From assembly GCA_045540755.1 (NCBI GenBank), contig JAZQHV010000026.1, positions 2,179 to 66,178 of the forward strand: DNA of 64,000 bases, given 5' to 3'. The stretch's first letter is position 1; each line of letters starts with the position of its first letter. The DNA is from Eubacteriales bacterium. Lineage in GTDB: Bacteria; Bacillota; Clostridia; Oscillospirales; CAG-272. This document shows, piece after piece, positions 1 to 64,000 of the stretch. The translations under genes and the position numbers were made by a program. The notes beneath the pieces were generated by a model. The model saw nothing but the letters and a program-made list of their open reading frames with translations. It made no database searches and was not told where the DNA came from.

Positions 1-12
1 GGCACGCGGGAT

Positions 13-1344
13 ATGACCGTGGGAAACATCTACAAATGCATCCTCTTTTTCGCACTGCCTGTGTTTCTCAGTCAGGTCTTTCAACAGCTCTATAACACCG
101 CCGACACCTTTCTCGTCGGAAAATTTTTAGGCACGAACGCGCTTGCCGCCGTCTCCTCCTCAGGAAACCTGATCTTCCTCTTGATCAGCTTTTTCGAGGG
201 TGTTGCCGTCGGTGCGGGCATCGTCATCTCCCGCTATTTCGGTGCGGGACAGAAAGAGCGCGTTGCCCACGCGATCCACACCGACCTCGCTTGCGGTCTT
301 TTCAGCGGTGCTCTGCTCACCGTGGTGGGCGTGGCATTCACCCCCACCTTTCTCGTCTGGATGCACGTGGATCCCGAGGTACTGCCCGAGGCGATCGAAT
401 ATTTTCGCTACTATTTCCTCGGCGCGCTGTTTCTGGTGCTCTACAACATCTGCCGCGGCATCATGAATGCCCTCGGCGACAGCCGACGCCCGCTCTACTA
501 CCTCATTTTTTCCTCGCTACTTAACGTCCTGCTCGACCTGCTCTTTCTCGGCGTTTTCCGTTTCGGTGTGTGGTCGGCGGCAATGGCAACCGTCATTTCA
601 CAGGCGGCAAGCGTTGTGCTCTGCCTGCGCTATCTGATGCGCAAGGATTCTCTCTTCCGTGTAGAGCTCCGCAAGATCCGATTCCACCGAGAGATCCTCG
701 GCGAGATCATCCGTTACGGTCTGCCGAGCGGTGTACAGAACTCTGTGATCGGCCTTGCCAACGTCGTTTTACAGGCGCAGGTCAACTCCTTTGGCAAAAT
801 GGCGATGGCGGCGTTCGGCACGCAGGCAAAGATCGAGGGCTTTGCCTTTATGCCCATCACAGGCTTTAACCTTGCACTGACCACCTTTATCGGGCAGAAC
901 CTCGGCGCCGCGCAGTACGATCGCGCAAAGAAAGGCGCGCGCTTCGGCATTCTCTCTGCCGTGGTGCTTGCTGAGCTGATCGGTGTGATCTACTACTTTT
1001 TCGCCCCCGACCTCATCGGGCTCTTTGACAAGTCGCCCGAGGTCATCGCGCTCGGCACACAGCACGCGCGCACGCTCGTCTTTTTCTACTGTCTGCTCGC
1101 ATTTTCACACTCGGTTGCCGCCGTTTTGCGCGGCGCGGGTAAGGCGTTTGTCCCCATGCTCGTCATGCTCTCGGTATGGTGCGTACTGCGCCTCATCTAC
1201 GTCATGAGCGTGATGCATTTTATCGGCGAGATCGGCTATATCTACTGGGCGTATCCCATCACGTGGACGATCAGCTCGATCATCTACTTTCTCTACTACC
1301 ACTTCTCCGATTGGGTACACGGATTTGAAAGGAAAAAAGCATGA
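13..1344 (+). CDS. MATE family efflux transporter (true start may lie upstream of the window edge)
   Basis: 443 aa with about 12 hydrophobic segments; MATE signatures QQLYNTADTFLVG, ISRYFGA, GDSRRPL, FIGQNLGA. Confidence 0.92.
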   Translation: MTVGNIYKCILFFALPVFLSQVFQQLYNTADTFLVGKFLGTNALAAVSSSGNLIFLLISFFEGVAVGAGIVISRYFGAGQKERVAHAIHTDLACGLFSGALLTVVGVAFTPTFLVWMHVDPEVLPEAIEYFRYYFLGALFLVLYNICRGIMNALGDSRRPLYYLIFSSLLNVLLDLLFLGVFRFGVWSAAMATVISQAASVVLCLRYLMRKDSLFRVELRKIRFHREILGEIIRYGLPSGVQNSVIGLANVVLQAQVNSFGKMAMAAFGTQAKIEGFAFMPITGFNLALTTFIGQNLGAAQYDRAKKGARFGILSAVVLAELIGVIYYFFAPDLIGLFDKSPEVIALGTQHARTLVFFYCLLAFSHSVAAVLRGAGKAFVPMLVMLSVWCVLRLIYVMSVMHFIGEIGYIYWAYPITWTISSIIYFLYYHFSDWVHGFERKKA

Positions 1345-2099
1345 ACAACGAAAAGATCAAGCCCGTTTACGAACCGGGCACCAAGTTCACACGATGGCTG
1401 GATAACTTCTGGTACCACCACAAGTGGAAGGTCATCATCATCGCATTTCTCGTGATCACGTTCCTTGTCTGCACCGTGCAGATGTGCAGCCGTACCGAGG
1501 CGGATATCCACATTCTCTACGCAGGTCCCTACAAGTTTGGGCAGACCGACACGCGCAGCTTTGAGAGCGCGTTTGCCGAGATCGTGACCGACCGCAACGG
1601 CGACGGCAAGGTCTACGCACAGCTTGCCGACTACTATATCCTCTCAGACGAGCAGATCACGGGTGAGCTTGCAAAAATGACCGCAAACGGCGAGACCGCC
1701 GTAGTCAATTACGAAATGTTTGCCTCCAGCCGCAAGGCGTTTGACCAGCACATCATGGCAGGCGAAATGGTCATCTGCCTGCTCGATCCCCACCTCTACG
1801 CCGACGTATACGTTTACGGGGACGACGGCGAAAAACTTTCAGGCTTTATGAAGCTGGAAACCGTGCTCGGTTATAAGCCCGAATACGCCGTAGACGACTA
1901 CGCCGTCCGCATCGGCGACACCCCGATGGGACAGTATTTCTCGGTGCTTTCGGGACTGGACCGCGATACCCTGCTCTGCGTGCGCGAGATGAGCAGTTTC
2001 TCCTTCCTTGCGGGCAAAAAGCGCACCGAGGAGCACCATGCATATTGTCTGGAGATCTTCAAAAAGATCTTCGCATTTGAAGCGCCTACGGCAGAATAA
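1341..2099 (+). CDS. Hypothetical membrane-anchored protein with DxNxDG loop
   Basis: 252 aa, overlaps MATE stop (ATGA); DNFWYHHKW then one TM helix; DRNGDGKV motif. Confidence 0.75.
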   Translation: MNNEKIKPVYEPGTKFTRWLDNFWYHHKWKVIIIAFLVITFLVCTVQMCSRTEADIHILYAGPYKFGQTDTRSFESAFAEIVTDRNGDGKVYAQLADYYILSDEQITGELAKMTANGETAVVNYEMFASSRKAFDQHIMAGEMVICLLDPHLYADVYVYGDDGEKLSGFMKLETVLGYKPEYAVDDYAVRIGDTPMGQYFSVLSGLDRDTLLCVREMSSFSFLAGKKRTEEHHAYCLEIFKKIFAFEAPTAE

Positions 2100-2131
2100 G
2101 CAAGGCAAATTACGTTTTATCCTTTCACAGC

Positions 2132-2162
2132 AAAAAAGATCCGCCCGAGGGCGGATCTTTTT
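2132..2162. terminator. Bidirectional intrinsic terminator
   Basis: AAAAAAGATCCGCCC-GA-GGGCGGATCTTTTT between convergent genes. Confidence 0.85.
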
Positions 2163-2165
2163 ACT

Positions 2166-3671
2166 TTAGTCGTTAACGAGGTCCTGCATAATGTCGTTGA
2201 TGGTCTTGATCTTAACTTCTGCCTGCGACTTGTAGGTCTCATACATGGAGGAGATCGGCGTGCGGTTGACAAACATTCTGCCGAGCTGATCCTTGTAGGT
2301 ACCGATGTTGTAGTATGCGCCGAGGTCGTATACGCGGGAAGCAAAGATGATGTCGAGCATCTCTACGCTGTCCTCATCGCGCACGCTTCTGCCCACGAGT
2401 GTCTGCTCATAGTACGCAGGGCGGATGATCTCCTGACCCTGATATGCAAGCTCTTCGAGGACGATACCGCTACGCTCATAGTCGGGCGCAAGCTCGGGGA
2501 TGCAGATAAACTGGCTGTGGTATGCGCTGACCTGGTGGCCGTAGTTGTCCTGCGTATCGTCAAACTTGGGATACGGCAATACGCCGAAGTCTACGTCGCT
2601 GTCGCGGTGACGCTCAACGGTAGCAAGAGTATTGAGGTAGAATACCGCACGGTTCTCGGTAAAGATGGCGTCACGGTTGGTATTCCATACCGAGGAAGGC
2701 GTAGCCTTGCCCGTTACGTTGTCGTACTGATAGTTGTAGGAATGCGCCGCATCAAATACGATGGACTGTACCGCATCGTACAGGTTGACAACGCGCTCGT
2801 TGTAAAGCGAAAGCTCGATGAGACCCTGCTCGTTGACCGTGCAGATCTTTTCGCCCGCGGTGGACAGGAAGGCAACCATCGGGTCGTTCCAGGTGAGCAG
2901 ACCGTAGCGGTCGTTTTCATTGTAAATGCCGTCCTGATTGAGATCCTCGCCGACGCTCTTTACGAGCTGACCGAACTTTTCGAGATACCACTCGTCATCG
3001 CGCACGAGATCGTACGGATTCTCGAGATCGTACTCGGAGATCATGTCCTTGTTGAACAGGATAGCGTGCGTGGTCATGTGGTTGACAACGCCGATATCAC
3101 CGTTGGTATAGAACATCTTGCCGTTGATGGAAAGGTCCTCGTTGGCACGCTGATCCCAGTAGTCCTTTTCCAGGTTCAGATAGGGGATGTCGTTGAGGTC
3201 ATGGATGTAGCCGCTGTATGCCAGCGTGCAGACGTCGTATGTACCGATGGAGGCAGCATCATAGTTGCTCTCGCCCGACATATAGTCGGTATAGATCTTG
3301 GTAAATCCGGTGCCGCTGCCGTTGGTCGAGCCGAACTTGGTGACGTCCTCGTCTACGATCTCCACACCGTACTTTTCCTTCATCAATTCGTTACGGCGGA
3401 AAATGGCGATCTCTACCGCGGTCGAGCCCTCCTCGCCGTCCGAATGGAAGTCATTGCGAACGTAGTTGCCGCTGACAAGAATGTTGAACTCGCCTGCAAT
3501 GTTCAGCGTCTCGGGCGCGGGCAGGTCGGGAACGTTGGTGGGCGCGGTGGTCTCCACGGGAGCCGCCGTCGTTACGGGCGCCTCGGTGGTCGCGACGGGG
3601 TCACCGCCACAGGAAGCCAATGCCGATACGAGCATAAGTGCCGCAAGCAGCAAAGAAAGCATCTTTTTCAT
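2166..3671 (-). CDS. Extracellular solute-binding lipoprotein (ABC carbohydrate SBP-like), paralog 1
   Basis: Lipobox LASC, T/A/P linker, FNKDMI, DLNQDG, DFGVLPYPK, PAYYE, RDEDSVEMLDII. Confidence 0.85.
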   Translation of the reverse strand: MKKMLSLLLAALMLVSALASCGGDPVATTEAPVTTAAPVETTAPTNVPDLPAPETLNIAGEFNILVSGNYVRNDFHSDGEEGSTAVEIAIFRRNELMKEKYGVEIVDEDVTKFGSTNGSGTGFTKIYTDYMSGESNYDAASIGTYDVCTLAYSGYIHDLNDIPYLNLEKDYWDQRANEDLSINGKMFYTNGDIGVVNHMTTHAILFNKDMISEYDLENPYDLVRDDEWYLEKFGQLVKSVGEDLNQDGIYNENDRYGLLTWNDPMVAFLSTAGEKICTVNEQGLIELSLYNERVVNLYDAVQSIVFDAAHSYNYQYDNVTGKATPSSVWNTNRDAIFTENRAVFYLNTLATVERHRDSDVDFGVLPYPKFDDTQDNYGHQVSAYHSQFICIPELAPDYERSGIVLEELAYQGQEIIRPAYYEQTLVGRSVRDEDSVEMLDIIFASRVYDLGAYYNIGTYKDQLGRMFVNRTPISSMYETYKSQAEVKIKTINDIMQDLVND

Positions 3672-3706
3672 AGTTTTTTCCTCTCTTTCAAGGTTTTCTG
3701 TCTATT

Positions 3707-3735
3707 ATTATACACAAATTCCGAGAATTGCACAA
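3707..3735 (-). promoter_or_regulatory. Putative sigma-A promoter of SBP paralog 1
   Basis: TTGTGC-17bp-TATAAT on minus strand upstream of 3671. Confidence 0.5.
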
Positions 3736-3790
3736 TATAAATTTCATGCAAAAAGATCAAGTGAATTTTAGTTTTTTACACCAAAGGAGG

Positions 3791-3857
3791 GGGAAACTGT
3801 AATTCGAAATACAGTTGGCTTCCCCTTGAGGGGAAGGCTTATAACTTCCAATTTCTC
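3791..3857. repeat. Degenerate two-site REP cassette A (ATAG-type left, GGAA-type right)
   Basis: GGGAAACTGTAATTCGAAA (decayed ATAG site), CTTCCCCTTGAGGGGAAG hairpin, AACTTCCAATTTCTC at 3843-3857. Confidence 0.6.
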
Positions 3858-3903
3858 GCTTGGATTTTTGCCTTCGGCAAAAATCCACCTTTTCTCTTCA
3901 CTG

Positions 3904-3931
3904 AAAAAAGCACCCTTTCGGGTGCTTTTTT
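3904..3931 (-). terminator. Intrinsic terminator
   Basis: AAAAAAGCACCCTTTCGGGTGCTTTTTT directly after SBP paralog 2 stop. Confidence 0.85.
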
Positions 3932-3936
3932 GAAAA

Positions 3937-5439
3937 TCACTCCAGCTCGGACATGAACTCGTTGATAAGCTTCAGCATCTGCTCGGCAGGGTTGCGGAAG
4001 GTCTCGTAGATCGAGGCGATTGGTGCGCGGTCGATGCACAGGTTGACCAGTTTATCCGAATAGGAACCGATCTTGTAGTAGTTACCGACGTCGTACACAC
4101 GAGAGGCGAAGATGATGTCCAGCATCTCCACGCTCTCCTCGTCACGCATGGTCTGACCGACGAGGGTCTGGTCATAGTAAGCAGGCGTAAGGATCTCCTT
4201 GCCCTGATATGCCAGCTCCTCAAGGACAATGCCCGTGCGCTCCGCATCCTGAATCATCGCAGGCACACAGAGGAACTGCGCGTGGAAGGAACTGATGGCG
4301 TGGCCGTAGCTCTCCTGCTCCTTTTCAAACTTGGGCATCGGCAGAATACCGAAATCCACGTCGCTGTCACGGTGACGGTTAACAACAGTGAGCAGGCTCA
4401 TGTAAAATACCGTGCGTCCCTCCGTAAAGACAGCATCGCGGTTGGTATCCCACGTACCGATGGGCGACTGTGCACCCGTCAGATTGTCGTACTGGTAGTT
4501 GTACACGTGCGCCTGGTCATATGCCATTGCCTGATATGCCTCCAGCAGGTTGACCATACGCTCGTTGTAGAAGGTCAGCTCAAGCAGACCCTCGTCGTTG
4601 ATCTTGCAAACGCGCTCGTTGCCTGCGGCATAGATGCCGAGGGTCGCGTCCTTCCAGGTCATGAGACCGTACTTATCCTTTTCGTTATAAATACCGTCCT
4701 GATTGAGATCCTCGCCGACCTCCTTCACGAGTGCCGCAAAGTTTTCGAGCGTCCACTCGTCCTCGCGTACCATCTGATACGGATCGTCCAGACCGTACTC
4801 GTCGATCATATCCTTGTTGAACAGGACCGCATGGGTAAAGAGGTTGTCCGTGATGGAAATATCGCCCGTGGTGTAGTACATCTTACCGTTCAGGGAAAGA
4901 TGCTCGTTGGCGCGCTGATCCCAATAGTCCTTGGAAAGATCCATGTGCGGCATCTTGGCAAGATCGTAGATGTAGCCGCTGTACGCAAGCGTTGCCACGT
5001 CAAAGGTGCCGATCATTGCCGCATCAATCGCATTGTTTCCCGACATATACTCGGTATACATCTTGGTAAAGCCCTTGCCACTGCCGTTTGCCGTGTTGAA
5101 CTGCGTTTCGTCCTCCACGACGATCTCCACGCCATACTTTTCCTTGATGTACTCATTGCGGCGGTGGATGGCAATATCGATCGCCGAGGACTCGGGATCG
5201 TTGGTGTTAAAGTCGGTCAGTCCCGCTTTTCTCGCCGAGTTGCCCGCAACGTACATATTGAACTCGCCGCCGATGTTCAGCGTAGCCGCATCGGGCAGAT
5301 CGGGGGCATCGTCGGGCGCCTCGGTCACGGGGGCAGCCGTGGTCTCGGGAGCCTCGGTCACGGCGACCTCGCCGCCGCAAGCCGCAAGCAGAGAGCAAAG
5401 CATGACTGTTGCAAGAAGCATTGCAAGAATTCTTTTCAT
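3937..5439 (-). CDS. Extracellular solute-binding lipoprotein, paralog 2
   Basis: Lipobox LAAC; same motif series as 2166..3671. Confidence 0.85.
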   Translation of the reverse strand: MKRILAMLLATVMLCSLLAACGGEVAVTEAPETTAAPVTEAPDDAPDLPDAATLNIGGEFNMYVAGNSARKAGLTDFNTNDPESSAIDIAIHRRNEYIKEKYGVEIVVEDETQFNTANGSGKGFTKMYTEYMSGNNAIDAAMIGTFDVATLAYSGYIYDLAKMPHMDLSKDYWDQRANEHLSLNGKMYYTTGDISITDNLFTHAVLFNKDMIDEYGLDDPYQMVREDEWTLENFAALVKEVGEDLNQDGIYNEKDKYGLMTWKDATLGIYAAGNERVCKINDEGLLELTFYNERMVNLLEAYQAMAYDQAHVYNYQYDNLTGAQSPIGTWDTNRDAVFTEGRTVFYMSLLTVVNRHRDSDVDFGILPMPKFEKEQESYGHAISSFHAQFLCVPAMIQDAERTGIVLEELAYQGKEILTPAYYDQTLVGQTMRDEESVEMLDIIFASRVYDVGNYYKIGSYSDKLVNLCIDRAPIASIYETFRNPAEQMLKLINEFMSELE

Positions 5440-5551
5440 GAGAAATCCTCACTTTCTAAAATACTACCTATATTTTACTAAAAAAGCGCACGGCTTGCAA
5501 CATAAAAAACCGCCGAAAATCTTCTTTGTCTTTTGTGCGCAATGATTAATA

Positions 5552-5583
5552 AAAATCGCCTCTTTATACAAAGAGGCGATTTT
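5552..5583 (-). terminator. Intrinsic terminator
   Basis: AAAATCGCCTCTTT-ATAC-AAAGAGGCGATTTT after SDR stop. Confidence 0.75.
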
Positions 5584-5587
5584 AAAA

Positions 5588-6361
5588 TTACTTGTGCTGG
5601 CAGGCGCGACCTGCGTCGATCGCGTAGTTGGAGCCTGTGATAAAGGATGCCTGGTCACTGCAAAGATAGGTGATGAGATTGACGACCTCGATCGGCTCTG
5701 CCGCACGGCCGAGCAGTGTGGGAGTCTTTGCCATTGCCTCGCGGGTGAGGACGGGACCGGGGGAGACCGCGTTACAACGGATGTTGTAGGGTGCGCCGTA
5801 CTGCGCCATCGACTTTGTCATGCCGAACATAAGACCCGCCTTTGCGGTCGCATAGTCTGCCGCACCGCCGTTGCCGCCGCGCGAGCCGACCGCACTACCG
5901 AGATACAGGATCACGCCGCCGTTACCGCCGTCGATCATGTCGCCGATGCAAGCACGGGTGAGGTACATCGGTCCCTTGAGGTTGACGTCAATGCCCCAGT
6001 CGAGAGCCTCAATAGGCCAGTCGCGGAACTTTTCCTGCACATGGTTGATGCGGCCCGAAGCGCCGCCCGCGCTATTGATAAGGAAGTCGATGCGGCCAAA
6101 CGCCTCCATCGCCTTGTTGCGAACGTTCATCACCTGTTCGAAATCGCGGATATCCGCCGAGACAGCAACCGCCTTGCCGCCCTTGGCGACGATGTCTGCC
6201 GCGACCGCGTCAATACCCGCCTGATTGATATCGGTGAGGACAACGTTTGCGCCCATCTCACCGAAGCGCTCTGCCGAGAGTCTGCCGATGCCGCTTGCCG
6301 CGCCCGTAACGATGGCAGTTCTGCCCGTAAAGTCAAAATTGATCGGATCTGTATAGCTCAT
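5588..6361 (-). CDS. SDR family NAD(P)-dependent oxidoreductase
   Basis: TGAASGIG Rossmann motif, NSAG, catalytic YATAK, NAVSPG. Confidence 0.93.
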   Translation of the reverse strand: MSYTDPINFDFTGRTAIVTGAASGIGRLSAERFGEMGANVVLTDINQAGIDAVAADIVAKGGKAVAVSADIRDFEQVMNVRNKAMEAFGRIDFLINSAGGASGRINHVQEKFRDWPIEALDWGIDVNLKGPMYLTRACIGDMIDGGNGGVILYLGSAVGSRGGNGGAADYATAKAGLMFGMTKSMAQYGAPYNIRCNAVSPGPVLTREAMAKTPTLLGRAAEPIEVVNLITYLCSDQASFITGSNYAIDAGRACQHK

Positions 6362-6461
6362 GAGAATACCTCCTGCGTTTGTTTCTACCTTAATGATAAA
6401 CCTTTCCGTAAAAAAAGCAATGTCTTTTGTGATAATTTTTTTGTACCGCGCGATACAAAAG

Positions 6462-6487
6462 AAAAAGCACCCTTTTGGGTGCTTTTT
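6462..6487 (-). terminator. Intrinsic terminator
   Basis: AAAAAGCACCCTTTTGGGTGCTTTTT after P-type ATPase stop. Confidence 0.8.
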
Positions 6488-6490
6488 CCA

Positions 6491-9130
6491 TTATTTCTTT
6501 GCGAACTTTCTCTGGAAGAACTTGACGGTCTCGACGATCGGGATGGTGAGGAATGCAAGACCGATTGCTACTGCATACTCTGCCATGCTGACGGGAGCAA
6601 AGCCGAACGCATTTGCAAGGAACGGGATCTCGCAAACGAGCGTGGTCGCCACAAGGCTACCGAAAGCCGCAATGCCGAGCACCTTGTTGAAGCTGCCGAG
6701 ACGGAAGATCGAACCGCGCTGAGAGCGCATATTGAAGGAGTGGAAGATCTCTGCCATTGACATAGTGAGGAACGCCATGGTCATACCGTGCTCACTGTCG
6801 GTGATCGCAAAGGTGCCGGTCTCCATAAAGTGACCGATGAAGTACGAAAGAATGGTCAGTGCGGAGACCATGATACCCTGATATGCGATATCCACGCCCA
6901 TGCCGCCTGCAAACACGCCTTCCTTAGCGTTACGCGGCTTGCGCTGCATAATGCCGGGCTCAGCCTTTTCCATGCCGAGCGCGAGCGCGGGGAAACAGTC
7001 GGTAACGAGGTTGATGCAGAGCAGGTGTACCGGTTTCAGAATGGTGAAGCCCATAAGGGTAGTGACAAAGATCGAGATGACCTCGGACATATTGGAACCG
7101 AGCAGGAACTGGATCGCCTTGCGGATATTGTCGTAGATACGGCGACCTTCCTCAACGGCGCCGACGATGGTGGCAAAGTTGTCGTCTGCAAGGACCATAT
7201 CCGCAACGTTCTTGGTAACGTCGGTACCCGTGATGCCCATGCCGACGCCGATGTCGGCAGACTTGATGGAGGGAGCGTCGTTGACGCCGTCACCCGTCAT
7301 GGCGGTGACGTAACCCGCGCCGCGCCATGCGTTGACAATGCGCGTCTTGTGCTCGGGCTGTACACGTGCGTACACGCTGATGCTTTCAAATACCTTGGCA
7401 AACTCCTCGTCGCTCATTTCGGAGAGCTCGGAGCCGGTGATGGCACGCTTGCCCTCGGTGAGGATGCCAAGTTCCTTGGCGATCGCAACGGCGGTGTCGA
7501 TATGGTCGCCCGTGATCATAATGGCACGGATACCCGCGCTCTTGCACTCCACGATCGCGTCCTTGACCTCGGGGCGGACGGGGTCGATCATGCCCGTAAG
7601 ACCGACAAAGCAAAGATCGGTCTCCAGATCCGCAGGTTCAAGCGAGGCAGGCACTGCATCATAGGTGCGCATGGAGGCCGCCAGCACGCGGAGCGCGCGG
7701 TCTGCCATTGCCTTGTTCGCCGCCATGATCTCCTCAAGCTTTGCCTCGGTCATGGGAACGGTCTTGCCGTCTTCGACGTACGTGGTGCAACGGCGCAGGA
7801 TCTCGTCGGGCGCACCCTTGGTAAACTGTACGATCTTATCGCCCGTTTTGTGGACGGTGGACATCATCTTTCTGCCGCTGTCAAAGGGTGCCTCGCCGAC
7901 ACGGGGAGAGGTCTCCTTCAGGGCATTCTTCTTCAGGCCGAGCGATGCGGCATACGCAACCAGTGCAGCCTCGGTCGGCTCGCCCGTGACGCCGTCGGTC
8001 TCGTCATACTCCGCGTCCGAGCAGAGTGCCATTGCGGTGGCAAGCAGTTTTTCGTCGTCACCGTAGTGGTCCACGACAGTCATCTTGTTCTGGGTGAGCG
8101 TTCCCGTCTTATCCGAGCAGATGATCTGCGCACAGCCGAGCGTTTCTACCGCGGTCAGACGGCGAATGATGGCACGGCGCTTCGACATATTGGTCACACC
8201 GATGGACAGAACAACGGTAACGACCATGGCAAGTCCCTCGGGGATCGCCGCAACGGCAAGCGAAACGGCTACCATAAAGGACTCAAGGATCTTCTTGAAC
8301 AGCTCTGCCTCGGAGGGACGGAGAATCTGTACGGCGAAAATAACTACGCTGATGCCGAGTACGAGGTAGGTGAGGATCTTAGAGAGCTGTGCGAGCTTGA
8401 TCTGCAAGGGTGTCTGACCCTCTGCAGCGTTTGCAAGTGCGTCTGCGATCTTGCCCATCTCGGTCTCCATGCCCGTAGCGGTCACAACGAACGTGCCGCG
8501 ACCGTAAACGACCGTGGAGCCCATGTAGACCATATTCTTGCGGTCGCCGAGGGGAACGTCCTTCGACTCGTCGGCAAGGTTGATGATCTCCACCATCTTG
8601 TTGACGGGCACACTTTCACCCGTCAGTGCCGCCTCCTCGATCTTCATAGAGGCGTTCTCGATGATACGACCGTCTGCGGGAACGGCATCGCCTGCCTCGA
8701 GCAGAACAACGTCGCCGACAACGAGATCCTCGCTCTTGACGATCGCGATCTTGCCGTCGCGCAGGACCTTTGAGGTCGCCGCACTCATTTCCTGCAATGC
8801 TTCGATGGCTTTTTCCGCCTTGGACTCCTGGTACACGCCGAGTACCGCGTTCATAATGACGACAAAGAGGATGATGAACACATCCACAAAGCCTTCGCCC
8901 TCGATCGCCGCAGTCACGCCGCTGATCGCCGCCGCAACGAGCAGGATAATGATCATCGGGTCTGCAAGTTGCTTCATAAAGCGATGCAAGAGAGACTCTT
9001 TTTTCGCTTCCTTCAGCTTGTTCTTGCCGTTTTCGGCAAGGCGCTTTTCGGCTTCCGCGCTCGAAAGGCCCTCTGCCGAGGAATCGGTGGCTTTCAGCAC
9101 CTCTTCCATGCTTTCGGTGTAGAATTTCAT
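6491..9130 (-). CDS. Cation-translocating P-type ATPase (type IIA, Ca2+/Mn2+ exporter-like)
   Basis: LTGES, IPEGL, DKTGTLT, KGAPD, MTGDGVNDAP. Confidence 0.95.
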   Translation of the reverse strand: MKFYTESMEEVLKATDSSAEGLSSAEAEKRLAENGKNKLKEAKKESLLHRFMKQLADPMIIILLVAAAISGVTAAIEGEGFVDVFIILFVVIMNAVLGVYQESKAEKAIEALQEMSAATSKVLRDGKIAIVKSEDLVVGDVVLLEAGDAVPADGRIIENASMKIEEAALTGESVPVNKMVEIINLADESKDVPLGDRKNMVYMGSTVVYGRGTFVVTATGMETEMGKIADALANAAEGQTPLQIKLAQLSKILTYLVLGISVVIFAVQILRPSEAELFKKILESFMVAVSLAVAAIPEGLAMVVTVVLSIGVTNMSKRRAIIRRLTAVETLGCAQIICSDKTGTLTQNKMTVVDHYGDDEKLLATAMALCSDAEYDETDGVTGEPTEAALVAYAASLGLKKNALKETSPRVGEAPFDSGRKMMSTVHKTGDKIVQFTKGAPDEILRRCTTYVEDGKTVPMTEAKLEEIMAANKAMADRALRVLAASMRTYDAVPASLEPADLETDLCFVGLTGMIDPVRPEVKDAIVECKSAGIRAIMITGDHIDTAVAIAKELGILTEGKRAITGSELSEMSDEEFAKVFESISVYARVQPEHKTRIVNAWRGAGYVTAMTGDGVNDAPSIKSADIGVGMGITGTDVTKNVADMVLADDNFATIVGAVEEGRRIYDNIRKAIQFLLGSNMSEVISIFVTTLMGFTILKPVHLLCINLVTDCFPALALGMEKAEPGIMQRKPRNAKEGVFAGGMGVDIAYQGIMVSALTILSYFIGHFMETGTFAITDSEHGMTMAFLTMSMAEIFHSFNMRSQRGSIFRLGSFNKVLGIAAFGSLVATTLVCEIPFLANAFGFAPVSMAEYAVAIGLAFLTIPIVETVKFFQRKFAKK

Positions 9131-9205
9131 GTGATTCCCTTCCTTTTATATATTTATTTATATAATTATTCTTGCTGGAATATCATTATTTTAACAAAGA
9201 AAAAC

Positions 9206-9245
9206 AAAAAGACTCACGGATAGGAATAGCCTACCCATGAGTCTT
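9206..9245 (-). terminator. Riboswitch expression-platform terminator
   Basis: AAGACTCATGGGTAGG-CTATT-CCTATCCGTGAGTCTTTTT overlaps the 3' strand of aptamer P1. Confidence 0.8.
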
Positions 9246-9328
9246 GTCATTTCATCCAAACCAGATGCAAAAGCATCGACTGTTGACTTGGAACTTCGGA
9301 GATCTCTCGCGTGACTACTCCCTCACGG
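9235..9328 (-). ncRNA. yybP-ykoY (Mn2+) riboswitch aptamer
   Basis: Minus strand CCGTGAGGGAGTAGTC...GTCAACAG...CTGG...GACAAGACTCATGG matches the family consensus; sits upstream of a P-type ATPase, an established context. Confidence 0.85.
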
Positions 9329-9337
9329 AACAGTTGT

Positions 9338-9366
9338 ATTGTAACACGGAAAAATTTTCTTGTCAA
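9338..9366 (-). promoter_or_regulatory. Sigma-A promoter of riboswitch/ATPase
   Basis: TTGACA-17bp-TACAAT. Confidence 0.85.
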
Positions 9367-9393
9367 GGAAATTTTCCGTGACGTCGCGGTGAT

Positions 9394-10437
9394 CTATTTT
9401 TCCGTCACGGCACCGTCTGCGGCGACAGTCGCCGTTTCGGAAAGATTGAGGCGCGCAAAGATCTCTTCACGGCGCTCGCCGCTTGCGATGTAGGTGCGGC
9501 TACCGACGTTGATGCAGGGGATCAGCGTAAAGGAGAGCCCACCTTCGGTCAAGGAGATCGAAACCGCGGCACTCTCGCCGTCCGCACTGCCAAACCACAG
9601 ATCGCCGATACTGTAGAAGATCGGGCTACCTGCGTAATACTCTATGCCCTGCAACGTGTGCGAATGCGTACCGATGATCGCCGACGCGCCCGCGCCGATC
9701 ATGGCGTAAGCGGCATCCCGCTGTGCCTCGTCGGGCATTTCTGCGCCTTCGGTACCCCAATGTACGTAAGCGATAATATACTCCGCCTCCGCATCGCGGA
9801 TCCTGCCAAGGCAGGCGGAAAGCTCTGCCGCAGAGGTCAGATCCGCCAGAACGACCGCGACCGTACCGCCCTTCAACTCTGCGGTATAGCTCTCTGCCGT
9901 TGCGGCAACGCCGAGCCCGGTCAGTGCCATACCGCTGTCGGCATGGCTATTGCCGCCGTAATCATCGGCATGGTCGTTTGCAAGCGAAACGAGGTCGGCG
10001 CCGATGCGCGACCAGAACACCGCGTTTGCCGGATCGGAGCGATACGCGCCCTCGCGGTTGGCGGCAGTCGTAAAGACGCAGGCATTACTGCCGACGCAAA
10101 GTTCTGCCGAGCGGAAGATCTCGATCAGGTTGTCCTCGATACAGGACGCGGGACTGCGGACCGCCTCGGATACCAGTGCGTTATACCGTTCGTCCAGATT
10201 GACCTCGCCCGCAAAAACGATTCCCTCCCCTTCGGGCGAAAGGAGCGAAGCATCCCCCGTGGTCTCCACCACCGAAAACACTTCCTTCATCTTTTCCTCC
10301 ACGCGCTCGTCAGCACCCTCTGCCCAGGCAACGGAAACCAGTTTCCAAAGTGCAAAGATCAATGCCAGAAGCAAAAGGAGGCGAAAAATATCCCAAAGCA
10401 AAAGTTTAAAATTAAACTTTTCTCTTTCTTCGTTCAC
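9394..10437 (-). CDS. CapA family (PGA_cap) metallophosphoesterase-like protein
   Basis: N-terminal TM; SLANDHADDYG, YVHWGTE, IIGTHSHTLQGIE, YSIGD. Confidence 0.85.
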   Translation of the reverse strand: MNEEREKFNFKLLLWDIFRLLLLLALIFALWKLVSVAWAEGADERVEEKMKEVFSVVETTGDASLLSPEGEGIVFAGEVNLDERYNALVSEAVRSPASCIEDNLIEIFRSAELCVGSNACVFTTAANREGAYRSDPANAVFWSRIGADLVSLANDHADDYGGNSHADSGMALTGLGVAATAESYTAELKGGTVAVVLADLTSAAELSACLGRIRDAEAEYIIAYVHWGTEGAEMPDEAQRDAAYAMIGAGASAIIGTHSHTLQGIEYYAGSPIFYSIGDLWFGSADGESAAVSISLTEGGLSFTLIPCINVGSRTYIASGERREEIFARLNLSETATVAADGAVTEK

Positions 10438-10449
10438 CTTTGTGTCCTC

Positions 10450-11256
10450 CTATATTGCGATGATGCCCATCATGGTACCGCGTTTTTCGCCCATGCGGCG
10501 GTGTGAATAGAACAGCTCGCCGTTTTGGTAGGTGCATTCGGCAGAAAGGTCGATATGCGCCTCGGAAAGCCCCGCGCGGAGCAGGAGCGTTTTGTTGACC
10601 GCACCGAGTCCGCAAAGGAACTTGCCGGGGGTCGCGGTGGTACGCAGATGGTCAAAGGTGAGATTTTCCTCGCCGACCACGCGCAGGACCGCGCGGGCGA
10701 CCTCCTCACCAACCTCGTAATTCTCCATAGAAATGTGCGGACCGATCGCCGCGCGGATATCCTCCGCGGAGGCGCCGAGATAGCACATCTTTTTTACCGT
10801 TTCGCCGACGATATCGCCGACAGTGCCGCGCCAGCCCGCATGGACCGCCGCGATCACGCCCGCGCCGGGATCGGCAAGCAGGATCGGTACGCAGTCGGCA
10901 ACGCGCACGCCGAGTGCCGTGCCCTTGGAGCAACTCACCAGTGCGTCAGCCTCAAAGGTAGCGGGCGTATAGATGCCGTGACCGCACAGATCGCGGTCTA
11001 CCTCCACGACCTTGGTGGAGTGGATCTGCGGCATGATGACGAGCGTTTCGGGGTCGATGGCGACCGCCTCGCAGAAGCGCTCGATGTTTTTGCGCACGAT
11101 AATGTCCTTATCGCCGCGATAAAAGCCGAGGTTCAAGGACTTTGTGTGCTCGGGCTTGGAAAGCCCGCCAAGGCGGGTGGAAAAGCCGTGGCGCACAGGG
11201 TACATCCCCTCGGAATAAAAATAGGTAACGCCGTTATAGTCTGTGCGTTTTTGCAT
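10450..11256 (-). CDS. pgeF: Peptidoglycan editing factor PgeF (YfiH/YlmD family)
   Basis: HGFSTRLGG, QIHS, ADCVPILL, HAGWRG, IGPHI, FYSHRR. Confidence 0.92.
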   Translation of the reverse strand: MQKRTDYNGVTYFYSEGMYPVRHGFSTRLGGLSKPEHTKSLNLGFYRGDKDIIVRKNIERFCEAVAIDPETLVIMPQIHSTKVVEVDRDLCGHGIYTPATFEADALVSCSKGTALGVRVADCVPILLADPGAGVIAAVHAGWRGTVGDIVGETVKKMCYLGASAEDIRAAIGPHISMENYEVGEEVARAVLRVVGEENLTFDHLRTTATPGKFLCGLGAVNKTLLLRAGLSEAHIDLSAECTYQNGELFYSHRRMGEKRGTMMGIIAI

Positions 11257-11273
11257 GGTAGATCTGTGTTCCT

Positions 11274-12185
11274 TTACAGAGTAAATAATTTGATCATTTT
11301 GACGGCGGTGCCGTCCGCATATTCGCGGATCTCGCCAAGTCCGAAAAAGCCGTCCGCATCCCAGAGCTGCACGCGTGTACCAGTGGAAAAGTGCGTGCCG
11401 ATCTTTTTCTGATAGATCTCACAGCCGTTGCGACAAAGCCTTGCAAAGAAGGGAGCAAGGCGAAGCTGTTCGAGGTCGCCGAACGCCTCGGAGAGCGGCA
11501 ACAGCTTCGCCACGCGCTCCGCATGCGTCATTGCCTCCAGTGCCTCCAGAGTATGCGCCTCGGTGATGTCAAACGTGCCGCTCTGCCAACGGCGAAGCGA
11601 GGTCATCACCGCGCCGCAACCGAGCATCTCGCCGAGATCGGTGATGACCGTGCGGACGTAGGTGCCTTTAGAGACACGTAAAGTCAGCGAATAGCTGTAG
11701 TTCGACAGATGCTTTGCCGCCGCGGTATAGATGGTGATCGGGCGGGCGGCAACCTCCACGGTCTCCCCCGCGCGCTGATAATCCACCAGCTTTTTGCCGT
11801 TCACCTTGATCGCTGAGGTCATCGGCGGTGTCTGCATCCGCTCGCCGACTAAGGATGCGACCGCCTCCAGCACGGCTTCGGGCGGGGGGATGGGTGCGCC
11901 TGTTTTGCGCACCACACCGTCGGTATCGCCCGTGTCCGAGACCTTGCCGAGTACAAAAGTCGCCTCATACGCCTTATCGTGTGCGCTCAGGTACTCGGAC
12001 GCCTTGACCGCTCTGCCGCAAAGAATGGGCAAAACGCCCGTCGCCATTGGGTCGAGCGTGCCGGTATGACCGATCTGCCGCGTATTCATCAATTTACGCA
12101 TCTTGCTGACAACGTCGTGCGAGGTAAAGCCTGCGGGCTTATCCACCACGAGGATGCCGCAAAAATCGGGGGAATTATTCCGCAT
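11274..12185 (-). CDS. truB: tRNA pseudouridine(55) synthase
   Basis: GILVVDKPAGFTSHDVV, GHTGTLDPMATGVL, SKGTYVR; start moved to the ATG at 12185 overlapping the aspS stop. Confidence 0.95.
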   Translation of the reverse strand: MRNNSPDFCGILVVDKPAGFTSHDVVSKMRKLMNTRQIGHTGTLDPMATGVLPILCGRAVKASEYLSAHDKAYEATFVLGKVSDTGDTDGVVRKTGAPIPPPEAVLEAVASLVGERMQTPPMTSAIKVNGKKLVDYQRAGETVEVAARPITIYTAAAKHLSNYSYSLTLRVSKGTYVRTVITDLGEMLGCGAVMTSLRRWQSGTFDITEAHTLEALEAMTHAERVAKLLPLSEAFGDLEQLRLAPFFARLCRNGCEIYQKKIGTHFSTGTRVQLWDADGFFGLGEIREYADGTAVKMIKLFTL

Positions 12186-13971
12186 CTTCGCTCTTGACGA
12201 CGGCGATCGAAAGTTCTTCGAGCGCCTTGGCATCGGCAAGACCGGGAGCCTTGGTCATCAACTCGGACGCATTCTGCACCTTCGGGAACGCGATAACGTC
12301 GCGGATGTCCTCAAGCCCCAGTGCAAGGGTGACCAGACGGTCGAGACCGAATGCCATACCGCCGTGCGGGGGTACACCGAACTTGAACGCCTCGATGAGG
12401 TAGCCGAACTTCTCCTGTACGTCCTCGTCGGAGAGGCTGAGCGCCTTGAACATACGGCTCTGGATCTCAGGATCGTGGATACGGATGGAACCGCCGCCGA
12501 GCTCGGTGCCGTTGAGCACGATGTCGTACGCGATCGCACGGCAATTTCCGGGATCGGTCTCCAGCTTATCGAGGTCCTCGGGATTGGGCATGGTGAAGGG
12601 GTGATGCTTTGCGCAGTAGCGGTCCTCCTCCTCGGAGTACTCAAACAGCGGGAAATCGGTGACCCACATGAACTTGAAGTCCATGGGATCAAGCAGGTTC
12701 AACTTCTTCGCGCAGTGTACGCGGAGTGCACCGAGCGAGTCGAACACAACGCTGTCCTTGTCGGCACAGACGAGGATCAGGTCGCCGTCGCACAGCTCCA
12801 TGCGCTCTGCGATCGCCGCATTCTCCTCGGGAGTGAGGAACTTTGCAAACGAGGAGGAGACCTCACCGTTTACCATCTTCGTCCATGCAAGACCCTTTGC
12901 ACGGTAAGACTTCACGAACTCAACGAGTGCGTCGATCTCCTTGCGGGAGAATGCCGCGCCGCCCTTGACGTTGATCGCGCGGACACTGCCGCCGCCCTGT
13001 ACCGCACCGGCAAACACCTTGAACTCGGTATTCGCTACGATATCGGACAGGTTCTTCAGTTCAAAGCCGAAGCGCAGGTCGGGCTTATCCGAGCCGAAAC
13101 GCTCCATTGCTTCCTTATATTCCATACGCAGGAAAGGGGTCTCAAGGTCGATGCCGTGGAATTCCTTCCACAGCTTCTTGAGGAAGCCCTCGGTCACGCC
13201 TATAACGTCGTCCTGCTTTACGAAGGACATCTCCACGTCGATCTGCGTAAACTCAGGCTGACGGTCTGCACGCAGGTCCTCGTCGCGGAAGCAACGTGCG
13301 ATCTGGAAATAGCGGTCAAAGCCCGAGACCATCAGAAGCTGCTTGTAAAGCTGGGGCGACTGGGGCAGTGCGTAAAATCTGCCGGGATGTACGCGGCTGG
13401 GTACGAGGTAGTCGCGTGCACCCTCGGGCGAGGGCTTGATAAGGTTCGGCGTTTCGATGTCGATAAAGCCGTTGTCTGCATAGTAGTTGCGCGCAATATT
13501 GGTGATCTTCGAGCGCGCAAGAATATTCTTCTGAATATCAGGGCGACGCAGATCAAGATAGCGGTAGGTGAGACGCAGTTCGGGACGGACGTTGCTGTTC
13601 TCCTCGATCGCGAAGGGAGGCGTCTGCGCCGCGGAAAGCACGCGCAGCTCGGTGACGAACACCTCGATCTCACCGGTGGGGATATTCTTATTGACTGCAC
13701 CCTCGCCGCGTGCGCGGACAACGCCCTTTGCGAGCAGTACAAACTCACTTCTGACCGTAAAAGCGGTGTCAAATACCGCGCGGTCGGTCTTTTCGTCAAA
13801 TGCCAGCTGCAGGATGCCGCTACGGTCGCGCAGATCAATAAAGATCAGCGAACCGAGGTCTCTCTGGCGCTGTGCCCAACCCATCACGCAGACTTCTCTG
13901 CCGATGTCCTTGGCGGAAAACTCGCCGCAACGGGCGGTACGGTTGTCATTAGGATTCAAAAGCTGTGCCAT
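12175..13971 (-). CDS. aspS: Aspartate--tRNA ligase
   Basis: RDLGSLIFIDLRD, GARDYLVPSR, CFRDEDLRADRQPEFTQ, HGGMAFGLDR. Confidence 0.97.
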   Translation of the reverse strand: MAQLLNPNDNRTARCGEFSAKDIGREVCVMGWAQRQRDLGSLIFIDLRDRSGILQLAFDEKTDRAVFDTAFTVRSEFVLLAKGVVRARGEGAVNKNIPTGEIEVFVTELRVLSAAQTPPFAIEENSNVRPELRLTYRYLDLRRPDIQKNILARSKITNIARNYYADNGFIDIETPNLIKPSPEGARDYLVPSRVHPGRFYALPQSPQLYKQLLMVSGFDRYFQIARCFRDEDLRADRQPEFTQIDVEMSFVKQDDVIGVTEGFLKKLWKEFHGIDLETPFLRMEYKEAMERFGSDKPDLRFGFELKNLSDIVANTEFKVFAGAVQGGGSVRAINVKGGAAFSRKEIDALVEFVKSYRAKGLAWTKMVNGEVSSSFAKFLTPEENAAIAERMELCDGDLILVCADKDSVVFDSLGALRVHCAKKLNLLDPMDFKFMWVTDFPLFEYSEEEDRYCAKHHPFTMPNPEDLDKLETDPGNCRAIAYDIVLNGTELGGGSIRIHDPEIQSRMFKALSLSDEDVQEKFGYLIEAFKFGVPPHGGMAFGLDRLVTLALGLEDIRDVIAFPKVQNASELMTKAPGLADAKALEELSIAVVKSEDAE

Positions 13972-14001
13972 GTCTGTAACTCCTTATATATCCTGATTTT
14001 T

Positions 14002-15399
14002 TTAATCTTTTATAAGTCGCTTTTCGAGAATGGACAGTGCCTTCTCGTAAAGTGTTTTCCGATTGTAATAGTCCATTGTAAGACGGTCGTTTCCCGAAAG
14101 CACCGTCTCGGCAACAAGCGTCTCGATCTCGCCGTAGCCAAGCAGTCCCGCAAGGTCGCAGACCGTGCTTTCGCTGATCAGCGTGAGTACACTGCGCGTA
14201 TCCGGATCATCCCCTGCGATACGCTCGGCAAAATAGGGCTCGACGTAGCCCGCGGAGAGAAACGCCATGCGGTAGATCAGGTATTCCACCTTTTCCGCAT
14301 CGGAGTCGTCCCGTGGCAGAGCAAGCATCGCCGCGCCGCGCGGATCAATATAGGCGCGGTAGTCTGCGTCCTCCGACGGCTTCGGTAGCGGCAGGATGCC
14401 GACGTCAATACCGCTCTCGCGCAAAGTCGCCGCCTCGGCAAGCGTTGCCACGGTAAACAGGGTCGCCCCTTCGGCAAAGGCATCCGGATTTTCCACAGAG
14501 GAAGCATCCTCGGTGAGCGGCATCAGTGTCGCAAGTCCGTTTTTCAGCACGGGAAGCGAAACGATCTCCCCCTCACAAAAGCTGCCGCCTGCGGCAACGT
14601 AGAGTGGGAAGATATCCTCCTCACCGAAGCTGAAGCCGTGAAAGACCTCCTCCTCAGCAAGGGAGACCGAAAGCTCAGGCAAGGCGTTTCCCGCAAGAAG
14701 CGCCGTGCTCTCGGCGCGCTCGGCACCGCGGCTCGCCACAAGAAACTGCTCAAAGGTCCATTCGCCGTCCAGCGCCACCGCCGTCAGCGTCCGCTCATGC
14801 TCCTCGGTGCGGGAGCGCTCGTACAACGTGCGATCGTAGAGAAGCACCGCCGTATTCTGCCGCGCATCCGCCACGGTGGAGGAGATCAGGTACTGCCCGC
14901 CGTACAGGGACAGGCTTTCCATGACCGTGCCGTCAAACCATGCGTCCGCGGTACGGATATACTGACTGCCCGACACGTCGCGCAGAAGACCTGCGCTGAG
15001 CAGTGGCGAAAGCCCCTCAGCGGCATCTGCCGCATAGAGCGAATACTCGTTCATGCCCGAAAGAGAGTTTGTCCATGCCGCGTCGTAGACCGACGGCACA
15101 AGAATTCGCGTGATGTACGCGCCCGTCTCCGCAGTCAGATGCGCATTGCGCTTTTCCACACGCTCGGAAAGCGCGATCGGCGCCCCCTCGTCGGTGACAA
15201 AGAAGTCGGAGGCATCGGTATCGCACAAAATGGAGAGGACAAAGCCCTCGGTATCGGGTCGGATGATCCGAGCAGGCTCGGCGATCGCCAGTGCCGCACG
15301 CTCCTCGTGCTGTTCCGTGGTCTCCACGTCCTCGCCGATGGCAAAGCCACCGAAAACTGCCGATGCAAGCGCGACCACGACAAGCACCGCCACGACCAA
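14002..15399 (-). CDS. Divergent solute-binding-protein-like exported protein
   Basis: Remnants of SBP motifs (KRN, WFD, DGEWT, DVGILPLPK, PYF) but no lipobox Cys; start may be ATC at 15420. Confidence 0.6.
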   Translation of the reverse strand: MVVAVLVVVALASAVFGGFAIGEDVETTEQHEERAALAIAEPARIIRPDTEGFVLSILCDTDASDFFVTDEGAPIALSERVEKRNAHLTAETGAYITRILVPSVYDAAWTNSLSGMNEYSLYAADAAEGLSPLLSAGLLRDVSGSQYIRTADAWFDGTVMESLSLYGGQYLISSTVADARQNTAVLLYDRTLYERSRTEEHERTLTAVALDGEWTFEQFLVASRGAERAESTALLAGNALPELSVSLAEEEVFHGFSFGEEDIFPLYVAAGGSFCEGEIVSLPVLKNGLATLMPLTEDASSVENPDAFAEGATLFTVATLAEAATLRESGIDVGILPLPKPSEDADYRAYIDPRGAAMLALPRDDSDAEKVEYLIYRMAFLSAGYVEPYFAERIAGDDPDTRSVLTLISESTVCDLAGLLGYGEIETLVAETVLSGNDRLTMDYYNRKTLYEKALSILEKRLIKD

Positions 15400-15454
15400 C
15401 GTTTGTAACCGTCTGTTGATATCGATCCCTCCTTTCCGAAAATGTGGGTGTTTG

Positions 15455-16621
15455 TCAGATCGCTACTCTTTTTACGCGCTTGCTGACGAGGCAGATCGCC
15501 TCATAGGGGATGGTGTCCGCGGCGGCACACAGACGTGCCATGTTCTCGCCGTCGGCATCGAATATGTAGACGTAGTCGCCAACGGCGATGTCCACGTCGG
15601 TAACGTCCACCATGCACTGGTCCATGCAGACGCGCCCAAGCAGGCGCACCGCCTTGCCGTTTGCCACGACCGTACCGCCGTGCTTGTAAGCACGGAGAAA
15701 GCCGTCGGCATAGCCGATCGGAATCGTCGCCACCGTCATCTCACGGTCGGCGCAGAATTCCGCGCCGTAGCTGACGCAATCCCCCGCGTGCAGGGTGTGG
15801 ATGTGCGCGATACGGCTCTTGAGCCGCATCACGGGGCGCAGATTCGGGTCGCACGCCGCGCCCGACGGCGATAGACCGTAGAGCACGATGCCCAGCCGCA
15901 CGAGATCCTGATACAAATGCGGATAACGGAGCGCACCCGCGCTGTTGCAGATATGCTTTTTCGGGAAGATCACGCCTGCCGCCTCACATGCCCGTACGAC
16001 CGCGTCGTAGCGGTCAAACTGTGCCGCAGTCATGCGGTCGTCCTCTTCATCCGCGCAAGCGAGATGCGAAAAGATGCCGTCGATACGAATGCCGGGGAGC
16101 GCCGCCACCGCGGCGATCTCCGCCGTCGTTTTGGCAACGCGCTCGGGATGGGTGTCCCAGCCGAGACGGTTCATGCCGCTGTCCAGCTTCAGGTGACAGC
16201 GGAGACAGTCGGTCTCGCCGAGCACGCCGCGCGTCCGCAGATCGCAAAGTGTCTCGGAAAGAGCCCTTGCATATTCAAGCGAATAGACCGCCTGGGTGAT
16301 CTTATGTCTTGCAAGTAACTTAACGTTGTCCTGCTCCGCAGGTGTGTAGCCGAGAATGAGAATGCTGTCCGCCACGCGGTTGTCGGCATCAAGAATGTCG
16401 TAGATCTGCTCTGCCTCCTCAATGCTGGAGACGGCAAAATGTCTCGCACCCGCCGCGTACAGCGCGGGCACGCAGATCCCCGCCGAATGCCCGTAAGCAT
16501 CCGCCTTGACCACACACATCGGCTCGGTCGTGGGGGATGCGGCACGGATCCTGCCTTGCAGATAGGTGAAATTATGTTGCAACGCCGCAACGTCGATCTC
16601 TGCAATATTCTTTTCGTTCAC
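15455..16621 (-). CDS. alr: Alanine racemase
   Basis: VVKADAYGH, HLKLDSGMNRLG, VSYG, IGYADG, GRVCMDQ. Confidence 0.96.
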   Translation of the reverse strand: MNEKNIAEIDVAALQHNFTYLQGRIRAASPTTEPMCVVKADAYGHSAGICVPALYAAGARHFAVSSIEEAEQIYDILDADNRVADSILILGYTPAEQDNVKLLARHKITQAVYSLEYARALSETLCDLRTRGVLGETDCLRCHLKLDSGMNRLGWDTHPERVAKTTAEIAAVAALPGIRIDGIFSHLACADEEDDRMTAAQFDRYDAVVRACEAAGVIFPKKHICNSAGALRYPHLYQDLVRLGIVLYGLSPSGAACDPNLRPVMRLKSRIAHIHTLHAGDCVSYGAEFCADREMTVATIPIGYADGFLRAYKHGGTVVANGKAVRLLGRVCMDQCMVDVTDVDIAVGDYVYIFDADGENMARLCAAADTIPYEAICLVSKRVKRVAI

Positions 16622-17079
16622 TCTGTATCCCCTCTTTCAAATCGGATAAACCGCATGCGGTATCTGCCGCTTTCGAGCGAAAGCGGGAGCCCCGTGCTAT
16701 CGGTGACGAGCGTGTAGTCCTCGCCCGTAAGGCGATACCCGTCCCCGTCAGCCGTACAGGTCAGCGGCATCGGCCGCAGTACGGCGGTAAAATCAAACAG
16801 CTTGTCGCCCGCAAGGGGCGTAAAGGTCACGTCGCCCACCGTCAGCGTCACGCCCTCTCCCGTACGCATGGCGGTCAGCCCCAAGAGCGTTTCGGGCGCG
16901 GAAAGCGTAAAGCATTCGGTCTCACCGCGCCTTGTATATTCGGCGCAGTACCCGGTCTCGCCGAGCGTAAAGGCGACCTCGCAGGTAAAGTCCCCGACAA
17001 AGGGGTTCTCCACCCGCGGCGTACATGCCGCAAGCGGCAGGCACAAAAGCAATAGCAAAAGCAGTTTTTTCACCGTCAT
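16618..17079 (-). CDS. Hypothetical lipoprotein
   Basis: KKLLLLLLLCLPLAAC lipobox; coupled to the alr start; start ATG 17079 or GTG 17073. Confidence 0.65.
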   Translation of the reverse strand: MTVKKLLLLLLLCLPLAACTPRVENPFVGDFTCEVAFTLGETGYCAEYTRRGETECFTLSAPETLLGLTAMRTGEGVTLTVGDVTFTPLAGDKLFDFTAVLRPMPLTCTADGDGYRLTGEDYTLVTDSTGLPLSLESGRYRMRFIRFERGDTE

Positions 17080-17120
17080 CACCTCGTAACAAGGTATGCG
17101 GCGCAAGCGCGGAAAATGTT

Positions 17121-17660
17121 TTACTCCGGCAGGTCGTCCGAAAGCACGGTGACCGACGGTACCTGATAGCGGATATTGCCGACGATACGCTTGTTCGCAT
17201 CAAAGAGTACGGCGTGTACGCCGTTCTCGGTCTCGTAGACTGCAACGTACGCATTCGGCGTATCCTTTGCCGAACGCAGATCGGTGATCTTTGACGGTGC
17301 AAAGCCGCCCTCGATGCGCCCGTTCTTGTACGGCGCGACCAGACGCGCGCTCTTTTTCAGATCCACCGAAAGAAGCTCGCGACGGTACTGCTTGGAGTAG
17401 ACGGCGGCAAAATCGAGGATCGCCCCCGTCTGGCTGTATTCGTATTCAATAAAGGTATAGCGCGAAAGGTACCAGACGAGCGCACCGAGCGCCGCAAGCG
17501 CGATCAGCCCGAAAGAGACCTCGTAGGGCATCAGCCACAAAAAAACGGCGATCACCGCCACCGTTGCCAGCACAACGGCGAGGATGATTTTCGCAAGATA
17601 AGCGCCTTCTTTTTTCTTTTCGACCGCGTATTCGCAGAAATCGTGCTCGTACATTTGCAC
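17121..17660 (-). CDS. Conserved hypothetical membrane protein (DUF6106-like)
   Basis: EYAVEKK, two TM helices, IEYEYS. Confidence 0.65.
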   Translation of the reverse strand: MQMYEHDFCEYAVEKKKEGAYLAKIILAVVLATVAVIAVFLWLMPYEVSFGLIALAALGALVWYLSRYTFIEYEYSQTGAILDFAAVYSKQYRRELLSVDLKKSARLVAPYKNGRIEGGFAPSKITDLRSAKDTPNAYVAVYETENGVHAVLFDANKRIVGNIRYQVPSVTVLSDDLPE

Positions 17661-17694
17661 ACCATCCTTGATTTACATACTTTTTCAATTTATC

Positions 17695-17723
17695 ATTATA
17701 GCACCAAACCGCCATGATTTCAA
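17695..17723 (-). promoter_or_regulatory. Sigma-A promoter (extended -10)
   Basis: TTGAAA-17bp-(TGc)TATAAT. Confidence 0.75.
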
Positions 17724-17742
17724 TATTTTTACCGATTTCTTA

Positions 17743-17771
17743 TTGAATAATATTTTTATTTATAGTATGAT
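17743..17771 (+). promoter_or_regulatory. Sigma-A promoter of ACT/UPF0210 genes
   Basis: TTGAAT-17bp-TATGAT in AT-rich divergent spacer. Confidence 0.65.
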
Positions 17772-17807
17772 AAGGTGTAACAATATTATTTTCAGGAGCA
17801 AGATACC

Positions 17808-18077
17808 ATGAAAGCAGTTATCACCGTTATCGGCAAGGACCAGGTCGGCATTATCGCCTCGGTCAGCGCAAAATGCGCAGAATACAGTGCAAACATTACC
17901 GAGATCACCCAAAGCGTTCTCGACAAATACTTTGCCATGATCATGATCGCGGACATCGACGGGCTCACCGCCGATTTTGCCGCTTTTTCGGACGCACTCG
18001 CCGATCTCGGCAAGGAGACAGGCCTTGAGATCCGTTGCATGCACGAGGACATCTTCGATGCCATGCATAAAATCTAA
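17808..18077 (+). CDS. ACT domain protein (UPF0237)
   Basis: MKAVITVIGKDQVGII...EDIFDAMHKI; usual partner of UPF0210. Confidence 0.93.
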   Translation: MKAVITVIGKDQVGIIASVSAKCAEYSANITEITQSVLDKYFAMIMIADIDGLTADFAAFSDALADLGKETGLEIRCMHEDIFDAMHKI

Positions 18078-18201
18078 AACGCCAAAGCGTTTTAGATTTA
18101 TTCCGGCTCTGCCTTTTGCGGCTGAACGCCGCAAATTTTGGTAAAACCGGCAGATCCGCCGCTGCGGATCTCACCTAAATAACACATAAGGATTTATAAA
18201 A

Positions 18202-19560
18202 ATGATCAATACCCAGGATATCTTAGAAACCATCAACATGATCCGCGAAGAGAACCTCGACGTGCGTACGGTCACCATGGGCGTTTCGCTCTACGACTGT
18301 GTCAGCGACGACGTCGATCGCCTCTGCGACAATATCTACGACAAGCTGATGCGGAGTGCATCCCGCCTTGTCCCCACCGCGGAGGAGATCGAAAAGCTCT
18401 ACGGCATCCCGATCGTCAACAAGCGCGTTTCTGTCACCCCCGTCTCCTACGTCGGCGGCAAAGCAGGTCCCGACGGCTACGTCAAGATCGCCAAAACGCT
18501 TGACCGCGCCGCACACGACCTCGGCATCAACTTTATCGGCGGATACTCCGCGCTCGTGCAGAAAGGCATGACCCGCGGTGCCGACGCCCTCATCGAATCC
18601 ATCCCCGAGGCGCTTGCCGAAACGCAGATGGTCTGCTCCTCGGTCAACGTCGGCTCCACCAAGGCAGGCATCAACATGGATGCCGTTGCCCGCATGGGCA
18701 GGACCGTGAAAAAGGCGGCAGAGCTTACCGCCGACCGCGACGCGATCGGATGTGCAAAATTGGTCGTCTTTGCAAACGCAGTCGACGACAACCCCTTTAT
18801 GGCAGGCGCATTCCACGGCACGGGGGAGAGCGACTGCGTGATCAACGTCGGCGTCAGCGGCCCCGGCGTTGTCGAAAAAGCCATCCGCCGCGCAGGTGAT
18901 TGCGACTTCTCTGCCCTCGCGGACGTCATCAAGAAGACCGCGTTCAAGATCACGCGCGTTGGTCAGCTCGTTGCCTTTGAGGCATCAAAACGCCTCGGCG
19001 TCCCCTACGGCATCGTGGACCTCTCCCTTGCCCCCACGCCCGCGATCGGCGACAGCGTTGCCTGCATCCTCGAATCCATGGGTCTTGAGGTCTGCGGCGG
19101 CCCCGGCACGACTGCGGCACTCGCCATGCTCAACGACGCCGTCAAAAAGGGCGGTGTCATGGCATCCAGCCATGTCGGCGGACTTTCGGGCGCGTTCATC
19201 CCCGTCAGTGAGGACGCAGGCATGATCGCCGCGGCGGAGAGTGGCGTGCTCACCCTCGAAAAACTCGAAGCCATGACCGCCGTTTGCTCGGTCGGTCTTG
19301 ATATGATCTGCATCCCCGGCGACACGAGTGCCGAGACCATCAGCGGCATCATCGCCGACGAGATCGCCATCGGCATGGTCAACAACAAGACCACCGCCGT
19401 GCGCGTGATCCCCGCGCCCGGCAAGGGCATCGGCGACACCGTCGAATTCGGCGGCCTGCTCGGCTACGCACCCGTGATGCGCGTCAATCCCGTTTCCTGC
19501 GAGAAGTTCATCGCGCGCGGCGGCAGAATCCCCGCACCGATCCACTCTCTCAAGAACTAA
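18202..19560 (+). CDS. UPF0210/DUF711 (PFL-like family) protein
   Basis: [49 protein letters not shown]. Confidence 0.95.
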
Positions 19561-19563
19561 CCG

Positions 19564-20685
19564 ATGAAGGTCGTTGTATTCGTCCATCCCGACACCGATG
19601 CTTTCTGGACACAGGTCACCCTCAGCGGCATTGCCGATGAGATCGCGCGCAAGCGCTACACGGCGGAAATTCTGGACGTCAAAGAGGTGCGCGAAATCGA
19701 CTTTGACCGTGTGTTCGCAGGCGAAAAGAAACGTCTGCTCCTTTACATCGGCAACTCCGCGCTGCACCTGCCGCGAGACCTGCACCACCTTGCCGCAAAC
19801 GGCGTACATACCGTTCTCGCCAACCACGAGACCGACCTGCTTTCCGGTAACTGCTCCAAGGTGTTGCTCGACTACCGCGGCGGCATGCATAAGTCGATCT
19901 GCTACCTCACGGCAAATGGGCGGAGGCGCATCGCCTTCTTCGGCGTCAATCCCTCTTCCTCGACCGATCTGCTCAAAAAGAGCTTTTTCGCAGAGTATCT
20001 GCAAAAGCAGGGCGCAAGTGCCGAGCGGGACATCTACTTCAACCACGCTAACATTGAAAGCTGTATCGCGGCTTTCCTGCAAAATTACAAGCTATACAAC
20101 GCCGTCATCTGCGCCAACGACATCGTGGCGCTTGCGCTGATCCGTGCTTGCACCGAGCGGGGCGTGCGCGTGCCGGAAGATCTCTACGTTGCCTCCTGCG
20201 GCGGCTCTTCACTGATCACCGAAGCGGCAAAGATCCCCGTAACAAGCGTGTTCGCCGATCAGCACGAGGTCGGCAGACAGGCAGTGCTCGCCTATGCGAC
20301 GCTTTACAAGAATCACTGCGACGTCGCCCTCACCTTCCACGTCAAGGCAAAGCTGACCGTGCGCGCTTCCACCGCGTTCGCACCCGATCCCGGCGACATC
20401 TTTGACGATCCCGGCGACGCATCCATGCAACCGGATGTCAATTTTTACATAGATCCCGCAATCCGCAAACTGCTGACGGTAGAAACGTTGCTTCGCGAAT
20501 GCGACGAGCTGGATCGCGATATTCTGCACGGATTGCTCACGGGCGAGACCTACCCCTCGCTCGCCGCGCGGCTGTACACCTCTGAAAACGTGATCGCCTA
20601 CCGTGTAAAGCGTATGGGGCGCATCACAGGTACAAACGGCCGCGAGGAGCTGACCGCGCTGATCTCCCCCTATTTGCAAGTATAG
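19564..20685 (+). CDS. Regulator 1: LacI-type sensor domain plus C-terminal LuxR-type HTH
   Basis: YLTANGRRRIA, AVICANDIVA, GVRVPEDL, LTVRAST; C-term DRDILHGLLTGETYPSLAARLYTSENVIAYRVKRM. Confidence 0.8.
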   Translation: MKVVVFVHPDTDAFWTQVTLSGIADEIARKRYTAEILDVKEVREIDFDRVFAGEKKRLLLYIGNSALHLPRDLHHLAANGVHTVLANHETDLLSGNCSKVLLDYRGGMHKSICYLTANGRRRIAFFGVNPSSSTDLLKKSFFAEYLQKQGASAERDIYFNHANIESCIAAFLQNYKLYNAVICANDIVALALIRACTERGVRVPEDLYVASCGGSSLITEAAKIPVTSVFADQHEVGRQAVLAYATLYKNHCDVALTFHVKAKLTVRASTAFAPDPGDIFDDPGDASMQPDVNFYIDPAIRKLLTVETLLRECDELDRDILHGLLTGETYPSLAARLYTSENVIAYRVKRMGRITGTNGREELTALISPYLQV

Positions 20686-20703
20686 CCGAAAGGAGCGATT
20701 CTT

Positions 20704-21807
20704 TTGACGATCAAGATCTACATCCATCCCGAATTTAAGGATACCTTCTGGACACAGCTCACAATGAAGGCGACTGCCGCCGAGATCACGCGCAAGCGTT
20801 ATACGGCGGAGTACATCGAAGCGGAAAGTGTGACCGATATCGACTTTGACAGCCTGTATGCCGAGGGCGAGCGCCGTCTCCTCCTCTACATCGGGCACTC
20901 GGTCTCCGGCACGCCGCGCGACCTCAAATTCCTCACCGATAAGGGCATCCACGTGATCCTCATCAATTACGAGTCCTCGGTGCTGGCAGGCAACTGCTCC
21001 AAGGTGTTGCTCAACTACAGGGACGGTATGCAGAAGATCATCAGCTATTTCACGGCAAACGGTCACGACCGCATTGCCCTGTTCGGCATCAACCCCAATT
21101 CCTCCACCGATATGCTCAAGGATTCCTATTTTGTGGAATATCTGCGTGAGCGCGGCGGGAACCCCACGCGCGATATCTACTACAACTACGGCTCGATCAG
21201 CGGTTGCTTTGCGCGCTTTGCGGAAAACCGCAGTGACTACAACGCCGTCATCTGCGCCAACGACGTCGTCGCTCTTGCGCTGATGCGCTTTCTCAAGGAG
21301 GCGGGCGTCCGCGTGCCTGAGGACATCTACGTTGCCGCCTGTGGCGGCTCCTCGCTGATCAACACCACCATCACCAGCGTGTTTGCCGACCAGTATGAGC
21401 TCGGAAGACAGGCTGTGCTCACCTACGCGCATCTGTACAAAAATCCTTGCGCTGTGGCACTCTCGGTCAAGGTCGAAGCAAAGCTCACCGTGCGCGCCTC
21501 CACCAATTTCGATCCCGATCCGGGTGAGGATCTCGTCACCACGCTGAACAAGCAGGTGCCGAACGTAGATTTCTACGACGACCCCGTCATTCAGGAGATC
21601 TTCCGTCTTGAAGCGCTCTTTCTCGGCTGTGACGAACTGGACCGCGGCATCCTGGCAGGTATCTTGGCGGGTGAGACCTATCCCTGTATTGCCGAACGGC
21701 TGTATACCTCGGAAAACGTGATCTCCTACCGCATCAAAAAGATGTGTAACGTCACCGGCGCAGGCAAAAAGAGCGAGCTCATTGCCCTGCTCAAGCCGTA
21801 TATGTAA
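20704..21807 (+). CDS. Regulator 2, same architecture
   Basis: TTG start after GAAAGGAG; same sensor and HTH motifs. Confidence 0.8.
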   Translation: MTIKIYIHPEFKDTFWTQLTMKATAAEITRKRYTAEYIEAESVTDIDFDSLYAEGERRLLLYIGHSVSGTPRDLKFLTDKGIHVILINYESSVLAGNCSKVLLNYRDGMQKIISYFTANGHDRIALFGINPNSSTDMLKDSYFVEYLRERGGNPTRDIYYNYGSISGCFARFAENRSDYNAVICANDVVALALMRFLKEAGVRVPEDIYVAACGGSSLINTTITSVFADQYELGRQAVLTYAHLYKNPCAVALSVKVEAKLTVRASTNFDPDPGEDLVTTLNKQVPNVDFYDDPVIQEIFRLEALFLGCDELDRGILAGILAGETYPCIAERLYTSENVISYRIKKMCNVTGAGKKSELIALLKPYM

Positions 21808-21834
21808 AAAAGCGCCTTTAACGGCGCTTTTTTT
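21806..21834 (+). terminator. Intrinsic terminator
   Basis: AAAAAAGCGCC-TTTAAC-GGCGCTTTTTTT. Confidence 0.8.
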
Positions 21835-21844
21835 ACGCGAAAAA

Positions 21845-22085
21845 GAGAAGTTGCAGGAGAGTTGTTCCCCTTTGATCCCCTCATCCACCGTTAACACGGT
21901 CCCCCTTCCCCCGAGGGGGAAGGTAATACAGCGCACCAATAGCTTCCCCCCTCGGGGGAAGCTGTCACCGAAGGTGACTGATGAGGGGGTCAAAGACTTT
22001 CAACCTATTATTTATCGGTTGCATAGGTCGGGAGTAAACCCCCGCCCTACGGTTTGAACGCTTCGCCTTCAAACTATAATTTACC
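21845..22085. repeat. Two-site REP cassette B (degenerate GGAA left; two ATAG sites right)
   Basis: CCCTCATC/CTTCCCC-GGGGAAG doublet; sites AACCTATTATTTATC 22002-22016 and AAACTATAATTTACC 22071-22085 flank a CCCCGCCCTAC REP. Confidence 0.8.
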
Positions 22086-22143
22086 GTTTGCCTTATACAA
22101 AAATTTTCCAATATCATTTTACACAAAAATATCGCGAAAAACA

Positions 22144-22172
22144 TTTACACATGAAGCGTTTTGCGGTATAGT
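22144..22172 (+). promoter_or_regulatory. Putative sigma-A promoter of regulators 3-5
   Basis: TTTACA-17bp-TATAGT. Confidence 0.6.
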
Positions 22173-22201
22173 AAAGAAAAAGCAAAGAAGGAGGCGGCAG
22201 C

Positions 22202-23323
22202 GTGAAAGTCAAGATCTTCCTGCAATCGAATACCAAAAACGACTTCTGGATCCAACAAACGCAAAAAGCGCTTGCCGCAGAGATCCTGCGCAAACGGTAT
22301 ACCGCCGAATACATTGAGGCGCTCGATGTAAGTACGCTTGACCTCGACAGTCTCTTTGCCGCAGGTGAGCCGCGCGTGCTTCTCTACCTCGGCTACTCCA
22401 AGCTCGGCGCACCCAAAAATCTCACGCATCTTGTCGAGCGCGGTATCCATCCGATCCTCGTCAACAACGGACTTGCTAACTTTTCGGGCAGTTGTTCCCG
22501 TGTGTTCATCAACTATCGCGATGCCATCGAAAAAGCCATCGGCTACTACACGGAAAACGGGCGCAATCGCATCGCGCTCTACGGCATCAATCCCTCCTCA
22601 CCCACCGACAAGATCATGGAAAACTGCTTTGCCGACCACCTTGTCGCAAACGGTAAGGATCCTGCCCGTGACATCTACTACAACTATGCCTCCATCACGG
22701 CATGCTGTGCCGAATTTTTGCCGCACGCACGCGCATACAATGCCGTCATCTGCGCCAACAACATCGTCGCGGTGACGCTTCTCAGCAGTCTGCGCGCCGA
22801 GGGCATCCGTGTGCCGGAGGACATACAGCTCCTCTCTCTCGGCGTGTCTACTCTGCTTGCAGAGCAGGCGTCCGTGCCGATCACCACGGTCTCTGCCGAC
22901 CATGATTCCATCGCAAGGCAGGCGATCACCGCCTACACGCTTTTGCGAAAGTACAGCGGGGAGACAACGCTGACCATGCGCGTGGCTCCGCAGTTTCATA
23001 TCCGCGCCTCGACTGCATTTGCACCGTTGCCTGCTACCTTTTCCCCCGCGTTTCCCATCACCGAAAAAACGCCGTCGGTCAACTTTTACAAGGATCCCGT
23101 TGCCAAAGAGGTCTTTGCCGTGGAACAGCTTTTGCTTGGGTGCGATACGACCGATCTTGCGATTCTTACACGTCTGCGACAGGGCGTTTCCTACCCGAAG
23201 ATCGCCGACGAGCTCTTCACCTCGGTCAACACGGTCTCCTACCGTGTGAAACGGATGTGTCGCCTTGCAAAATGCGAGAGCAAAGAGGAGTTGATCGCAC
23301 GCATCTCCCTCTACCTGCAATAA
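22202..23323 (+). CDS. Regulator 3, same architecture
   Basis: GTG start after AAGGAGG; AVICANN, GIRVPEDI; GVSYPKIADELFTSVNTVSYRVKRM. Confidence 0.8.
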   Translation: MKVKIFLQSNTKNDFWIQQTQKALAAEILRKRYTAEYIEALDVSTLDLDSLFAAGEPRVLLYLGYSKLGAPKNLTHLVERGIHPILVNNGLANFSGSCSRVFINYRDAIEKAIGYYTENGRNRIALYGINPSSPTDKIMENCFADHLVANGKDPARDIYYNYASITACCAEFLPHARAYNAVICANNIVAVTLLSSLRAEGIRVPEDIQLLSLGVSTLLAEQASVPITTVSADHDSIARQAITAYTLLRKYSGETTLTMRVAPQFHIRASTAFAPLPATFSPAFPITEKTPSVNFYKDPVAKEVFAVEQLLLGCDTTDLAILTRLRQGVSYPKIADELFTSVNTVSYRVKRMCRLAKCESKEELIARISLYLQ

Positions 23324-23341
23324 AACGAAAGGAGCAGAATC

Positions 23342-24451
23342 TTGAACGTCCACATCTTTATCCACCCCAACGAACGCAATATGTTCTGGGCAAAGCGAAC
23401 GCAAAAAGCGATCGCCGCCGAGATCCTGCGCCGCCGTTTTACCGCCGATTATATCCATGCCGCCTCGGTGTGGGAGATCGACTTTGACAAGGTTTTTGCT
23501 AAAGATGAAAAGCGCGTGATCCTGTACATCGGCATCCAAACGCCGAACGAGATCGACTATCTGACCACGCACGGTGTGCACACCGTCCTTGTCAACAACG
23601 ATTTCGCCGACTACTCCGCCACGCACTCTCGCGTGCTCATCAATTACCGCAGTGCGCTCAACAAGGCCATGAGCTATCTACTTGCAAACGGGCGGGATCG
23701 CGTCGCGCTCTACGCAATCAATCTTGCCTCGGCGACCGACCGTATCATGGAAACGCGTTTTTCCGAGATCCTGCGTGCAAGCGGTGAGGAGCCCTCCCGC
23801 GACATCTACCACAACCGCACCTATATCAGCGAGTGCTACGCGCGTTTTGCGCCGCACCGCTCTGCCTACAATGCCGTGATCTGCGCAAACGATATTTCCG
23901 CCGTGGATCTGCGCCGCCGCCTTACCGCAGACGGCATCCGTGTCCCCGAGGATATGTTTATCCTTTCCTGCAGTCCTTCCTCTGTGCTTGTGGAACAAAA
24001 CGGCACCTCCATCACGACCATCTCCGCCTCCCGTGAGGAGATCGGCACACAAGCGATCTACATTTATTCCCTGTTGGCGCGCAATCCCACCGATATTACA
24101 CTTTCCGCGCACGTCGAACCCGTGCTCATCCCGCGCGCCTCGACCGCCTTTGCTCCCGAGCCGGAGAATCCGCTTCTGTTCGGCTATTATTCGCCGCACG
24201 TCGCGGCAAAATTCTACGAGGATCCCGTCACGCAGAGCTTTTTCAGTGTGGAAAACCTGCTCCTCCATCAGGATGACCTGGACCGCGCGATCATCGAGGG
24301 CTTGCTCGCAGGCGAAAGCTATTCGGCAATCGCCGAGCGCACCTACACGACCGCCAACATGATCACCTACCGCGTCAAAAGGATGTGTCGCCTGACAGGA
24401 TGCTCCGACCGTGCGGCATTGCTCACGCTTATCACGCCGTATCTGAAATAA
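23342..24451 (+). CDS. Regulator 4, same architecture
   Basis: TTG start after GAAAGGAG; AVICAND, GIRVPEDM; GESYSAIAERTYTTANMITYRVKRM. Confidence 0.8.
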   Translation: MNVHIFIHPNERNMFWAKRTQKAIAAEILRRRFTADYIHAASVWEIDFDKVFAKDEKRVILYIGIQTPNEIDYLTTHGVHTVLVNNDFADYSATHSRVLINYRSALNKAMSYLLANGRDRVALYAINLASATDRIMETRFSEILRASGEEPSRDIYHNRTYISECYARFAPHRSAYNAVICANDISAVDLRRRLTADGIRVPEDMFILSCSPSSVLVEQNGTSITTISASREEIGTQAIYIYSLLARNPTDITLSAHVEPVLIPRASTAFAPEPENPLLFGYYSPHVAAKFYEDPVTQSFFSVENLLLHQDDLDRAIIEGLLAGESYSAIAERTYTTANMITYRVKRMCRLTGCSDRAALLTLITPYLK

Positions 24452-24468
24452 CGAAAGGAGGTGCGCGC

Positions 24469-25587
24469 ATGCGGATCTTTATCTACGTACAGCCCGACGT
24501 CAAGGATACCTTTTGGACCAAGCAAACACAAAAGGCGATCGCGGCGGAGATCCTGCGCAAGCGCCACACCTCCGTATATCTGCACGGCGCGACCGCAAGC
24601 GAGATCGACCTTGACGCCGCTTACGCGGGCGAAGAAAAACGCATTCTTTTGTACGTCGGCACGTCGCTGAAAAAAACACCCGTTGACCTCGCCTTTCTCG
24701 CAGAGCACGGCGTACACATCATCCGCATACACAGCGGAAGCGACTCCTTCCCCGCCGACTGCTCCCGCGTTCTGCTCAACTATCACGATGCCATCGAAAA
24801 AGCCATCTGCTACCTTGTGGGAAACGGGCACGACCGCATTGCGCTTTTCGGTGTCAACCCCTATTCGCACACCGATATAGAGATGAAAAACCGTTTCTCG
24901 GCATATCTCCGTTCCAAGGGGGCATCCGCACAGCGCGATATCTACTACAGCCGCGCCTCGATCGCCGATTGCTACGCAAGCTTTTTCCCCTATTGTGCCG
25001 CGTACAACGCCGTCATCTGTGTCAACGACATGGCGGCGATCACGCTTTTGCACCGTCTGAAGGCAGACGGCGTGCGCGTACCCGAGGATCTCTATATCGT
25101 TTCCTGCGGACTCTCCTCGGTATTTGCCAATCACCCCTCCACCGCGATCACCTCGGTCTCTGCCGACCGTGACGCCATCAGCGCGCAGGCAGTCTTCGCC
25201 TACGCTACACTCCTGCGTGCCTCCGCCGACATCACGTTGAATCTGCGCGTAGCGGCAAAGCTGACCGTGCGTGCCTCCACCGACTTTGCCCCCATCCCTT
25301 GGGGGAAACGGTTTACGCCACACTCGTTTTCCCCCGTACCTATAGATTACTTCTCCGATCCCGCCGCCAAGCGGTTTTACAGCATTGAAAGTCTCCTGTC
25401 CTCCTGTGACGAGACCGATGCGGGCATCCTCGACGGTCTGCTCGTGGGTGAGAGCTACTCTGCCATCGCCGAGCGGCTGTTCACCTCGCGCAACATGGTC
25501 TCTTATCGCGTCAAGCGCATGTGCCGCCTGACCGAATCTGCCAACCGAGAGGATCTCGTCGCACTCCTTCGACCGTATCTGGAATAA
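24469..25587 (+). CDS. Regulator 5, same architecture
   Basis: ATG 24469 after GAAAGGAGG; AVICVND, GVRVPEDL; GESYSAIAERLFTSRNMVSYRVKRM. Confidence 0.8.
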   Translation: MRIFIYVQPDVKDTFWTKQTQKAIAAEILRKRHTSVYLHGATASEIDLDAAYAGEEKRILLYVGTSLKKTPVDLAFLAEHGVHIIRIHSGSDSFPADCSRVLLNYHDAIEKAICYLVGNGHDRIALFGVNPYSHTDIEMKNRFSAYLRSKGASAQRDIYYSRASIADCYASFFPYCAAYNAVICVNDMAAITLLHRLKADGVRVPEDLYIVSCGLSSVFANHPSTAITSVSADRDAISAQAVFAYATLLRASADITLNLRVAAKLTVRASTDFAPIPWGKRFTPHSFSPVPIDYFSDPAAKRFYSIESLLSSCDETDAGILDGLLVGESYSAIAERLFTSRNMVSYRVKRMCRLTESANREDLVALLRPYLE

Positions 25588-25613
25588 AAAAGCCGCCACC
25601 GGCGGCTTTTTTT
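25586..25613 (+). terminator. Intrinsic terminator
   Basis: AAAAAAGCCGCC-ACC-GGCGGCTTTTTTT. Confidence 0.8.
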
Positions 25614-25622
25614 GTTTGCAAA

Positions 25623-25852
25623 GTTAAATTAGTAGCGCTAAACCGTAGGGCGGGGGTTTATCTCCCGCCGTAAACGTAGCGCTAAATTATAGTTTGAAGT
25701 TGTTTGCGAAAAACCCCTCATCCGTCGCTAATGCGACACCTTCCCCCGAGGGGGAAGGTAATACAGCGCACCAATAGCTTCCCCCCGGGGGGAAGCTGTC
25801 ACCGAAGGTGACTGATGAGGGGGTCCAAGCCCCCTTCAACTTCCAATTTATT
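25623..25852. repeat. Two-site REP cassette C (ATAG, ATAG ... GGAA)
   Basis: Near reverse complement of cassette H without its 78-nt insert; GCTAAATTATAGTTT 25681-25695, AACTTCCAATTTATT 25838-25852. Confidence 0.85.
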
Positions 25853-25857
25853 GCGCG

Positions 25858-25885
25858 AAAAAGGAAGGCGAAAGCCTTCCTTTTT
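25858..25885 (-). terminator. Intrinsic terminator
   Basis: AAAAAGGAAGGC-GAAA-GCCTTCCTTTTT. Confidence 0.85.
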
Positions 25886-25892
25886 GCTTGTT

Positions 25893-27380
25893 CTATTCTT
25901 CGATCGACTGCATCATCTGGTTGATGAGGTCGATCATGCGTTCTGCGGAAACGCGATAGGTCTCGTACATCGAGGCAATGGGCGTGCGCGTGACGTAGAT
26001 CTGGGACATCTTCGAGTTGTAACTGCCGATCTTGTAGTATGCGCCAAGGTCAAAGACGTGCGTTGCATAGATGATATCCAGCATCTCGGCGCTTTCCTCA
26101 TCGCGGACGTATCTGCCGACCAGCGTCTGGTCGTAGAACGCAGGCGTGAGCAGGCGGAGTCCCTGATATGCCAGCTCCTCCAGCACAATGCCCGTGCGCT
26201 CGTAGTCCTTTGCCATCTTAGGTACGCAGACGAACTGCGAATGGAAGGCGCTGACCGCATGGCCAAAGCGCTCCTGATTTTCGTCCAGCTTGGGGTACGG
26301 CAGAATGCCGAAATCGGTCTCGCTGTCGCGGTGGCGCTCGACCGTTTCCACCAGCGTCATGTAGAACACCGCGCGATCCTCGTTGAAGATGGCATCGCGG
26401 TTGGGGTCCCACGTAGCAAGCAGGGTCGCTTTGCCCGTAACGTTGTCATATTGGTAGTTATAGGAATGTGCCTGGTCGAACACGAGGTCGAAATAGCGGT
26501 CATAGAGGTTGAGTACGCGCTCGTTGTAGAAGGTGAGGTGGATAAGTCCGTCCTCGCCGACCGAGGCAATGCGCTCACCCGAGCAGGCAAGGATCGCGGT
26601 GGTCGGGTCGTTCCATGTGAGGATGCCGTAACGGTCGTGCTCGTTATAGATGCCGTCCTGGTTGAGGTCCTCTCCCACGCTCTTGGCGATGCGCGCGTAG
26701 GACTCCATCGTCCACTCGTCGTCGCGGACGAGCTGATAAGGATCCTCAAGACCGTACTCCGCGATCATGTCCTTGTTGAAGAGGATCGCGTGGGTCATGA
26801 GGTTGTCCACGTGGCTGATGTCGCCCGTGGAATAGTACATTCTGCCGTTGACGGCGAGATCCGCGTTGGCGCGCTGATCCCAGTAGGGCTTCGTAAGATC
26901 GACGTAGGGCGTTTGGTTCAGGTCGTGCAGGTAGCCGCCGTAGGCAAGCGTTGCCACGTCGTACGGACCGATGGAGGCGGCGTCGTACAGACCTTCGCCC
27001 GCCATATAGTCGTTGTAGACGGTCTTAAAGCCCGTACCGCTTCCGTTGGTGGAGCCGAATTCGATGAGGTCTTCATCGACGATCTCCACGCCGTATTTTT
27101 CCTTCAGCAGTTCGTTGCGGCGGAAGATCGCCGTTTCCACTGCGGTGCCCTCCTCGCCCTCGGCGTGGAAGTCGTTGCGCTCGATGTTGGCGCTGACGAG
27201 GATGTTGAACGTGCCTGCGATGTCGACCGTTTCGGGATCGGGCAGGTCGGGGGAATACGCCTCGTCGGGAGATGCGGTCACGGGAGATGCAGGCGCCGTA
27301 GTCTCGGCGGGCGTGCCGCCGCACGCCGCAAGCGCAAGCAACATCAGCGCCGCAAGCAGAAGTGCAAGAAGTTTTTTCAT
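25893..27380 (-). CDS. Extracellular solute-binding lipoprotein, paralog 3
   Basis: Lipobox LAAC; FNKDMI, DLNQDG, DFGILPYPK, RDEESAEMLDII. Confidence 0.85.
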   Translation of the reverse strand: MKKLLALLLAALMLLALAACGGTPAETTAPASPVTASPDEAYSPDLPDPETVDIAGTFNILVSANIERNDFHAEGEEGTAVETAIFRRNELLKEKYGVEIVDEDLIEFGSTNGSGTGFKTVYNDYMAGEGLYDAASIGPYDVATLAYGGYLHDLNQTPYVDLTKPYWDQRANADLAVNGRMYYSTGDISHVDNLMTHAILFNKDMIAEYGLEDPYQLVRDDEWTMESYARIAKSVGEDLNQDGIYNEHDRYGILTWNDPTTAILACSGERIASVGEDGLIHLTFYNERVLNLYDRYFDLVFDQAHSYNYQYDNVTGKATLLATWDPNRDAIFNEDRAVFYMTLVETVERHRDSETDFGILPYPKLDENQERFGHAVSAFHSQFVCVPKMAKDYERTGIVLEELAYQGLRLLTPAFYDQTLVGRYVRDEESAEMLDIIYATHVFDLGAYYKIGSYNSKMSQIYVTRTPIASMYETYRVSAERMIDLINQMMQSIEE

Positions 27381-27400
27381 GATAGTCTCCTTTGTAGAGA

Positions 27401-27588
27401 GATAAATTGGAATTTGAAGGGGGAGTTAGTTTGGTAAAAAGGAATCCTCCACCCGCCAAAGGCGGGAGCCCCCTTTGACAAGGGAGCCTTGGTTTCATCG
27501 CATTTGAGCCTCCCTTGTTAAAGGGAGGGGGACCGTTTACGGTGGTGGGATTCTTCTTTCTCAAACAACTTTCAACCTATAATTTATC
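27401..27588. repeat. Two-site REP cassette D (GGAA ... ATAG)
   Basis: GATAAATTGGAATTT 27401-27415; CCCTTT..CAAGGGAG doublet; AACCTATAATTTATC 27574-27588. Confidence 0.85.
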
Positions 27589-27594
27589 GTTTGT

Positions 27595-29442
27595 TCAGTC
27601 GAGAATGACACTCGGCCAGCGGGAGGTGTCCACGCCGCCGACGCTTGTCATTGCATCTGCGGTGATGCCCTCGGCATCACGGTTGTACAGGATCGGCGAG
27701 ATGGAAAATGCGTTTCTGCCGAGCATGCCGACCGCACTGCGCGGCAGAGCGATCTCGTAGAGCACGCCTTCGTCGGTATCGCTGTTGTCACCGACCGTGC
27801 CATAGACCTTCACCGCCGCCTTGTCTGCGGCAAAGCTGCTCTTTTCAGTACCGCCCGTGACGTAAGAAACGGTCACGCCGCCGTCCATGTCCACGCGGAC
27901 GCGATAGAAACGGAAGGTATCCAGCGCAACGCAGATCTCGATCGCGTCGTCCGCCGTCAGGTAATTGTCAAGGCGGCTGACAAGGAAGTACAGATTTTCC
28001 GCATCGTGCGCGGTCTGTACCGTCATCTGCGCCTGCGTTTCGCTGCCGACAAAGTGTGCATCGGTGTTGGTACGCCACTCCATGCCGTCTCCGTCCACGG
28101 TGGCGGTCATTTTTTTCGCATTCGTGCGGTGATTGAGGTAAGAATGCTCCAGAATCAGCGCCGAAATATTGGTCACCTTATCCAGCCTTTGTGCGGCGGT
28201 GATGACCTCGTGCGTACCGACAAGCTCACAGCAGGTCCACATGCCTCTGCCCTCGGGCACGGTCACAAATTCAAAGGAGTCATACTCCTTGCCGTCGGGA
28301 CGGATCATGCGGCCGTAGAACAGCTTCTGACCGTCGTTATGGTAAGCGCAGTAGACCTCACCCGACGGGAAAGTGGCAAGGTACGGGCCTGCGCCCGTGA
28401 AATTCTCGCGGTAGTCGCTACCGTTTGTGGTCGCGCCGTCCTTAAGATCCTCCTCCCAGAGTCCGCCGTCGGCGCTGACCGTCATGCCGATCGTAAACTT
28501 GATGGGATCGAGGGTCTTGACCTCTGCCGCAAGGAGCGTTTTTCCATTATACAGGCGGGTCGCCGCAGGCATCTGCGCCGAGAACCACGGCAAAATGCCT
28601 GCCTCGGGCGCCTCGGTATGCGTTTTTCTGCCAACGTACTGGCTGAACGCGATAAAGGGCTGATAGTAGTTGGTGTCGCCCGCCTGTACGTTCGGCGTCC
28701 AGGTGTAGCCGCCGTCATCCGACCAGACAAGTCCGATCGCGCCCGCGCGGTGGTCGGCATCATAGCCGTACTTGCGCATGTAATAGGAGCCACTGGAGAA
28801 GTAGACCTCGATGCGGCCGTCGTCACGTTGCCAGATGAACGGCTCCCAGTTGCCGCCCGTATAGATACGGGTCGGCTCGCCCCACGTGATGGTGTTGTCG
28901 GCGGCGATGGTGCCGCGGCGCGTCCAGAGACCGCCGTGCTCGGGATACTGCACGCGCCCATCCGCGTTATTGAGGCGCAGATAGTACACGCAGAGGAGTT
29001 CTCCGTTGTCAAGCAGAGTCACGTCCACATTGACACCGCAGAACTTGTCCGTCTTGCCCGCAAGCGGGCCGTCGGGATAGGTAAATGCGTTTGCCACACT
29101 GTAATAGAGATATTCGGGCGCGCTCCAATGGATGCCGTCGGGCGAGGTACACCAGTAGAGATGCGTACCGATCTGCCCGTACATAAAGGTCATAAGGTAG
29201 AGGTCGTCCTTCAGCTTTTTCACGCGCGGGTAATACGCCATATCATAGCGCGTCTGCCCCGTAGAGGCGGACGAAAGGGTCAGCGACTCGCGGTAACTGC
29301 GCTCCAAAGAAGCGGTGGTGTAATCCTCGCCGACGTGGCTGTTTGTCACCGCCTCGGTGTTCAGCTCCTTGATCGTGGGGAGCTGCGCAAAAGCCGTGAG
29401 CGTGAGCAGTGCCGCAAAGAAAATGCAGAATAATTTCTTCAT
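27595..29442 (-). CDS. Secreted Asp-box (BNR) sialidase-like beta-propeller with C-terminal CBM9/DOMON-like domain, copy 1
   Basis: Signal peptide; YYPR, TSPDGIHW, WEP, SDDGGYTW; C-term TVDGDGMEW, AHDAENLYFLV, YEIALP. Confidence 0.7.
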   Translation of the reverse strand: MKKLFCIFFAALLTLTAFAQLPTIKELNTEAVTNSHVGEDYTTASLERSYRESLTLSSASTGQTRYDMAYYPRVKKLKDDLYLMTFMYGQIGTHLYWCTSPDGIHWSAPEYLYYSVANAFTYPDGPLAGKTDKFCGVNVDVTLLDNGELLCVYYLRLNNADGRVQYPEHGGLWTRRGTIAADNTITWGEPTRIYTGGNWEPFIWQRDDGRIEVYFSSGSYYMRKYGYDADHRAGAIGLVWSDDGGYTWTPNVQAGDTNYYQPFIAFSQYVGRKTHTEAPEAGILPWFSAQMPAATRLYNGKTLLAAEVKTLDPIKFTIGMTVSADGGLWEEDLKDGATTNGSDYRENFTGAGPYLATFPSGEVYCAYHNDGQKLFYGRMIRPDGKEYDSFEFVTVPEGRGMWTCCELVGTHEVITAAQRLDKVTNISALILEHSYLNHRTNAKKMTATVDGDGMEWRTNTDAHFVGSETQAQMTVQTAHDAENLYFLVSRLDNYLTADDAIEICVALDTFRFYRVRVDMDGGVTVSYVTGGTEKSSFAADKAAVKVYGTVGDNSDTDEGVLYEIALPRSAVGMLGRNAFSISPILYNRDAEGITADAMTSVGGVDTSRWPSVILD

Positions 29443-29451
29443 GGCGCCTCC

Positions 29452-31851
29452 TTACTTCACAAGCGTCGCCGTGGAAGTCGCGCCGTCCCATGCCACGGTT
29501 GCGCCCATTGCCTCCGCAACCACGCGGACGGGCAGGTAGGTGCGGCCGCTTTCGATGAATGCGGGTGCATCCAACGTGACGGTCTTGCCGTTAATGGAGG
29601 CAGTCGCGGCGCCGACCTTGATGGCAATATCAATGCCGTTTCCCTTGATGGTGACCGAGGAAGTCGCGCCGTCCCAGCCGACCGTGCCGCCGAGGTTCTC
29701 GGCTACGAAGCGGACGGGGAGCATGGTTCTGCCGCTTTTGATCATGGGTGCGGCATCCAGCGCCTTGGGCTCGCCGTTGACGTAAGCGGTCTTCTGCCCG
29801 ATGGTAAGGCGAAGCTCGGTAGCGTCTCCCGTGTATTCCACGACGGTGCCGCCGTTGTTTTCAATGGTAAATGCCGCCATCGCCGCCTTGGAGAGGATGG
29901 CAGTTCCCTTTTCCTCGATCACGAGGGTAAAGGTGGGCTTGACACCCGACTTTGCAAGAAACTGCACGGTATCGGTAACGACCAGCACGCCGCCGCGGCC
30001 GACGGTGAGGGTGTTCTTCGTGCCCTCCTGGAAAAGGTGGATGTTGTCAAAGGTCAATTCACTCACGAGGGTTAGGTTGATACCGTTCTTCAGGCGCAAC
30101 GCACCTGCGGGCGCATCGGCGGGCTGTGCGTTTCTGTAGTCCACGCCGCCGTACACTGCAGTGATGGTGGTGGGACCGTAGGTCTTGGCAAAGGTGTAGT
30201 TTGCCGTGATCGCCGCTCTGCCGACCGTGACGATGGTGCCGCCGTCGGGAATGAGACCGTAGCAATGCGTAGAGAGCGTACCGAAGCTCATCTTGGGAGT
30301 CTTCGGCGTAAGACCGTCGTTGTCATTGGTCGCGGAGGAATCGTAGTACACCACGCTGACGATGCCGTTCTGCGGGCCGTTGCCGTCCACCTTGGGCGGC
30401 TCGGGAATGGCAACCGTCTCTGCTTTATGTACTGCGGGCACAGGGCACTTTGCACCCATCACCCATGCGGAAAAGTCCAGACCTGCAAAGGTGTCCTTTT
30501 TTGCCATATCGGCAAGGGAAAATGCCTTGGCACCCGAAACGTCGTATGCCTCGACGTTGACGCCGACTGCGCGGGACGAGAGGTCGGCATAGAAGCAATT
30601 TTGCAGGTGGCGGATCTCGGTGCCTGCGGTGGTGCCGATGATACCGCCCTGATTTGCGCTATTGGAAACGATACCCGAAAGGAATACGCAGTTTTCAACG
30701 TGCACGCCACGGCTTCTGCCGAGAATACCGCCTGCCGCACCCGCCTCGACAGACGCGGTCACAAGACAGTTTTCGATCACGGAGGGAGCCTCCTCGCTGC
30801 CGTCCTCACTCTGTGCATAGCCGATGATGCCGCCTGCGTAGGTGCCGCCCTTGACACTGCCCGTTACGGTGCAGTTTTTGACAAAGGAGGCAGTGCCCTT
30901 GCAAGCACTGGCACGGAGGGAGTAGCCGATGATACCGCCCGCAAACTTGTTGCTCTCGACGTTACCGCTGACAAAGCAGTTTTCGATCTGCAAAGCACTG
31001 CTTGTCTTGGAAACGATCTCGGCACGGCCTGCGATACCGCCAACGTTGGGGAAATTGGACTCGGTCTTGTTGGTGTTGGTGCCGACGAGGTTACCCGTGT
31101 TCCGACAGGCATCGAGGATGACGGCACCTGCGTTGATGCGGAGGTAGCCGACGATGCCGCCGAAGCGGGCGCGGTCGTTTGAGGTATAGGTGATGTCCGC
31201 GCGGTTTTCACAACCGTTGACCGAAACGGCAGGATGGCACTCGGTCTGCACCTGAATGCGGCCGAGCACGCCGCCGTGGTTACCGTAAGTACAAGACAGC
31301 TCGCCCTCGTTTACGCAGTCCGTGATCTCCACGGGGGCAACGCCGTAGTTGTGCGCGATGCCGACCACGCCGCCGAGATTACAGGGACCGATGACCTTGG
31401 CCTTGTTGACACAGTTGATCACAGAGGTGCCCGTCATGGCAATGCCGACCACGCCGCCCGTTGCGCAGTAGTTGCCGCCGAACTTGGTCTCGGCATTGGT
31501 GGCGGCCGCCGCGTTGCGCACCTCGCCCGCGACGGTGAGATTTTCGATGAGCGCACCCTCGGTAACGGCAAACAGACCTGCACACTCGGTGCCGATGACC
31601 TGCACGGTCACGGTAAAGCCGTTTCCGTCAAAGTGGCCGCTGTAGGGCTTTGCATAGTTACCGATGGGAAGCTGTGCCTTGCCCGTGAGGTCGATGTCCG
31701 CAGTGAGGGTAAAGTCCTCGCCCCAGCGGTTCGGATCGTTCATCACGGCAACAAGCTCCTCTGCCGTGCCGATCTTTGCCGCCGATGCGCCAAAGGCAAG
31801 CGCAAGCACAAGGATCGCCGCCAAAGCAGCGTACAAGCATACTCTTTTCAT
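29452..31851 (-). CDS. Secreted GLUG-repeat protein with C-terminal copper-amine-oxidase N-terminal (stalk) domain, copy 1
   Basis: LTADIDL, FDGNG, repeated GG(I/V)(V/I)G..NC motifs; C-term GRTMLPVRFVAENLG, GRTYLPVRVVAE; ATG 31851 after GGAGG. Confidence 0.75.
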   Translation of the reverse strand: MKRVCLYAALAAILVLALAFGASAAKIGTAEELVAVMNDPNRWGEDFTLTADIDLTGKAQLPIGNYAKPYSGHFDGNGFTVTVQVIGTECAGLFAVTEGALIENLTVAGEVRNAAAATNAETKFGGNYCATGGVVGIAMTGTSVINCVNKAKVIGPCNLGGVVGIAHNYGVAPVEITDCVNEGELSCTYGNHGGVLGRIQVQTECHPAVSVNGCENRADITYTSNDRARFGGIVGYLRINAGAVILDACRNTGNLVGTNTNKTESNFPNVGGIAGRAEIVSKTSSALQIENCFVSGNVESNKFAGGIIGYSLRASACKGTASFVKNCTVTGSVKGGTYAGGIIGYAQSEDGSEEAPSVIENCLVTASVEAGAAGGILGRSRGVHVENCVFLSGIVSNSANQGGIIGTTAGTEIRHLQNCFYADLSSRAVGVNVEAYDVSGAKAFSLADMAKKDTFAGLDFSAWVMGAKCPVPAVHKAETVAIPEPPKVDGNGPQNGIVSVVYYDSSATNDNDGLTPKTPKMSFGTLSTHCYGLIPDGGTIVTVGRAAITANYTFAKTYGPTTITAVYGGVDYRNAQPADAPAGALRLKNGINLTLVSELTFDNIHLFQEGTKNTLTVGRGGVLVVTDTVQFLAKSGVKPTFTLVIEEKGTAILSKAAMAAFTIENNGGTVVEYTGDATELRLTIGQKTAYVNGEPKALDAAPMIKSGRTMLPVRFVAENLGGTVGWDGATSSVTIKGNGIDIAIKVGAATASINGKTVTLDAPAFIESGRTYLPVRVVAEAMGATVAWDGATSTATLVK

Positions 31852-31970
31852 GGGATACCTCCGAAGAATATTTCTACAATTATATAATACCATTTCCGTT
31901 TTGCACCGTCAACTCGAAAATCCGCTTCAAAATCCGCAGTAAAAATCCACAAAGTCGGAGGGGTAAATGC

Positions 31971-32210
31971 GACAAATTATAGTTTAGCGCGTAGCGCTAA
32001 ACCGTAGGGGCGATTATAATGCGACCGCAGGTCGCTATATCGCCACGCGGGCGACCGCTGGTCGCCCCTACAATAATTTGTAAAAAGGGCGGACACGCGC
32101 CGACCTTTTTACTCCTTAAAGGGGCGCGCACGGTTGAGTGCGGCGCGAGCGAACGCCCCTCCCCACTTGAAAACGCTTGCGTTTTCAAGTGATATAACTT
32201 CCAATTTATC
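31971..32210. repeat. Two-site REP cassette E (ATAG ... GGAA)
   Basis: GACAAATTATAGTTT 31971-31985; GTAGGGGCG...GTCGCCCCTAC doublet and CACTTGAAAACGC-TT-GCGTTTTCAAGTG hairpin; AACTTCCAATTTATC 32196-32210. Confidence 0.85.
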
Positions 32211-32214
32211 GCGC

Positions 32215-32244
32215 AAAAAAAGGAAGGCTCAAGCCTTCCTTTTT
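32215..32244 (-). terminator. Intrinsic terminator
   Basis: AAAAAGGAAGGCT-CA-AGCCTTCCTTTTT, paralog of 25858-25885. Confidence 0.85.
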
Positions 32245-32254
32245 GCTTCTTTTC

Positions 32255-33742
32255 TTATTCTCCGATCGACTGCATGCTTGCGTTGATGATCTTGATCATC
32301 TGCTCTGCGGAAGTGCGATAGGTCTCGTACATCGAGGACAGAGGCGTGCGGTCGCGATGCTGTGCTTTGATCTTGGTCTCATAGCTACCGACCTTGTAAT
32401 AGGAGCCAAGGTCGTAAACACGCGTTGCAAACACGATATCCAGCATATCCACACTCTCTTCGTCGCGGACGTATCTGCCGACGAGCGACTGCTCATAGTA
32501 TGCAGGTGTCATCAGCTGGAGTCCCTGATATGCCAGCTCCTCGAGCACGATGCCGCTGCGCTCGTAATCCTTTGCCATTTCGGGCACGCAGATAAACTGC
32601 ACGTGGTACGCGCTGATGCTATGACCGTACTCCTCCTGCTCGGCGTCCATCTTGGGATACGGCAGGATGCCGAAGTCGGTCTGGCTGTCACGGTAGCGCT
32701 CTACGGCACCCATGGTCTGCATGTAGAAGAGGACGCGGCTCTCATTGAACATGGCGTCACGGTTCGTATCCCATGCGGCAGTAGAGGGCACGGTGCCGGT
32801 GTTTGCATCATACTGATAGCTGAAGCAATGCGCCTGATCGTATGCAAGCTCGCGGTAGCGGTCAAACAAGTTGACCACACGCTCGCTGTACAGTGTCAGC
32901 GCGATCTCGCCGCTCTCTTTCACCGAGCAGATCTTCTCCCCTGCCGCCGCAAGAATACCCATCCAGGCATCGTTCCAGGTCAGAATGCCGTACTTGTCCT
33001 TTTCGTCATAGATACCGTCCTGATTGACGTCCTCGCTGACCGCCTTGCCGAGGCGGGAGAAGCTCTCCAGCGTCCACTCGTTGTCGCGGACAAGCGTATA
33101 CGGGTCATCCAGTGCATATTCGTCTACGATATCCTTGTTGAAGAGGATCGCCATCGTGCAGACGTTATCGTTGAACGCAATATCGCCGGTGGTGTAATAC
33201 ATCTTGCCGCCGATCGCAAGGTCGGCGTTTGCCTTCTGATCCCAATAGGGCTTCGAAAGGTCGATGTACGGCGTATCGTTCAGGTCGTGCAGATATCCGC
33301 TGTAGGACAGGGTCGCGATATCGTATGCGCCGATCGAAGCGGCATCATACGCGCCCTCGCCTGCCATATAGTCGTTGTAAATGGTGGTAAAGCCTGTGCC
33401 GCTGCCGGTGATGGAGCCGAACTTGGAAATGTTATCGTTCACGATCTCCACGCCGTACTTTTCCGCCAGCACTGCGTTTCTGCGATGGATCGCGATCTGC
33501 ACGGCAGTTCCCTCGGAATTTCCCTCGAAGTCGTCGCGTGCGGAGTTGCCGCTGACGAGAATGCGGAATTCGCCGTCGATGTCAAGCGACTTGGGATCGG
33601 GCAGTTCGGGCGCGCCGTCATCGGGCGCATCGGTGCTGACTGCCGCATCGGAGGATGCGGTCGTCTCGGCGGGCGTGCCGCCGCATGCCGCAAGCGCAAG
33701 AAGTATTGCAAGTGCAAGAAGCGTTGCAAGAAGTTTTTTCAT
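32255..33742 (-). CDS. Extracellular solute-binding lipoprotein, paralog 4
   Basis: Lipobox LAAC; closest to 25893..27380 (GGTPAETTA, GRYVRDEES). Confidence 0.85.
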   Translation of the reverse strand: MKKLLATLLALAILLALAACGGTPAETTASSDAAVSTDAPDDGAPELPDPKSLDIDGEFRILVSGNSARDDFEGNSEGTAVQIAIHRRNAVLAEKYGVEIVNDNISKFGSITGSGTGFTTIYNDYMAGEGAYDAASIGAYDIATLSYSGYLHDLNDTPYIDLSKPYWDQKANADLAIGGKMYYTTGDIAFNDNVCTMAILFNKDIVDEYALDDPYTLVRDNEWTLESFSRLGKAVSEDVNQDGIYDEKDKYGILTWNDAWMGILAAAGEKICSVKESGEIALTLYSERVVNLFDRYRELAYDQAHCFSYQYDANTGTVPSTAAWDTNRDAMFNESRVLFYMQTMGAVERYRDSQTDFGILPYPKMDAEQEEYGHSISAYHVQFICVPEMAKDYERSGIVLEELAYQGLQLMTPAYYEQSLVGRYVRDEESVDMLDIVFATRVYDLGSYYKVGSYETKIKAQHRDRTPLSSMYETYRTSAEQMIKIINASMQSIGE

Positions 33743-33762
33743 GATAGTCTCCTTTGTAAAAA

Positions 33763-34059
33763 GAGAAATTGGAATTTGAAAGACTTTCAGTTCAAAGATC
33801 CCTCACATACGTTCGGGATGACAAGCCGAGGTTGCTTTAGGGTGCTTTAGTTTGTCATTCCGAGCAACGCGAGGAATCTGCGAACAAGAGCGATAAATTG
33901 GAAGTTGTTTGGCAAAGAACCCCTCATCACCCGCTCCGCGGGAGCTTCCCCCCAGGGGGAAGCTATTCGTGCGCTGTATTACCTTCCCCCTCGGGGGAAG
34001 GTGGCGGCGAAGCCGTCGGATGAGGGGTTTTTCGCGTCCTCTTCAAACTATAATTTATC
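33763..34059. repeat. Two-site REP cassette F (GGAA, GGAA ... ATAG)
   Basis: Sites at 33763-33777, 33892-33906, 34045-34059; cargo 1 AGATCCCTC..GGATGACA/TGTCATTCC..GGAATCT doublet; cargo 2 CCCTCATC/GGGGAAG doublet. Confidence 0.85.
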
Positions 34060-34065
34060 GTTTGT

Positions 34066-35910
34066 TCAGTCGAGAATCACGCTCGGCCAGCGGTCGGTAA
34101 CGACGGAGCTGACGCCGTTCAGCTGATCAAAGAATACACCCTCGCCGTCCACGTTCATGAGCGTGGGAGACAGCGTAAAGGAGGTCGCATTCGCGATGCC
34201 GAGAGTCGCCTTGGGCAATGCAAGCTCGATGCATACGCCCTCGTCGGTGTCGCCGTTATTATCCACGGTGCCGACCGTGCGGACGGCCGCCTTGCCGCCG
34301 TCAAACGTAGCGACGGTCGCCGCATTGCGGATCTGCGATACGGTGACCTTGCCGTCTGCCGCGATCTCCACGCGCATAAAGCGCAAAGGCGTGGTGCCGA
34401 CGTTCAGCGTAACGGTGTCGCCGCTTGTCAGATAGTTGTCGAGACGGTTGATGCAGAAGTAGACGTTGTCCTTGTCGTGCGCGGTCTGCACGGTCATCTG
34501 TGCCTGCGATGCCGAGCCGACAAAGAGCGCATCTGTATTATTCTTCCACTCGCCGTCCTTGCCGTCGAGCGTGGGGGTCATTTTCTTTGCATTGGTGCGG
34601 TGATTGAGGTAGAGGTGCGCGATCAACACGCCCGAAACGTCGGTGGTGTTGTTCAGTTTTTGCACCACGTTGATGACCTCGTGCCCCGTGATCGGCTCCA
34701 GAGCGCCCCACATGCCGTTACCGTCGCGAACAGCACGGAGCTCGAGCGGATCGAATTCTTTTCCGTCGGGCGAGCCCATCTTGTAATAGAACTTGGAGCC
34801 TGCGCCGCGGTGATAGGTCATAAGCACTTCGCCCGAGGGGAAGGTGGCAAGATACGGGCCTGCGCCGAGGTAATTCTCGCGATAGTCGCTTCCGTTTGTG
34901 GTCGCGCCGTCCTGTAGGTCGTGCTCCCAGAAGCCGCCAGGGCCGCTGACCGTGTGCGACAGCGTAAACGAGCCGCTGAGCAGTTTGACCTCAGCCGCAA
35001 GCAGAGTTCTGCCGTCGTACAGTCTCGTTGCCGAGGGCATCTGTGCACAACCCCATGGAAGCTCGCCAAGGTCGGGCTGCTCGGTATGCACCTTGTTGCC
35101 GACGAACTGGCTGAACGCCATGAAGGGCTGATAATAGTTGGTGTCACCCGGCTGAATATTCGGCGTCCAGGTGTAGCCGTTGTCGTCCGACCAGATCAGC
35201 GCGGTACCGTTGGAGCGGTGCTCGCTGTCGCGGCCGTACTTGCGAATATGATACGTACCGCAGGACCAGTAGATTTCGATACGGCCGTCCTCGCGTTGCC
35301 AGATGAAAGGCTCCCATCCCGAGCCGTAGTACACCTGCTTGTGCTCGCCCCAGGTGATCTTTCCGTCTGCACTGATCGTACCGCGGACAACGACCACGCC
35401 GCAATGCTCGGGATAGGTAGCGTAGCCCTTGCTGACGCGGATGGTGTAGGTAGCAAGGATCTCGCCGTTTTTGAGGTGCACGGCATCGGCGTTCACCGCC
35501 ATAAAGGTGTCCTTGTAGCCGTCAAAGGGCCCGCCCGAAAGGACGATCTTTTTGTCGGAATTGTCGTAGAAATACTGCGGCTTTTCCCAGTTGACGCCAT
35601 CCTTACTGGTGGTCCAGAAGATGTCGCCGCCCGTGGAAGTACCGTGGAAGAAGAGCAGATACAAGTCCTCGCGGAGCTTGAGCAATCGCGGATAATACGC
35701 CTTGTTGTACTCGGTGTAGCCCGTGGTCATGTAGTTCAGCACCACCTGCTCACGGTAATTCTCCTCCATGGAAGCAGTTTTGTAATCATCGGCAAGGTGG
35801 CTGCCCGCCGTTGCCACGGTGTTCAGCTCCTTGACGGTGGTCAGCTCTGCGGCAGAAACTGCCGTAAGCAGCAGCCATGCCGCAAGCAACAGAGTCAGAG
35901 TTTTTTTCAT
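34066..35910 (-). CDS. Secreted Asp-box sialidase-like propeller plus CBM9-like domain, copy 2
   Basis: YYPR, TSKDGVNW, SDDNGYTW; colinear with 27595..29442 (WEPFIWQR, GAGPYLATFPSGEV, WPSVILD). Confidence 0.7.
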   Translation of the reverse strand: MKKTLTLLLAAWLLLTAVSAAELTTVKELNTVATAGSHLADDYKTASMEENYREQVVLNYMTTGYTEYNKAYYPRLLKLREDLYLLFFHGTSTGGDIFWTTSKDGVNWEKPQYFYDNSDKKIVLSGGPFDGYKDTFMAVNADAVHLKNGEILATYTIRVSKGYATYPEHCGVVVVRGTISADGKITWGEHKQVYYGSGWEPFIWQREDGRIEIYWSCGTYHIRKYGRDSEHRSNGTALIWSDDNGYTWTPNIQPGDTNYYQPFMAFSQFVGNKVHTEQPDLGELPWGCAQMPSATRLYDGRTLLAAEVKLLSGSFTLSHTVSGPGGFWEHDLQDGATTNGSDYRENYLGAGPYLATFPSGEVLMTYHRGAGSKFYYKMGSPDGKEFDPLELRAVRDGNGMWGALEPITGHEVINVVQKLNNTTDVSGVLIAHLYLNHRTNAKKMTPTLDGKDGEWKNNTDALFVGSASQAQMTVQTAHDKDNVYFCINRLDNYLTSGDTVTLNVGTTPLRFMRVEIAADGKVTVSQIRNAATVATFDGGKAAVRTVGTVDNNGDTDEGVCIELALPKATLGIANATSFTLSPTLMNVDGEGVFFDQLNGVSSVVTDRWPSVILD

Positions 35911-35919
35911 GGCGCCTCC

Positions 35920-38319
35920 TTATTTCGTGAGGGTTGCCGTGGAGGTCGCACCGTCCCAGGCTACGGTTGCGCCCATTGCCTCCGCAACCACGCGGACGGG
36001 CAGGTAGGTACGGCTGTTTTCAATAAAGGCAGGCGCATCCAGCTTGACGGTCTTGCCGTTGATCCATGCGGTGTCCGCGCCGACCTTGATAGCAATGTCG
36101 ATGTTATCGCCCTTGATGGTGACCGAGGAGGTCGTGCCGTCCCAACCCACCGTGCCGCCGAGATTCTCGGCTACAAAGCGGACGGGAAGCATCGTTCTGC
36201 CGCTCTTGATGACGGGTGCCGCATCCAGTGTCTTTGCACTGCCGTTGACGTAGCCCGTGAGCTTGCCGATGGTGAGCTTCAGTTCAGTGCCGCCCGCATA
36301 CTCGGTGACAAGTCCTCCCTCGTTGACGATGGTGAACTTCTGCATTGCCTCCTTGGAGAGGATCGCGGTTGCGCCCTCCTCTACGACCAGCTTGTAGTGG
36401 TAGTCGAGGCCGGGCTTGGAGAGAAGCTGTACGGTGTCGGTAACGACAAGGTTGCCACCGTTCTGCACGAGGATGGTGTTCTGATTGCCCATCTGGAACA
36501 GGATGATGTTGTCGAAGGTGAGGTCACTGCAAAGAGTGAGCGTGAGGCCGCTGTTGATATTGAAGCAACCTGCGGGCTTGTCTGCGGGCAGAGGATTGCG
36601 GTAGTCCACGCCGTCCCATACAGAGGTGATGGTGACGGGGCCGTAGGTCTTGGCGAAGGTGTAGTTGGAGGGGATATTGGAGTTGCCCACGCAGACGATG
36701 ACGCCGCCGTTCTGAATCATGCTGTACAGATGCGTGGACATCGTGCCGAAGGTCTGCTTGGGGGTCTTCGGCGTGAGTCCGTCGTTATCGTTGGTGGCGT
36801 CGCGGTCGTGGAATACGACCGTGGGGCTTCCCTCTGCGGGGCCGTCGCCCTCCACTTCAAACTGGGAGAGGTCGCCGACGGTGATGATGATCTCCACGTT
36901 CTGCATTGCCTTGGGAACGGGGCATTTGTCGCCCATGACCCACGTATCAAAGTTCAGTGAGCCAAAGGTCTCCTTTTTCGCGGCCGCCTTGGTATCAAAC
37001 GCCGCACTGCCGCTGTCGGTGTTGGTCTCCGCGATGGTGCCCGTTGCGGCGCGGTTGATGTTCGGATAATAGGAAGCGCTGATGTCGCAGGGGATCGCGC
37101 CTGCGGCAACGCCGACAAGACCGCCCATGCCAGCCTGCGAGTACGCACGGCTGACCGAGATGCAGTTGATGACGTTCACGCCGCGCTGACGGCCGAGCAT
37201 ACCGCCGCCCGCGCTGACACCGTCCACAGGCGCGGTGTTCAGACAGTTCTGTACGGTGACCGCAGTCTGCGAATCGGTGTAGGCAACGATACCGCCCGCC
37301 TGCGCGCCGGTACTCGTGACCGTGCCGACATTCACGCAGTTATCGTAGATCACCTCATAGAATTTGCCCTCGGCACCGATGCCGTGGTAGCCGGTGATAC
37401 CGCCCGCATAGCGAGAGGAAAGAATATTACCCTTGTTGTAGCAGTTGATAACGTCCATGCCTGCGCTGATGTGCGACTGCACCTCCGAGCGGCCGACGAT
37501 ACCGCCGAGCGATACGTAGTGCGTGGAGGAGGAAGCATTGTTCTGCGCGTCGAGATTACCGTAGTTCGCACAGCCCTCGATATGTACCGAGCCCTGATTG
37601 ATACGCAGGTAGCCGGCGATACCGCCGCAACGTGCGCGGTCGGTGGAGGTGTAGGTGATATCGGCGTAGTTTGTGCAGTTCAGCACCGTGAGCGCGGGGG
37701 CTGCGGCGTTGGTCATACGGCCTCTGCCGATGATGCCGCCGAGGTTACCGTATGCGCAGGTGAAAGTGCCGCGGTTGACACAGTCCACAACGGTGACGGC
37801 AGACGTGCCGCCGTGCGCAACGATGCCGATGATACCGCCCACGTTACAGGGGCCGATGACGGTTGCCTCGTTGGTACATTTCTCTACGGTTACGCCCTGA
37901 AACGCAGTGCCGACGACGGCGCCGACAGCCACGTAGTAGTCGCCCACCTTGACCTCCGCATTCTGTGCGGGATAGTTACACTGTACGGTGCCCTTGACCG
38001 TAACGTTCATGATCGTGGCATCCTTTGCCGCACCGATGAGACCGACCGTGCCGTTCATCGACACGAGGTTCAACGTAACGGTGTGTCCCTTGCCGTCAAA
38101 GGTGCCGGTATACGGCTTTTCAAACGTGCCGATCGGCTGCTGTACCTTGCCGCTAAGGTCGATGTCTGCCGTCAGCGTGATGTCCTCGTCCCAGCGAGAG
38201 GTGTCGGACATGATGGCGACAAGCTCGTCGGCAGTGCCGACGTTTACTGCCGATGCCGTGAGCAGCATTGCCGCCGCAAGCACAAGCATAAGCCAAGCGA
38301 AAGAAAAAAGCTTTTTCAT
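35920..38319 (-). CDS. Secreted GLUG-repeat protein with stalk domain, copy 2
   Basis: Colinear with 29452..31851 (ATNDNDGLTPKTPK, near-identical C-terminus); ATG 38319. Confidence 0.75.
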   Translation of the reverse strand: MKKLFSFAWLMLVLAAAMLLTASAVNVGTADELVAIMSDTSRWDEDITLTADIDLSGKVQQPIGTFEKPYTGTFDGKGHTVTLNLVSMNGTVGLIGAAKDATIMNVTVKGTVQCNYPAQNAEVKVGDYYVAVGAVVGTAFQGVTVEKCTNEATVIGPCNVGGIIGIVAHGGTSAVTVVDCVNRGTFTCAYGNLGGIIGRGRMTNAAAPALTVLNCTNYADITYTSTDRARCGGIAGYLRINQGSVHIEGCANYGNLDAQNNASSSTHYVSLGGIVGRSEVQSHISAGMDVINCYNKGNILSSRYAGGITGYHGIGAEGKFYEVIYDNCVNVGTVTSTGAQAGGIVAYTDSQTAVTVQNCLNTAPVDGVSAGGGMLGRQRGVNVINCISVSRAYSQAGMGGLVGVAAGAIPCDISASYYPNINRAATGTIAETNTDSGSAAFDTKAAAKKETFGSLNFDTWVMGDKCPVPKAMQNVEIIITVGDLSQFEVEGDGPAEGSPTVVFHDRDATNDNDGLTPKTPKQTFGTMSTHLYSMIQNGGVIVCVGNSNIPSNYTFAKTYGPVTITSVWDGVDYRNPLPADKPAGCFNINSGLTLTLCSDLTFDNIILFQMGNQNTILVQNGGNLVVTDTVQLLSKPGLDYHYKLVVEEGATAILSKEAMQKFTIVNEGGLVTEYAGGTELKLTIGKLTGYVNGSAKTLDAAPVIKSGRTMLPVRFVAENLGGTVGWDGTTSSVTIKGDNIDIAIKVGADTAWINGKTVKLDAPAFIENSRTYLPVRVVAEAMGATVAWDGATSTATLTK

Positions 38320-38430
38320 GGAAACCACCTCATTGTATAGTTTTCTATCATAATTATATAATAGAACACGTTCCGCTTCAACACAAAGTTTTTTGTAAAA
38401 ATCCGTACCTCTCATCGGACAAAGCGAAAA

Positions 38431-38613
38431 GATAGATTATAGTTTAAAAAGTACCAATCCCTCAGTCAGCTAACGCTGACAGCTCCCTTTACACAAGGGA
38501 GCCTTGGTTTGATCGTATTTTAGCCTCCCTTGTGTAAAGGGAGGTGGCGCCGACAGGCGACGGAAGGATTGGTCTATACCAAACTAACTCCCCTTTCAAC
38601 TTCCCAATTTATC
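38431..38613. repeat. Two-site REP cassette G (ATAG ... GGGAA variant)
   Basis: GATAGATTATAGTTT 38431-38445; CTCCCTTTACACAAGGGAG doublet; AACTTCCCAATTTATC 38598-38613. Confidence 0.85.
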
Positions 38614-38617
38614 TTGC

Positions 38618-38645
38618 AAAAAAGCACCCTTTCGGGTGCTTTTTT
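38618..38645 (-). terminator. Intrinsic terminator
   Basis: AAAAAAGCACCCTTTCGGGTGCTTTTTT, identical to 3904-3931. Confidence 0.85.
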
Positions 38646-39879
38646 ACTCTGCGTATTTTGCGTCGTGCAGTTCCTTGACGATGCCGCCGACGGCATAGAT
38701 AAACTCGGTGTTCGCACGCTTCATATGCCCCTCGTCCATATTGGAGAGGAACACCACTACGTACGGATGCTCAGCAAGTGCGACACCGCCGTCACAGTAG
38801 GAATCCTCGTCCCAGCCGTACTTGTGTGCGACGGGATCGGGGGAAAGTGCGCGTTGCAACATGACGGTCTGCGTGGAGCGTTCCATCTCCTTGCAAAGCC
38901 ACTTGGCATTTTCGCTTTCGGTAGCAAAATAGGCGTGCAGACGGGTGAAAAATGCGCCGTAATTACGCGCATTCGTGCGCCACCATGCGCCGTAGCGCGT
39001 AGGCGTCAGCCCGTCCCGCTCCATAATGCCGCGGAAAAACGCCGTGCCGAAGTGAGCCTGCAATAGGGCATACGCCGTGTTGTCGCTGTAGCGGATGGTA
39101 TGCGAAAGCAATTCTTGCACCGTGAACTCGGTGCCATCCGGAACGTCGGCAAAATTACCCGAGCCCTCGACAAATTTATCCGCAGTGTAGACGATCTTTT
39201 CCGTAAGATCGACCTCACCCGCATCGGCAAGCTGTAAAAGTGCGTACACGTACACCGCCTTGATCATCGAAGCGCAAAAAAAGGTCTCGTCGGGCGCAAA
39301 GGCAAACGCCTCGCCGCTTTCCACGTCCTGATAGTAGAGCGCCACTCTACCCTCCACCTCGTACACGGTGGTCACGGGCGGCTCGGACGTTGTTGTCGCA
39401 GTTTCCGCAGGCAACTCGGTCACGGGAGGCTCGGGCGCCTCCGGGGTTTCGGCGGCGACTGTTTCGGTCACCTCCTCCACCTTTACGACGGGCGGCACCT
39501 CCAGATAGAGCAGCTCGGCAAGGCGATATTCGGGCGTTTCGGGGTCCAGGAATATAAAGTTCTCCACGCGGCGGAGCCCCTCCTCCTCGGGGACGGAGAC
39601 AGGCACAAAGCCGAACGTCTCGGTCACGGTAGAGCTCTCCGGTGCGACCGTAGTCTCCGGTGCGACCGTAGTCTCAGGCGCGACCGTAGTCTCGGGCGCG
39701 ACCGTAGTCTCAGGCGCGGCGGTGGTCTCGGGCGCGACCGTAGTCTCGGGTACAACCGTGGTCTCGGGTGCGACCGTGGTCGTGGGGACTTCCGTTGTCA
39801 CCGCAGGCGGCGCAGTACAGCCCGCAAAACAGGCGGCAAGTGTCGCCGCAAACAGCAGTTTACAAAGTGACTTCAGCAT
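38644..39879 (-). CDS. Lipoprotein serine hydrolase (class A beta-lactamase/PBP-like fold) with repeat stalk
   Basis: ATG 39879, lipobox FAGC; SxxK (SMIK), SDN, HKYG. Confidence 0.8.
   Translation of the reverse strand: MLKSLCKLLFAATLAACFAGCTAPPAVTTEVPTTTVAPETTVVPETTVAPETTAAPETTVAPETTVAPETTVAPETTVAPESSTVTETFGFVPVSVPEEEGLRRVENFIFLDPETPEYRLAELLYLEVPPVVKVEEVTETVAAETPEAPEPPVTELPAETATTTSEPPVTTVYEVEGRVALYYQDVESGEAFAFAPDETFFCASMIKAVYVYALLQLADAGEVDLTEKIVYTADKFVEGSGNFADVPDGTEFTVQELLSHTIRYSDNTAYALLQAHFGTAFFRGIMERDGLTPTRYGAWWRTNARNYGAFFTRLHAYFATESENAKWLCKEMERSTQTVMLQRALSPDPVAHKYGWDEDSYCDGGVALAEHPYVVVFLSNMDEGHMKRANTEFIYAVGGIVKELHDAKYAE
39631..39774 (-). repeat. 18-bp coding tandem repeat, 8 units (VAPETT)
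   Basis: GGYGCGACCGTAGTCTCV-type units; protein VAPETT VVPETT VAPETT AAPETT VAPETT VAPETT VAPETT VAPESS. Confidence 0.95.
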
Positions 39880-40732
39880 GGCGAATGACGTGGCAGTTGA
39901 TGTTGACGGCGACCGGCAGACCTGCGATATGTGTCGGTGCCGCGGCGACCTTGACCGCAAGCGCAGTGGTGTCACCGTGAAAGCCCTGTGGGCCGATATC
40001 GGTACGGTTGATCTCCCCAAGCAACCGCGCTTCCAGCGCGGCATAGCGCGCATCGGGGTGCGTGTCGTCCAGCGGACGGGCAAAGCATTCCTTAGCCAGT
40101 GCGGCGCACTGCTCAAAGTCGCCGCCGATTCCCACGCCGACCGTGATGGGCGGACAAGGATTGGAGCCCGCCTTTACCACCGTATCCACCACGAAGCGAA
40201 CGATATCGTCCTCGGTGGCAGAGGGGGTAAACATACGAAGCGCGCTCATATTCTCACTGCCAAAGCCCTTGGGCAGTGCCACAATGCGAAGCGCATTTCC
40301 CTTTACGGGACGGATATGCAGGATCGCAGGGGTGTTATCCTCGGTATTTGTACGGTCGTAGAGCGGGTCGCGTACGACAGAAAGGCGGAGCGCACCGTCC
40401 ACGTACGCGCGGCGCACGCCGCGGTCCACGGCATCGCGAAGGCTACCGTCAACAAGCACGTCCTCGCCGACGTAAGCAAACACGACCGCCATACCCGTAT
40501 CCTGACAGATGGGTACGTCGATCTGCTTTGCCGCCTCGACGTTATCGAGCATACGAGAAAGCACCTGCTTTGCAAGCGGCTTGGACTCGCGCGCCCGCGC
40601 ACAGGCGATACAGTCGGTAACGTCCTGTGAGAGCGTATAGTTTGCCTTCACAAACAGCGCGGCGACCGCATCTTCGATTTCCTGCGGCTCGATCACGCGA
40701 ATCTCTCTTCCGTTATACGTAATACTTCCCAT
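39860..40732 (-). CDS. Fe-S hydro-lyase (fumarate hydratase/tartrate dehydratase) alpha subunit
   Basis: PICQDTG, NTEDNTP, PKGFGSEN, NPCPP, THIAGLPVAVNINCH; ATG 40732. Confidence 0.92.
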   Translation of the reverse strand: MGSITYNGREIRVIEPQEIEDAVAALFVKANYTLSQDVTDCIACARARESKPLAKQVLSRMLDNVEAAKQIDVPICQDTGMAVVFAYVGEDVLVDGSLRDAVDRGVRRAYVDGALRLSVVRDPLYDRTNTEDNTPAILHIRPVKGNALRIVALPKGFGSENMSALRMFTPSATEDDIVRFVVDTVVKAGSNPCPPITVGVGIGGDFEQCAALAKECFARPLDDTHPDARYAALEARLLGEINRTDIGPQGFHGDTTALAVKVAAAPTHIAGLPVAVNINCHVIRHAEVTL

Positions 40733-40733
40733 G

Positions 40734-41021
40734 TTACTTGTCCTCAAAATTGCTGAAATAGATGACCTCGCCGGGCAGGCAGTAGCCAAGCTCGCGGCGG
40801 GCGACCCGTTTGATATATTCCTCGTTCCACGGAGCAGCAATCTCCTCGGCAAGACGGTCGTTCTCCGCGCGGAGCAGTTCGACCTGCTTTGCCAGCGCCT
40901 CACGCTCGGCAAGCATATCGTTGTAACGCATCCAGAGTGCGCCGATGAGCAGAAAGCCACCAAGAAGCACCGCGACAAGTGCGATGCGTACCGAGATCGG
41001 CAGATGTTTTTGCTTTGCCAT
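40734..41021 (-). CDS. divIC: Septum formation initiator DivIC/FtsB
   Basis: TM, coiled coil, EYIKRVARRELGYCLPGEVIY; follows yabQ. Confidence 0.85.
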   Translation of the reverse strand: MAKQKHLPISVRIALVAVLLGGFLLIGALWMRYNDMLAEREALAKQVELLRAENDRLAEEIAAPWNEEYIKRVARRELGYCLPGEVIYFSNFEDK

Positions 41022-41035
41022 TTGCGCTCCTCCTT

Positions 41036-41551
41036 TTACATTCCGTTGCGGATGCCGCCGCGCATGCGTTTTTTGCGTTTTCTCGCGGCGACCGCCTCCC
41101 GTCTTCGGGATACGTATTCATTATACCGCGCGACTGTGCGCGTGACAATAGGCATTTTGCAAAAAAGTGCGAGCATCCGTCGAAGAAAAGCACGGACGCC
41201 GCGGTCGATCCGTTCGGCAAGCCGGATAACCAGCCTGCCGACCGTCTGATAATAACAGAAAAATCCGAGTGCCGCGCCGAGAAGCCCGTAGCCGCGCATG
41301 CGCCCGTCCCCCGTGAGAAAAAAGAACACACAAAGAACAGCGCTTGCCACCGCAAAAAAGAACAGATCGCCGAGCGCGGCGAGGATATACGAGATCCAGC
41401 GGCGCACACCGCTTTTCCCGAAAGGGCTTGCGACCGTCACGCCGAACAGGATGCGCACAAGACGCACAAGGTCATAGACCGCGCCAAGGCAGGCTCCGAC
41501 AGGGACACTGAGCGCCGCAGAAACGGCGATCGCCTCCATGGATACTTCCAT
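41036..41551 (-). CDS. yabQ: Spore cortex biosynthesis protein YabQ
   Basis: GAVYDLVR, DLFF, GRMRGY, GFFCYY; synteny yabP-yabQ-divIC. Confidence 0.8.
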   Translation of the reverse strand: MEVSMEAIAVSAALSVPVGACLGAVYDLVRLVRILFGVTVASPFGKSGVRRWISYILAALGDLFFFAVASAVLCVFFFLTGDGRMRGYGLLGAALGFFCYYQTVGRLVIRLAERIDRGVRAFLRRMLALFCKMPIVTRTVARYNEYVSRRREAVAARKRKKRMRGGIRNGM

Positions 41552-41794
41552 CTACTTTTTGCGGGTCGGCCATTTTTTGCCGCCCGCGGCATAATACACA
41601 CCGTCGATCGTCCCAAGCACCGTGAGGTCTCCGCTTTCCGCGGACATGTTGACGATCTTCAACTCCTTGCCCTCGATCTCCACCTTGCCAAGCGGCGTCA
41701 TCACCGTGACAAATCGCTCGTCAAAGCTGAGCACCTCACTGACCGCACTCATCAAAAGTGTCGCACGGTCGTGTATCTCTATTCTCGCTCCCAT
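41552..41794 (-). CDS. yabP: Sporulation protein YabP/YqfC family
   Basis: EVLSFDE, TPLGKVEIEGKELKI, GTIDGVYY. Confidence 0.85.
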   Translation of the reverse strand: MGARIEIHDRATLLMSAVSEVLSFDERFVTVMTPLGKVEIEGKELKIVNMSAESGDLTVLGTIDGVYYAAGGKKWPTRKK

Positions 41795-41852
41795 CTCGCA
41801 CACCTCCTCGCAAAAGGATATGCGAAACGGGAAAAGAAAATGAAGCCCGAAA

Positions 41853-42169
41853 GATAAATTGGGAATTTGAAGGGGGCTTGGAACCCCTCATCAGTCACCT
41901 TCGGTGACAGCTTCCCCCCGGGGGGGAAGCTATTGGTGCGCTGTATTACCTTCCCCCTCGGGGTAGCGAAGCGGCGACGCGGTAGTGAATGACAGTCCGG
42001 TGGACTGTCAGAGCCGCGGCGTGACCGAGTCGCAACGAGACGGTGTCGCATTAGCGACGGATGAGGGGTTTTTCGCAAACAACTTCAAACTATAATTTAT
42101 CGCTTCGTTTACGGCGGGAGTAAACCCCCGCCCTACGGTTTAGCGCTACGCGCTAAACTATAATTTGTC
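41853..42169. repeat. Two-site REP cassette H (GGGAA ... ATAG, ATAG)
   Basis: Sites 41853-41868, 42087-42101, 42155-42169; CCCTCATC doublet with 78-nt insert; CCCCGCCCTAC REP between the two ATAG sites. Confidence 0.87.
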
Positions 42170-42171
42170 GG

Positions 42172-42411
42172 TTATATCACTTCGTACATCTCGGCGGCAT
42201 CGGCTTTTTTGGTGCTTTCGCGCACGTCGGTCACGCGGACGCGAAGCGTCTTTTCGCCGAAGGTAACGGCGATCTCATCGCCGACCTTGACGTCGTAGGA
42301 TGCCTTGACCACCCTGCCGTTCACGCTGATGTGCGCGGCGTCACAGGCATCGTTGGCAACGGTGCGGCGCTTGATGATGCGCGACACCTTTAAAAACTTA
42401 TCAATACGCAT
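42172..42411 (-). CDS. yabO: S4 RNA-binding protein (YabO/RqcP)
   Basis: MRIDKFLKVSRIIKRRTVANDAC...AAEMYEVI. Confidence 0.92.
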   Translation of the reverse strand: MRIDKFLKVSRIIKRRTVANDACDAAHISVNGRVVKASYDVKVGDEIAVTFGEKTLRVRVTDVRESTKKADAAEMYEVI

Positions 42412-42430
42412 AACAATTCCTCACAAAACA

Positions 42431-42459
42431 AAAATCGGCTCTTTTGACAGAGCCGATTT
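42431..42459 (-). terminator. Intrinsic terminator after hup
   Basis: AAAATCGGCTCT-TTTGAC-AGAGCCGATTT. Confidence 0.7.
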
Positions 42460-42474
42460 GCTTGCTTTCGCAGA

Positions 42475-42747
42475 TTAGTTGAGCTTATCCTTGAATGCCT
42501 TGCCTGCGGAGAATGCAGGATACTTGGAAGCCGCGATCTTGATGGTAGCGCCGGTCTTGGGGTTTCTGCCCTCACGTGCTGCACGGGTCTTAGCCTCAAA
42601 GGTACCGAAGCCAACGAGCTGAACCTTGTCGCCCTTTGCGAGAGCACCCTCAACAACGTCGATAAATGCTGCGAGAGCAGCCTCTGCGTCCTTCTTCTTC
42701 AGGTCGGCGTTCTTAGCAATCGCTTCAATCAGTTCTGTCTTGTTCAT
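42475..42747 (-). CDS. hup: HU DNA-binding protein
   Basis: [31 protein letters not shown]. Confidence 0.97.
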
Positions 42748-42811
42748 GGGTTTTTTATCCTTTCGAAAATGAAATACTTGTTTACGCAGGAAATAGTTCC
42801 CTACACGTAAT

Positions 42812-42840
42812 ATTGTAGCATGGTTTAAACGCCATTTCAA
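42812..42840 (-). promoter_or_regulatory. Sigma-A promoter of hup
   Basis: TTGAAA-17bp-(TGc)TACAAT. Confidence 0.75.
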
Positions 42841-42878
42841 GTATTTTTTCAAAAAAACGCATGAAAATCAGTGGTTTT

Positions 42879-43691
42879 TTAGTTATTTTTACTATTTTTG
42901 CGCGCTTTTGCGGCATCCCAGTAGGCATCGAGCTCCGCAAGCGACAGTTCCGCCATGTTTTTGCCGTCGGCAAGGACCCCGTCCTCTACCTCCGCAAAGC
43001 GGGAAATAAACTTGTCGGTCGCCTTTGCAAGCGCTTCCTCGGCGGAAATACCGTACTGACGCGCAGTGTTGACCACGGCGAACAGCAGGTCGCCGAGCTC
43101 CTCAAAACGTTCCTCCTCGGGAGCGGAAAGCAATTCCGCAGTCTCCTCGGTGATCTTCTTTGCCGCGTCGGCGGCAGAGGCGAAGTCAAAGCCGACCTTC
43201 GCCGCCTTTTTGCCCACCTTCTGCGCGCGCAGAAGCGCGGGATACTGCTTGGGCACACTGCGGAGCGAATCGGTCACCGTGTCACGGTGCTTCTCAGCGT
43301 TCTTGAGCTTTTCCCAGTTGACGAGTACGGCATCCGACGTGTCGGCGACCGTGTCGGCAAAGACGTGTGGGTGGCGATAGATCAGTTTTTGGCAAACACC
43401 CGTAGTGACGTCCTCCATTGTAAAGCCGCCCTGCTCCTTTTCGATCTCGGCGTGGAACACGACCTGCATCAGCACATCGCCAAGCTCCTCACACATGAGC
43501 ACCTTGTCGTCGGTGTCGATCGCCTCGACCACCTCGTAGGTCTCCTCGATGAGATTCTCGCGGATAGACTTGTGATCCTGCTCCCTGTCCCAAGGGCATC
43601 CCCCCGGCGCACGCAGGATCTCCATCACGTCGCAGAGATCGGCAAAATCATATCTTTCCTTATTTAATAATGCTTTTTTCTTGTCCGTCAT
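42879..43691 (-). CDS. mazG: Nucleoside triphosphate pyrophosphohydrolase MazG
   Basis: GCPWDREQ, EETYE, EELGD, RHPHVF; start ATG 43691. Confidence 0.93.
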   Translation of the reverse strand: MTDKKKALLNKERYDFADLCDVMEILRAPGGCPWDREQDHKSIRENLIEETYEVVEAIDTDDKVLMCEELGDVLMQVVFHAEIEKEQGGFTMEDVTTGVCQKLIYRHPHVFADTVADTSDAVLVNWEKLKNAEKHRDTVTDSLRSVPKQYPALLRAQKVGKKAAKVGFDFASAADAAKKITEETAELLSAPEEERFEELGDLLFAVVNTARQYGISAEEALAKATDKFISRFAEVEDGVLADGKNMAELSLAELDAYWDAAKARKNSKNN

Positions 43692-43708
43692 GATTAGAAC
43701 CTTGTTGG

Positions 43709-43857
43709 ATGCGAGAACCTTTTCAGGAAATGGTTCTAAGGCGACTCCGGCTACCCGAAAATACAAGATTCCGGTTCCGTCGCCTTTCGACCGTGCCTAC
43801 GGCAGGTCGTTTTCTCCTTGCAAAAGTCCTATTATCTCCAAACCTTTTTTAAAAAAA
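43709..43857. repeat. Second hairpin repeat family, interrupted copy
   Basis: ATGCGAGAACCTTTTCAGGAAATGGTTCT ... CCAAACCTTTTTTAAAAA resembles 48158-48214. Confidence 0.45.
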
Positions 43858-44032
43858 TTGTATATGCGTAGCCATGGCTACACATCAGATATCCCACAGC
43901 TTTTCTTTTGTTCCCTTTAAATCAATGATATGCATTCGCCTTGGGGCGAATACGGGGTGCGACGGAACATAAAGTGAAAAGTAGTAGATAGTTGGAGTCG
44001 CACTTTTCTTCTTAAGAAAGGACGCCCTCGTA

Positions 44033-45757
44033 TTACTTTACCAAATGCATCTTACCAAGCAGGCGGTAGATGGCTTGCCCCTTGGGAATAAAGTCAAAAT
44101 CGTCCTTTTCCAGCGCACCCGTAAGCAGGATGGCGGCAAAATAGACCAGCGCCGCCAAAGCGATCGCCACGAGGGTGAAAAGCCGCGACGCGCCGAAGAG
44201 ATGCGTGCAAAGCGCGTAACTGCCTGCCGCCGCGACGCCGCAGAGGATCGCCGCAAAGAGCGGCTTTACGAACACGCGGCGCACGCTGGGACGGAACTTT
44301 GCATAGCGCGCACAGAAATAGAAGTTGCAGACCACCACGATGATATAGCAGATATCCGTGGAAATGGGCGCGCCCCAGATGCCGATCTCGGGATCGCCGA
44401 TAAGCAAAAAGCTTGCAAGGATCTTTGCCGCGGCGCCCACAAGCATCGAAATGAGCGGCAGATACGGGCGCTTATGCGCCTGCAAGATCGAGTTTGTGAT
44501 GGCGAGCATGCAGACGAGGAACGAGGACACCGCAAGGGTCGAAAGCAGAGGTGCCGCAAGCGATGCCGACGAGGTCTCCGCGCCGATATAGGACATAAAC
44601 TTTGTGTCCGTGAGAAGCTCGCTTCCCTCCTCCGTGTACTTGGTGAGCAGAGATGCACCGCCGTAGATCAGCTCTAAAATCGGCTGTGCCAGCACTGCCA
44701 TGCCGACCGTGCAGGGCATGGACAGGATCGCCGCCGTTTTGAGCGAGGAGGTGCAGACGCGATCGGTCTCCTTATCCTCTTTTTTCACCAAAAGTGCACT
44801 GACCATGGGCACAAGCGAATAGCCGATGGGGTAGACTAAAACGGGAATGAGATTGAACATCGGCACGGCAAGGGTGGTATAGTTGCCGTACAGCGCCGCC
44901 GCACCCTTTTCGGTAAAGCCGATGGACTGAAGCTGACGGGAAATGACCGTGAGGTCAATGAGATTGGCAAGCGACATGACCGAAGAAGAGAGCGTGACGG
45001 GCACCGCCATCACGACAAGCTCTAAGAGCAGTGACTTTGTACCCGCAACGGGGAGAGAATCGCTGTTCGGCAATGCGTACTCGGCATTGATCTTTTGCGT
45101 GTTGTAAAGCAGTTTGGTGATCCAGATAAAGCCCATGCCGCAGAGCACGCCGATGGTGAGACCGAAGATGGTCCACGCCGCCGTCACGGGCAGGCTGTCG
45201 CCGCGGGCGATCGACCAGTGGGCAAGCAGAATGCCGATGACCAGCTTGCCGAGCGACTCCAGAAGCTGAGAAACGGCGGTGGGCCACATGACCTGATGTC
45301 CTTGGAAATAGCCGCGGAAGGCGCTGGTCAGACAGACGAAGAAGAGCGTGGGCGCGATCGCCATGATGCAGTATTTGGATTCGCCGATCTTGGCAACGTT
45401 TTCGGCAAAGAAGCCTGCGCCGAAGAAGAGCGCACACGTGCCGACGGTGCCAATGACAAAGAAGACGGTAAAGGCGATGCGCATGATCTTTTTGACCTGA
45501 CGGAAGTTGCCCGCCGCGCGACTGCGCGAGATCATGTAGGAGATCGCCACGGGGAGTCCCGCCGTGGAGATCATAAAGAAGGTGGTATAGATCGTATACG
45601 CCGCATTGAAGTACCCCATACCGTCATCGCCGAGGATGTCGTGCAGCGGGATCTTGAACAAGAGTCCGATCGCCTTGACGATCAGGTTAGAGACCGTCAG
45701 GATCAGTACGCCGTTGACAAACAGCTTTGTGCTTGTCTTTTGTGTCGAATTGCTCAA
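44033..45757 (-). CDS. Polysaccharide biosynthesis / MurJ-SpoVB family flippase (YabM-like)
   Basis: FVNGVLILT, FKIPL, STAGLPVAIS, RGYFQG, PTAVSQ; position upstream of mazG. Confidence 0.88.
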   Translation of the reverse strand: MSNSTQKTSTKLFVNGVLILTVSNLIVKAIGLLFKIPLHDILGDDGMGYFNAAYTIYTTFFMISTAGLPVAISYMISRSRAAGNFRQVKKIMRIAFTVFFVIGTVGTCALFFGAGFFAENVAKIGESKYCIMAIAPTLFFVCLTSAFRGYFQGHQVMWPTAVSQLLESLGKLVIGILLAHWSIARGDSLPVTAAWTIFGLTIGVLCGMGFIWITKLLYNTQKINAEYALPNSDSLPVAGTKSLLLELVVMAVPVTLSSSVMSLANLIDLTVISRQLQSIGFTEKGAAALYGNYTTLAVPMFNLIPVLVYPIGYSLVPMVSALLVKKEDKETDRVCTSSLKTAAILSMPCTVGMAVLAQPILELIYGGASLLTKYTEEGSELLTDTKFMSYIGAETSSASLAAPLLSTLAVSSFLVCMLAITNSILQAHKRPYLPLISMLVGAAAKILASFLLIGDPEIGIWGAPISTDICYIIVVVCNFYFCARYAKFRPSVRRVFVKPLFAAILCGVAAAGSYALCTHLFGASRLFTLVAIALAALVYFAAILLTGALEKDDFDFIPKGQAIYRLLGKMHLVK

Positions 45758-45760
45758 AAC

Positions 45761-46666
45761 TTATTCTCCTATAAACTCTCTGAAAACAGAATCCGCGGGA
45801 ACGAATTTTGCATCGATCACGGGAACGTCTTTCAGTTTTTTACGCAGTGCGACCGCCTCCGGCCAGTAGACACTGCCCGCAGGCAACGTATCCAAAAGGG
45901 CAAGTACCTGCGGCTTGATCACGCCGACCTCGTACCCCATGGCGGAATCAATATACTGATCGATATTCCCGCGGTTGGGGTAGATGTGCGTCTTTTCATT
46001 TTCGAGCACGCCGTTCCAAAGCGAAAAGGTAAACTCAGCAGACGCTCCGCGCGTGCGTGCATCGCGCACGAGGCGGCGCATAAAGCGAAGCTCCTCGGGT
46101 GAAAAAACGGTGTCGCCGCAAGCGATGGAATGTTCCACAGAGATGAAAAGCGAAGCATACCGATGCCCCGCAAGATACGCGGTCAACTCGGGGTAGACCG
46201 CCTGGATGCCCTCAAAGAGGAAGACGTCGCCGTCGGTCATCTTGACCGTCTCAGATCCGACGCGCTTTCCCGTTTGAAAGTCAAAGCGCGGCAGTGTGAC
46301 TGTGCCGCCGTCCTCAATATCGGCAATGACCTTGCCGAACAGATCGAGGTCGATGGTGGAGGGCGAGTCGTAGTCGAGCGGCACGCCTTTTGCCTTTGCG
46401 CGCGCCTCCAGCACGGCGCGGTCAAAGTAAAAATCGTCGATCGAAACGGTGTGCAATATCTTGCCGCGTGCGGCAAACGCGGCGTCGAGGATCCGCGCCG
46501 TCGTGGTCTTACCCGAGCAGGTCGGACCGCAGAGCGTAATGATGTGTCCGCCGTCCTGCGCCCGCGCGCATGCCGATGCCACGTCCTCGAGGTATTCCGC
46601 CTCGCACGCGGCAATATACCGTTTCTGCTCCTCCTCCGAGGAAAAATGCATTTTAGCTTGTTTCAT
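45761..46666 (-). CDS. Uridine/nucleoside kinase family protein
   Basis: GPTCSGKTT, SIDDFY, EGIQA, RRLVRD, SVFREFIG; ATG 46666 after AAGGAG. Confidence 0.85.
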   Translation of the reverse strand: MKQAKMHFSSEEEQKRYIAACEAEYLEDVASACARAQDGGHIITLCGPTCSGKTTTARILDAAFAARGKILHTVSIDDFYFDRAVLEARAKAKGVPLDYDSPSTIDLDLFGKVIADIEDGGTVTLPRFDFQTGKRVGSETVKMTDGDVFLFEGIQAVYPELTAYLAGHRYASLFISVEHSIACGDTVFSPEELRFMRRLVRDARTRGASAEFTFSLWNGVLENEKTHIYPNRGNIDQYIDSAMGYEVGVIKPQVLALLDTLPAGSVYWPEAVALRKKLKDVPVIDAKFVPADSVFREFIGE

Positions 46667-48149
46667 TTTGCTCCTTGTTGAAGAATCGGAATACTTTTTC
46701 GGGATAGGTCGCAAGGACCGTATCAAAGTCTCTTACATATTCGTATGGATATTTCGGTGCAAATATGCGCTGCATGCGGCGCTCGCCCTTTTCGTCAAAC
46801 GAAACGAGCTTGGTAACCGCGCCCGCGCCCGCACCGAAGATGGAGTGAAGTTCCTCCATCATGTAAATGTTGTACATGCACTCACTGCCGGACTTTGCAT
46901 AGCCGACGTTTTCGAGGTTGCCGACCGCGTTTTTCTGCCGGTACATGTAGTAGGGCTTGTAGCCTGCGTTGGCAAGCATGAGCTGGGAATACTGGATACA
47001 TTTTGCCGCCGAGGGCACGTCGGGCTCGAAGGGGGCACTGTTTTTATCCGAGAGTGCCGCCGCACGCTTGAAGCAGAAGGTATGCACCGTGATATTGGAC
47101 GGTGCAAGCTCGATGATGCGCTCCAGCGACGCGGAAAACTTTTTGAAGTTGTCGCCCGGGAGACCGACGATGAGGTCGGTATTGATGTCGCGGATACCCG
47201 ATTTTTCGGCGACCGCATACGCCTTGAAAAAGCCGTCTGCCGTGTGACGGCGACCGATGTTTTCGAGCACGTCGTCGGCAAGCGTTTGCGGATTGACGCT
47301 GATGCGCGTGACGCCGAACTCGGCGGCGATGCGCAGTTTATCTGCGTTGATGGTGTCAGGGCGACCTGCCTCCAGCGTGAATTCATCCAACGCGGTGACG
47401 TCGGTGCAGGACGCGACGGTGGAAAGCAGTTTCCGAAGCTGCTTGCCGCTGAGCGTTGTGGGCGTACCGCCGCCGATATAGACGGTGGCGACCCGCTTGC
47501 CAAGCTTTCGGACGGTGGCAAAAACGTTGCGGATATCCTTGCAAAGCAGAGTGAGATAGTCGTCAAGCATCGAGAGCATCTTCTGCGACGCCGAAACGAA
47601 CGAGCAATATGCACAGCGCGTGGGACAGAACGGGATCGAAATATACACACTGCAATCGTTCGGATCCTTGTCCTTGGTGAGCTTTAACTCGGTCTGCGCG
47701 ACCGCCGTGGCTAAAAACGCCTTCTTGGGGTTGAGAAAATACTCGGTAGCAAGTAGCTTGCGCGTCTTCATCACGCCGTAGCCGTCCGCAAGATACTGCG
47801 CCGCCACCTTGGCAGGGCGCACGCCCGTCAGCAGTCCCCACGGAGAAATATAGCCGAAAAAGTCCTTGGCGGCAAGCGTCATCGCGTGTCCCGATGCCAT
47901 CTTGCGCACGCGGTCCTTCGGAAAGATCTCCGAAAAAGGCACAAAGCACTCTGCGGCACATTTTTTGTCACCGAGGCGGATCGTGGCGTGCGAATAAATG
48001 CCGTCCTCTTGATCGACAACGACAAAATCCACTACGGGCACGTCCGCGCCCTCGACCTCGTTTTCCCCGAATTTTGCGCCGGGGAAATAGATCAGGCACA
48101 GCGTCTGTGCATAGTATCTGTTTAAATTTCCTTGTATGTTTAAAATCAT
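46653..48149 (-). CDS. hemZ: HemZ radical SAM protein
   Basis: WGLLTGVRPAK, CPTRCAYC, GGGTPT, EAGRPD, PYYMYRQKN; next to dtd-rel. Confidence 0.92.
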   Translation of the reverse strand: MILNIQGNLNRYYAQTLCLIYFPGAKFGENEVEGADVPVVDFVVVDQEDGIYSHATIRLGDKKCAAECFVPFSEIFPKDRVRKMASGHAMTLAAKDFFGYISPWGLLTGVRPAKVAAQYLADGYGVMKTRKLLATEYFLNPKKAFLATAVAQTELKLTKDKDPNDCSVYISIPFCPTRCAYCSFVSASQKMLSMLDDYLTLLCKDIRNVFATVRKLGKRVATVYIGGGTPTTLSGKQLRKLLSTVASCTDVTALDEFTLEAGRPDTINADKLRIAAEFGVTRISVNPQTLADDVLENIGRRHTADGFFKAYAVAEKSGIRDINTDLIVGLPGDNFKKFSASLERIIELAPSNITVHTFCFKRAAALSDKNSAPFEPDVPSAAKCIQYSQLMLANAGYKPYYMYRQKNAVGNLENVGYAKSGSECMYNIYMMEELHSIFGAGAGAVTKLVSFDEKGERRMQRIFAPKYPYEYVRDFDTVLATYPEKVFRFFNKEQNETS

Positions 48150-48157
48150 GGTATTGT

Positions 48158-48214
48158 ATGCGAGACCCTTTTAAGGAAAGTGTCTCGCGCTCCCCAAACC
48201 TTTTTGTAAAAAGG
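48158..48214. repeat. Second hairpin repeat family copy
   Basis: ATGCGAGAC-loop-GTCTCGCGCTCCCCAAACCTTTTTGTAAAAA. Confidence 0.5.
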
Positions 48215-48236
48215 ATAGTATTCTCCGAAATAGAGC

Positions 48237-48481
48237 GACAAATTATAGGTTGAAGTTGTTTGCGAAAAACCCCTCATCACCCGCTTCGCGGGAGCTTCCC
48301 CCCGGGGGGAAGCTGTTGGTGCGCTGTATTACCTTCCCCCTCGGGGTAGCGAAGCGGCGACGCGGTAGTGAATGACAGTCCGGGGGACTGTCAGAGCCGC
48401 GGCGTGACCGAGCCGCAGCGAGACGGTGTCGCGTTAGCGACGGATGAGGGGTTCCAAGCCCCCTTCAACTTCCAATGTATC
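48237..48481. repeat. Two-site REP cassette I (ATAG ... GGAA)
   Basis: GACAAATTATAGGTT 48237-48251; CCCTCATC doublet with the same 78-nt insert as H; AACTTCCAATGTATC 48467-48481. Confidence 0.87.
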
Positions 48482-48493
48482 GCTTGCTTCGTC

Positions 48494-48946
48494 TTACTTC
48501 TTCCACAAATTCGAATCCATCAAAATGGTGACGGGGCCGTCGGCATGCAAGGTGATCTGCATATCCGCGCCGAAGACGCCGCGCTCGACGGGAACGTCTT
48601 CCGCCGCGAGCTTTTCACAGAAATACTCGTACAGCGGCTCGGCGACCGCGGGGTGTGCCGCACCCGTAAAGGACGGTCGGTTGCCCTTGGCGATATCCGC
48701 GCCGAGGGTGAAATTGGACACGACCAGCACACTGCCGCCGATGTCCTTGACCGACAGATTCATTTTATCGTTTTCATCCGTGAAGATGCGAAGCTTTGCG
48801 ATCTTGGCGGCAAGAATGTCCGCATCCTGCTCACTGTCGCTCGGCACAACGCCGAGCAGTACGAACAACCCCTGTCCGCACTTGCCTGCCTGTGCGCCGT
48901 CGGCGATGACCGAGGCGGAGGCGGCTCTCTGTACAACTGCGATCAT
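48494..48946 (-). CDS. dtd: D-aminoacyl-tRNA deacylase
   Basis: MIAVVQR, LRIF, VSNFTL, KGNRPSF, FGADM, DGPVT. Confidence 0.95.
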   Translation of the reverse strand: MIAVVQRAASASVIADGAQAGKCGQGLFVLLGVVPSDSEQDADILAAKIAKLRIFTDENDKMNLSVKDIGGSVLVVSNFTLGADIAKGNRPSFTGAAHPAVAEPLYEYFCEKLAAEDVPVERGVFGADMQITLHADGPVTILMDSNLWKK

Positions 48947-51147
48947 TTTCCGATACCTCTCGTGACCGAAATTACGCTGGGTACACGTTTCAGTCTTGCA
49001 ACAATGGAATTATAGTGGTCGGTATTCTTACAACCGATGGTGAGATTGACGAGCATATTGTCCTCGCCGCGCTTCTGTGTGTTGATCTGTAGCAGGGAGA
49101 CCTTCATATCCGCGAGCACAGCGGTCACCTCGGCAAGCAGGGTGATCGAGTTTTCGGCATAGAGGATGATGAGTGCCTCGTACACGTCGCCCGTGCTCTC
49201 GGCGGCATCATATTCCCAATGCGCATTGATAAAACGGTCGCGCGACTCGGGATCCGCCTGCCCGCGCAGGACGTTGGGACAGTCGATCTTGTGGATCGAC
49301 ACGCCGAAGCCGCGCGTGATAAAGCCGACGATCGAGTCGCCGGGGAGCGGATTACAGCAGTGTGCAAACTTGGTCATACAGCCTTCCTCGCCGTCCACGA
49401 CGACGCCGCCCGTTGCCTTGACCTTTTTGGGCGAAGACAGTTTGACGTCCTCGGCGACAAGGGGCACGGTGGACGCCGTGACCTTGACCACGCGGTCAAA
49501 TTCGTCGCGAAGCTTGGACGCGATCTTGGAGATGGGCATACCGCCGTAGCCAAGCATGTTGTAGAGGTCGTCCACATTCTGCATGCCCACGCGAGCGGCA
49601 ACGTTTGCGGCGATCTCAGCGCGTTGCTCCGCCGTAAAGGAGCGCCCTGCGCGGCGCAGTTCGCGGTCGATATCCGCCTTGCCGAGCGCGATATTCTCCT
49701 CGCGCTTCTCTTTTTTGAACCACTGGCGGATCTTACTGCGTGCATCACCGGTCTTGACAATGTTCAACCAGTCACGCGAGGGTCCCTTGGATGCCGAAGA
49801 AGTCAGAATTTCGATGATATCGCCCGTTTCGGGTGCACGGTCGATCGGCACGATCATACCGTTGATCTTGGCACCGACCATCTTGTTGCCGACCGCCGAG
49901 TGGATGGCGTAGGCAAAGTCGATACAGGTGGAGCCCTGCGCCAGCACGAGCACGTCGCCCTTGGGGGTGAAAACGTAGGTCTCGTGGCGGAAGATGTCGA
50001 TCTTGAAGGCATCCATAAATTCGTCGGGGTCGCGCGTATCGTCCTCGATGGCGAGCAGGCGGGTGACCCACTGAAGCTTTTCGTCGATGCTCTCGTCTGC
50101 GGTCTCGCCCGACTTGTACTTCCAGTGCGCGGCGATACCGAATTCTGCCACGCGGTGCATCTCAAAGGTGCGGATCTGCACCTCGAACGGGATGCCGCCC
50201 GAGCTCATGACACTGGTGTGCAACGACCGGTAGAGGTTGGGCTTTGGCGTGGAGATATAGTCCTTGAAGCGACCGGGGATGGAGTGGAACATCTCGTGGA
50301 TGAGACCGAGCGCGGTATAGCACTCCAGCTCCGTGTCCACGATAATGCGCAGGGCGTAAAAATCGTAGATCTCGTCAAAGTTCTTGCCCTGCTTTGCCAT
50401 CTTGTTATAGAGCGAATAGGTGGACTTGACACGCCCCTTCAGCTCAAAGTGGATGCCGTTTTCGGTCAGCTTTTTCGCGATCGCGTCGCGGGCAACGTCG
50501 AGCAGCTCGCGCGACTCGCCGTACCGCTCATTGACCTTTGCCTGCACCTCGCCGTAGCCGATCGGATCCAGGTAGGAGAGGCTGAGGTTCTCCAACTCCT
50601 GCTTGATGAGGCTGATACCGAGACGGTGCGCGAGCGGCGCGTAGATATACATGGTCTCCAGCGCAATGGCACGCTGGCGATCCTCCTTCTTTGCGGCAAG
50701 CGTGCGCATATTGTGCAAACGGTCGCAAAGTTTGATAAAGATGACACGGATATCCTTGGACATCGCAAGAAGCATCTTGCGGATGTTTTCGATATTTTGC
50801 TCCTGCTTATCCTCCACGTCGATGAGGACGAGCTTGGTCAGTCCATCCACGAGCAAAGCGACTGCGGCACCGAATTTTTCTTTTAAGATATCGAGATTGG
50901 TCTTATCGGCGCAGTCCTCCACCGTGTCGTGGAGCAGTGCGGCGCAGACCGAGTCGGTGTCAAGCCCGAGCGAAATGACGATCTCGGCAACCGCGACGGG
51001 ATGCGACACGTAGGGCTCGCCGCTCTGGCGCTTTTGCCCCGCGTGCAGTTCGGCGGCGTACCAGAACGCCGCCTCTACCTTTTCGCGGTTATAATTTCTG
51101 CCGCTACCGTCCATAGCGGTCTGCAATTGTTGTAACAGTTTTTCCAT
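48943..51147 (-). CDS. relA: Bifunctional (p)ppGpp synthetase/hydrolase Rel
   Basis: HAGQKRQSGEPY, LHDTVED, RFKDYI, EVQIRT, AHWKYK, TGS and ACT regions. Confidence 0.96.
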   Translation of the reverse strand: MEKLLQQLQTAMDGSGRNYNREKVEAAFWYAAELHAGQKRQSGEPYVSHPVAVAEIVISLGLDTDSVCAALLHDTVEDCADKTNLDILKEKFGAAVALLVDGLTKLVLIDVEDKQEQNIENIRKMLLAMSKDIRVIFIKLCDRLHNMRTLAAKKEDRQRAIALETMYIYAPLAHRLGISLIKQELENLSLSYLDPIGYGEVQAKVNERYGESRELLDVARDAIAKKLTENGIHFELKGRVKSTYSLYNKMAKQGKNFDEIYDFYALRIIVDTELECYTALGLIHEMFHSIPGRFKDYISTPKPNLYRSLHTSVMSSGGIPFEVQIRTFEMHRVAEFGIAAHWKYKSGETADESIDEKLQWVTRLLAIEDDTRDPDEFMDAFKIDIFRHETYVFTPKGDVLVLAQGSTCIDFAYAIHSAVGNKMVGAKINGMIVPIDRAPETGDIIEILTSSASKGPSRDWLNIVKTGDARSKIRQWFKKEKREENIALGKADIDRELRRAGRSFTAEQRAEIAANVAARVGMQNVDDLYNMLGYGGMPISKIASKLRDEFDRVVKVTASTVPLVAEDVKLSSPKKVKATGGVVVDGEEGCMTKFAHCCNPLPGDSIVGFITRGFGVSIHKIDCPNVLRGQADPESRDRFINAHWEYDAAESTGDVYEALIILYAENSITLLAEVTAVLADMKVSLLQINTQKRGEDNMLVNLTIGCKNTDHYNSIVARLKRVPSVISVTRGIGK

Positions 51148-51177
51148 AGTTTCCTCTGTATACGGGAAATTTGTGCC

Positions 51178-53313
51178 TTACCCTTTACGCATGCCCAAGC
51201 GAAGCTTGCGTAAGATCGCGGATTTTTCAAGGTCGGTGTGCTTTTGCTGATAGTGGACGTGGAAGGCATACTTCTCCTCCCCCGTTTCCTCCATGCCGAC
51301 AAGATTCATTTCAAGGAGGACGTTCAGAATGATCCGCAGCTTTATGTACCCGATCTCTTCTAAAATGTCATCGCGCATGAGCATCTCGCGCACGGCAAAT
51401 TCCTCCTCGCCAAAGCGCGCGCGGCGGCGGATAAAGTTGTATACCGCGGCAAAGTCCTCGCGCACGGGAAGCTCGCTTTCGGTGATAGGCGCACCCGCGC
51501 GGATCTCGGCGTAGCGTGCCTGCGATGCGACGTAGGCATCGAGACTGCTCTCGGAGAGGCGGATGTCACGCACGATAAGCTGTGCGGTCTTCTGCCCGCC
51601 GAATTCGTTGATGTCCATGGTGGCAAAAATGTCCACAAGATCGCCCGTGTAGACCTCACACTCCTTCGGAGAACGCGAGAAATACATTGCGGTGAGCGGC
51701 TGCATGCCCTCCCGCGCAAGCAGGATCTTGGTGTGCTTACCGAAGCTGATGGGCTGGATCTCGGAAATGCGTACCGAACGGAGAATAAACGAGGGCACGG
51801 GGTTGGAAACGCCGTACGGCTCGAGCAGACGCAACTCCTCTGCGTTCTGCATATTGACCTCGGATGCCTCGATGGCAAAATCGGCATCCAGGGTGGGAAC
51901 GAGGTCCTCGTGCGAGAAATTCTCGCGGGCATAGTCGTTGATCTTTTCGCGGAAGGCGTCGATATTCTCGCGGCGCACGCTGAGACCTGCGGCAAGCTCG
52001 TGACCGCCGAATTTTTCGAGCAGGTCACTGCAATGCACGAGCGCGTTGACAAGGTTCAGCCCCTTGACCGAGCGGCCACTGCCCTTGCCGATGTCGATAT
52101 TGCCGTCGCTCTGCGCGCCGTCAAACGAGATGAGGATCGAGGGCAGACCGTACTTTTCGGTGATGCGGGAAGCCACGATCCCGATAACGCCGTGGTGCCA
52201 TGCGTCCGCCTCGAGCACGATGACGGGATCGCGCGCAAAGTCGTGGCTTGCCTCGATGCGGGCATATGCCTCCTGCGCGATACGGTTTTCCTCGGTCTGG
52301 CGCTCGCGGTTGATGTCACAAAGACGCGCGGCAAGCGTGTCTGCCTTCTCACGGGAATCGGTAAGGAAAAGTTCTACCGCCTGACTTGCCGAGCTGATAC
52401 GGCCCGCCGCGTTAATGCGCGGCGCAAGCGTGTAGCCGATAAAACCGGAGGTGATCTTCGGCGGGCGGCTGCTTCGCGAGCCGTCAGGCTTACGGGAGAC
52501 CGCCTCACAAAGTGCGGAGAGACCCATGCGCGTGGAGGTCTCCATCTTGTGGAGACCGTACGCCACGATAAGACGGTTTTCGTCCTTGATAGGCATTACG
52601 TCCGCAATGGTGCCGATGGCGACCAGATCCGCATACTCGTCGCAGATACGGCGCACCGCCTCCTGCTCGGAGATCCCGTGATGTGCCGTCTCAAAAGCGC
52701 AGAGCAGTTTAAAGACCACGCCGACGCCCGCAAGTTCCTTGAAGGGATAATCACAGTCGGGACGGCGGGGATTGACGACCGCCGAAGCATCCGGCAAGTC
52801 GCCGTGGCACTCGTGGTGGTCGGTGACAACAACGTCCACGCCGCGCGCTGTCGCATGTGCGACCTCGGCGTTTGCCGTGATGCCCGTATCCACGGTGATG
52901 ATGAGGTTTGCCCCCTCTTCGATGAGGTGATCGACCGAGCCCTCGCTCATGCCGTAGCCCTCGCCGATGCGATTGGGGATGTAGTAGCCGACGTCGGCGC
53001 CGGGCGCCGCAAGATAAAGGTACAGGATGCTGACCGAGGTCACGCCGTCTACGTCGTAGTCGCCGTAAATGACGATGCGCTCCTTACGCGCAAGCGCCGC
53101 TTCAATACGGGCGACCGCCTTTTCCATGTCGCGGAGAAGCATGGGCGAGTGGAGGAGCTCCTCCTCCATGCGAAGAAATCGCTTCGCCGCCTCCGGCGTG
53201 GTGTAGCCGCGGTTGCACAAAAGCCCTGCGGCAAGCGTACCCACGCCGAGGGCGCGGGCAAGCGCCTCGGTGTCGCCGTCGCGCACGCCGAGGATGTTCC
53301 ATTTTTTCTGCAT
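51178..53313 (-). CDS. recJ: Single-stranded DNA exonuclease RecJ
   Basis: YGDYDVDG, TDHH, GTIADV, PRINAAGR, GGHELAAG; ATG 53313. Confidence 0.95.
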   Translation of the reverse strand: MQKKWNILGVRDGDTEALARALGVGTLAAGLLCNRGYTTPEAAKRFLRMEEELLHSPMLLRDMEKAVARIEAALARKERIVIYGDYDVDGVTSVSILYLYLAAPGADVGYYIPNRIGEGYGMSEGSVDHLIEEGANLIITVDTGITANAEVAHATARGVDVVVTDHHECHGDLPDASAVVNPRRPDCDYPFKELAGVGVVFKLLCAFETAHHGISEQEAVRRICDEYADLVAIGTIADVMPIKDENRLIVAYGLHKMETSTRMGLSALCEAVSRKPDGSRSSRPPKITSGFIGYTLAPRINAAGRISSASQAVELFLTDSREKADTLAARLCDINRERQTEENRIAQEAYARIEASHDFARDPVIVLEADAWHHGVIGIVASRITEKYGLPSILISFDGAQSDGNIDIGKGSGRSVKGLNLVNALVHCSDLLEKFGGHELAAGLSVRRENIDAFREKINDYARENFSHEDLVPTLDADFAIEASEVNMQNAEELRLLEPYGVSNPVPSFILRSVRISEIQPISFGKHTKILLAREGMQPLTAMYFSRSPKECEVYTGDLVDIFATMDINEFGGQKTAQLIVRDIRLSESSLDAYVASQARYAEIRAGAPITESELPVREDFAAVYNFIRRRARFGEEEFAVREMLMRDDILEEIGYIKLRIILNVLLEMNLVGMEETGEEKYAFHVHYQQKHTDLEKSAILRKLRLGMRKG

Positions 53314-53397
53314 TTTGATATATCTCCAATTTTTAATAATAAACGAATGTAAGCGGTACTGATGCAACCGCGAACGCAATATAAACAGTCCGGTGCC

Positions 53398-53442
53398 AAT
53401 CCCTCACCCGCTCCGCGGGAGCTCCCTTTACACAAGGGAGCC
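53398..53442. repeat. Solo REP unit without recognisable flanking sites
   Basis: AATCCCTCACCCGCTCCGCGGGAGCTCCCTTTACACAAGGGAGCC, same family as cargo of D and G. Confidence 0.75.
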
Positions 53443-53472
53443 TTTGCAGAGGACACCTTTTCTCATATCTTC

Positions 53473-53527
53473 TTTTTCAAAAGTTTTTGAGGGGCGTGGG
53501 GGACTTTTTTGAGGAAGTCCCCCACAT
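53473..53527. repeat. Second hairpin repeat family copy (opposite orientation)
   Basis: Reverse complement ATGTGGGGGACTT-loop-AAGTCCCCCACGCCCCTCAAAAACTTTTGAAAAA. Confidence 0.5.
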
Positions 53528-53538
53528 AACGCGTCCCC

Positions 53539-55131
53539 TCACTCCATCGGTTTGAACTTTGCGATGATCTTTTCGGCGATCTTGATGCCGTCAACGGCGG
53601 CAGAGGTGATGCCGCCTGCGTATCCCGCGCCTTCACCGCCGGGATAGATGTCGTTTTCTCCCGCAATGGCGAGATCCTCGCCGCGCAGGATGCGCACGGG
53701 TGCGCTGGTACGTGTTTCCACGCCCGAAAGCAGAGCGTCCGCCGCGTCAAAGCCACGTATCTTTCTGCCAAAATCCGAAAGTCCGTCGGCAAGCGTGTCG
53801 CCGAGCGCTTTCGGAAAGAGCGCGCGCAGGTTGGCGCCGCGCACTCTGCCGCCCATATAGGTCGGCTCGACTCTGCCGAGGGTGGTAAACGGTCGGTCGG
53901 CAAGAAAATCTCCGACCGTGGCGATCGGTGCGGCATAATCGCCGCCGCCCGCCGTGAACGCCGCACGTTCTAAGGTGCGCTGAAACTCGATCGCCGCCGC
54001 GGGGGTGTCGCCAAAATCACTGCGGAAGACCGAAACGCATACGGCACTGTTGGAATTGCGCCCGTCTCTTGCAAAGCGGCTCATGCCGTTGACGCAAAGG
54101 CCGCCGCGCTCGGAAGCGCCCGCAACGACCTCGCCGCCCGGGCACATACAAAAGGTATATACGCCGCGCGCCTTGGTATTATACGAAAGATTGTACTCGG
54201 CGTACGGGAGCTTTTCATGTCCCGCAAAATCGCCGTACAAAGCGGTATCTATGTCTTTTTTCAGGTGCTCCACGCGCAGTCCCACCGAAAAGTCCTTGGC
54301 GACGACGTCGGTGCCGCGATCGAGCAGCATTTGATAGGTATCCCTCGCGCTGTGCCCGATGGCAAGCACCGTTGCCGATGCCGCTACATCGCCGCGGTCG
54401 GTATGCAGGGTGCGCACGCCGTTTTTATACGCGCCAAAGCCCGTAAAGCGGGTGCGGTAGCGGATCTCACCGCCAAGGCGCTCGATCTCGGCGGCGGCGT
54501 TTGCCACGACGGTGCGGAGCACGTCGGTGCCGATATGGGGCTTTGCGAGAAGCAGGATCTCGGCGGGTGCGCCGAGCGCCGCCAGCGTCTCCAGCACGTA
54601 AGCACAGCGGCTGTCATGGATGCGCGTGACGAGCTTGCCGTCCGAAAACGTACCCGCGCCGCCCGCGCCGAACTGAATATTGGAATTTTCGTCAAGGTCG
54701 CCGCCTGCATAAAAGGCATCGACCGCGCGCACGCGCGCATCGACCGCGTCGCCACGCTCGAGCACGAGGGGGCAGTAGCCCTCTTTCGCGAGGAGCAGCG
54801 CCGCAAACATGCCGCAGGGACCGAAGCCGACCACCACGGGGCGCTCTGCCATGGGCGCGTCGCCGTGAGAAAGCGTGAGCGATGCGGATGCCGCCGTTTG
54901 CAAGCGCAGTTTTTCCACCGTCTCCTTTTTCAGCGTGTACGCGGTCGCAAAGCGTACGGCGTACACAAGGCGGACGTCCCGCTTGTCACGGGCATCCACC
55001 GAGCGGCGGTAGACCGAAAGTTGCTCCGCACGCACGCCTGCACGGCGGAGCTTTTTTGCGGCGAGTGCGACTGCCTCCGCCGCGTCCGCGTCGGGAGACA
55101 GTGCGATGCCGCCGATCACATACTGATTCAT
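53539..55131 (-). CDS. NAD(P)/FAD-dependent oxidoreductase
   Basis: VVGFGPCG, GGAGTFSDGKL, FCMCPGG, ETRTSAP, GEGAGYAGGITSAAVDG. Confidence 0.9.
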   Translation of the reverse strand: MNQYVIGGIALSPDADAAEAVALAAKKLRRAGVRAEQLSVYRRSVDARDKRDVRLVYAVRFATAYTLKKETVEKLRLQTAASASLTLSHGDAPMAERPVVVGFGPCGMFAALLLAKEGYCPLVLERGDAVDARVRAVDAFYAGGDLDENSNIQFGAGGAGTFSDGKLVTRIHDSRCAYVLETLAALGAPAEILLLAKPHIGTDVLRTVVANAAAEIERLGGEIRYRTRFTGFGAYKNGVRTLHTDRGDVAASATVLAIGHSARDTYQMLLDRGTDVVAKDFSVGLRVEHLKKDIDTALYGDFAGHEKLPYAEYNLSYNTKARGVYTFCMCPGGEVVAGASERGGLCVNGMSRFARDGRNSNSAVCVSVFRSDFGDTPAAAIEFQRTLERAAFTAGGGDYAAPIATVGDFLADRPFTTLGRVEPTYMGGRVRGANLRALFPKALGDTLADGLSDFGRKIRGFDAADALLSGVETRTSAPVRILRGEDLAIAGENDIYPGGEGAGYAGGITSAAVDGIKIAEKIIAKFKPME

Positions 55132-56375
55132 TGTCCGATATTCACCGTCAGCGTGTAGTCCCCGATGGGATATACGCTGTCCTTATAGCGGGTGGGAACA
55201 CGCACGGTGAGCGGCATCTGTACCACGCCGCGCACACCGCTGTAGGCAAGTTCGCCCACGACCGAAAAGTCGGCGGAGACCAGCGTGTCGGCAAGCTCGG
55301 TCGGCACGCGGAAGGTCACGTTGACCGTCTCGGTCGCCGCGCTGTATTCAAGATCGTTGGGGTTCTCCACACGAATGTTGTAAACGGCGAGCGTCTTTTT
55401 CACCGTGCCCTTATGACGCACCGAGATGGACGCCGTTTCGGTGCCGCTGACGTTCTCCACGCCCTCGGGCAGAGTGATCTGCACGATCTGGGTGATGTTA
55501 TCGCCGATCTTCGTCTCGTCCAGCGTTGCCACCGCAAGGGAGGTCACACCCTCAAGCACCTTGGGGTCGGCACGCACGGTCAGCGTTTCGGGCACGACCT
55601 TGATCTCGGAATTGCCCTCGTGCAGATAGCCGTTCTTCATCGCCACGGTGATGGGGAGCGCGCGCTCCACGTATACAGGCACGGTCACGCCGACCGAGCT
55701 CTGTGAAAGCACAAGATAGGGGTTGTCGATCACCGAGCCGTCCTCTGTGACCACGCGGAGCGAGCCGCGGGCGGTAAGGCTGGTGGTCACGGTGCCGAGC
55801 GCAAGGTCCACGACCGCCTCTTCGGCGGCGTCGATGACCGAGACGGGACCGCTGACCGTAACGGTGGAAACGTCGGGCAGGATCGCACCGAGCGAGATCT
55901 CCTGATCGTACTGCACCGAGGTCACGTTGACCTTGACGGGGATGGTCTTGGTGGAGAGTTCATCCACGTACACCTCGACGGAGGCGGGGCGCACGGTCTG
56001 GAGCACACAACCGTCCGGCGTGGAGACCGAAATGCGCAGAGAATGACGCCCGGGCGCGGTAATACCGCTGACGTCCACGCTTGCCACGATGTCGTCGAGC
56101 GAATAGGAGATGACGTCGCTCTTTTTGCCCGTGACGGTGATGTCGGTGAGATTGCCGTAGCCCTGAATGACCGAGAGATCCTTTTCGGTGGTGAGAAGCG
56201 CCGCGTTTTCGACCGCGACGGTCACGCCCGAGAAGGTACGCTCGTAGTCGGGACTGTTGTTGGACATGACGTACAGCCAGAGCAAGAACGCCACGACCAC
56301 GCACAGAATGCGCGGCACGAGGTCGGTGACACGCAGACGGTCACGCACGGTCTCATTCGTTTTCGTTTTTGCCAT
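55128..56375 (-). CDS. cdaR: CdaR/YbbR-like domain protein
   Basis: TM (AFLLWLYV) then repeated YbbR-like units (VTVSGP); directly after cdaA; ATG 56375. Confidence 0.85.
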   Translation of the reverse strand: MAKTKTNETVRDRLRVTDLVPRILCVVVAFLLWLYVMSNNSPDYERTFSGVTVAVENAALLTTEKDLSVIQGYGNLTDITVTGKKSDVISYSLDDIVASVDVSGITAPGRHSLRISVSTPDGCVLQTVRPASVEVYVDELSTKTIPVKVNVTSVQYDQEISLGAILPDVSTVTVSGPVSVIDAAEEAVVDLALGTVTTSLTARGSLRVVTEDGSVIDNPYLVLSQSSVGVTVPVYVERALPITVAMKNGYLHEGNSEIKVVPETLTVRADPKVLEGVTSLAVATLDETKIGDNITQIVQITLPEGVENVSGTETASISVRHKGTVKKTLAVYNIRVENPNDLEYSAATETVNVTFRVPTELADTLVSADFSVVGELAYSGVRGVVQMPLTVRVPTRYKDSVYPIGDYTLTVNIGQ

Positions 56376-57246
56376 TGTCTGCGCCTCCCTTCTTATCTTT
56401 TCTCTTGCCCTTGCGTTTCTTTTTGCCCTCCAGATCGCCGAGAAGCTGATCGGTGAGCGCCTTTCGCAACGTGGTATAGTTCTGTCCGCCGAGCATCTCG
56501 CCGCCGATGCAGAGCGAGATCTCGCCCGTCTCCTCGGAAACGACGATGACGATCGCGTCGCTGACCTCACTCATGCCGACGCCCGCGCGGTGGCGCGTGC
56601 CCTTGTCGGCGCTGATACGGCTGTTCTGCGTCAACGGGAGAAAACAACCCGCCGCCGCGAGGCGGTAGTCCGAAATGATGACCGCACCGTCGTGCAGTGC
56701 CGCCTTATTGAAAAAGATGTTGCGGAGCAGGTTCTGCGAAACGACGGCGTCGATGCGGACGCCCGTTTTCATGATGTCGCCGAGCTTGGTCGAGCGTTCG
56801 ATGACGATGAGCGCTCCCGTGCGGTCACGGGACATCTCGCCTGCCGCAATGCAGATATCGTCGATCACGGCGGTGCGTTCGGCGATCTCCTTGGGCTCTG
56901 TAAAATTCTTCAGCGTGCGCAGAGGGTCGGCACCCACTCTTTCCAGTGCCGCACGCAGTTCGGGCTGAAAGAGGATAACGAGTGCCAGCAGTCCGATCTG
57001 GAAGAAATTTTCAAACAGAAAGCTGATCGCATGCATCTCCAGAAGTGCGGCAAACGCATACAGAACGACCAAAAGTCCGAGACCGAAGGCGAGCTTGCCT
57101 GCGCGGCGCTCGCGGATAAAACGGTAGACGTAATACAGCAAAACCGCAAGAAGCGCGATATCGAGCACGTCCACAAAGGACATAGCCGCGATCTGCGCGC
57201 CGAGTTTGCCGAAAAAGGCTCCGAGGTATTGTAAAATTGTCTGCAC
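56353..57246 (-). CDS. cdaA: Diadenylate cyclase CdaA
   Basis: 3 TM, FQPELR, GALIVIER, LHDGA, GTRHRA, VSEETG; GTG 57246 after GGAGG. Confidence 0.95.
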   Translation of the reverse strand: MQTILQYLGAFFGKLGAQIAAMSFVDVLDIALLAVLLYYVYRFIRERRAGKLAFGLGLLVVLYAFAALLEMHAISFLFENFFQIGLLALVILFQPELRAALERVGADPLRTLKNFTEPKEIAERTAVIDDICIAAGEMSRDRTGALIVIERSTKLGDIMKTGVRIDAVVSQNLLRNIFFNKAALHDGAVIISDYRLAAAGCFLPLTQNSRISADKGTRHRAGVGMSEVSDAIVIVVSEETGEISLCIGGEMLGGQNYTTLRKALTDQLLGDLEGKKKRKGKRKDKKGGADNGKNENE

Positions 57247-57322
57247 GGTCTGCACCTCCGAAAACGATTTTTGCCTTACGCGCACGCGCGTATGTGCGCG
57301 TGGGAATATGTATGCGAATTAT

Positions 57323-57351
57323 ATTATAACATAGCAACTGCCGCTATACAA
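57323..57351 (-). promoter_or_regulatory. Sigma-A promoter of cdaA operon
   Basis: TTGTAT-17bp-(TGt)TATAAT. Confidence 0.7.
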
Positions 57352-57453
57352 GCGGAAATTTCGGGAATTTTCATAAAATTCACACAAAAGTGTGGCATAT
57401 GCAAAAATTTCATGCTATACTGTATGTTGAAAAGTTATGTTCGGAGGCCGAAA

Positions 57454-58221
57454 GTGACAAACTGCTTCGACGGAAAAATTGCATATGCGCGCTACGGCAA
57501 CGGGGAGCAACTGCTCGTCATCCTCCACGGTTGGGGCTGTAACAAAGAGCTGTTTGCCACAGTGGCAGAGCACCTTGCGACGCGCTACACAGTGGTCGTT
57601 CCCGACCTGCCGGGGTTTGGCGAAAGCCCCGAACCGCCCGTTCCCTACTCGGTGGGAGACTGCGCGGAGCTGATCGTTGAATTTATAAAAAGTTTAGGTT
57701 TTGACCGTGTTTCCCTTCTCGGACATTCCTACGGCGGGCGCGTCATCATCAAGCTGTTTTCACGCGGCGCTCTTCCCTTTACGGTAGAAAGGATCGTGCT
57801 GACCGACGCCGCGGGCATCCGCCCGAAAAAGAGCATCGGGCAACGGCTCTCGCTCCTTTGCTACAAATGCGGACGGCGTATTTTGTCCCTGCCGCCGCTG
57901 CAAAAGCTCTTTCCGGACGCCATCGAAAACTGGCGGAAGAAACGAGGCAGTGCCGACTTCAATCAGGCAAGCGAGATCATGAAAAAAACGCTGGTCCTCG
58001 CGGTGAACGAGGATCTGACGCCTTGTTTAAAAAATATCACTGCACCCACCCTGCTGTTTTGGGGGGACCGCGACGATGCTACCCCTCTTTCCGACGCAAA
58101 GATCATGGAGAAAAAGATCCCCGATGCAGGACTCGTGGTGCTAAACGGCGGTACGCATTATGCGTTTCTTGAAAACACGCCCTATTTTCTGCGCGTGCTC
58201 GATGCATTTTTGAATGGATGA
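57454..58221 (+). CDS. Alpha/beta fold hydrolase
   Basis: LHGWG, DLPGFG, GHSYGG, WGDRDDATP, GTHYAF; GTG 57454 after GGAGG. Confidence 0.92.
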   Translation: MTNCFDGKIAYARYGNGEQLLVILHGWGCNKELFATVAEHLATRYTVVVPDLPGFGESPEPPVPYSVGDCAELIVEFIKSLGFDRVSLLGHSYGGRVIIKLFSRGALPFTVERIVLTDAAGIRPKKSIGQRLSLLCYKCGRRILSLPPLQKLFPDAIENWRKKRGSADFNQASEIMKKTLVLAVNEDLTPCLKNITAPTLLFWGDRDDATPLSDAKIMEKKIPDAGLVVLNGGTHYAFLENTPYFLRVLDAFLNG

Positions 58222-58229
58222 GGACCAAC

Positions 58230-59075
58230 ATGAACGAGATCAAAAGTACTATCCAAGCCAAGGAGACCGCCATTTCTGTCATTAGCAGGATCGGCGAAGA
58301 CGACTATATCTCCTTGACCGATATCGCCAGATACAAAAACCCCGAAGAGCCGAATGCCGTCGTTGCAAACTGGATGCGTCTCCGCAGTACGATCGAATTT
58401 CTCGGCCTTTGGGAGCAGATGAACAATCCGGGTTTTAAACCCCTCGAATTCGAGGGGTTTAAAACGGAGGCGGGCGCAAACGCCTTCACGCTTTCCCCGC
58501 AAAAATGGATCCGTTCCACCGATGCGATCGGCTTGATCTCCAAATCAGGAAGATACGGCGGCACCTTTGCACACAAGGACATTGCCTTTGAATTTGCATC
58601 CTGGATCTCCCCCGAATTCAAACTGTACATCATTCAGGATTACCAGCGTCTCAAGCAGAGTGAAGCACATCGTGATTCTCTGGATTGGAACGTGAAACGC
58701 CTGCTCTCCAAGGCAAACTATCGTATCCATACCGATGCCGTAAAAAGCAATCTGATCCCCGAAATGCTTTCCAAGCGGCAGATCGGCTTCGTCTACGCAG
58801 AGGAGGCAGACGTACTCAACGTTGCACTGTTCGGCAAGACCGCCGCAGAATGGCGCACCGAAAACCCCGACAAAAGCGGAAATATGCGCGACTTTGCCAC
58901 GATCGAGCAGTTGCTCGTGCTCAGCAACTTGGAAAATCTCAACGCGCACTTTATTGCGGAAAACATTCCGCAAAGCACCCGATTAGAACGCTTACGCGAG
59001 ATCGCCGTCTCCCAGTTGCTCGTGTTGACTGAAAACAAGAGCGTCCGCACCCTCGCAGAGCTCGAAAAACAATAA
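58230..59075 (+). CDS. KilA-N domain DNA-binding protein
   Basis: DYISLTDIA, NWMR, TIEFLGLWE, GRYGGTFAHKDIAFEFASWISPEFKLYII. Confidence 0.88.
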   Translation: MNEIKSTIQAKETAISVISRIGEDDYISLTDIARYKNPEEPNAVVANWMRLRSTIEFLGLWEQMNNPGFKPLEFEGFKTEAGANAFTLSPQKWIRSTDAIGLISKSGRYGGTFAHKDIAFEFASWISPEFKLYIIQDYQRLKQSEAHRDSLDWNVKRLLSKANYRIHTDAVKSNLIPEMLSKRQIGFVYAEEADVLNVALFGKTAAEWRTENPDKSGNMRDFATIEQLLVLSNLENLNAHFIAENIPQSTRLERLREIAVSQLLVLTENKSVRTLAELEKQ

Positions 59076-59086
59076 CGAGGTATACT

Positions 59087-60634
59087 ATGGAACTTTCCGC
59101 ACATATTTTAGCAATCGTGGCGCTCGGCTGGTTTACGGCTCTTTGCGTGCGCTACTTTACGCACATGTTTCAACTCAATTCCTACACCGAAAAGGTGCAG
59201 ACGGCGTGGATGAAAGCGAATTTCCTCCGCCTTGTCCCCGCGATCTTCTGCGGTGTGGGCGCGCTCGTCTGCGCGTTCCTCCCCGTTCTGTACGCACGGC
59301 TCGGCTTTGCACTGCTCGCGCTTTTGCTCTCGCTCCTCTATTTCCCGCGCAAGGCGAAAAAGCCGCTGGTGTATACCGCGCGCGTCAAGCGTCTGCTTGC
59401 CACCTTTACCCTGCTTTCGGCGGCGGTGGTGGCACTCGGCATCCTGCTCGGCGGCACGGGAGAATTCCTGCTCCTCGGCGCGGTTGCGGCGCTCGCACCG
59501 TTTACGTTACTCCTTGCGAACATCGTGAACGCCCCCATCGAAAAGGCGGTTCGCAACTACTATATAAAAGATGCCAAGAAGCTGCTCGCCTCGCACAAGC
59601 GGCTTCGGATCATCGGCATCACGGGCTCGTTTGGCAAAACAAGCGTGAAGTATTACCTCACCGCCCTGCTCGGCGTCAAATACAACGTACTGATGACCCC
59701 CGAAAGCTACAACACCCCGATGGGCGTGGTCAAGACGATCCGCTCCTCACTTCGTGCAACGCATGACATCTTCGTCTGCGAGATGGGTGCCAAGTACGTC
59801 GGCGACATCCGGGAGCTTTGCGACATCGTGCATCCCGAAAACGGTATCGTGACCTCGATCGGCGAACAGCATCTCGAAAGCTTCGGCTCGGTGCAGAATA
59901 TCATAGGCACCAAATACGAGTTGGCAACGGGCATTCCCGAAAGCGGCAAGCTCTATATCAACGTTTCGAGCGAGACGATCGACAAAAACCGTCCCCCGCG
60001 CGACGCCGTGACCTACGGTCTTACCGCGGCGGCAGACTACTATGCAACCGATATTTCGGTCTCGGCGCGCGGCACAACGTTTACGCTGGTGCACGGCGAG
60101 GAGAGACAGGAATATACAACAAGGCTCATCGGTGAAGCCAACGTGGTCAACATCGTGGGCGCGCTTGCCGCGGCGAACGACGCTTACGGCATCCCGCTTA
60201 CCGAAATGAAGGGCGCGGTCGCCTCCCTCAAATGCGTGCCCCACCGCATGGAACTGCTGGATCGCGGGAACACAGTCATCATCGACGATGCGTTCAACGC
60301 AAACCCCGCAGGCGCGGCGGCGGCGCTCCGCACGGTCGCCCTGTTCGACGCGGTCAAGATCATCGTGACCCCCGGTATGATCGAGCTTGGCGACAAGGAA
60401 GAGGAACTGAACGCGGCGCTCGGCGCAAATGCCGCCTCGGTCTGTGACTACATCGTCGCCGTCGGCGAAAAGCAGGCGAAGCCGATCGTCAAGGGAGCAA
60501 AGGACGCAGGCTTTGACGAAAGCAGAATCTACGTGGCCAAGACCTTTGCCGAAGCCATGGCGTTTGTCAACGGCATTGAGCAAGGCAAGAAAAAGGTCGT
60601 TCTGCTCGAAAACGACCTGCCGGACAATTTTTAA
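59087..60634 (+). CDS. murF: UDP-N-acetylmuramoyl-tripeptide--D-Ala-D-Ala ligase with N-terminal TM segments
   Basis: GITGSFGKT, SYNTPMG, CEMGA, QHLE, DDAFNANP, GMIELG. Confidence 0.88.
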   Translation: MELSAHILAIVALGWFTALCVRYFTHMFQLNSYTEKVQTAWMKANFLRLVPAIFCGVGALVCAFLPVLYARLGFALLALLLSLLYFPRKAKKPLVYTARVKRLLATFTLLSAAVVALGILLGGTGEFLLLGAVAALAPFTLLLANIVNAPIEKAVRNYYIKDAKKLLASHKRLRIIGITGSFGKTSVKYYLTALLGVKYNVLMTPESYNTPMGVVKTIRSSLRATHDIFVCEMGAKYVGDIRELCDIVHPENGIVTSIGEQHLESFGSVQNIIGTKYELATGIPESGKLYINVSSETIDKNRPPRDAVTYGLTAAADYYATDISVSARGTTFTLVHGEERQEYTTRLIGEANVVNIVGALAAANDAYGIPLTEMKGAVASLKCVPHRMELLDRGNTVIIDDAFNANPAGAAAALRTVALFDAVKIIVTPGMIELGDKEEELNAALGANAASVCDYIVAVGEKQAKPIVKGAKDAGFDESRIYVAKTFAEAMAFVNGIEQGKKKVVLLENDLPDNF

Positions 60635-60651
60635 AAAGTCACTTCCGTTTC

Positions 60652-60844
60652 GTTAAGCTATAGGTTGAAGTTGTTGGGGAGAAACCCCTCATCAGTCACC
60701 TCCGGTGCCAGCTTCCCCCGAGGGGGAAGCCATTATAGCGTACCAATAGCTTCCCCTTGAGGGGAAGCTCCCGCGGAGCGGGTGATGAGGTGTAGCCGCC
60801 GCAGCGGCGTTACCCATTCTTTCCCTTTCACCTACCAATTCATC
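60652..60844. repeat. Two-site REP cassette K (ATAG ... degenerate GGAA)
   Basis: GTTAAGCTATAGGTT 60652-60666; CCCTCATC/GGGGAAG doublet; ACCTACCAATTCATC 60830-60844. Confidence 0.75.
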
Positions 60845-60886
60845 TTTAAACCGCAAGCCGGATTATTATTTTTTTGAGGTACACAT

Positions 60887-62074
60887 ATGAAAATTCAACT
60901 TGGCGTACTGTTCGGCGGCAACTCCACCGAGCATGAGATCTCCATCATTTCCGCAGTACAGGCAATGCTTTCGCTCGACCGCGAGAAGTATGACGTCGTA
61001 CCGCTTTACATTACCAAGGACTCCCGCTTTTTCACGGGCGAGGCGCTCCTGTCCATCGAAAACTACAAAAACATCCCCGCACTGTTAACAAAGTGCACCG
61101 AGGTCATCCTTGTCAAGGAAAACGACGTTGCCGCCATCTACAAATTCCCGCCGAAGGCGTTTGGCAAGAGCCGCATCGGACACATCGACATTGCCTTTCC
61201 GATCGTACACGGCACCAACACTGAGGACGGCGTTCTGGCGGGCTTTATCGAGATGCTGGGCATCCCCTACGTAGGCTGTGACGTGGCATCGAGTGCGCTC
61301 GGCATGGATAAATTTGCAATGAAAGCCATCTTCCGCGAGTACGGCATCCCCGTGCTCGAAAGCAAGCTCTACACCACTGCCGACCACGTAGAGGGCGAGG
61401 CGCTCCTCGACCGTGTGGAGGGCGCGTTTGCCTACCCCGTGATCGTCAAGCCCGTCAATCTCGGCTCGTCCATCGGCATTTCGGTGGCGGCAGACCGCGA
61501 CGCCCTGCGGAAGTCGCTTGATACCGCCTTCTCCTTTGCGGAGGTGGTACTGGTAGAGCGCGCGATCACGAATCTGCGTGAGATCAACTGCTCTGTCCTC
61601 GGCGACCGTTTCTCAGCAGAGGCATCCGAATGCGAGGAGCCCGTGCGCGGCGACGACATCCTCTCCTTTGAGGAAAAATACATGAGCGGTCAAAAGGGCG
61701 GCGCAAAGGGCATGGCAAGCGTTACCCGCAAGATCCCCGCGCCCATCTCCGACGAGATGCGTACCGAGATCCGTGAAATGGCGGTCAAGGCGTTCCGCGC
61801 ACTCGGCTGCTCGGGCGTTTCGCGCATCGACTTTATGATCGACGGCGACGAAAATAAGGTATACTTAAACGAGATCAACACCATCCCCGGCTCGCTCTCG
61901 TTCTATCTGTGGGAGCCGATCGGCGTGAAGTATGCGGACCTGCTCGACCGCATGATCGATCTTGCGATGAAGCGCCAGCGCGCACGCAAGAACCTGACTT
62001 TCTCCTTTGAAAGCAACGTGCTTTCGGGCATCAGCCTCGGCGGCACCAAAGGCGCCAAGGGAAGCAAGATGTAA
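60887..62074 (+). CDS. ddl: D-alanine--D-alanine ligase
   Basis: GGNSTEHEIS, HGTNTEDG, GSSIG, EEKY, NEINTIPG. Confidence 0.93.
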   Translation: MKIQLGVLFGGNSTEHEISIISAVQAMLSLDREKYDVVPLYITKDSRFFTGEALLSIENYKNIPALLTKCTEVILVKENDVAAIYKFPPKAFGKSRIGHIDIAFPIVHGTNTEDGVLAGFIEMLGIPYVGCDVASSALGMDKFAMKAIFREYGIPVLESKLYTTADHVEGEALLDRVEGAFAYPVIVKPVNLGSSIGISVAADRDALRKSLDTAFSFAEVVLVERAITNLREINCSVLGDRFSAEASECEEPVRGDDILSFEEKYMSGQKGGAKGMASVTRKIPAPISDEMRTEIREMAVKAFRALGCSGVSRIDFMIDGDENKVYLNEINTIPGSLSFYLWEPIGVKYADLLDRMIDLAMKRQRARKNLTFSFESNVLSGISLGGTKGAKGSKM

Positions 62075-62084
62075 GGGAGAGAAA

Positions 62085-62303
62085 GATAGATTATAGGTTA
62101 TCGGAGCGTTCTACCTTTGGCTCCCTCAGACGAGGGATGCTGTCATAGCGACGCTTTGCGTCGCATTGGCGGCTGACTGAGGGAGGGAAAAGTAAGAAAT
62201 TCCATGGATCACTCCCTCCGACACGCTACGCGCGCCACCTCCCTCGTCTGAGGGAGGCGAAGAAAAAGCTCCAGTTTACTCACCGATAAATTTCCAATTT
62301 TTC
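62085..62303. repeat. Two-site REP cassette L (ATAG ... GGAA)
   Basis: GATAGATTATAGGTT 62085-62099; CTCCCTCAGACGAGGG / CTCCCTCGTCTGAGGGAG doublet; AATTTCCAATTTTTC 62289-62303. Confidence 0.8.
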
Positions 62304-62321
62304 GCTCACATTATATTTTTT

Positions 62322-62362
62322 CACAAAACCCCTCGACTATGCGAGGGGTTTTGTGTTATACT
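62322..62362 (+). promoter_or_regulatory. Putative rluA promoter with inverted repeat over the -35 region
   Basis: CACAAAACCCCTCG-ACTATG-CGAGGGGTTTTGTG followed by TGtTATACT. Confidence 0.5.
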
Positions 62363-62393
62363 GTATCTGTATAATTATATTTAGTAGGTAATT

Positions 62394-63275
62394 ATGGATT
62401 TTTCGGTGGACAAAACATATGACGGACGGTTGCTGCGGGACTTTTTGTTTCGCGGTCTCGCGCTTTCGCGCGCACTTTGCACCGACCTGAAAAAACGCGA
62501 CGGCATCCTTGTAAACGGCAAGGCTGTGACCGTGCGGCACATCCTTGCCGCAGGCGACACCGTCACGCTTGCCACCGAGGACACCGAAATCGACGTTGAC
62601 CCGTCGCTCACCGCGTGGGAATTCCCGCTCGACATCCTCTACGAGGACGAGCACGTCCTTTGCGTGAACAAGCCGCCCTATATGCCGACGCATCTCTCGC
62701 ACGGGCACCGTGCGGACACCTTGGCAAACGCACTCAAAGCCGAGTTTGACCGCCGCGGCGCGCTCTTTGTGATGCGGGCGGTCAACCGTCTCGACGCGGA
62801 CACCAGCGGCATCGTGATGATCGCGAAAAACCGTTACGCCGCCGACCGTTTTTCGGGCGCCAACCTCGCCTACGAAAAGCGCTATATCGCCCTTTGCGAA
62901 GGCGACGTACCCGATGCAGGCGAGATCCGCGGCTACATCCGCCGCGTGGAGGAAAGCATCATCACCCGCGCCGTATACGAAACGGGCAAGGAAAGTGAAT
63001 GGGCGCACACGCGCTACCGCACGCTTTCCCGCAAGGGCGGTGTCTCGGTCGTGGAATGCGAGCCCGTCACGGGGCGTACCCACCAGCTCCGCGTGCACCT
63101 CGCTTCGATCGGGCACCCGATCGTCGGCGACGACCTCTACGGCGGGGCGGATGCCCTGCCGCGCCAGGCGCTCCACGCCGCATCCCTTGTTTTCGACCAC
63201 CCCTTTACAGGCGAACGTATCACCCTCTCCGCACCCCTGCCCAACGATATGGAGGACTATTTACAAACACTATGA
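62394..63275 (+). CDS. RluA family pseudouridine synthase
   Basis: ILYEDEH, NKP, NRLDADTSG, TGRTHQLRVH, PIVGDDLY, QALHA. Confidence 0.93.
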   Translation: MDFSVDKTYDGRLLRDFLFRGLALSRALCTDLKKRDGILVNGKAVTVRHILAAGDTVTLATEDTEIDVDPSLTAWEFPLDILYEDEHVLCVNKPPYMPTHLSHGHRADTLANALKAEFDRRGALFVMRAVNRLDADTSGIVMIAKNRYAADRFSGANLAYEKRYIALCEGDVPDAGEIRGYIRRVEESIITRAVYETGKESEWAHTRYRTLSRKGGVSVVECEPVTGRTHQLRVHLASIGHPIVGDDLYGGADALPRQALHAASLVFDHPFTGERITLSAPLPNDMEDYLQTL

Positions 63276-64000
63276 ACATCCGTGCATTCTGCAAAAAGAA
63301 CATTTCCGTCCCGATGTGGATCCTATACGGCACGGCGCTTCTTTGCATTCCGATTCTGATTGCAAGCCGCCTGTCCGTCCCCTTTGCCGACTTTTTCAAC
63401 CGCTATATTTCGAGCGTGTTCCGCGCCGCCTTCGCACATATCGCCTCTCTGCTCCCCTTTTCGCTTGCGGAGACGGTCATTCTCGCCGCGATCCCCACGG
63501 CGGCAGTGTTCCTTGTGTACACCTGCAAGGTCTCCTTGCAAAAAGGCAAGGCGGCAAAGCAGTTTCTTCGTCTGCTTTGCGTGATCGCCTTTCTGTTTTC
63601 CTCGTTCGTGCTGAACTTCGGCGCAGGCTACAACACGACGCCGCTTGCCGAAAGGCTTGACCTTACCGCCGAAGCGCCCACCAAGGACGACCTGCTCCTC
63701 GCCTCGGCATACACGCTGATCTCCATCGGCGACATCGAAAAGGAGATCGCCTACAAGGAAAGCGGGCAATCGGATATGCCCTACGGCTTCGGTGAGCTCT
63801 GCGACAAGTTGAACGACGCCTACGACACGCTCTATGCCCGTTACGACTTCCTCTCCCCCTTACACACGGGCGTCAAGCGCATCGCGCTTTCAAAGCCCAT
63901 GACCTACACGCACATTTCGGGTGTATACACCTGCTTTACGGGCGAGGCAAACGTGAATATCAACTACCCCGACTACGTTATTGCCTTTACCGTGGCGCAC
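63272..64000 (+). CDS. DUF3810-like membrane protein, truncated by window end
   Basis: Open frame from ATG 63272 (overlaps rluA stop): LLPFSLAE, FGAGY, ISGVYTCFTGEANVN, FTVAH; absent from the ORF track because it has no stop. Confidence 0.75.
   Translation, partial: MNIRAFCKKNISVPMWILYGTALLCIPILIASRLSVPFADFFNRYISSVFRAAFAHIASLLPFSLAETVILAAIPTAAVFLVYTCKVSLQKGKAAKQFLRLLCVIAFLFSSFVLNFGAGYNTTPLAERLDLTAEAPTKDDLLLASAYTLISIGDIEKEIAYKESGQSDMPYGFGELCDKLNDAYDTLYARYDFLSPLHTGVKRIALSKPMTYTHISGVYTCFTGEANVNINYPDYVIAFTVAH

Follow-up and report, generated by a model that had tools for sequence, protein, structure and literature searches.

The locus raises the question of how several unrelated palindromic sequences come to be enclosed, at one intergenic position after another, between the same two short ends. 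An earlier note on this window (the whole 64-kb stretch of DNA analysed here) regarded these ends as two heterospecific sites, distinguished by an ATAG or a GGAA core, and proposed that non-coding cassettes are exchanged between them by a tyrosine recombinase encoded elsewhere. Its description of the locus was confirmed: the eleven elements it named are all present in the window (11/11), each with one ATAG-type (A-type) and one GGAA-type (G-type) end, and both terminal 15-mers are strongly enriched, GATAAATTGGAAKTT having 9 window matches at ≤2 mismatches for 0.17 expected and GATAAATTATAGKTT 11 matches for 0.04 expected. The core motifs of the window all lie inside these eleven elements, except for a chance-looking match at 53422. 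The ends described as degenerate (3791, 21845, 25623 and 60844) are so indeed, as is 60652, and the constant ends do enclose several unrelated families of hairpins.

Clean pairs of one A-type and one G-type end delimit six of the elements. The first, at 27401-27588, has its G-type end at 27401-27415 (+), its A-type end at 27574-27588 (-), an F3 core (CTCCCTT..AAGGGAG) and a 96% identical copy on contig C9. The element at 62085-62303 has an F2 core (CTCCCTCAGACGAGGGA ... inverse) and is bounded by 62085-62099 (A-type, +) and 62289-62303 (G-type, -); its copy on contig C81 is also 96% identical. An F1 core is found at 48237-48481 (A-type 48237-48251, +; G-type 48467-48481, -), while the element at 31971-32210 (A-type 31971-31985, +; G-type 32196-32210, -) is a composite in which a small hairpin, a REP-like doublet (GTAGGGGCG), more modules and a CACTTGAAAA hairpin follow each other in that order. 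Also counted as clean pairs were the F3-type element at 38431-38614 (A-type 38431-38445, +; G-type ~38598-38614, -), whose G-type end contains a 1-nt insertion, and the F1-core element at 25681-25852 (A-type 25681-25695, +; G-type 25838-25852, -), which is preceded by a degenerate extra module from ~25623 and located between convergent terminators. Three arrays contain one site extra. That of 33763-34059 (G, G, A) consists of a first unit with a G-type site at 33763-33777 (+) and a TGTCATTCC..GGAATC core, a second unit with a G-type site at 33892-33906 (+) and an F1 core, and a single closing A-type site at 34045-34059 (-). The array of 41853-42169 (G, A, A) is an F1-core element with a 75-nt nested insertion, bounded by a G-type end at 41853-41868 (+, 1-nt insertion) and an A-type end at 42087-42101 (-), and followed by a 68-nt extra module and a second A-type site at 42155-42169 (-). 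The third, 21845-22085, has the same order, with an F1 core between a degenerate G-type end at ~21845 and an A-type end at 22002-22016 (-), then a 68-nt extra module and a second A-type site at 22071-22085 (-). The remaining two are a short element at 3791-3857, made of a single CTTCCCC..GGGGAAG hairpin with a degenerate A-type end and a G-type end at 3843-3857 (-), and an F1-core element at 60652-60844 whose two degenerate ends have 3 mismatches each.

The two sites in fact form the outermost 15 nt of imperfect inverted repeats that occupy ~25-40 nt at each end of an element; these longer repeats, hereafter referred to as the shell, enclose multi-hairpin cores. In the source genome (G000), the A and G halves of the shell align over ~35-40 nt and bear ATAG in one half and GGAA in the other at positions 9-12; the complete elements of the pair list measure 161-335 bp, and their inverted ends are imperfect and 15 to ~40 nt long. 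The ends have an AT-rich sequence (GATAAATT...), and the terminal 15-mer of the main family is itself non-palindromic. The A-type end contains an outward-facing TATAAT, for which no usable -35 box was recognised. The shell and its core can be separated: unrelated cores are housed by identical shell halves of ~35-40 nt (C80:30526 vs C26:29579), and one shell type contains either F1 or F3 cores. The core is also invertible, since a core of 182-185 nt is flipped within an otherwise identical shell (171/185 positions identical after reverse complementation vs 104/185 in direct orientation), the element at 48237-48481 having the shell of 41853-42101 around an inverted core, and F1 cores are oriented one way relative to the A-to-G direction in 7 copies and the other way in 5. 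GTAG-tagged palindromes occur as internal modules only. The share of core motifs situated ≤330 nt from a site ranges from 11/12 to 5/16 and is mostly >80%. No empty shell was found in G000, in which the shortest complete element listed has 161 bp and a mini-element of ~66 nt still contains a hairpin.

The pairing of the ends was examined by genome-wide scans of G000, a 2.33-Mb assembly in 93 contigs. Exact matches to GATAAATTNNNNKTT (n = 68) comprise 35 with an ATAG core, 22 with GGAA and 11 others present once each. All the 25 complete elements are heterotypic, with one A-type and one G-type end, a result with a probability of 1.7e-8 under random assortment; two apparent A/A and G/G pairs are shadows of an 18-bp palindrome. 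Among the 106 sites found at ≤1 mismatch, 61 have a partner, which is of the other type in 60; the remaining ones reach a contig end (34) or have no recognisable partner (11). Simple descent of separate MITE families would not be expected to give so strict a pairing over unrelated cores. The expectation that one GGAA site always accompanies one ATAG site held for the complete elements of the source genome, but not in its relatives. In G010, three pairs are ATAG/ATAG and one is AGAG/AGAG, and the elements have matching inverted-repeat ends extending ~25 nt inward; in G002, 7 of 17 elements are mixed, 6 homotypic and 4 of another kind. The GGAA type was seen in G000 only. As the shell halves of sister species are equal or freely mixed, the ATAG/GGAA asymmetry is a species-specific trait of the inverted repeat and not a design principle.

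The distribution of the elements is limited to a few species within a single uncultured gut genus. Exact copies of the A-type 15-mer number 35 in G000, 13 in G009 and 14 in G010, and 0-1 in each of the other 38 relatives searched, while G002 possesses 104 + 117 sites of its own variant vs 13 + 7 control matches. Two Eubacteriales MAG records account for most multi-contig matches among 185,579 species genomes. A generic count of GATAAATTNNNNKTT over 61 genomes of the family had an AT-rich noise too high to show spread beyond the genus. In viral contigs, 22 and 23 single matches were obtained, and the weak inverted partner present at six loci appears fortuitous.

The elements have been copied in their entirety, reaching new intergenic positions where the flanks are unrelated and no target-site duplication is present. 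Nine pairs of complete elements at different loci are 88-97.5% identical over ends and core, and the identity of their flanks drops to background ~1-5 nt from GATAAATT. With k ≥3 and offsets 0-4, none of 25 copies showed a target-site duplication (2-nt flanking repeats: 6 observed vs 5.0 expected), and none was visible by eye in the 17 elements of G002, so that these elements fall outside the classical definition of a MITE. The site of the 41853-42169 element is empty in the sister species G014, G009, G010 and G013, and is occupied by other repeats in G006, G001 and G017; the presumed empty target GATAAATTTATC has no occurrence in the genome. A search for a close strain in metagenome contigs, with the MazG neighbour as query, gave a best match of 58% identity and thus revealed no close strain. 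The ~80 copies present in the 2.3-Mb genome interfere with its assembly: 48 of 186 contig ends are within ~200 nt of a site, and contigs from four public runs end at elements (e.g. 27410/27422, 32002, 38442 and 41868). Among the pieces listed from these four runs none bridges an element, and the joints listed are repeat-mediated or within coding paralogues. A word search of public sequencing runs listed 20 that contain 0.20-0.37 of the words, with no RNA run among them.

The search for an enzyme or a gene cargo did not bear out the associations that the earlier note had proposed to check. G000 has three genes for tyrosine recombinases and two for serine recombinases, all of them >25 kb from any site. 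Long-range inverted pairs of sites were considered as candidate autonomous elements and rejected, the three examined (2.3-3.3 kb) being separate elements with ordinary genes between them (BMP-type lipoprotein, thymidine kinase, membrane protein and others); none of the slots carries a gene, and no parent autonomous element with shell ends was found. Concerning a RAYT, the sole Y1 transposase gene of G000 is flanked by a different repeat and not by shell ends, and Y1_Tnp gave a weak match in G009 and none in G002, G010 and G013. Of eight transposase families searched in five element-bearing genomes, none is common to all five and none is flanked by the ends: IS256, DDE_Tnp_1, TnpB, ISL3 and DDE_3 were each absent from the five, IS110 was present in one, and rve in three, with no shell site beside its genes. 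The searched assemblies being 63-98% complete, these absences are not proof, G002 being at once 98% complete and provided with >100 elements.

The strict heterotypic pairing, in 25/25 complete elements and 60/61 partnered sites, is among the observations that recall the exchange first proposed, in which a site-specific (tyrosine) recombinase would swap non-coding cassettes between fixed slots through heterospecific ATAG/GGAA sites. Different cores in one shell, cores inverted in an unchanged shell, conserved ends around different cores in paralogous slots and arrays in which a site is directly repeated (G,G,A and A,A...G) would be understandable in the same way. The site of a tyrosine recombinase consists of two inverted arms flanking a 6-8-bp core, and the ends of some subfamilies can be read as a 6-nt centre flanked by inverted arms of 6 nt, or, where they continue with TTATC, as arms of 5-6 nt around a centre of 6-8 nt, but these arms are far shorter than those of known sites, and the F1 ends (TTGAAG) have no second arm and no arm-core-arm symmetry. 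Xer/dif-like and IHF-like readings of the end were dropped, conserved outer arms being lacking by eye. The conservation of the inverted repeats reaches 25-40 nt inward, the copied unit is the whole element with both ends at unrelated loci, the orthologous sites are empty, the ends of sister species are homotypic or mixed, no recombinase gene is near, no slot contains a gene and no empty shell was observed. Cassette exchange is thus unsupported, and we consider it very improbable; what stands of the model is the asymmetric constant ends, the variable interiors and their separability, and not an exchange specified by the core of the sites. A second explanation dispenses with any dedicated enzyme: homologous recombination or gene conversion through the 35-40-nt shell arms would spread the elements and swap their cores, inversion resulting from template switching or recombination between inverted repeats. 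In length and similarity the shell halves would suffice as homology arms, two-armed conversion would keep the A/G polarity, and the five genomes have no transposase family in common among the eight searched. Two old paralogous operons, 72% identical, are also instructive in this respect, as they have ends at identical positions and different cores. Their ends differ by 3 positions in 45 nt (P = 3.8e-4 at 28% divergence), and the adjoining flanks are identical at 32/34 and ~45/47 positions vs 72% elsewhere, as conversion tracts predict. Like ends with unlike cores suggest here that insertion is target-specific, or that gene conversion or turnover in place has occurred. In five relatives, the homologues of the 495-aa lipoprotein gene lack an immediately adjacent shell, so that these slots cannot be traced to an ancestral insertion. 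Conversion, however, cannot seed loci devoid of a shell, yet orthologous and paralogous sites without shell exist, the flanks of the copies are unrelated and ~80 copies per 2.3-Mb genome require a route to new sites, which makes this explanation doubtful.

Conservation of the ends in old paralogous slots would also be expected if the elements were structures selected by the host (hairpins stabilising or terminating transcripts, or protein-binding sites) and maintained by purifying selection rather than mobility. According to crude gene calls, complete elements are intergenic in 25/25 cases, often right behind a stop codon or next to a terminator or ribosome-binding site, and their predicted structures are very stable (median folding z-score of -6.9 across the 25), the terminal 8 nt pairing with each other in 16/25 predicted folds. 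Between co-directional genes, their orientations are distributed 8:2 (p = 0.11), and there may be a mild strand effect. This orientation is not fixed with respect to the flanking genes, as illustrated by 27401 and 31971, which differ although both lie between minus-strand genes; no compensatory changes were seen between the terminal 8-mers where one is mutated, and the orthologous sites in most of the genus have no element. No Rfam family matched at gathering score in the whole window, and the 7 matches obtained at E ≤1 in 25500-42300 are every one far below it. A host function as the main explanation appears improbable. Somewhat less so, although still unlikely, would be a two-level system, in which copying and maintenance would concern a conserved, asymmetric palindromic shell, and unrelated multi-hairpin cores would be exchanged and flipped inside it, driven by an unrecognised hairpin-processing or recombination enzyme needing both kinds of ends. 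Since classical transposases are apparently near-absent from these genomes, such a system, if true, would constitute a new mechanism of mobilisation for bacterial intergenic repeats.

The elements are probably best explained as a lineage-restricted superfamily of non-coding, hairpin-forming intergenic repeats of ~65-335 bp that behave as non-autonomous mobile elements, combining a MITE/REPIN-like spread with a BIME/BOX-like mosaic structure. One trans-acting protein would recognise the shell ends, perhaps requiring both types at once, and this would account for the A/G arrangement being kept by unrelated core families. Core diversity might have arisen from nested insertion of palindromic modules at the centre of a palindrome, core inversion from recombination or template switching between inverted repeats, and core swaps from gene conversion between dispersed copies sharing shell homology. 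If this reading holds, a well-defined repeat superfamily from an uncultured genus of ruminant-gut Eubacteriales would join the short list of bacterial intergenic repeats spreading without target duplication or known transposase. The elements break short-read assemblies and directly abut ribosome-binding sites and terminators of ordinary genes. The one-of-each-end rule, the invertible and interchangeable cores and the conserved ends of old slots provide a handle on the diversification of palindromic repeats and on their movers, for which few candidate enzymes remain because the genomes are small and transposase-poor.

Compared with known systems, the elements share with MITEs their small size, non-coding nature, terminal inverted repeats, dispersed copies with unrelated flanks and empty orthologous sites, and differ from them by the lack of a target-site duplication and of an autonomous insertion sequence or matching transposase. 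The Correia elements of Neisseria, whose inverted repeats are of two subtypes known in all combinations, are similarly small, non-coding, hairpin-forming and present in many intergenic copies with terminal inverted repeats, their resemblance extending to subfamilies that share only the ends; unlike them, the elements of G000 present only the mixed combination, without target-site duplication, and neither a parent insertion sequence nor a matching transposase was found. Recombinase-based cassette systems (integron attC cassettes, pdif modules of Acinetobacter plasmids and heterospecific lox/FRT exchange) also have short conserved ends bounding a variable content and arrays with repeated sites, whereas the cargo is here non-coding, no recombinase is associated, the ends are tips of long inverted repeats which are homotypic in sister species, and whole units are copied to new loci. 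In parvovirus terminal hairpins, the outer stem is kept and the asymmetric inner hairpins occur in either orientation (flip/flop) at similar frequency; the likeness is one of orientation counts alone (7:5 here), for chromosomal intergenic repeats with no linked HUH nickase.

The ends of REPINs are GC-rich imperfect palindromes of 20-40 nt with a GTAG or CGTC tag. According to two reports on REPINs, REP-RAYT systems and 'TIRtrons' (PMC3116915, PMC3733652), these share with our elements inverted conserved ends with a less conserved spacer, the absence of target duplication and an intergenic location as dimers or clusters, and some internal modules are here GTAG-tagged palindromes, as REPs are; the second report also mentions genes of Y1 transposases that are bordered by repeated inverted repeats with no relation to REPs (PMC3733652). 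Unlike in REPIN/REP-RAYT systems, the ends are AT-rich here and no RAYT (Y1 HUH) gene is flanked by shell ends. The BIMEs of E. coli, the BOX elements of pneumococci and ERIC are modular units with stem-loop potential, of which longer variants result from internal insertions. The present elements are likewise built from few modules, lengthened by internal insertions and able to form stem-loops, but their sequences are unrelated and they are distinguished by a conserved shell, interchangeable and invertible cores and a nesting several levels deep.

The two 15-mers that end the intergenic hairpin elements, distinguished by an ATAG (A-type) or a GGAA (G-type) core, are over-represented in the window, with 11 matches of the ATAG type against 0.04 expected and, at up to two mismatches, 9 of the GGAA type against 0.17 expected. 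The eleven window elements were recovered as the earlier note had described them, degenerate ends included, and three arrays among them carry an extra site. The assembly to which they belong (G000, with the window at C26:2179-66178) comprises 2.33 Mb in 93 contigs with 53% G+C and is about 70% complete; the public runs containing parts of it are animal-gut metagenomes according to the run records. Across this genome, the core of 68 exact matches to GATAAATTNNNNKTT is ATAG in 35 cases, GGAA in 22 and one of eleven other sequences in one case each. The proposed pairing of one A-type with one G-type end held for all 25 complete elements genome-wide (P = 1.7e-8 under random assortment), all of which are intergenic. 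At up to one mismatch 106 sites were detected, 61 with a recognisable partner (heterotypic in 60), 34 running into contig ends and 11 without a recognisable partner, in most cases because the partner is degenerate. A site is found no more than about 200 nt from 48 of the 186 contig ends; the assembly therefore breaks at these repeats and understates the real copy number.

Conservation begins about 3 nt outside GATAAATT and runs inward past the 15-mer, and the A half can be aligned with the G half over about 35-40 nt, the two being imperfect inverted repeats that form a shell around a multi-hairpin core. The elements of the sister species G010 have matching inverted-repeat ends extending about 25 nt inward, with ATAG at both ends in three pairs and AGAG at both in one. 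Another sister species, G002, contains 104 + 117 sites of an AWTG variant against 13 + 7 control matches, and its 17 fetched elements divide into seven with AATG/ATTG ends, six homotypic and four other. The GGAA core was not seen among exact matches in G002, G009, G010, G013 and G014. The long inward alignment, together with the homotypic and mixed ends of the sister species, shows that the “heterospecific sites” are the outermost parts of a long inverted repeat, and the ATAG/GGAA difference of four bases is peculiar to this species. The same 14-nt sequence, YGTTACGGCTAYGC, follows the end (or precedes it, in reverse complement) in several G002 elements (L190, L192, L193 and L194), which is suggestive of an additional outer module or of a favoured repeat next to it.

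The modularity of shell and core is real and extends beyond the initial reading, the same shell halves holding either an F1 (CCCCTCATC-type) or an F3 (CTCCCTT..AAGGGAG-type) core. Relative to the A-to-G direction of the shell, the asymmetric F1 core takes one orientation in seven of 12 copies and the opposite one in five. The shells of elements 41853-42101 and 48237-48481 are almost the same (31/33 and 28/31), and the cores of these two elements match at 171 of 185 positions only after reverse-complementing, against 104 of 185 in direct alignment. Modules are also nested: one F1 hairpin contains a 75-nt palindromic insertion with a GACAGTCC...GGACTGTC centre (window 41950-42070 and 48330-48420), and GTAG-tagged palindromes lie within a small A-type hairpin module. 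The 75-nt module matches loci of two relatives without shell ends (G011 and G014) at 88-92% identity. Core motifs of G000 occur mostly within 330 nt of a site, as do 61 of the 73 CCCCTCATC occurrences. Over the element-bearing bins 38280-38943 and 41600-42263 of the window, contig depths summed to 83-1810 in four metagenome runs from animal guts, compared with about 5-30 in the bins next to them; the core modules are therefore present in very many copies in these communities, possibly in further organisms as well.

Each element behaves as a unit that has been inserted and copied. Complete elements from different loci form nine pairs that share 88-97.5% identity, and their flanks lose all but background identity about 1-5 nt beyond the ends. 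In four sister species the intergenic site orthologous to that of element 41853-42169 is empty, and in a further three it is occupied by other repeats; an element-flanking lipoprotein gene has two further paralogues in G000 without an element. Target-site duplications of at least 3 nt were found in none of the 25 complete elements at any offset tried. In a search of 41 related genomes, exact copies of the A-type 15-mer were frequent in three, and the others had 0-1; in a species-collection search, two Eubacteriales MAG records account for most multi-contig matches. Single strands are predicted to fold into long branched hairpins (median z-score -6.9 against shuffles), with the terminal 8 nt paired with each other in 16 of 25 elements, and no Rfam family matched them. 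The orthologous intergenic region of a sister species (L002, G006:C15, about 1250-1480) displays a different array of about eight short hairpins rich in G+C, with a CATGATTTG-like spacer after each one. Several unrelated systems of intergenic repeats exist in this genus.

The flanking genes are ordinary chromosomal ones, encoding solute-binding lipoproteins, RelA/SpoT, a D-Ala-D-Ala ligase, MazG, a radical-SAM enzyme and a beta-lactamase-fold protein. The latter type is represented directly beside element 38431-38614 by a 490-aa protein (38644-40116, minus strand) with a beta-lactamase fold domain of class-A type (Pfam Beta-lactamase2, E = 3.5e-35). Two paralogous operons of three genes lie in tandem (window 25800-31900 and 32200-38420; about 72% nucleotide identity), and each encodes an 813/831-aa protein with Cu_amine_oxidN1 and GLUG motifs, a 615/614-aa BNR-like protein and a 495-aa lipoprotein. 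In three slots their element ends occupy identical positions but enclose different cores. Only 3 of 45 positions vary among the six ends (P = 3.8e-4 given 28% divergence), and the adjoining flanks are 94-96% identical; the nearest homologues in five relatives lack a shell alongside. These shared slots may have arisen through target specificity, through in-place exchange, or through gene conversion between the operons with later turnover of the cores.

The earlier note had proposed a natural cassette exchange, in which two heterospecific tyrosine-recombinase-like sites would allow non-coding REP cargo to be swapped, the enzyme being encoded elsewhere. Such exchange predicts heterospecific ends as a general rule, an associated recombinase and slots as the constant feature; these general predictions fail, whole units being constant instead, and we regard recombinase-mediated exchange between slots as very improbable. 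The recombinase genes found in G000, three of the tyrosine and two of the serine type, all lie over 25 kb from the nearest site. In four public runs the contigs end where the elements end, and the metagenome contig collection yielded no close strain. The best-supported reading, which we hold to be reasonably probable, is that the elements form a MITE/REPIN-like superfamily of mosaic palindromic repeats, whose ends would be recognised by a putative factor and whose cores may diversify through nesting, inversion and recombination. Among the five shell-bearing genomes (G000, G002, G009, G010 and G013), IS256, DDE_Tnp_1, TnpB, ISL3 and DDE_3 had no match, IS110 had matches in one and rve in three, the rve genes having no shell sites alongside; as these assemblies are 63-98% complete, a missing family is not proof of absence there, but the result for G002 (98% complete, >100 elements) is still telling. 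The single Y1 (IS200/RAYT-like) gene of G000, a 263-aa open frame in an AT-rich stretch outside the window (G000:C34:21800-23300), has on either side a repeat of its own, about 25 nt long (AACACAGGGGACGGTTCTGTGTGTT-like) and different from the element ends, and looks like a separate REP/RAYT-type system. Y1 genes were not found in G002, G010 and G013.

Known systems with which the elements may be compared include Correia, ERIC, BOX and BIME repeats, pdif modules and parvoviral flip/flop. A full-text literature search returned no description of such elements in Clostridia. The nearest printed precedent found is PMC3733652, which reports Y1 transposase genes with repeated inverted repeats on their flanks.

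Follow-up and report, generated by a model that had tools for sequence, protein, structure and literature searches.

Five tandem proteins with a LacI-type sensor and a predicted C-terminal LuxR/GerE-like HTH in a Clostridia genome

Escherichia coli XylR carries a DNA-binding domain of the AraC type, and in Bacillus subtilis AraR the foreign DNA-binding domain is an N-terminal winged helix of the GntR type. In CcpA the signal comes from another protein, HPr-Ser-P. BguR of marine Bacteroidota is a membrane-spanning protein of 940 aa with a periplasmic tandem beta-propeller sensor and was reported to be an activator (bioRxiv 10.64898/2026.01.10.698779).

Here we analysed a window (the whole stretch of DNA studied, 64,000 nucleotides of a Eubacteriales bacterium) harbouring five co-directional plus-strand paralogs at 19564-25587 (367-373 aa, 44-57% pairwise identity in the alignment). 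These genes quite likely encode cytoplasmic one-component transcription regulators, in which a LacI/PBP-type effector-binding core is followed by a C-terminal LuxR/GerE helix-turn-helix (HTH).

The five-gene array

The array and its surroundings comprise the following features (positions in the window).

17743-17771, promoter-like site before the ACT gene (pattern scan)
17808-18077, plus strand, ACT-domain protein of 89 aa that opens the upstream operon (NCBIfam PRK00194, E 5e-33)
18202-19560, plus strand, DUF711/UPF0210 protein (Pfam DUF711, E 2e-197)
19564-20685, plus strand, paralog 1 (P1), ATG, 373 aa, Peripla_BP_3 E 3.3e-22; sensor residues ~1-275 (nt 19564-20388), low-confidence linker 276-296, HTH 297-373 (nt 20452-20682)
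20704-21807, plus strand, paralog 2 (P2), TTG, 367 aa, AAAGGAG before the start, Peripla_BP_3 E 1.1e-18
21808-21835, plus strand, terminator-like hairpin and T-run after P2, AAAAGCGCC-TTTAA-CGGCGCTTTTTTT, read by eye and absent from the pattern-scan list
21850-22100, no strand, interspersed palindromic repeat copy, genome-wide and not locus-specific
22144-22172, plus strand, promoter-like TTTACA-17-TATAGT before P3-P5, 10/12 matches, a consensus match only
22202-23323, plus strand, paralog 3 (P3), GTG, 373 aa, AAGGAGG before the start, Peripla_BP_3 E 2.2e-18
23342-24451, plus strand, paralog 4 (P4), TTG, 369 aa, AAAGGAG before the start, Peripla_BP_3 E 3.3e-15
24469-25587, plus strand, paralog 5 (P5), ATG, 372 aa, AAAGGAGG before the start, Peripla_BP_3 E 2.5e-16 (the score of a longer frame)
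25858-25885, no strand, terminator-like 12-bp stem separating the array from the convergent SBP gene (pattern scan)
25893-31893, minus strand, cassette 1, convergent (Pfam; signal and lipoprotein N-termini)
25893-27380, minus strand, cassette 1 SBP lipoprotein
27595-29442, minus strand, cassette 1 BNR_2-like protein
29452-31893, minus strand, cassette 1 GLUG and Cu_amine_oxidN1 surface protein
32255-38415, minus strand, cassette 2, paralogous copy of cassette 1 (Pfam)
32255-33742, minus strand, cassette 2 SBP
34066-35910, minus strand, cassette 2 BNR-like protein
35920-38415, minus strand, cassette 2 Cu_amine_oxidN1 protein

P1 starts 3 nt past the DUF711 stop, and the gaps inside P1-P2 and P3-P4-P5 are 17-18 nt; the array forms two operons, P1-P2 and P3-P4-P5. 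The starts (ATG, TTG, GTG, TTG and ATG in gene order) agree with the three TTG/GTG starts noted in an earlier sequence-only reading of this DNA, and a Shine-Dalgarno-like AAAGGAG or AAGGAGG precedes four of the five. A longer P5 frame starting with GTG at 24385 was rejected, as it overlaps gene 4 and lacks a ribosome-binding site, and the ATG at 24469 is preceded by AAAGGAGG. DNA repeat families at the array have a period of ~1131-1143 nt which, together with Peripla_BP_3 in all five proteins, places this pattern far beyond chance. The interspersed palindromic repeat gave 72 genome-wide matches, many of them at the ends of contigs, and a second copy lies at ~25640-25830.

The DUF711 gene is directly 5' of the regulator(s) in all 12 of the closest related loci (L008-L019). 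The array arose by lineage-specific expansion of an old locus 3' of ACT-DUF711, which holds one to three of these genes in relatives.

The sensor core and its predicted dimer

Peripla_BP_3, the two-lobed LacI-type sensor, was matched by all five paralogs (Pfam, E 3e-22 to 3e-15), and the N-terminal LacI HTH (PF00356) was not among the Pfam matches listed for any of them, even at E<=1. This architecture, with the sensor first and no N-terminal HTH, had been proposed from the sequence, and the LacI-family motifs named in support (G..RIA, AVICAND, G.RVPED and L.VRAST) were all found in the alignment of the five proteins. The array leaves no space to encode an N-terminal HTH, since the gaps are so short and the open frames extend upstream by at most a few codons, gene 5 with its out-of-frame overlap excepted. 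The full-length AF2 model of P1 (pLDDT 87.7) opens with a beta-strand from residue 2, and Foldseek searches with it retrieved LacI-family cores (E ~1e-15, best 1.7e-15; ~280 aligned columns; TMt up to 0.80).

The cleft between the lobes would accommodate a small-molecule ligand, most likely of carbohydrate origin. The LacI-family 'GYDD' segment reads S-C-G-G/V/L/P-S-S in all five proteins, with both Asp absent; in LacI this Asp pair includes a sugar-contacting residue, so the effector may be something other than a simple sugar, or absent altogether. In the latter case the five proteins would still be DNA-binding regulators, and the core would act as a dimerisation scaffold or take its signal from a partner protein. 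Replacement of both Asp would fit this, as would CcpA being the best NCBIfam match of P3-P5 (E 2e-8 to 4.5e-7, far below cut-off) and the lack of a catabolic sugar operon beside the array. Nevertheless, we consider a ligand-free core unlikely: S132, D135 and N185 (CAND motif) of the cleft region, which would line the pocket, are nearly invariant over 87 diverse members, and family neighbours are often carbohydrate-active (GH16, GH5, GH39, GH42-like, GH43, glucuronyl esterase).

The homodimer prediction scored 0.51 (best control 0.00), with contact agreement between runs of at least 74% and partner pLDDT of at least 78. Of 30 solved homodimers, 20 attain this mark, compared with one of 23 single chains. 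The predicted interface comprises C-lobe residues 235-263, a region of average conservation, with the HTHs outside it. LacI dimers have already been solved, so this pass may reflect likeness to LacI; on the model, the core is probably dimeric via the C-lobe.

Averaged over pairs of the five paralogs, identity was 49% for the sensor, compared with 51% for the C-terminal domain and 62% for its recognition helix. The earlier contrast between a strongly conserved recognition helix and diverging sensors was thus overstated, the gap being modest, and the idea of different ligands read out on similar operators is weakened by sensors that diverge about as much as the HTH. The resemblance of the recognition helices would suit mixed dimers, in which P1/P2 and P3/P4/P5 heterodimerise and bring several signals to shared operators, an arrangement compatible with ligand-responsive regulators. 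The two tight operons, the average conservation of the interface and the recurrence of tandem arrays of two or three genes in relatives (L009-L011, L065, L071, L081, L083; G405, G406, G409, G411, G413, G414) point the same way. However, every paralog has separate orthologs elsewhere, sometimes single-copy in relatives, which requires that each can function by itself, and we regard mixed dimers as rather improbable.

The C-terminal HTH

A flexible linker of ~20 residues and an extra helix would join the core to the C-terminal four-helix HTH. Linker pLDDT was below 50 and pTM 0.68 (AF2), values at which the model does not predict the HTH position relative to the core. The C-terminal domain itself (~80 aa) was modelled with a pLDDT of 96 as a LuxR/GerE-like four-helix HTH (helices 298-312, 315-325, 330-336, 341-355 and 360-367 in the AF2 model of P1). 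Nearly all PDB rows listed by Foldseek were LuxR/FixJ/NarL/GerE proteins (probability 0.99-1.00; E 5e-3 to 0.17, all above 0.001 for this small domain), and isolated LuxR-type domains superposed with an rmsd of 1.2-1.5 Å over 54-62 columns. Using VIA-align against 48,161 chains, the best 18 rows were LuxR-type without exception (Z 10.4 for DegU, 9.7 for GerE with 65/67 residues at 1.8 Å, 9.5 for NarL and 9.1 for DosR). The prediction therefore folds the C-terminus as the HTH expected from the sequence (pLDDT 96, Z 9-10.4), whose motif appears in the alignment of the five as ...IA.RL(Y/F)T..N...YR.K.M.

From sequence alone the HTH class is ambiguous. GerE, HTH_30 (PucR) and an HTH_AsnC-type profile remained below cut-off in all five proteins (Pfam); HTH_30 was the most consistent sub-threshold match (four of five, E 3e-4 to 0.02), GerE in P3 reached E 8.5e-4 (19.3 bits vs. 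a cut-off of 23.5), and HTH_24 reached its curated cut-off only in P3 (23.9 vs. 21.9 bits). The suggested profile check thus recovered the sensor in every paralog and GerE above its curated cut-off in none.

It is very unlikely that this domain is a PucR-type or sigma-region-4-like module making mainly protein contacts (e.g. with RNA polymerase or a sigma factor): besides the HTH_30 matches, VIA-align also aligned PucR-type structures (9f80, Z 8.7; 3onq, Z 7.7) and sigma region 4 (Z 6.4-7.2), and HTH_24 and HTH_30 are matched in the family about as often as GerE, but LuxR/GerE proteins make up the best 18 VIA-align rows and nearly all Foldseek rows listed, with an rmsd of 1.2-1.8 Å over the whole four-helix unit, the fourth helix is present and conserved here and is not covered by the sigma region 4 alignments, whose model range stops at ~67, and in the third helix Y346 is invariant and R347 nearly so across the 87 members. 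PucR HTHs also bind DNA, so the functional difference between a PucR and a LuxR assignment would be small.

Family, candidate targets and known systems

The full-length search gave 78 clusters (90% identity) at E<=3.6e-45, the next match being a classical LacI protein at 55 bits. The C-terminal profile, at E<=1e-3, gave 888 representatives; tightening to E<=1e-10 left 315 clusters (50% identity). All 79 fetched genome loci carried the C-terminal domain. Among 87 full-length representatives, Pfam matched Peripla_BP_3 in 71, HTH_24 in 34, HTH_30 in 29 and GerE in 27 (E<=1e-3, best 5.7e-8). All named carriers were Bacillota, mostly gut Clostridia MAGs. Of 400 genomes sampled from the class, 29 had the family, typically with one or two copies; this genome has 12, vs. 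one classical LacI HTH. Public records label its members 'substrate-binding domain-containing protein', and no characterisation was found in the literature searched. The family is real, unnamed and uncharacterised; the sequence-only reading had considered that the architecture might already be a large characterised family, and it is indeed larger than implied there (hundreds of clusters).

Family members usually appear to target the divergently transcribed gene next to their own. Beyond this genus, a DUF5107-TPR homolog was divergent and adjacent (gap 34-275 nt) in 36 of 67 loci (L020-L086; DUF5107 confirmed by Pfam at L034, L073 and L081), and this cytoplasmic protein would be the target there. 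All seven scattered copies in this genome had a divergent neighbour, a secreted dockerin/VanY/M14/GDSL giant protein or an SBP lipoprotein, back-to-back with the regulator and the putative target here. Ligand binding would alter the grip of the dimer's two C-terminal HTHs on a putative inverted-repeat operator, and this altered engagement would switch nearby genes, presumably by repression or activation.

Motif discovery in divergent intergenic regions revealed enrichment of an A5-N8-T5 inverted repeat. The palindromic Gibbs motif nAAAAAaTncgnAtTTTTTn had an IC of 9.49, compared to a mean of 7.66 (sd 0.20, max 7.93) in 15 control sets of real intergenic regions. AAAA-N6-10-TTTT was present in 20/30 target regions vs. 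18/75 controls (Fisher p 8.6e-5), and the reversed order in 11/30 vs. 18/75 (p 0.23). This candidate operator is low-complexity and its training loci are partly related by descent. It had no strong match at the array's own or the cassette promoters; its best window matches (9.3-11.6, training median 10.6) lay away from both.

Cassettes 1 and 2 are close paralogs (phmmer E 1e-226 to 1e-263), and SBP and BNR-like homologs adjoin family regulators at L034, L073, L001 and L004. At 12 syntenic loci of relatives, a search of the 8-kb flanks of the array detected no SBP/BNR/GLUG cassette, which leaves the proposed control of the convergent glycan genes and the orphan SBPs circumstantial; the duplicated SBP/BNR-like/GLUG cassettes are possible targets of the array.

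The architecture is a new shuffle of two well-known parts, a LacI-type sensor body and a LuxR-type DNA-binding tail, and involves no new principle. The paralogs share the effector core fold and motifs of LacI/GalR proteins (CelR 5ysz, CcpA, PurR, LacI; CelR E 3e-8, Foldseek E 1e-15) and, as predicted, their C-lobe dimer interface, but lack the N-terminal LacI HTH and hinge helix, have the GYDD segment replaced, and would read DNA at the opposite end of the protein with a different HTH class. That HTH resembles the four-helix domains of GerE (1fse), NarL (1je8), DegU (7x1k) and DosR (1zlk) (Z 9.1-10.4, rmsd 1.4-1.8 Å, 65-66 residues) and follows a linker helix at the C-terminus, the position it also has in response regulators and autoinducer receptors of the LuxR/FixJ/NarL/GerE group; its partner here is a LacI-type sensor instead of a receiver, autoinducer-binding, PAS or ATPase domain. 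The earlier analogy with E. coli XylR (4fe4/4fe7) holds for domain order, a cytoplasmic one-component protein with an N-terminal PBP/LacI-like sugar sensor and a C-terminal DNA-binding domain. However, the XylR match to the sensor is weak (E 0.03, query 109-274; far below LacI-family cores), and the five paralogs end in a LuxR/GerE four-helix HTH and had no Pfam match to HTH_18/HTH_AraC. B. subtilis AraR (sensor 3tb6; sequence E 1.1e-5, Foldseek E 2.9e-13) is likewise a natural chimera of a LacI-type sensor and a foreign DNA-binding domain, which in the paralogs is LuxR-type and C-terminal. BguR is also a one-component protein, in which a helical linker couples a glycan sensor directly to a GerE-like HTH at the C-terminus, and it adjoins its target genes, with a conserved motif in the regulator-target intergenic region; by contrast, the paralogs are ~370 aa, cytoplasmic and LacI-type in their sensor, with no homology to BguR outside the HTH (bioRxiv 10.64898/2026.01.10.698779).

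Array organisation and domain architecture

The five tandem regulators of the sequence-only reading were confirmed by open reading frames, domains and fold, and every sequence motif quoted there was found in the alignment of the five proteins (P1 to P5). The ORF calls were as follows:

19564-20685, + strand, P1, ATG start
20704-21807, + strand, P2, TTG start
22202-23323, + strand, P3, GTG start
23342-24451, + strand, P4, TTG start
24469-25587, + strand, P5, ATG start preferred

A Shine-Dalgarno-like sequence lies ahead of four of the five starts. The P5 ATG at 24469 is preceded by AAAGGAGG; a longer frame from a GTG at 24385 runs into gene 4. The proteins are 367-373 aa long with 44-57% mutual identity in the alignment of the five, and the array DNA forms repeat families with a period of ~1131-1143 nt. 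P1 starts 3 nt after the DUF711 stop, in the same frame. The intergenic gaps are 17-18 nt at P1/P2, P3/P4 and P4/P5, but 394 nt separate P2 from P3; this spacer harbours a terminator-like hairpin (read by eye; absent from the pattern-scan list), a promoter-like site (22144-22172) and one copy of an interspersed repeat. From this layout the genes appear to fall into two operons, ACT-DUF711-P1-P2 and P3-P4-P5, and a 12-bp hairpin (25858-25885) common to the convergent gene closes the latter. The Rfam scan of the whole window gave no matches at gathering thresholds.

In Pfam, each of the five proteins matched Peripla_BP_3 at residues ~112-270 (57-80 bits, cut-off 26.5; E 3e-22 to 3e-15), indicating the presence of the two-lobed effector domain of LacI/GalR type. 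Foldseek matched the sensor to LacI-family cores (E ~1e-15, ~280 columns), and NCBIfam gave far sub-threshold matches to LacI-family equivalogs which covered the sensor part alone. The LacI-type HTH (PF00356) was not present in the Pfam list at E<=1 for any of the five array proteins. The upstream gaps of genes 1, 2, 4 and 5 are 3-18 nt, and in all five the open frame reaches only a few codons further 5'. The full-length AlphaFold model (31-row alignment, pLDDT 87.7) has a beta-strand from residue 2 and alternating beta/alpha elements until ~275, followed by a low-confidence linker (284-290 below 50) and five helices.

Near-invariant sensor positions among 87 diverse family members are A124, S132, D135, N185, L192 and G237. 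In LacI, one Asp of the GYDD segment touches the inducer; in the array proteins S-C-G-x-S-S aligns to this segment, and to judge from this replacement their effector may be unusual. The same domain might instead be a ligand-less scaffold or a sensor of a protein partner, an alternative which we consider unlikely. Homodimer prediction passed with 0.51 (best control 0.00), a mark attained by 20 of 30 solved homodimers and one of 23 single chains. At least 74% of the contacts agreed between runs, partner pLDDT was at least 78, and the predicted interface (residues 235-263) lies in the C-lobe of the sensor. As LacI dimer structures have already been solved, this pass may reflect the predictor's memory of them. 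Mixed dimers within the array, which would be compatible with the one-component regulators proposed below, are a rather improbable variant.

At the sequence level the C-terminal matches of the five proteins were weak (HTH_30, HTH_24, AsnC-type HTH and GerE in Pfam), with GerE (PF00196) listed for P3 only (19.3 bits; cut-off 23.5). Among the 87 family members, GerE was matched at E<=1e-3 in 27 (best 5.7e-8), HTH_24 in 34 and HTH_30 in 29. The C-terminal profile also gave weak matches in the PDB sequence search (AsnC, E 0.005; LuxR-family members, E 0.1-1.5); its top matches there, to an ABC transporter (E 2.5e-4), were judged spurious. The last 83 residues, modelled alone from 30 rows, reached pLDDT 96 and in this predicted structure formed the four-helix bundle of LuxR/GerE (helices 25-35, 40-46, 51-65 and 70-77). 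Nearly all Foldseek matches listed for this model were LuxR/FixJ/NarL/GerE domains (probability 0.99-1.00; rmsd 1.2-1.5 A for isolated domains), every E value being above 0.001, as expected at a size of 60 residues. Structural alignment against all representatives gave Z scores of 10.4 for DegU, 9.7 for GerE (65 of 67 residues superposed, 1.8 A), 9.5 for NarL and 9.1 for DosR; rows 1-18 were all LuxR-type, followed by PucR-like, CodY and sigma region 4 structures (Z <=8.7). The domain is a single ~60-residue four-helix unit, and all five proteins lacked HTH_18 and HTH_AraC matches at E<=1.

The order proposed earlier, LacI-type sensor first and LuxR-type HTH last, was thus borne out at the fold level by AlphaFold, Foldseek and structural alignment, with only a borderline likeness of the tail to the Pfam GerE model. 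The accompanying contrast between a strongly conserved recognition helix and diverging sensors was overstated: the helix (residues 341-355) is somewhat better kept than the sensor (mean pairwise identity among the five 62% vs. 49%), with 51% for the whole C-terminal domain and 20% for the linker. Among the 87 diverse members, Y346 is invariant and R347 almost so, whereas helix positions 3 and 5 differ within the array (E/V/A/R and V/T/M in the five proteins). That this module acts via protein contacts instead of reading DNA is, next to its likeness to GerE and NarL, very unlikely.

Family size, distribution and history

In a word-indexed search, 78 clusters at 90% identity matched over their full length (E<=3.6e-45), followed by a classical LacI protein with no more than 55 bits. 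Named members are few and go by 'substrate-binding domain-containing protein [Clostridia bacterium]'. Exhaustive search of 50%-identity representatives with the C-terminal profile gave 888 matches at E<=1e-3 and 315 at E<=1e-10. Most of the 150 matches listed are proteins of 330-410 aa with the match at the extreme C-terminus, and the remainder are fragments or unrelated tandem-HTH repeat proteins. Peripla_BP_3 was present in 71 of 87 full-length representatives. In the ESM Atlas there are at least 30 look-alike clusters of 53-152 members each, all from Bacillota among the matches listed, named 'hypothetical' or 'periplasmic binding protein-like' (one auto-named 'LuxR C-terminal-related').

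Multi-stretch matches of the C-terminal profile, such as P0121-P0123, were placed outside the family, and P0262 was rejected as a SpaA repeat adhesin. The tandem-HTH proteins (P0121, of 740 aa, P0122, P0123, P0126-P0131 and others) carry 4-12 copies of a ~55-aa HTH module with the pattern …ILELLEKGLSQKEVGEQLGVS..AISKRIKKMRERGV.IP…, whose recognition helix resembles the ISYRxKRM motif of the family.

Species-representative genomes yielded 175 confirmed relatives. The C-terminal domain is present in all 79 loci that were retained; nearly all of these are from Clostridia MAGs (Oscillospiraceae, Acutalibacteraceae, Christensenellales, Lachnospiraceae and Ca. Limiplasma), and the others include a single Paenibacillaceae MAG and Anaerofilum hominis BX8, which is cultured. 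When the class was sampled evenly, 29 of 400 genomes (23 of 217 genera) had 1-4 matches each at E<=1e-8, vs. ten in the window's own genome; two of the positive genomes belong to the same order, and in the draw made around the genus, 12 genomes from other families of that order were all negative. All 18 other species of the window's genus were positive (1-7 copies at E<=1e-6), while the window's genome (2.33 Mb, 70% complete) has 12. These are all of its 12 Peripla_BP_3 matches, vs. a sole LacI HTH (PF00356, at 30854-30979 of contig C8). The spread of the family among gut Clostridia is moderate, and its expansion in this genome is unusual. We found no description of a Peripla_BP_3 plus GerE/LuxR architecture in the literature, PMC3466318 included, and thus no sign of an already characterised large family; the family joins two classic modules in a combination that is new and has no name.

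In the window an ACT (UPF0237-like) gene precedes DUF711/UPF0210 (pair at 17808-19560). The 12 closest loci keep the order SBP-like, Alr, two small genes, DUF711 and regulator, with DUF711 in all 12 and 1-3 regulators per locus. Array-type copies (E<=1e-36) likewise number 1-3 in the genus genomes, vs. five in the window. In these 12 loci the spacers between DUF711 and the regulator had no common motif by eye and contained unrelated repeats and hairpins throughout. A FastTree phylogeny of 85 members, used for topology alone and without support values, grouped (P1, P2) and (P3, (P4, P5)). Other assemblies contain close orthologs particular to each of the five, indicating that the duplications are old ones that have been kept and do not reflect a recent amplification.

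On either side of the P3-P5 block lies a copy of an interspersed palindromic repeat of ~110-250 bp with many CCCCC/GGGGG hairpins, the two copies being in a register part direct and part inverted. The repeat has 72 matches in the 2.33-Mb assembly and none in Rfam. Its copies in the window are:

21850-22100, interspersed repeat
25640-25830, interspersed repeat
near 33917, 41877, 48236 and 60685, interspersed repeat

Many matches lie exactly at contig ends, so the repeat probably breaks the assembly. It may have mediated rearrangement, although it is genome-wide and not specific to this locus.

Divergent neighbours, cassettes and a candidate operator

In 36 of the 67 more distant loci, a homolog of a DUF5107-TPR protein (~1050 aa) divergently adjoins the regulator across a gap of 34-275 nt, and in 49 of 67 such a gene occurs anywhere within the fetched stretch. 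This makes it the most frequent divergent partner of the family. DUF5107 and TPR were confirmed by Pfam in L034, L073 and L081. Genes of this type include:

L034, 4647-7763, - strand, DUF5107-TPR gene, divergent partner
L073, 4685-7828, - strand, DUF5107-TPR gene, divergent partner
L081, 4739-8074, - strand, DUF5107-TPR gene, divergent partner
L002, 8679-11831, + strand, DUF5107-TPR gene, divergent partner

No signal peptide was found on the DUF5107-TPR protein. Its sole solved relative is 5cd6, a structural-genomics 'TPR-domain containing protein', and in the literature search DUF5107 turned up in a single, unrelated paper among those listed. The downstream genes are variable, often GH16, GH5, GH39, GH42-like or glucuronyl esterase genes; in L034 they encode homologs of the SBP and of the BNR_2-like protein found in the window cassettes.

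All seven scattered copies of the regulator in the window's genome, named here after their contigs, also have a divergent neighbour, at gaps of roughly 40-170 nt:

C82 copy: DUF5107-TPR homolog
C44 copy: SBP lipoprotein, paralog of the window's four
C19 copy: L004, 8624-12946, 1440 aa, VanY and dockerin
C61 copy: L003, 1521-6755, 1744 aa, dockerin, weak M14
C70 copy: L005, 2838-6701, 1287 aa, dockerin, weak M14
C33 copy: L007, 8749-15000, at least 2084 aa, GDSL lipase
C1 copy: L006, 8597-10168, 524-aa ORF cut by the contig end, weak likeness to the window's GLUG-domain protein

The neighbours of the C1, C19, C33, C61 and C70 copies carry signal peptides, and an N-terminal segment (A-D-K/T/V-V-Y/F-L/V...) is visibly common to those of C1, C19, C61 and C70. 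Three of these five secreted proteins have a type I dockerin at their C-terminus, a hint that the window's gut Clostridium has a cellulosome-like display system.

The array itself has no divergent partner gene. Convergent with it and downstream are two paralogous cassettes, each with an SBP lipoprotein, a BNR_2-like protein and a GLUG/Cu_amine_oxidN1 surface protein, all six with signal or lipoprotein N-termini:

25893-31893, - strand, first cassette
32255-38415, - strand, second cassette (paralog pairs at E 1e-226 to 1e-263)

Four paralogous SBP lipoproteins of ~500 aa (mutual E <= 1e-196) are encoded in the window:

2166-3671, SBP lipoprotein
3937-5439, SBP lipoprotein
25893-27380, SBP lipoprotein of the first cassette
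32255-33742, SBP lipoprotein of the second cassette

No ABC permease or ATPase gene was detected by Pfam within the 64 kb. SBP homologs adjoin family regulators in L001, L004, L034 and L073.

The regions upstream of regulators were partly de-duplicated to a set of 30, of which 24 are spacers divergent to DUF5107 genes and six come from the window's genome. On this set a palindrome-constrained Gibbs sampler converged on nAAAAAaTncgnAtTTTTTn with an information content of 9.49 bits. Mononucleotide shuffles were too lenient for A/T tracts, so we relied on real intergenic controls: 15 random sets of 30 promoter-bearing, equally AT-rich regions from the same loci gave a mean of 7.66 (sd 0.20, maximum 7.93). 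AAAA-N6-10-TTTT occurred in 20 of 30 targets vs. 18 of 75 controls (Fisher p 8.6e-5), and the reversed order, TTTT before AAAA, in 11 of 30 vs. 18 of 75 (p 0.23). Several A5-N8-T5 sites lie, by eye, just past the -35-like TTGTCC/TTGACA of the divergent gene, a position that would suit an activator. This inverted repeat, low in complexity and drawn from training loci related by descent, is a lead as a candidate operator of the family. Along with the homodimer predicted through the sensor, it is an indirect pointer to the possible sequence-specific binding of inverted-repeat DNA by a dimer, as in LuxR/GerE proteins. A second lead is GTGAAA, with eight occurrences upstream of eight regulator operons of the window's genome vs. 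0.93 expected (p 6e-6 over 679 words), spread over only five of the eight regions, some of them paralogous.

In the PWM scan of the window for A5-N8-T5, neither the array promoters nor those of the cassettes had a strong site; the best matches between genes lie ahead of two SBP genes (3877 and 5458) and in the spacer Ddl|RluA. The link by which the array was proposed to control the convergent glycan cassette is one of adjacency, with no convincing operator match at these promoters.

Proposed regulation and comparison with known systems

We consider it quite probable that the family members are cytoplasmic one-component regulators, in which a dimeric LacI-type sensor would govern two paired C-terminal LuxR-type HTHs and which would act mainly on the divergently transcribed neighbour gene. 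A more far-reaching proposal is rather unlikely: these 'inverted LacI' proteins might form a major class of regulators, so far undescribed, that respond to glycans in gut Clostridia and in this genus would largely have displaced classical LacI (12 vs. 1 in the window's genome). They would be activators acting via A5-N8-T5 just upstream of the divergent -35, switching on secreted dockerin or cell-surface proteins, SBP lipoproteins and a conserved cytoplasmic enzyme, DUF5107-TPR, and mixed dimers of the array would integrate several glycan signals.

Regulators with LacI-type sensors are the main means by which bacteria couple sugar availability to gene expression, and they are widely used as parts in synthetic biology. 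The family retains this sensor and would read DNA by a different domain at the opposite end, so signal transmission could not run through the LacI hinge helix; it is a natural test of how modular the LacI-type sensor is. As its only public name is 'substrate-binding domain-containing protein', regulon reconstructions for uncultured gut Clostridia overlook it. The conserved pairing with DUF5107-TPR offers a handle on that protein, and the position of family genes beside those for secreted proteins with dockerins suggests how gut Clostridia might control their extracellular machinery. Experiments are feasible in the cultured carrier A. hominis BX8, which has three copies, two of them next to DUF5107 genes (L081).

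The array proteins resemble the LacI/GalR family in their sensor but are not members of it, since the N-terminal HTH that, with the hinge helix, defines that family is missing. They share with E. coli XylR the order of an N-terminal sensor and a C-terminal DNA-binding domain, but they are not of XylR type, because its AraC domain is absent. Their C-terminal domain has the fold of LuxR/GerE and is borderline to the Pfam model. AraR likewise re-uses the LacI sensor with a foreign DNA-binding domain. BguR, reported as an activator (bioRxiv 10.64898/2026.01.10.698779), is similar in logic, its glycan sensor being coupled without an intermediary to a GerE-like HTH.

Follow-up and report, generated by a model that had tools for sequence, protein, structure and literature searches.

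The window analysed here, a 64,000 nt stretch of the genome of a Eubacteriales bacterium, carries two copies of a three-gene cassette whose gaps have the same borders and different interiors. A first-pass annotation took this as an internal control, in which the cargo had been replaced after the duplication of the cassette while the sites bordering it stayed in place. The question is therefore whether these borders are docking sites resident in the slots or parts of the sequences that fill them.

The paired cassettes and their slots

The genes of the two cassettes are as follows.

25893..27380, minus strand: SBP1, lipoprotein-type solute-binding protein, 495 aa, cassette 1 (ORF; weak Pfam matches only)
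27595..29442, minus strand: PROP1, BNR-like propeller protein, 615 aa, cassette 1 (ORF; Pfam BNR_2, below cut-off)
29452..31893, minus strand: BIG1, GLUG / Cu_amine_oxidN1 protein, 813 aa, cassette 1 (ORF; Pfam)
31884-31912, minus strand: promoter-like site upstream of BIG1, TTGACG-17-TATTAT, 10/12 matches
32255..33742, minus strand: SBP2, 495 aa, cassette 2 (ORF; Pfam)
34066..35910, minus strand: PROP2, 614 aa, cassette 2 (ORF; Pfam)
35920..38415, minus strand: BIG2, 831 aa, cassette 2 (ORF; Pfam)

Identity between the two cassettes is 54-66% at the protein level and 60-70% at the DNA level, with 66% amino acid identity between SBP1 and SBP2 and 54% between PROP1 and PROP2. The SBP and propeller genes belong to large paralogous families in the genus; an orthologous BIG-PROP-SBP triple was not found among the genus loci fetched, and four propeller-to-SBP spacers of congeneric species are ~40 nt each and have no repeat. 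The slots contain the following features, where A and B denote the two forms of an AT-rich end described below.

25588..25892, no strand: slot C, the whole gap, comprising the upstream regulator's terminator, a GC hairpin module, an A..B element and the SBP1 terminator, in that order
~25632-25680: GC hairpin module of slot C
25681-25699 and 25834-25852: A end and B end of the complete A..B element of slot C, subfamily '1b'
25858-25885: SBP1 terminator hairpin, slot C
27396..27594, no strand: slot D, one complete B..A element (B end 27401-27419; A end 27570-27588)
31971..32211, no strand: slot E, composite element of an A-like end (31971-31989), a palindromic core (32004-32071), a second core (32072-32192) and the B-end variant TATAACTTCCAATTTATCG (32193-32211)
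32217-32244: SBP2 terminator, after slot E
33763..34059, no strand: slot F, two units, namely an outer B end (33763-33781) with the low-copy, palindromic core 'X' (~33782-33886), then a complete unit with a type-1 core, its own B end (33892-33907) and an A end (34041-34059)
38431..38614, no strand: a further A..B member of the family, just upstream of cassette 2, between the neighbour gene's terminator and the BIG2 promoter region

Slots D and F are operon-internal: each follows the propeller stop codon and precedes the SBP ribosome-binding site. The flanks quoted for them in the first-pass annotation are present letter for letter; they are near-identical in the two slots, and by alignment and blastn similarity ends just inside the sites. 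The left flank is identical at 53 of 56 positions (27363-27418 vs 33725-33780) and the right flank at 54 of 62 (27571-27632 vs 34042-34103). By blastn (E<=1e-3), D and F gave two matches to each other, one of 38 nt at 92% (27381-27418 / 33743-33780) and one of 24 nt at 96% (27571-27594 / 34042-34065), with no further links. The lengths of 188 and 297 bp given for the slots are the distances between outer ends, 27401-27588 in D and 33763-34059 in F. The doublets reported inside them are indeed repeated elements, but they are inverted rather than direct, and one has only an imperfect partner: D contains CAAGGGAG at 27479 with its reverse complement at 27510, and F contains CCCTCATC at 33921 with its reverse complement at 34019, as well as TGTCATTCC at 33853, the imperfect case (arms 33813-33824 / 33852-33863, 92% complementary). 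The left and right sites of D are also inverted copies of each other (arms 27401-27418 / 27571-27588, 18 nt, 78% complementary). TTTGT occurs near both junctions of D and F, a possible 5-nt duplication that is a single observation with a chance expectation of ~0.2.

Slots C and E are, as had been claimed, alike outside the site (89% over 56 nt, 25838-25892 vs 32196-32251) and different inside, where the interiors could not be aligned (z 0.8; 104 of 500 shuffles score as well). The absence of alignable interiors does not extend to the other pair, however, as the D interior aligns weakly but significantly, in the same orientation, with the right-hand unit of F (z 6.3, 0 of 500 mononucleotide shuffles), which makes the two remotely homologous. 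The breakpoints had been expected at the sites, and the junction positions coincide to the nucleotide at all three comparable junctions, i.e. both sides of D/F and the SBP side of C/E, but the C/E breakpoint falls inside the site and not at its edge.

Ends, cores and copy number of the repeat family

The 'sites' are the ends of a repeat family and the 'cargo' is its core. All four slots probably hold members of a single family of dispersed, non-coding, hairpin-forming repeats with a MITE/BIME-like build. A unit has two inverted AT-rich ends (~20-24 nt) that enclose a GC-rich, nearly palindromic core and a short linker. The sequence of the A end is (a)aaRCGATAAATTATAGkTTGAAG, that of the B end ..CGATAAATTGGAAkTTGAAG, and several core subfamilies have these ends in common. 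Complete units are 172-297 bp, non-coding, multicopy and dispersed over many contigs. The 70%-complete MAG contains 87 distinct ends (<=3 mismatches) vs 0 for the reversed control, and ATAAATTNNANNTTGAA at <=1 mismatch has 11 matches in the window vs 0.01 expected. Neighbouring ends <500 nt apart form 9 inward, 4 direct and 0 outward pairs, and each of the 10 complete inward pairs (9 distinct right ends) joins one A end to one B end. Conservation of the ends reaches ~5 nt outside TAAATT and then falls to random, marking the boundary between repeat and unique sequence. Many outer flanks carry an intrinsic terminator 10-25 nt away, and at loci other than the three coinciding junctions the spacing between terminator and end ranges from ~7 to 22 nt. 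Scanning 21500-49000 with Rfam 15 gave three matches, all far below gathering scores. No promoter-like site was found in slots D and F, and the idea of an outward promoter within the ends was dropped for that reason.

Each core now in C, D, E and F has copies elsewhere in the genome, at unrelated loci, with which it shares 91-97% identity. The whole composite of slot C is 89% identical to C15:9164-9436. Slot D occupies the space between the PROP1 stop codon and a point ~20 nt ahead of the SBP1 start, and as DNA it folds from end to end (-37.1 kcal/mol, z -3.95). It has 95.9% identity over 195 nt with C9:12725-12918, and this homology takes in both ends and then stops at unrelated flanks. For slot E, a 96.5% copy of 32072-32212 lies at C5:5110-5251 and a 92% copy of 32040-32142 at C89:80118-80219, while in slot F 33889-34060 is 91% identical to C10:7035-6869 and the core at 33901-34027 is 94-95% identical to several copies, at least 10 of the most abundant subfamily.

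Ends and cores are combined in more than one way. Slots C, E and F are site-module-site arrays, and across 32 type-1 anchors the hairpin variants join either end type, giving a mosaic; of 13 aligned copies of the hairpin that lies beside the A end in F, 12 have it next to a B end, the 13th being F itself. The end variant of E, TATAACTTCCAATTTATCG, is found again at C5 and C44, beside the same core, and C12 and C89 have near-variants of it. The B end of D is nearer to the outer B end of F than to its counterpart in the 96% relative on C9, and a type-1 core at C74:16466 is devoid of recognisable ends. This end-less core, the closeness of the D and F B ends and the three coinciding junctions fit resident sites better.

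The same 19-nt end is present in 23-208 copies in MAGs labelled Akkermansia, Clostridia, Faecousia, Acutalibacteraceae and Bacteroidales, i.e. under labels of three phyla, with unrelated interiors. In the Faecousia-labelled MAG the 19-mer bounds units in opposite polarity, which is awkward for a simple terminal-inverted-repeat model. Exact matches number 36 in this genome vs 0-1 in each of 40 relatives, a species-restricted expansion. Among species-representative genomes the end motif was found at at least 118 loci, mostly as single matches in unrelated taxa and compatible with chance, and among the matches listed only L042 resembles slot sequence (81% over 88 nt). The 24 loci on metagenome contigs with the common flank TTCATGATAGTCTCCTTTGT included none that was cassette-like beyond the pattern, with two blast matches only (22-25 nt). 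A literature search by sequence string and keyword found no description of the ~20-nt end.

A mobilising enzyme was sought among known transposase families. PF13358, PF07282, PF01609 and PF02371 had 0 matches each in the 70%-complete assembly, which encodes one Y1 transposase only (PF01797, C34:22792-23124). This gene is flanked by AACCGTCCCCTGTGTT repeats, present in 11 genome copies and unrelated to the family. Non-exhaustive searches of the 70%-complete assembly, of the loci examined in 5 other MAGs and of 34 viral-contig loci revealed no transposase-coding parent, nor was a transposase found inside distant inward end pairs in G000, G041, G042, G043 and two viral contigs. One ORF set between distant ends was run against Pfam, the remaining sets being listed only; it matched SpoIIE, phage portal, a beta-lactamase-family domain, fumarase, or nothing. 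No consistent target-site duplication was seen in 12 complete copies, which amount to 11 independent cases because D and F have common flanks; a 2-nt TA/AT duplication could hide in the palindromic CGATA...TATCG. A linked transposase, a target-site duplication and an empty slot would be hallmarks of transposition, and their absence from these searches counts against the mobile-family reading. A likeness of the site to dif or hix was dropped as no match was convincing by eye.

Age and turnover of the slot contents

With 91-97% identity of the cores to copies elsewhere, against 60-70% DNA identity between the cassettes, the cores now in place postdate the duplication by a wide margin. To this extent, and by the coinciding junctions, the proposed replacement of cargo after the duplication is supported. 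What finds no support is its other half, the sites as fixed host slots and an internal control, given the 87 ends genome-wide vs 0 and the D/C9 homology that includes both ends. This homology, together with the end variant of E that is typical of its own subfamily, indicates that ends largely arrive with their cargo. Since the sites are the ends of a dispersed family, the presence of different members in the same gaps of old copies is mostly ordinary.

The units would have been moved in trans by a putative end-recognising enzyme, and the slots may have been filled in either of two ways. They may have been occupied already when the short flanks were last common, the interiors being overwritten later by recombination with other members. 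Alternatively, independent insertions may have entered the few positions that spare the stop codon, the ribosome-binding site and the terminator. The genome-wide mosaic of cores and ends makes recombinational turnover at an occupied slot plausible, and independent insertion into a very narrow permissive gap is likewise plausible; we consider overwriting somewhat likelier. Among 24 listed public runs, 20 contain 20-38% of the sampled words. In the four examined (X1-X4, four studies), the contigs are short and end at repeat borders, none bridging any slot, so that no alternative or empty slot state is readable. Joints in these contigs were disregarded because they connect different repeat copies. 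In one X4 contig the 236 letters left of 27595 failed to fit D at 88% likeness, and one X3 contig extends to 27436; neither was used as evidence.

Site-specific exchange of modules would explain the shared junctions differently: hairpin modules would be swapped or inserted by a putative recombinase at resident 20-nt quasi-palindromic sites (CGAT-AAATTnnAATTT-GAAG), like pdif modules or integron cassettes. It would account for the same junctions around differing interiors in both cassettes, for the existence of site-module-site-module arrays, for the mosaic of end and core combinations and the one core without ends, and for the site being kept across MAGs of three phyla labels with unrelated interiors; the opposite polarity in one genome would be tolerable for a symmetric, dimer-bound site. 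However, the cargo is non-coding, end variants follow core subfamilies, and the homology between copies covers the whole sites and 5-8 nt beyond. Moreover, a solo site was not seen at an orthologous position, the four congeneric spacers are without sites, and inverted sites would lead to inversion, not excision. We regard such exchange as unlikely. Still less can be said for divergence in situ, in which D and the right-hand unit of F would descend from one pre-duplication element without any replacement, their relatives elsewhere being recent copies. The same-orientation alignment of these interiors (z 6.3, 0/500 shuffles), an identity level compatible with the age of the cassettes and the identical D/F junctions speak for it, but a single old resident could hardly be the source of at least 10 copies 94-95% identical to the F core, F has a second unit, X, alignment fails between the interiors of C and E (z 0.8), and neutral divergence at the level of the cassettes would have left the ends much less conserved than they are. 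This leaves it with very little chance of being correct.

The units may instead be host-functional mosaic repeats, whose AT-rich motif binds a host protein and whose hairpins act on mRNA as stabilisers, attenuators or terminators, spread by recombination and selection and not by transposition. The operon-internal location beside terminators and ribosome-binding sites, the strong hairpin folding, the BIME-like modular build and the retention of hairpins by subfamilies while the stem sequence changes (read by eye, without statistics) would suit such a role. Against it, the family has no Rfam match at threshold, and 36 exact matches here vs 0-1 in each of 40 relatives are accompanied by high copy numbers of the motif in unrelated phyla; both favour a mobile origin over a regulatory site of the host. 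We consider a host-functional origin very unlikely, and a dispersed family of mobile units is the preferred reading.

Relation to known elements and significance

Bacterial MITEs include the Correia elements of Neisseria and RUP of Streptococcus pneumoniae. The family resembles MITEs in that its units are small, non-coding, multicopy and intergenic, have inverted ends, can form one long hairpin and combine several unrelated interiors with the same ends, but it differs in that no target-site duplication was seen (12 copies), no parent insertion sequence was found, the A and B ends differ systematically, and the polarity is opposite in another genome. REPINs are mobilised by RAYT (Y1) transposases. 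Their paired inverted GC-rich hairpin repeats are matched by the cores of the family, and their expansion in one species by that of the family itself; unlike in the REPIN/RAYT system, the only Y1 gene here is flanked by a different 11-copy repeat, and to our knowledge REPINs have no AT-rich terminal modules. With the BIMEs of E. coli and the BOX elements of pneumococci, the family shares GC-rich palindromes alternating with short conserved motifs in locus-variable combinations, and arrays between cistrons and after terminators. It has no sequence relationship with them, however, and its AT-rich motif is kept across phyla, which is unexpected for the site of a host factor. Like pdif modules and integron cassettes, the slots have the same short site with varying content, and the sites are inverted around a module and common to neighbours, but the content is 100-250 nt non-coding hairpins and not genes; the site of ~20 nt, not 28, also sets it apart from pdif modules, and by eye it does not match dif.

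The repeat family removes the apparent internal control from the window: shared sites that are parts of a repeat family are not by themselves proof of a cargo swap at fixed docking points. The family also breaks this assembly, as 35 of its 87 ends lie at contig ends (within 200 nt), and because it fills operon-internal and terminator-proximal gaps it affects annotation and operon models. We give a small chance to the conserved unit being the 20-nt site CGAT-AAATTnnAATTT-GAAG itself, the working site of a putative recombination system that spread horizontally among gut bacteria and at which hairpin modules are inserted, exchanged or flipped. If true, this would account for the identical junctions with different cores, the arrays with shared sites, the end/core mosaicism and the Faecousia polarity. 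Both the polarity reversal and the mosaicism are cheaply testable with long-read data, and the recurrent ~20-nt end offers a practical starting point in the search for the enzyme by which such elements would be moved between phyla in animal guts.

Paired cassettes and the gaps between their genes

The metagenome-assembled genome (MAG) from which the window derives spans 2.33 Mb in 93 contigs, is ~70% complete, and has a G+C content of 53%. Contig C26, on which the window lies, carries two BIG-propeller-SBP gene triples with four intergenic gaps, here called slots:

Cassette 1, minus strand: 813-aa GLUG/Cu_amine_oxidN1 protein, 615-aa BNR-like propeller and 495-aa lipoprotein-type SBP
Cassette 2, minus strand: counterparts of 831, 614 and 495 aa
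Slot C, 25588..25892, and slot E, 31971..32211: past the SBP stop codon
Slot D, 27396..27594, and slot F, 33763..34059: between propeller and SBP

This gene order occurs just twice in the assembly. The cassettes are 54% (BIG), 54% (propeller) and 66% (SBP) identical in protein and 60%, 61% and 70% identical in DNA, with no long stretch of elevated identity in the DNA comparison. SBP and propeller are both members of large families in the genus and have 21 and 15 matches, respectively, within this genome. SBP1 has its closest paralogue on contig C82 (71-72% amino acid identity), SBP2 being more distant. Very large paralogous families of SBP and BNR-propeller genes were found in 19/19 and 18/19 of the genus genomes searched, where the two are frequently neighbours with spacers of ~40 nt. 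Elsewhere in the window, four tandem genes at 20704-25587 encode proteins with the Pfam Peripla_BP_3 sugar-binding domain (three tandem copies and one ending at 25587), some of which have the HTH at the C-terminus, not at the N-terminus as is usual for LacI. A 490-aa ORF with a Beta-lactamase2 family domain (38644-40116; E 3.5e-35) adjoins a fumarate hydratase ORF.

The first-pass annotation had described near-identical flanks with different cargo in paired slots. The D and F flanks indeed agree at 53/56 positions on the left and 54/62 on the right, and the likeness ends just inside the sites, the only two elements that blastn matched between the flanks. Likewise, from the SBP terminator through the site next to it, C and E agree at 50/56 positions, after which they diverge. 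The doublets reported in D and F are present, and they are hairpin arms. Alignable interiors, named beforehand as evidence against a change of cargo, were found for D and the right-hand unit of F, in the same orientation (z 6.3; 0/500 shuffles), but not for C and E (z 0.8).

The sites as ends of a repeat family

Judged by sequence, the slots hold members of an interspersed repeat family of MITE/BIME-like build, and it was the ends of this family that were taken for docking sites. The site motif was matched 11 times in the window, with 0.01 matches expected by chance; the site on the left recurs in inverted orientation on the right, and both are repeated throughout the genome. A strict expression for the end retrieved 51 copies, and allowing ≤3 mismatches to either of two 19-mers across the whole assembly yielded 87 distinct ends versus 0 for reversed controls. 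The family thus breaks the assembly, 35/87 of its ends falling no more than 200 nt from the end of a contig. The ends fall into type A, with central ATAG, and type B, with central GGAA, and A was joined to B in 10/10 inward-facing pairs of 172-297 bp (9 distinct right ends). Neighbouring ends <500 nt apart comprise 9 inward, 4 direct and 0 outward arrangements. Conservation reaches ~5 nt past TAAATT (consensus aaRCGA) and is random beyond. Over 195 nt, D matches a copy on contig C9 at 95.9% identity; this homology covers both ends and breaks off where the flanks become unrelated. The inverted copies across the genome, the A-B pairing and the bounded homology indicate that the sites are terminal modules of the repeat family rather than features of the cassettes.

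The centre of the site is a 12-nt quasi-palindrome, AAATTggAATTT, and D as single-stranded DNA is predicted to fold end to end (-37.1 kcal/mol, z -3.95). An A-end variant with six added letters, TAAATTATAGTTT-AGCGAT-GAAG, in which the addition copies AGCGAT just outside the end, is located at C5:150, C15:9332, C15:2215, C85:6859, C89:53550 and C23:5117; in one contig of X2, one of the public ruminant-gut sequencing runs (X1-X20) that contain this species, the same six letters are inserted behind window position 25694.

Possible turnover of the cores and persistence of the sites

Each slot interior is a GC-rich near-palindrome from a repeated subfamily. The C unit is 96-97.5% identical to copies interior to contigs (C15:2114-2271; C26:44032-44327), and E is, over most of its length, 96.5% identical to a copy on C5 and 92% to one on C89. 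F is a pair of units: the low-copy core X, preceded by an outer B end, and then a complete B..A unit. A copy on C10 matches this right-hand unit at 91% identity, and at least 10 copies match the core of the unit at 94-95%. C and E are also arrays. Because the cassette DNA is only 60-70% identical, these resemblances indicate that the present cores were gained, or else homogenised, well after the cassette duplication. The C26 copy of the slot C element (window 41854-42149) is interrupted midway by ~75 nt of other repeated sequence, which recurs in several further copies; its halves are each 96% identical to slot C, at 25632-25743 and 25744-25851. At C74:16466, a core of the type-1 subfamily is flanked by neither a recognisable A end nor a recognisable B end.

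Of the proposal that, with the sites staying in place, the cargo changed later than the duplication, the timing stands, the mechanism is unproven, and the staying of the sites is not established. Evidence points both ways on whether an occupied slot was inherited with the cassettes and its interior later turned over. Such inheritance would fit the comparable junctions, which coincide to the nucleotide in 3/3 cases, while elsewhere terminator and end are separated by anything from ~7 to 22 nt. The host-side flanks of SBP1 and SBP2 are also unusually similar (19/19 nt of the 5′UTR, the first 18 coding nt and 41/44 nt around the lipobox), in a stretch at which other paralogues diverge. Moreover, the B end of D is nearer to the outer B end of F than to that of D's own 96% relative. 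Ends and cores are mosaic genome-wide, each hairpin variant occurring with both end types (32 type-1 anchors), and the hairpin beside the A end of F is joined to a B end in 12/13 aligned copies, F being the 13th; family members have thus recombined, or the palindromic core has flipped.

On the other hand, the ends largely travel with their cores, which speaks against resident sites. E has TATAACTTCCAATTTATCG in place of CTTCAACTTCC; copies of its core at C5 and C44 carry this variant as well, and near-variants are present at C12 and C89; the end of the inner F unit likewise agrees with its subfamily. The propeller-to-SBP spacers of four congeneric species are ~40 nt, AT-rich and devoid of repeats, suggesting that between stop codon and ribosome-binding site only a few positions would tolerate an insertion, which makes recurrent insertion at a single point less surprising. 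As a rough estimate, inferred rather than computed, the chance that independent insertions coincide would be on the order of 1 in 7 for D/F and lower for C/E.

Probable transcription, candidate enzymes and distribution of the end motif

A promoter-like site was found upstream of BIG1 and none in D or F, so both slots are probably part of the operon transcript and would fold there into a large hairpin immediately before the SBP ribosome-binding site. Many other copies lie 10-25 nt past intrinsic terminators or closely upstream of gene starts.

Searches for four transposase families gave 0 matches in the ~70%-complete assembly. The sole Y1 (IS200/RAYT-like) transposase gene (259 aa; G000:C34:22792-23124, locus L139) is situated in a region of low G+C, and the gene is bordered by inverted AACCGTCCCCTGTGTT repeats, a family of their own with 11 genome copies. 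No transposase was found between distant end pairs among the ORFs listed, one subset of which was also run against Pfam, and no target duplication was seen at unit junctions. Since MAGs lose insertion sequences and this one is only ~70% complete, absence of the enzyme from the genome is not established. In two contigs of a viral collection (L229 and L233), two ends 1.82 kb apart surround a 434-aa ORF, and a 425-aa ORF lies past one end.

This genome has 36 occurrences of the exact motif, and none of 40 relatives (18 from the same genus) has more than one; the single relative match, in genome G004, is a complete unit. Among the matches listed for species-representative genomes, most are single and compatible with chance, and a few MAGs have several at contig ends. 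Ends were counted in five MAGs.

Ends in five genomes (one mismatch allowed; controls 0-1; taxon labels are the depositors')
G041, Akkermansia sp.: 208
G043, Clostridia (RGIG3994): 104
G042, Faecousia sp.: 42
G045, Acutalibacteraceae: 27
G044, Bacteroidales: 23

Units measure 150 and ~450-520 bp in G041, ~400 bp in G043 and ~340 bp in G045, all sharing this end but with unrelated interiors; a D-like arm was found only in G045 (81% over 88 nt). In four loci of other MAGs (L041, L099, L127 and L137), a lone end motif lies immediately 5′ of a ribosome-binding site and start codon, TTGAAG continuing into a GGAGG-like sequence; L099 also has two ends abutting back to back. A search of the literature by sequence string and keyword, at index level, found no description of the motif.

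The G042 units, of ~187 bp, carry the 19-mer in reverse polarity, with TTGAAG outward (L209, L212 and L213; also L207, L210 and L211); of 10 loci fetched, 3 had two facing sites scored, and all 3 showed this polarity. This is opposite to the genome of the window, with its 9 inward and 0 outward pairs, and is hard to reconcile with a plain transposon-tip model. The occurrence of the end motif across phyla, together with its reversal of polarity, is worth pursuing.
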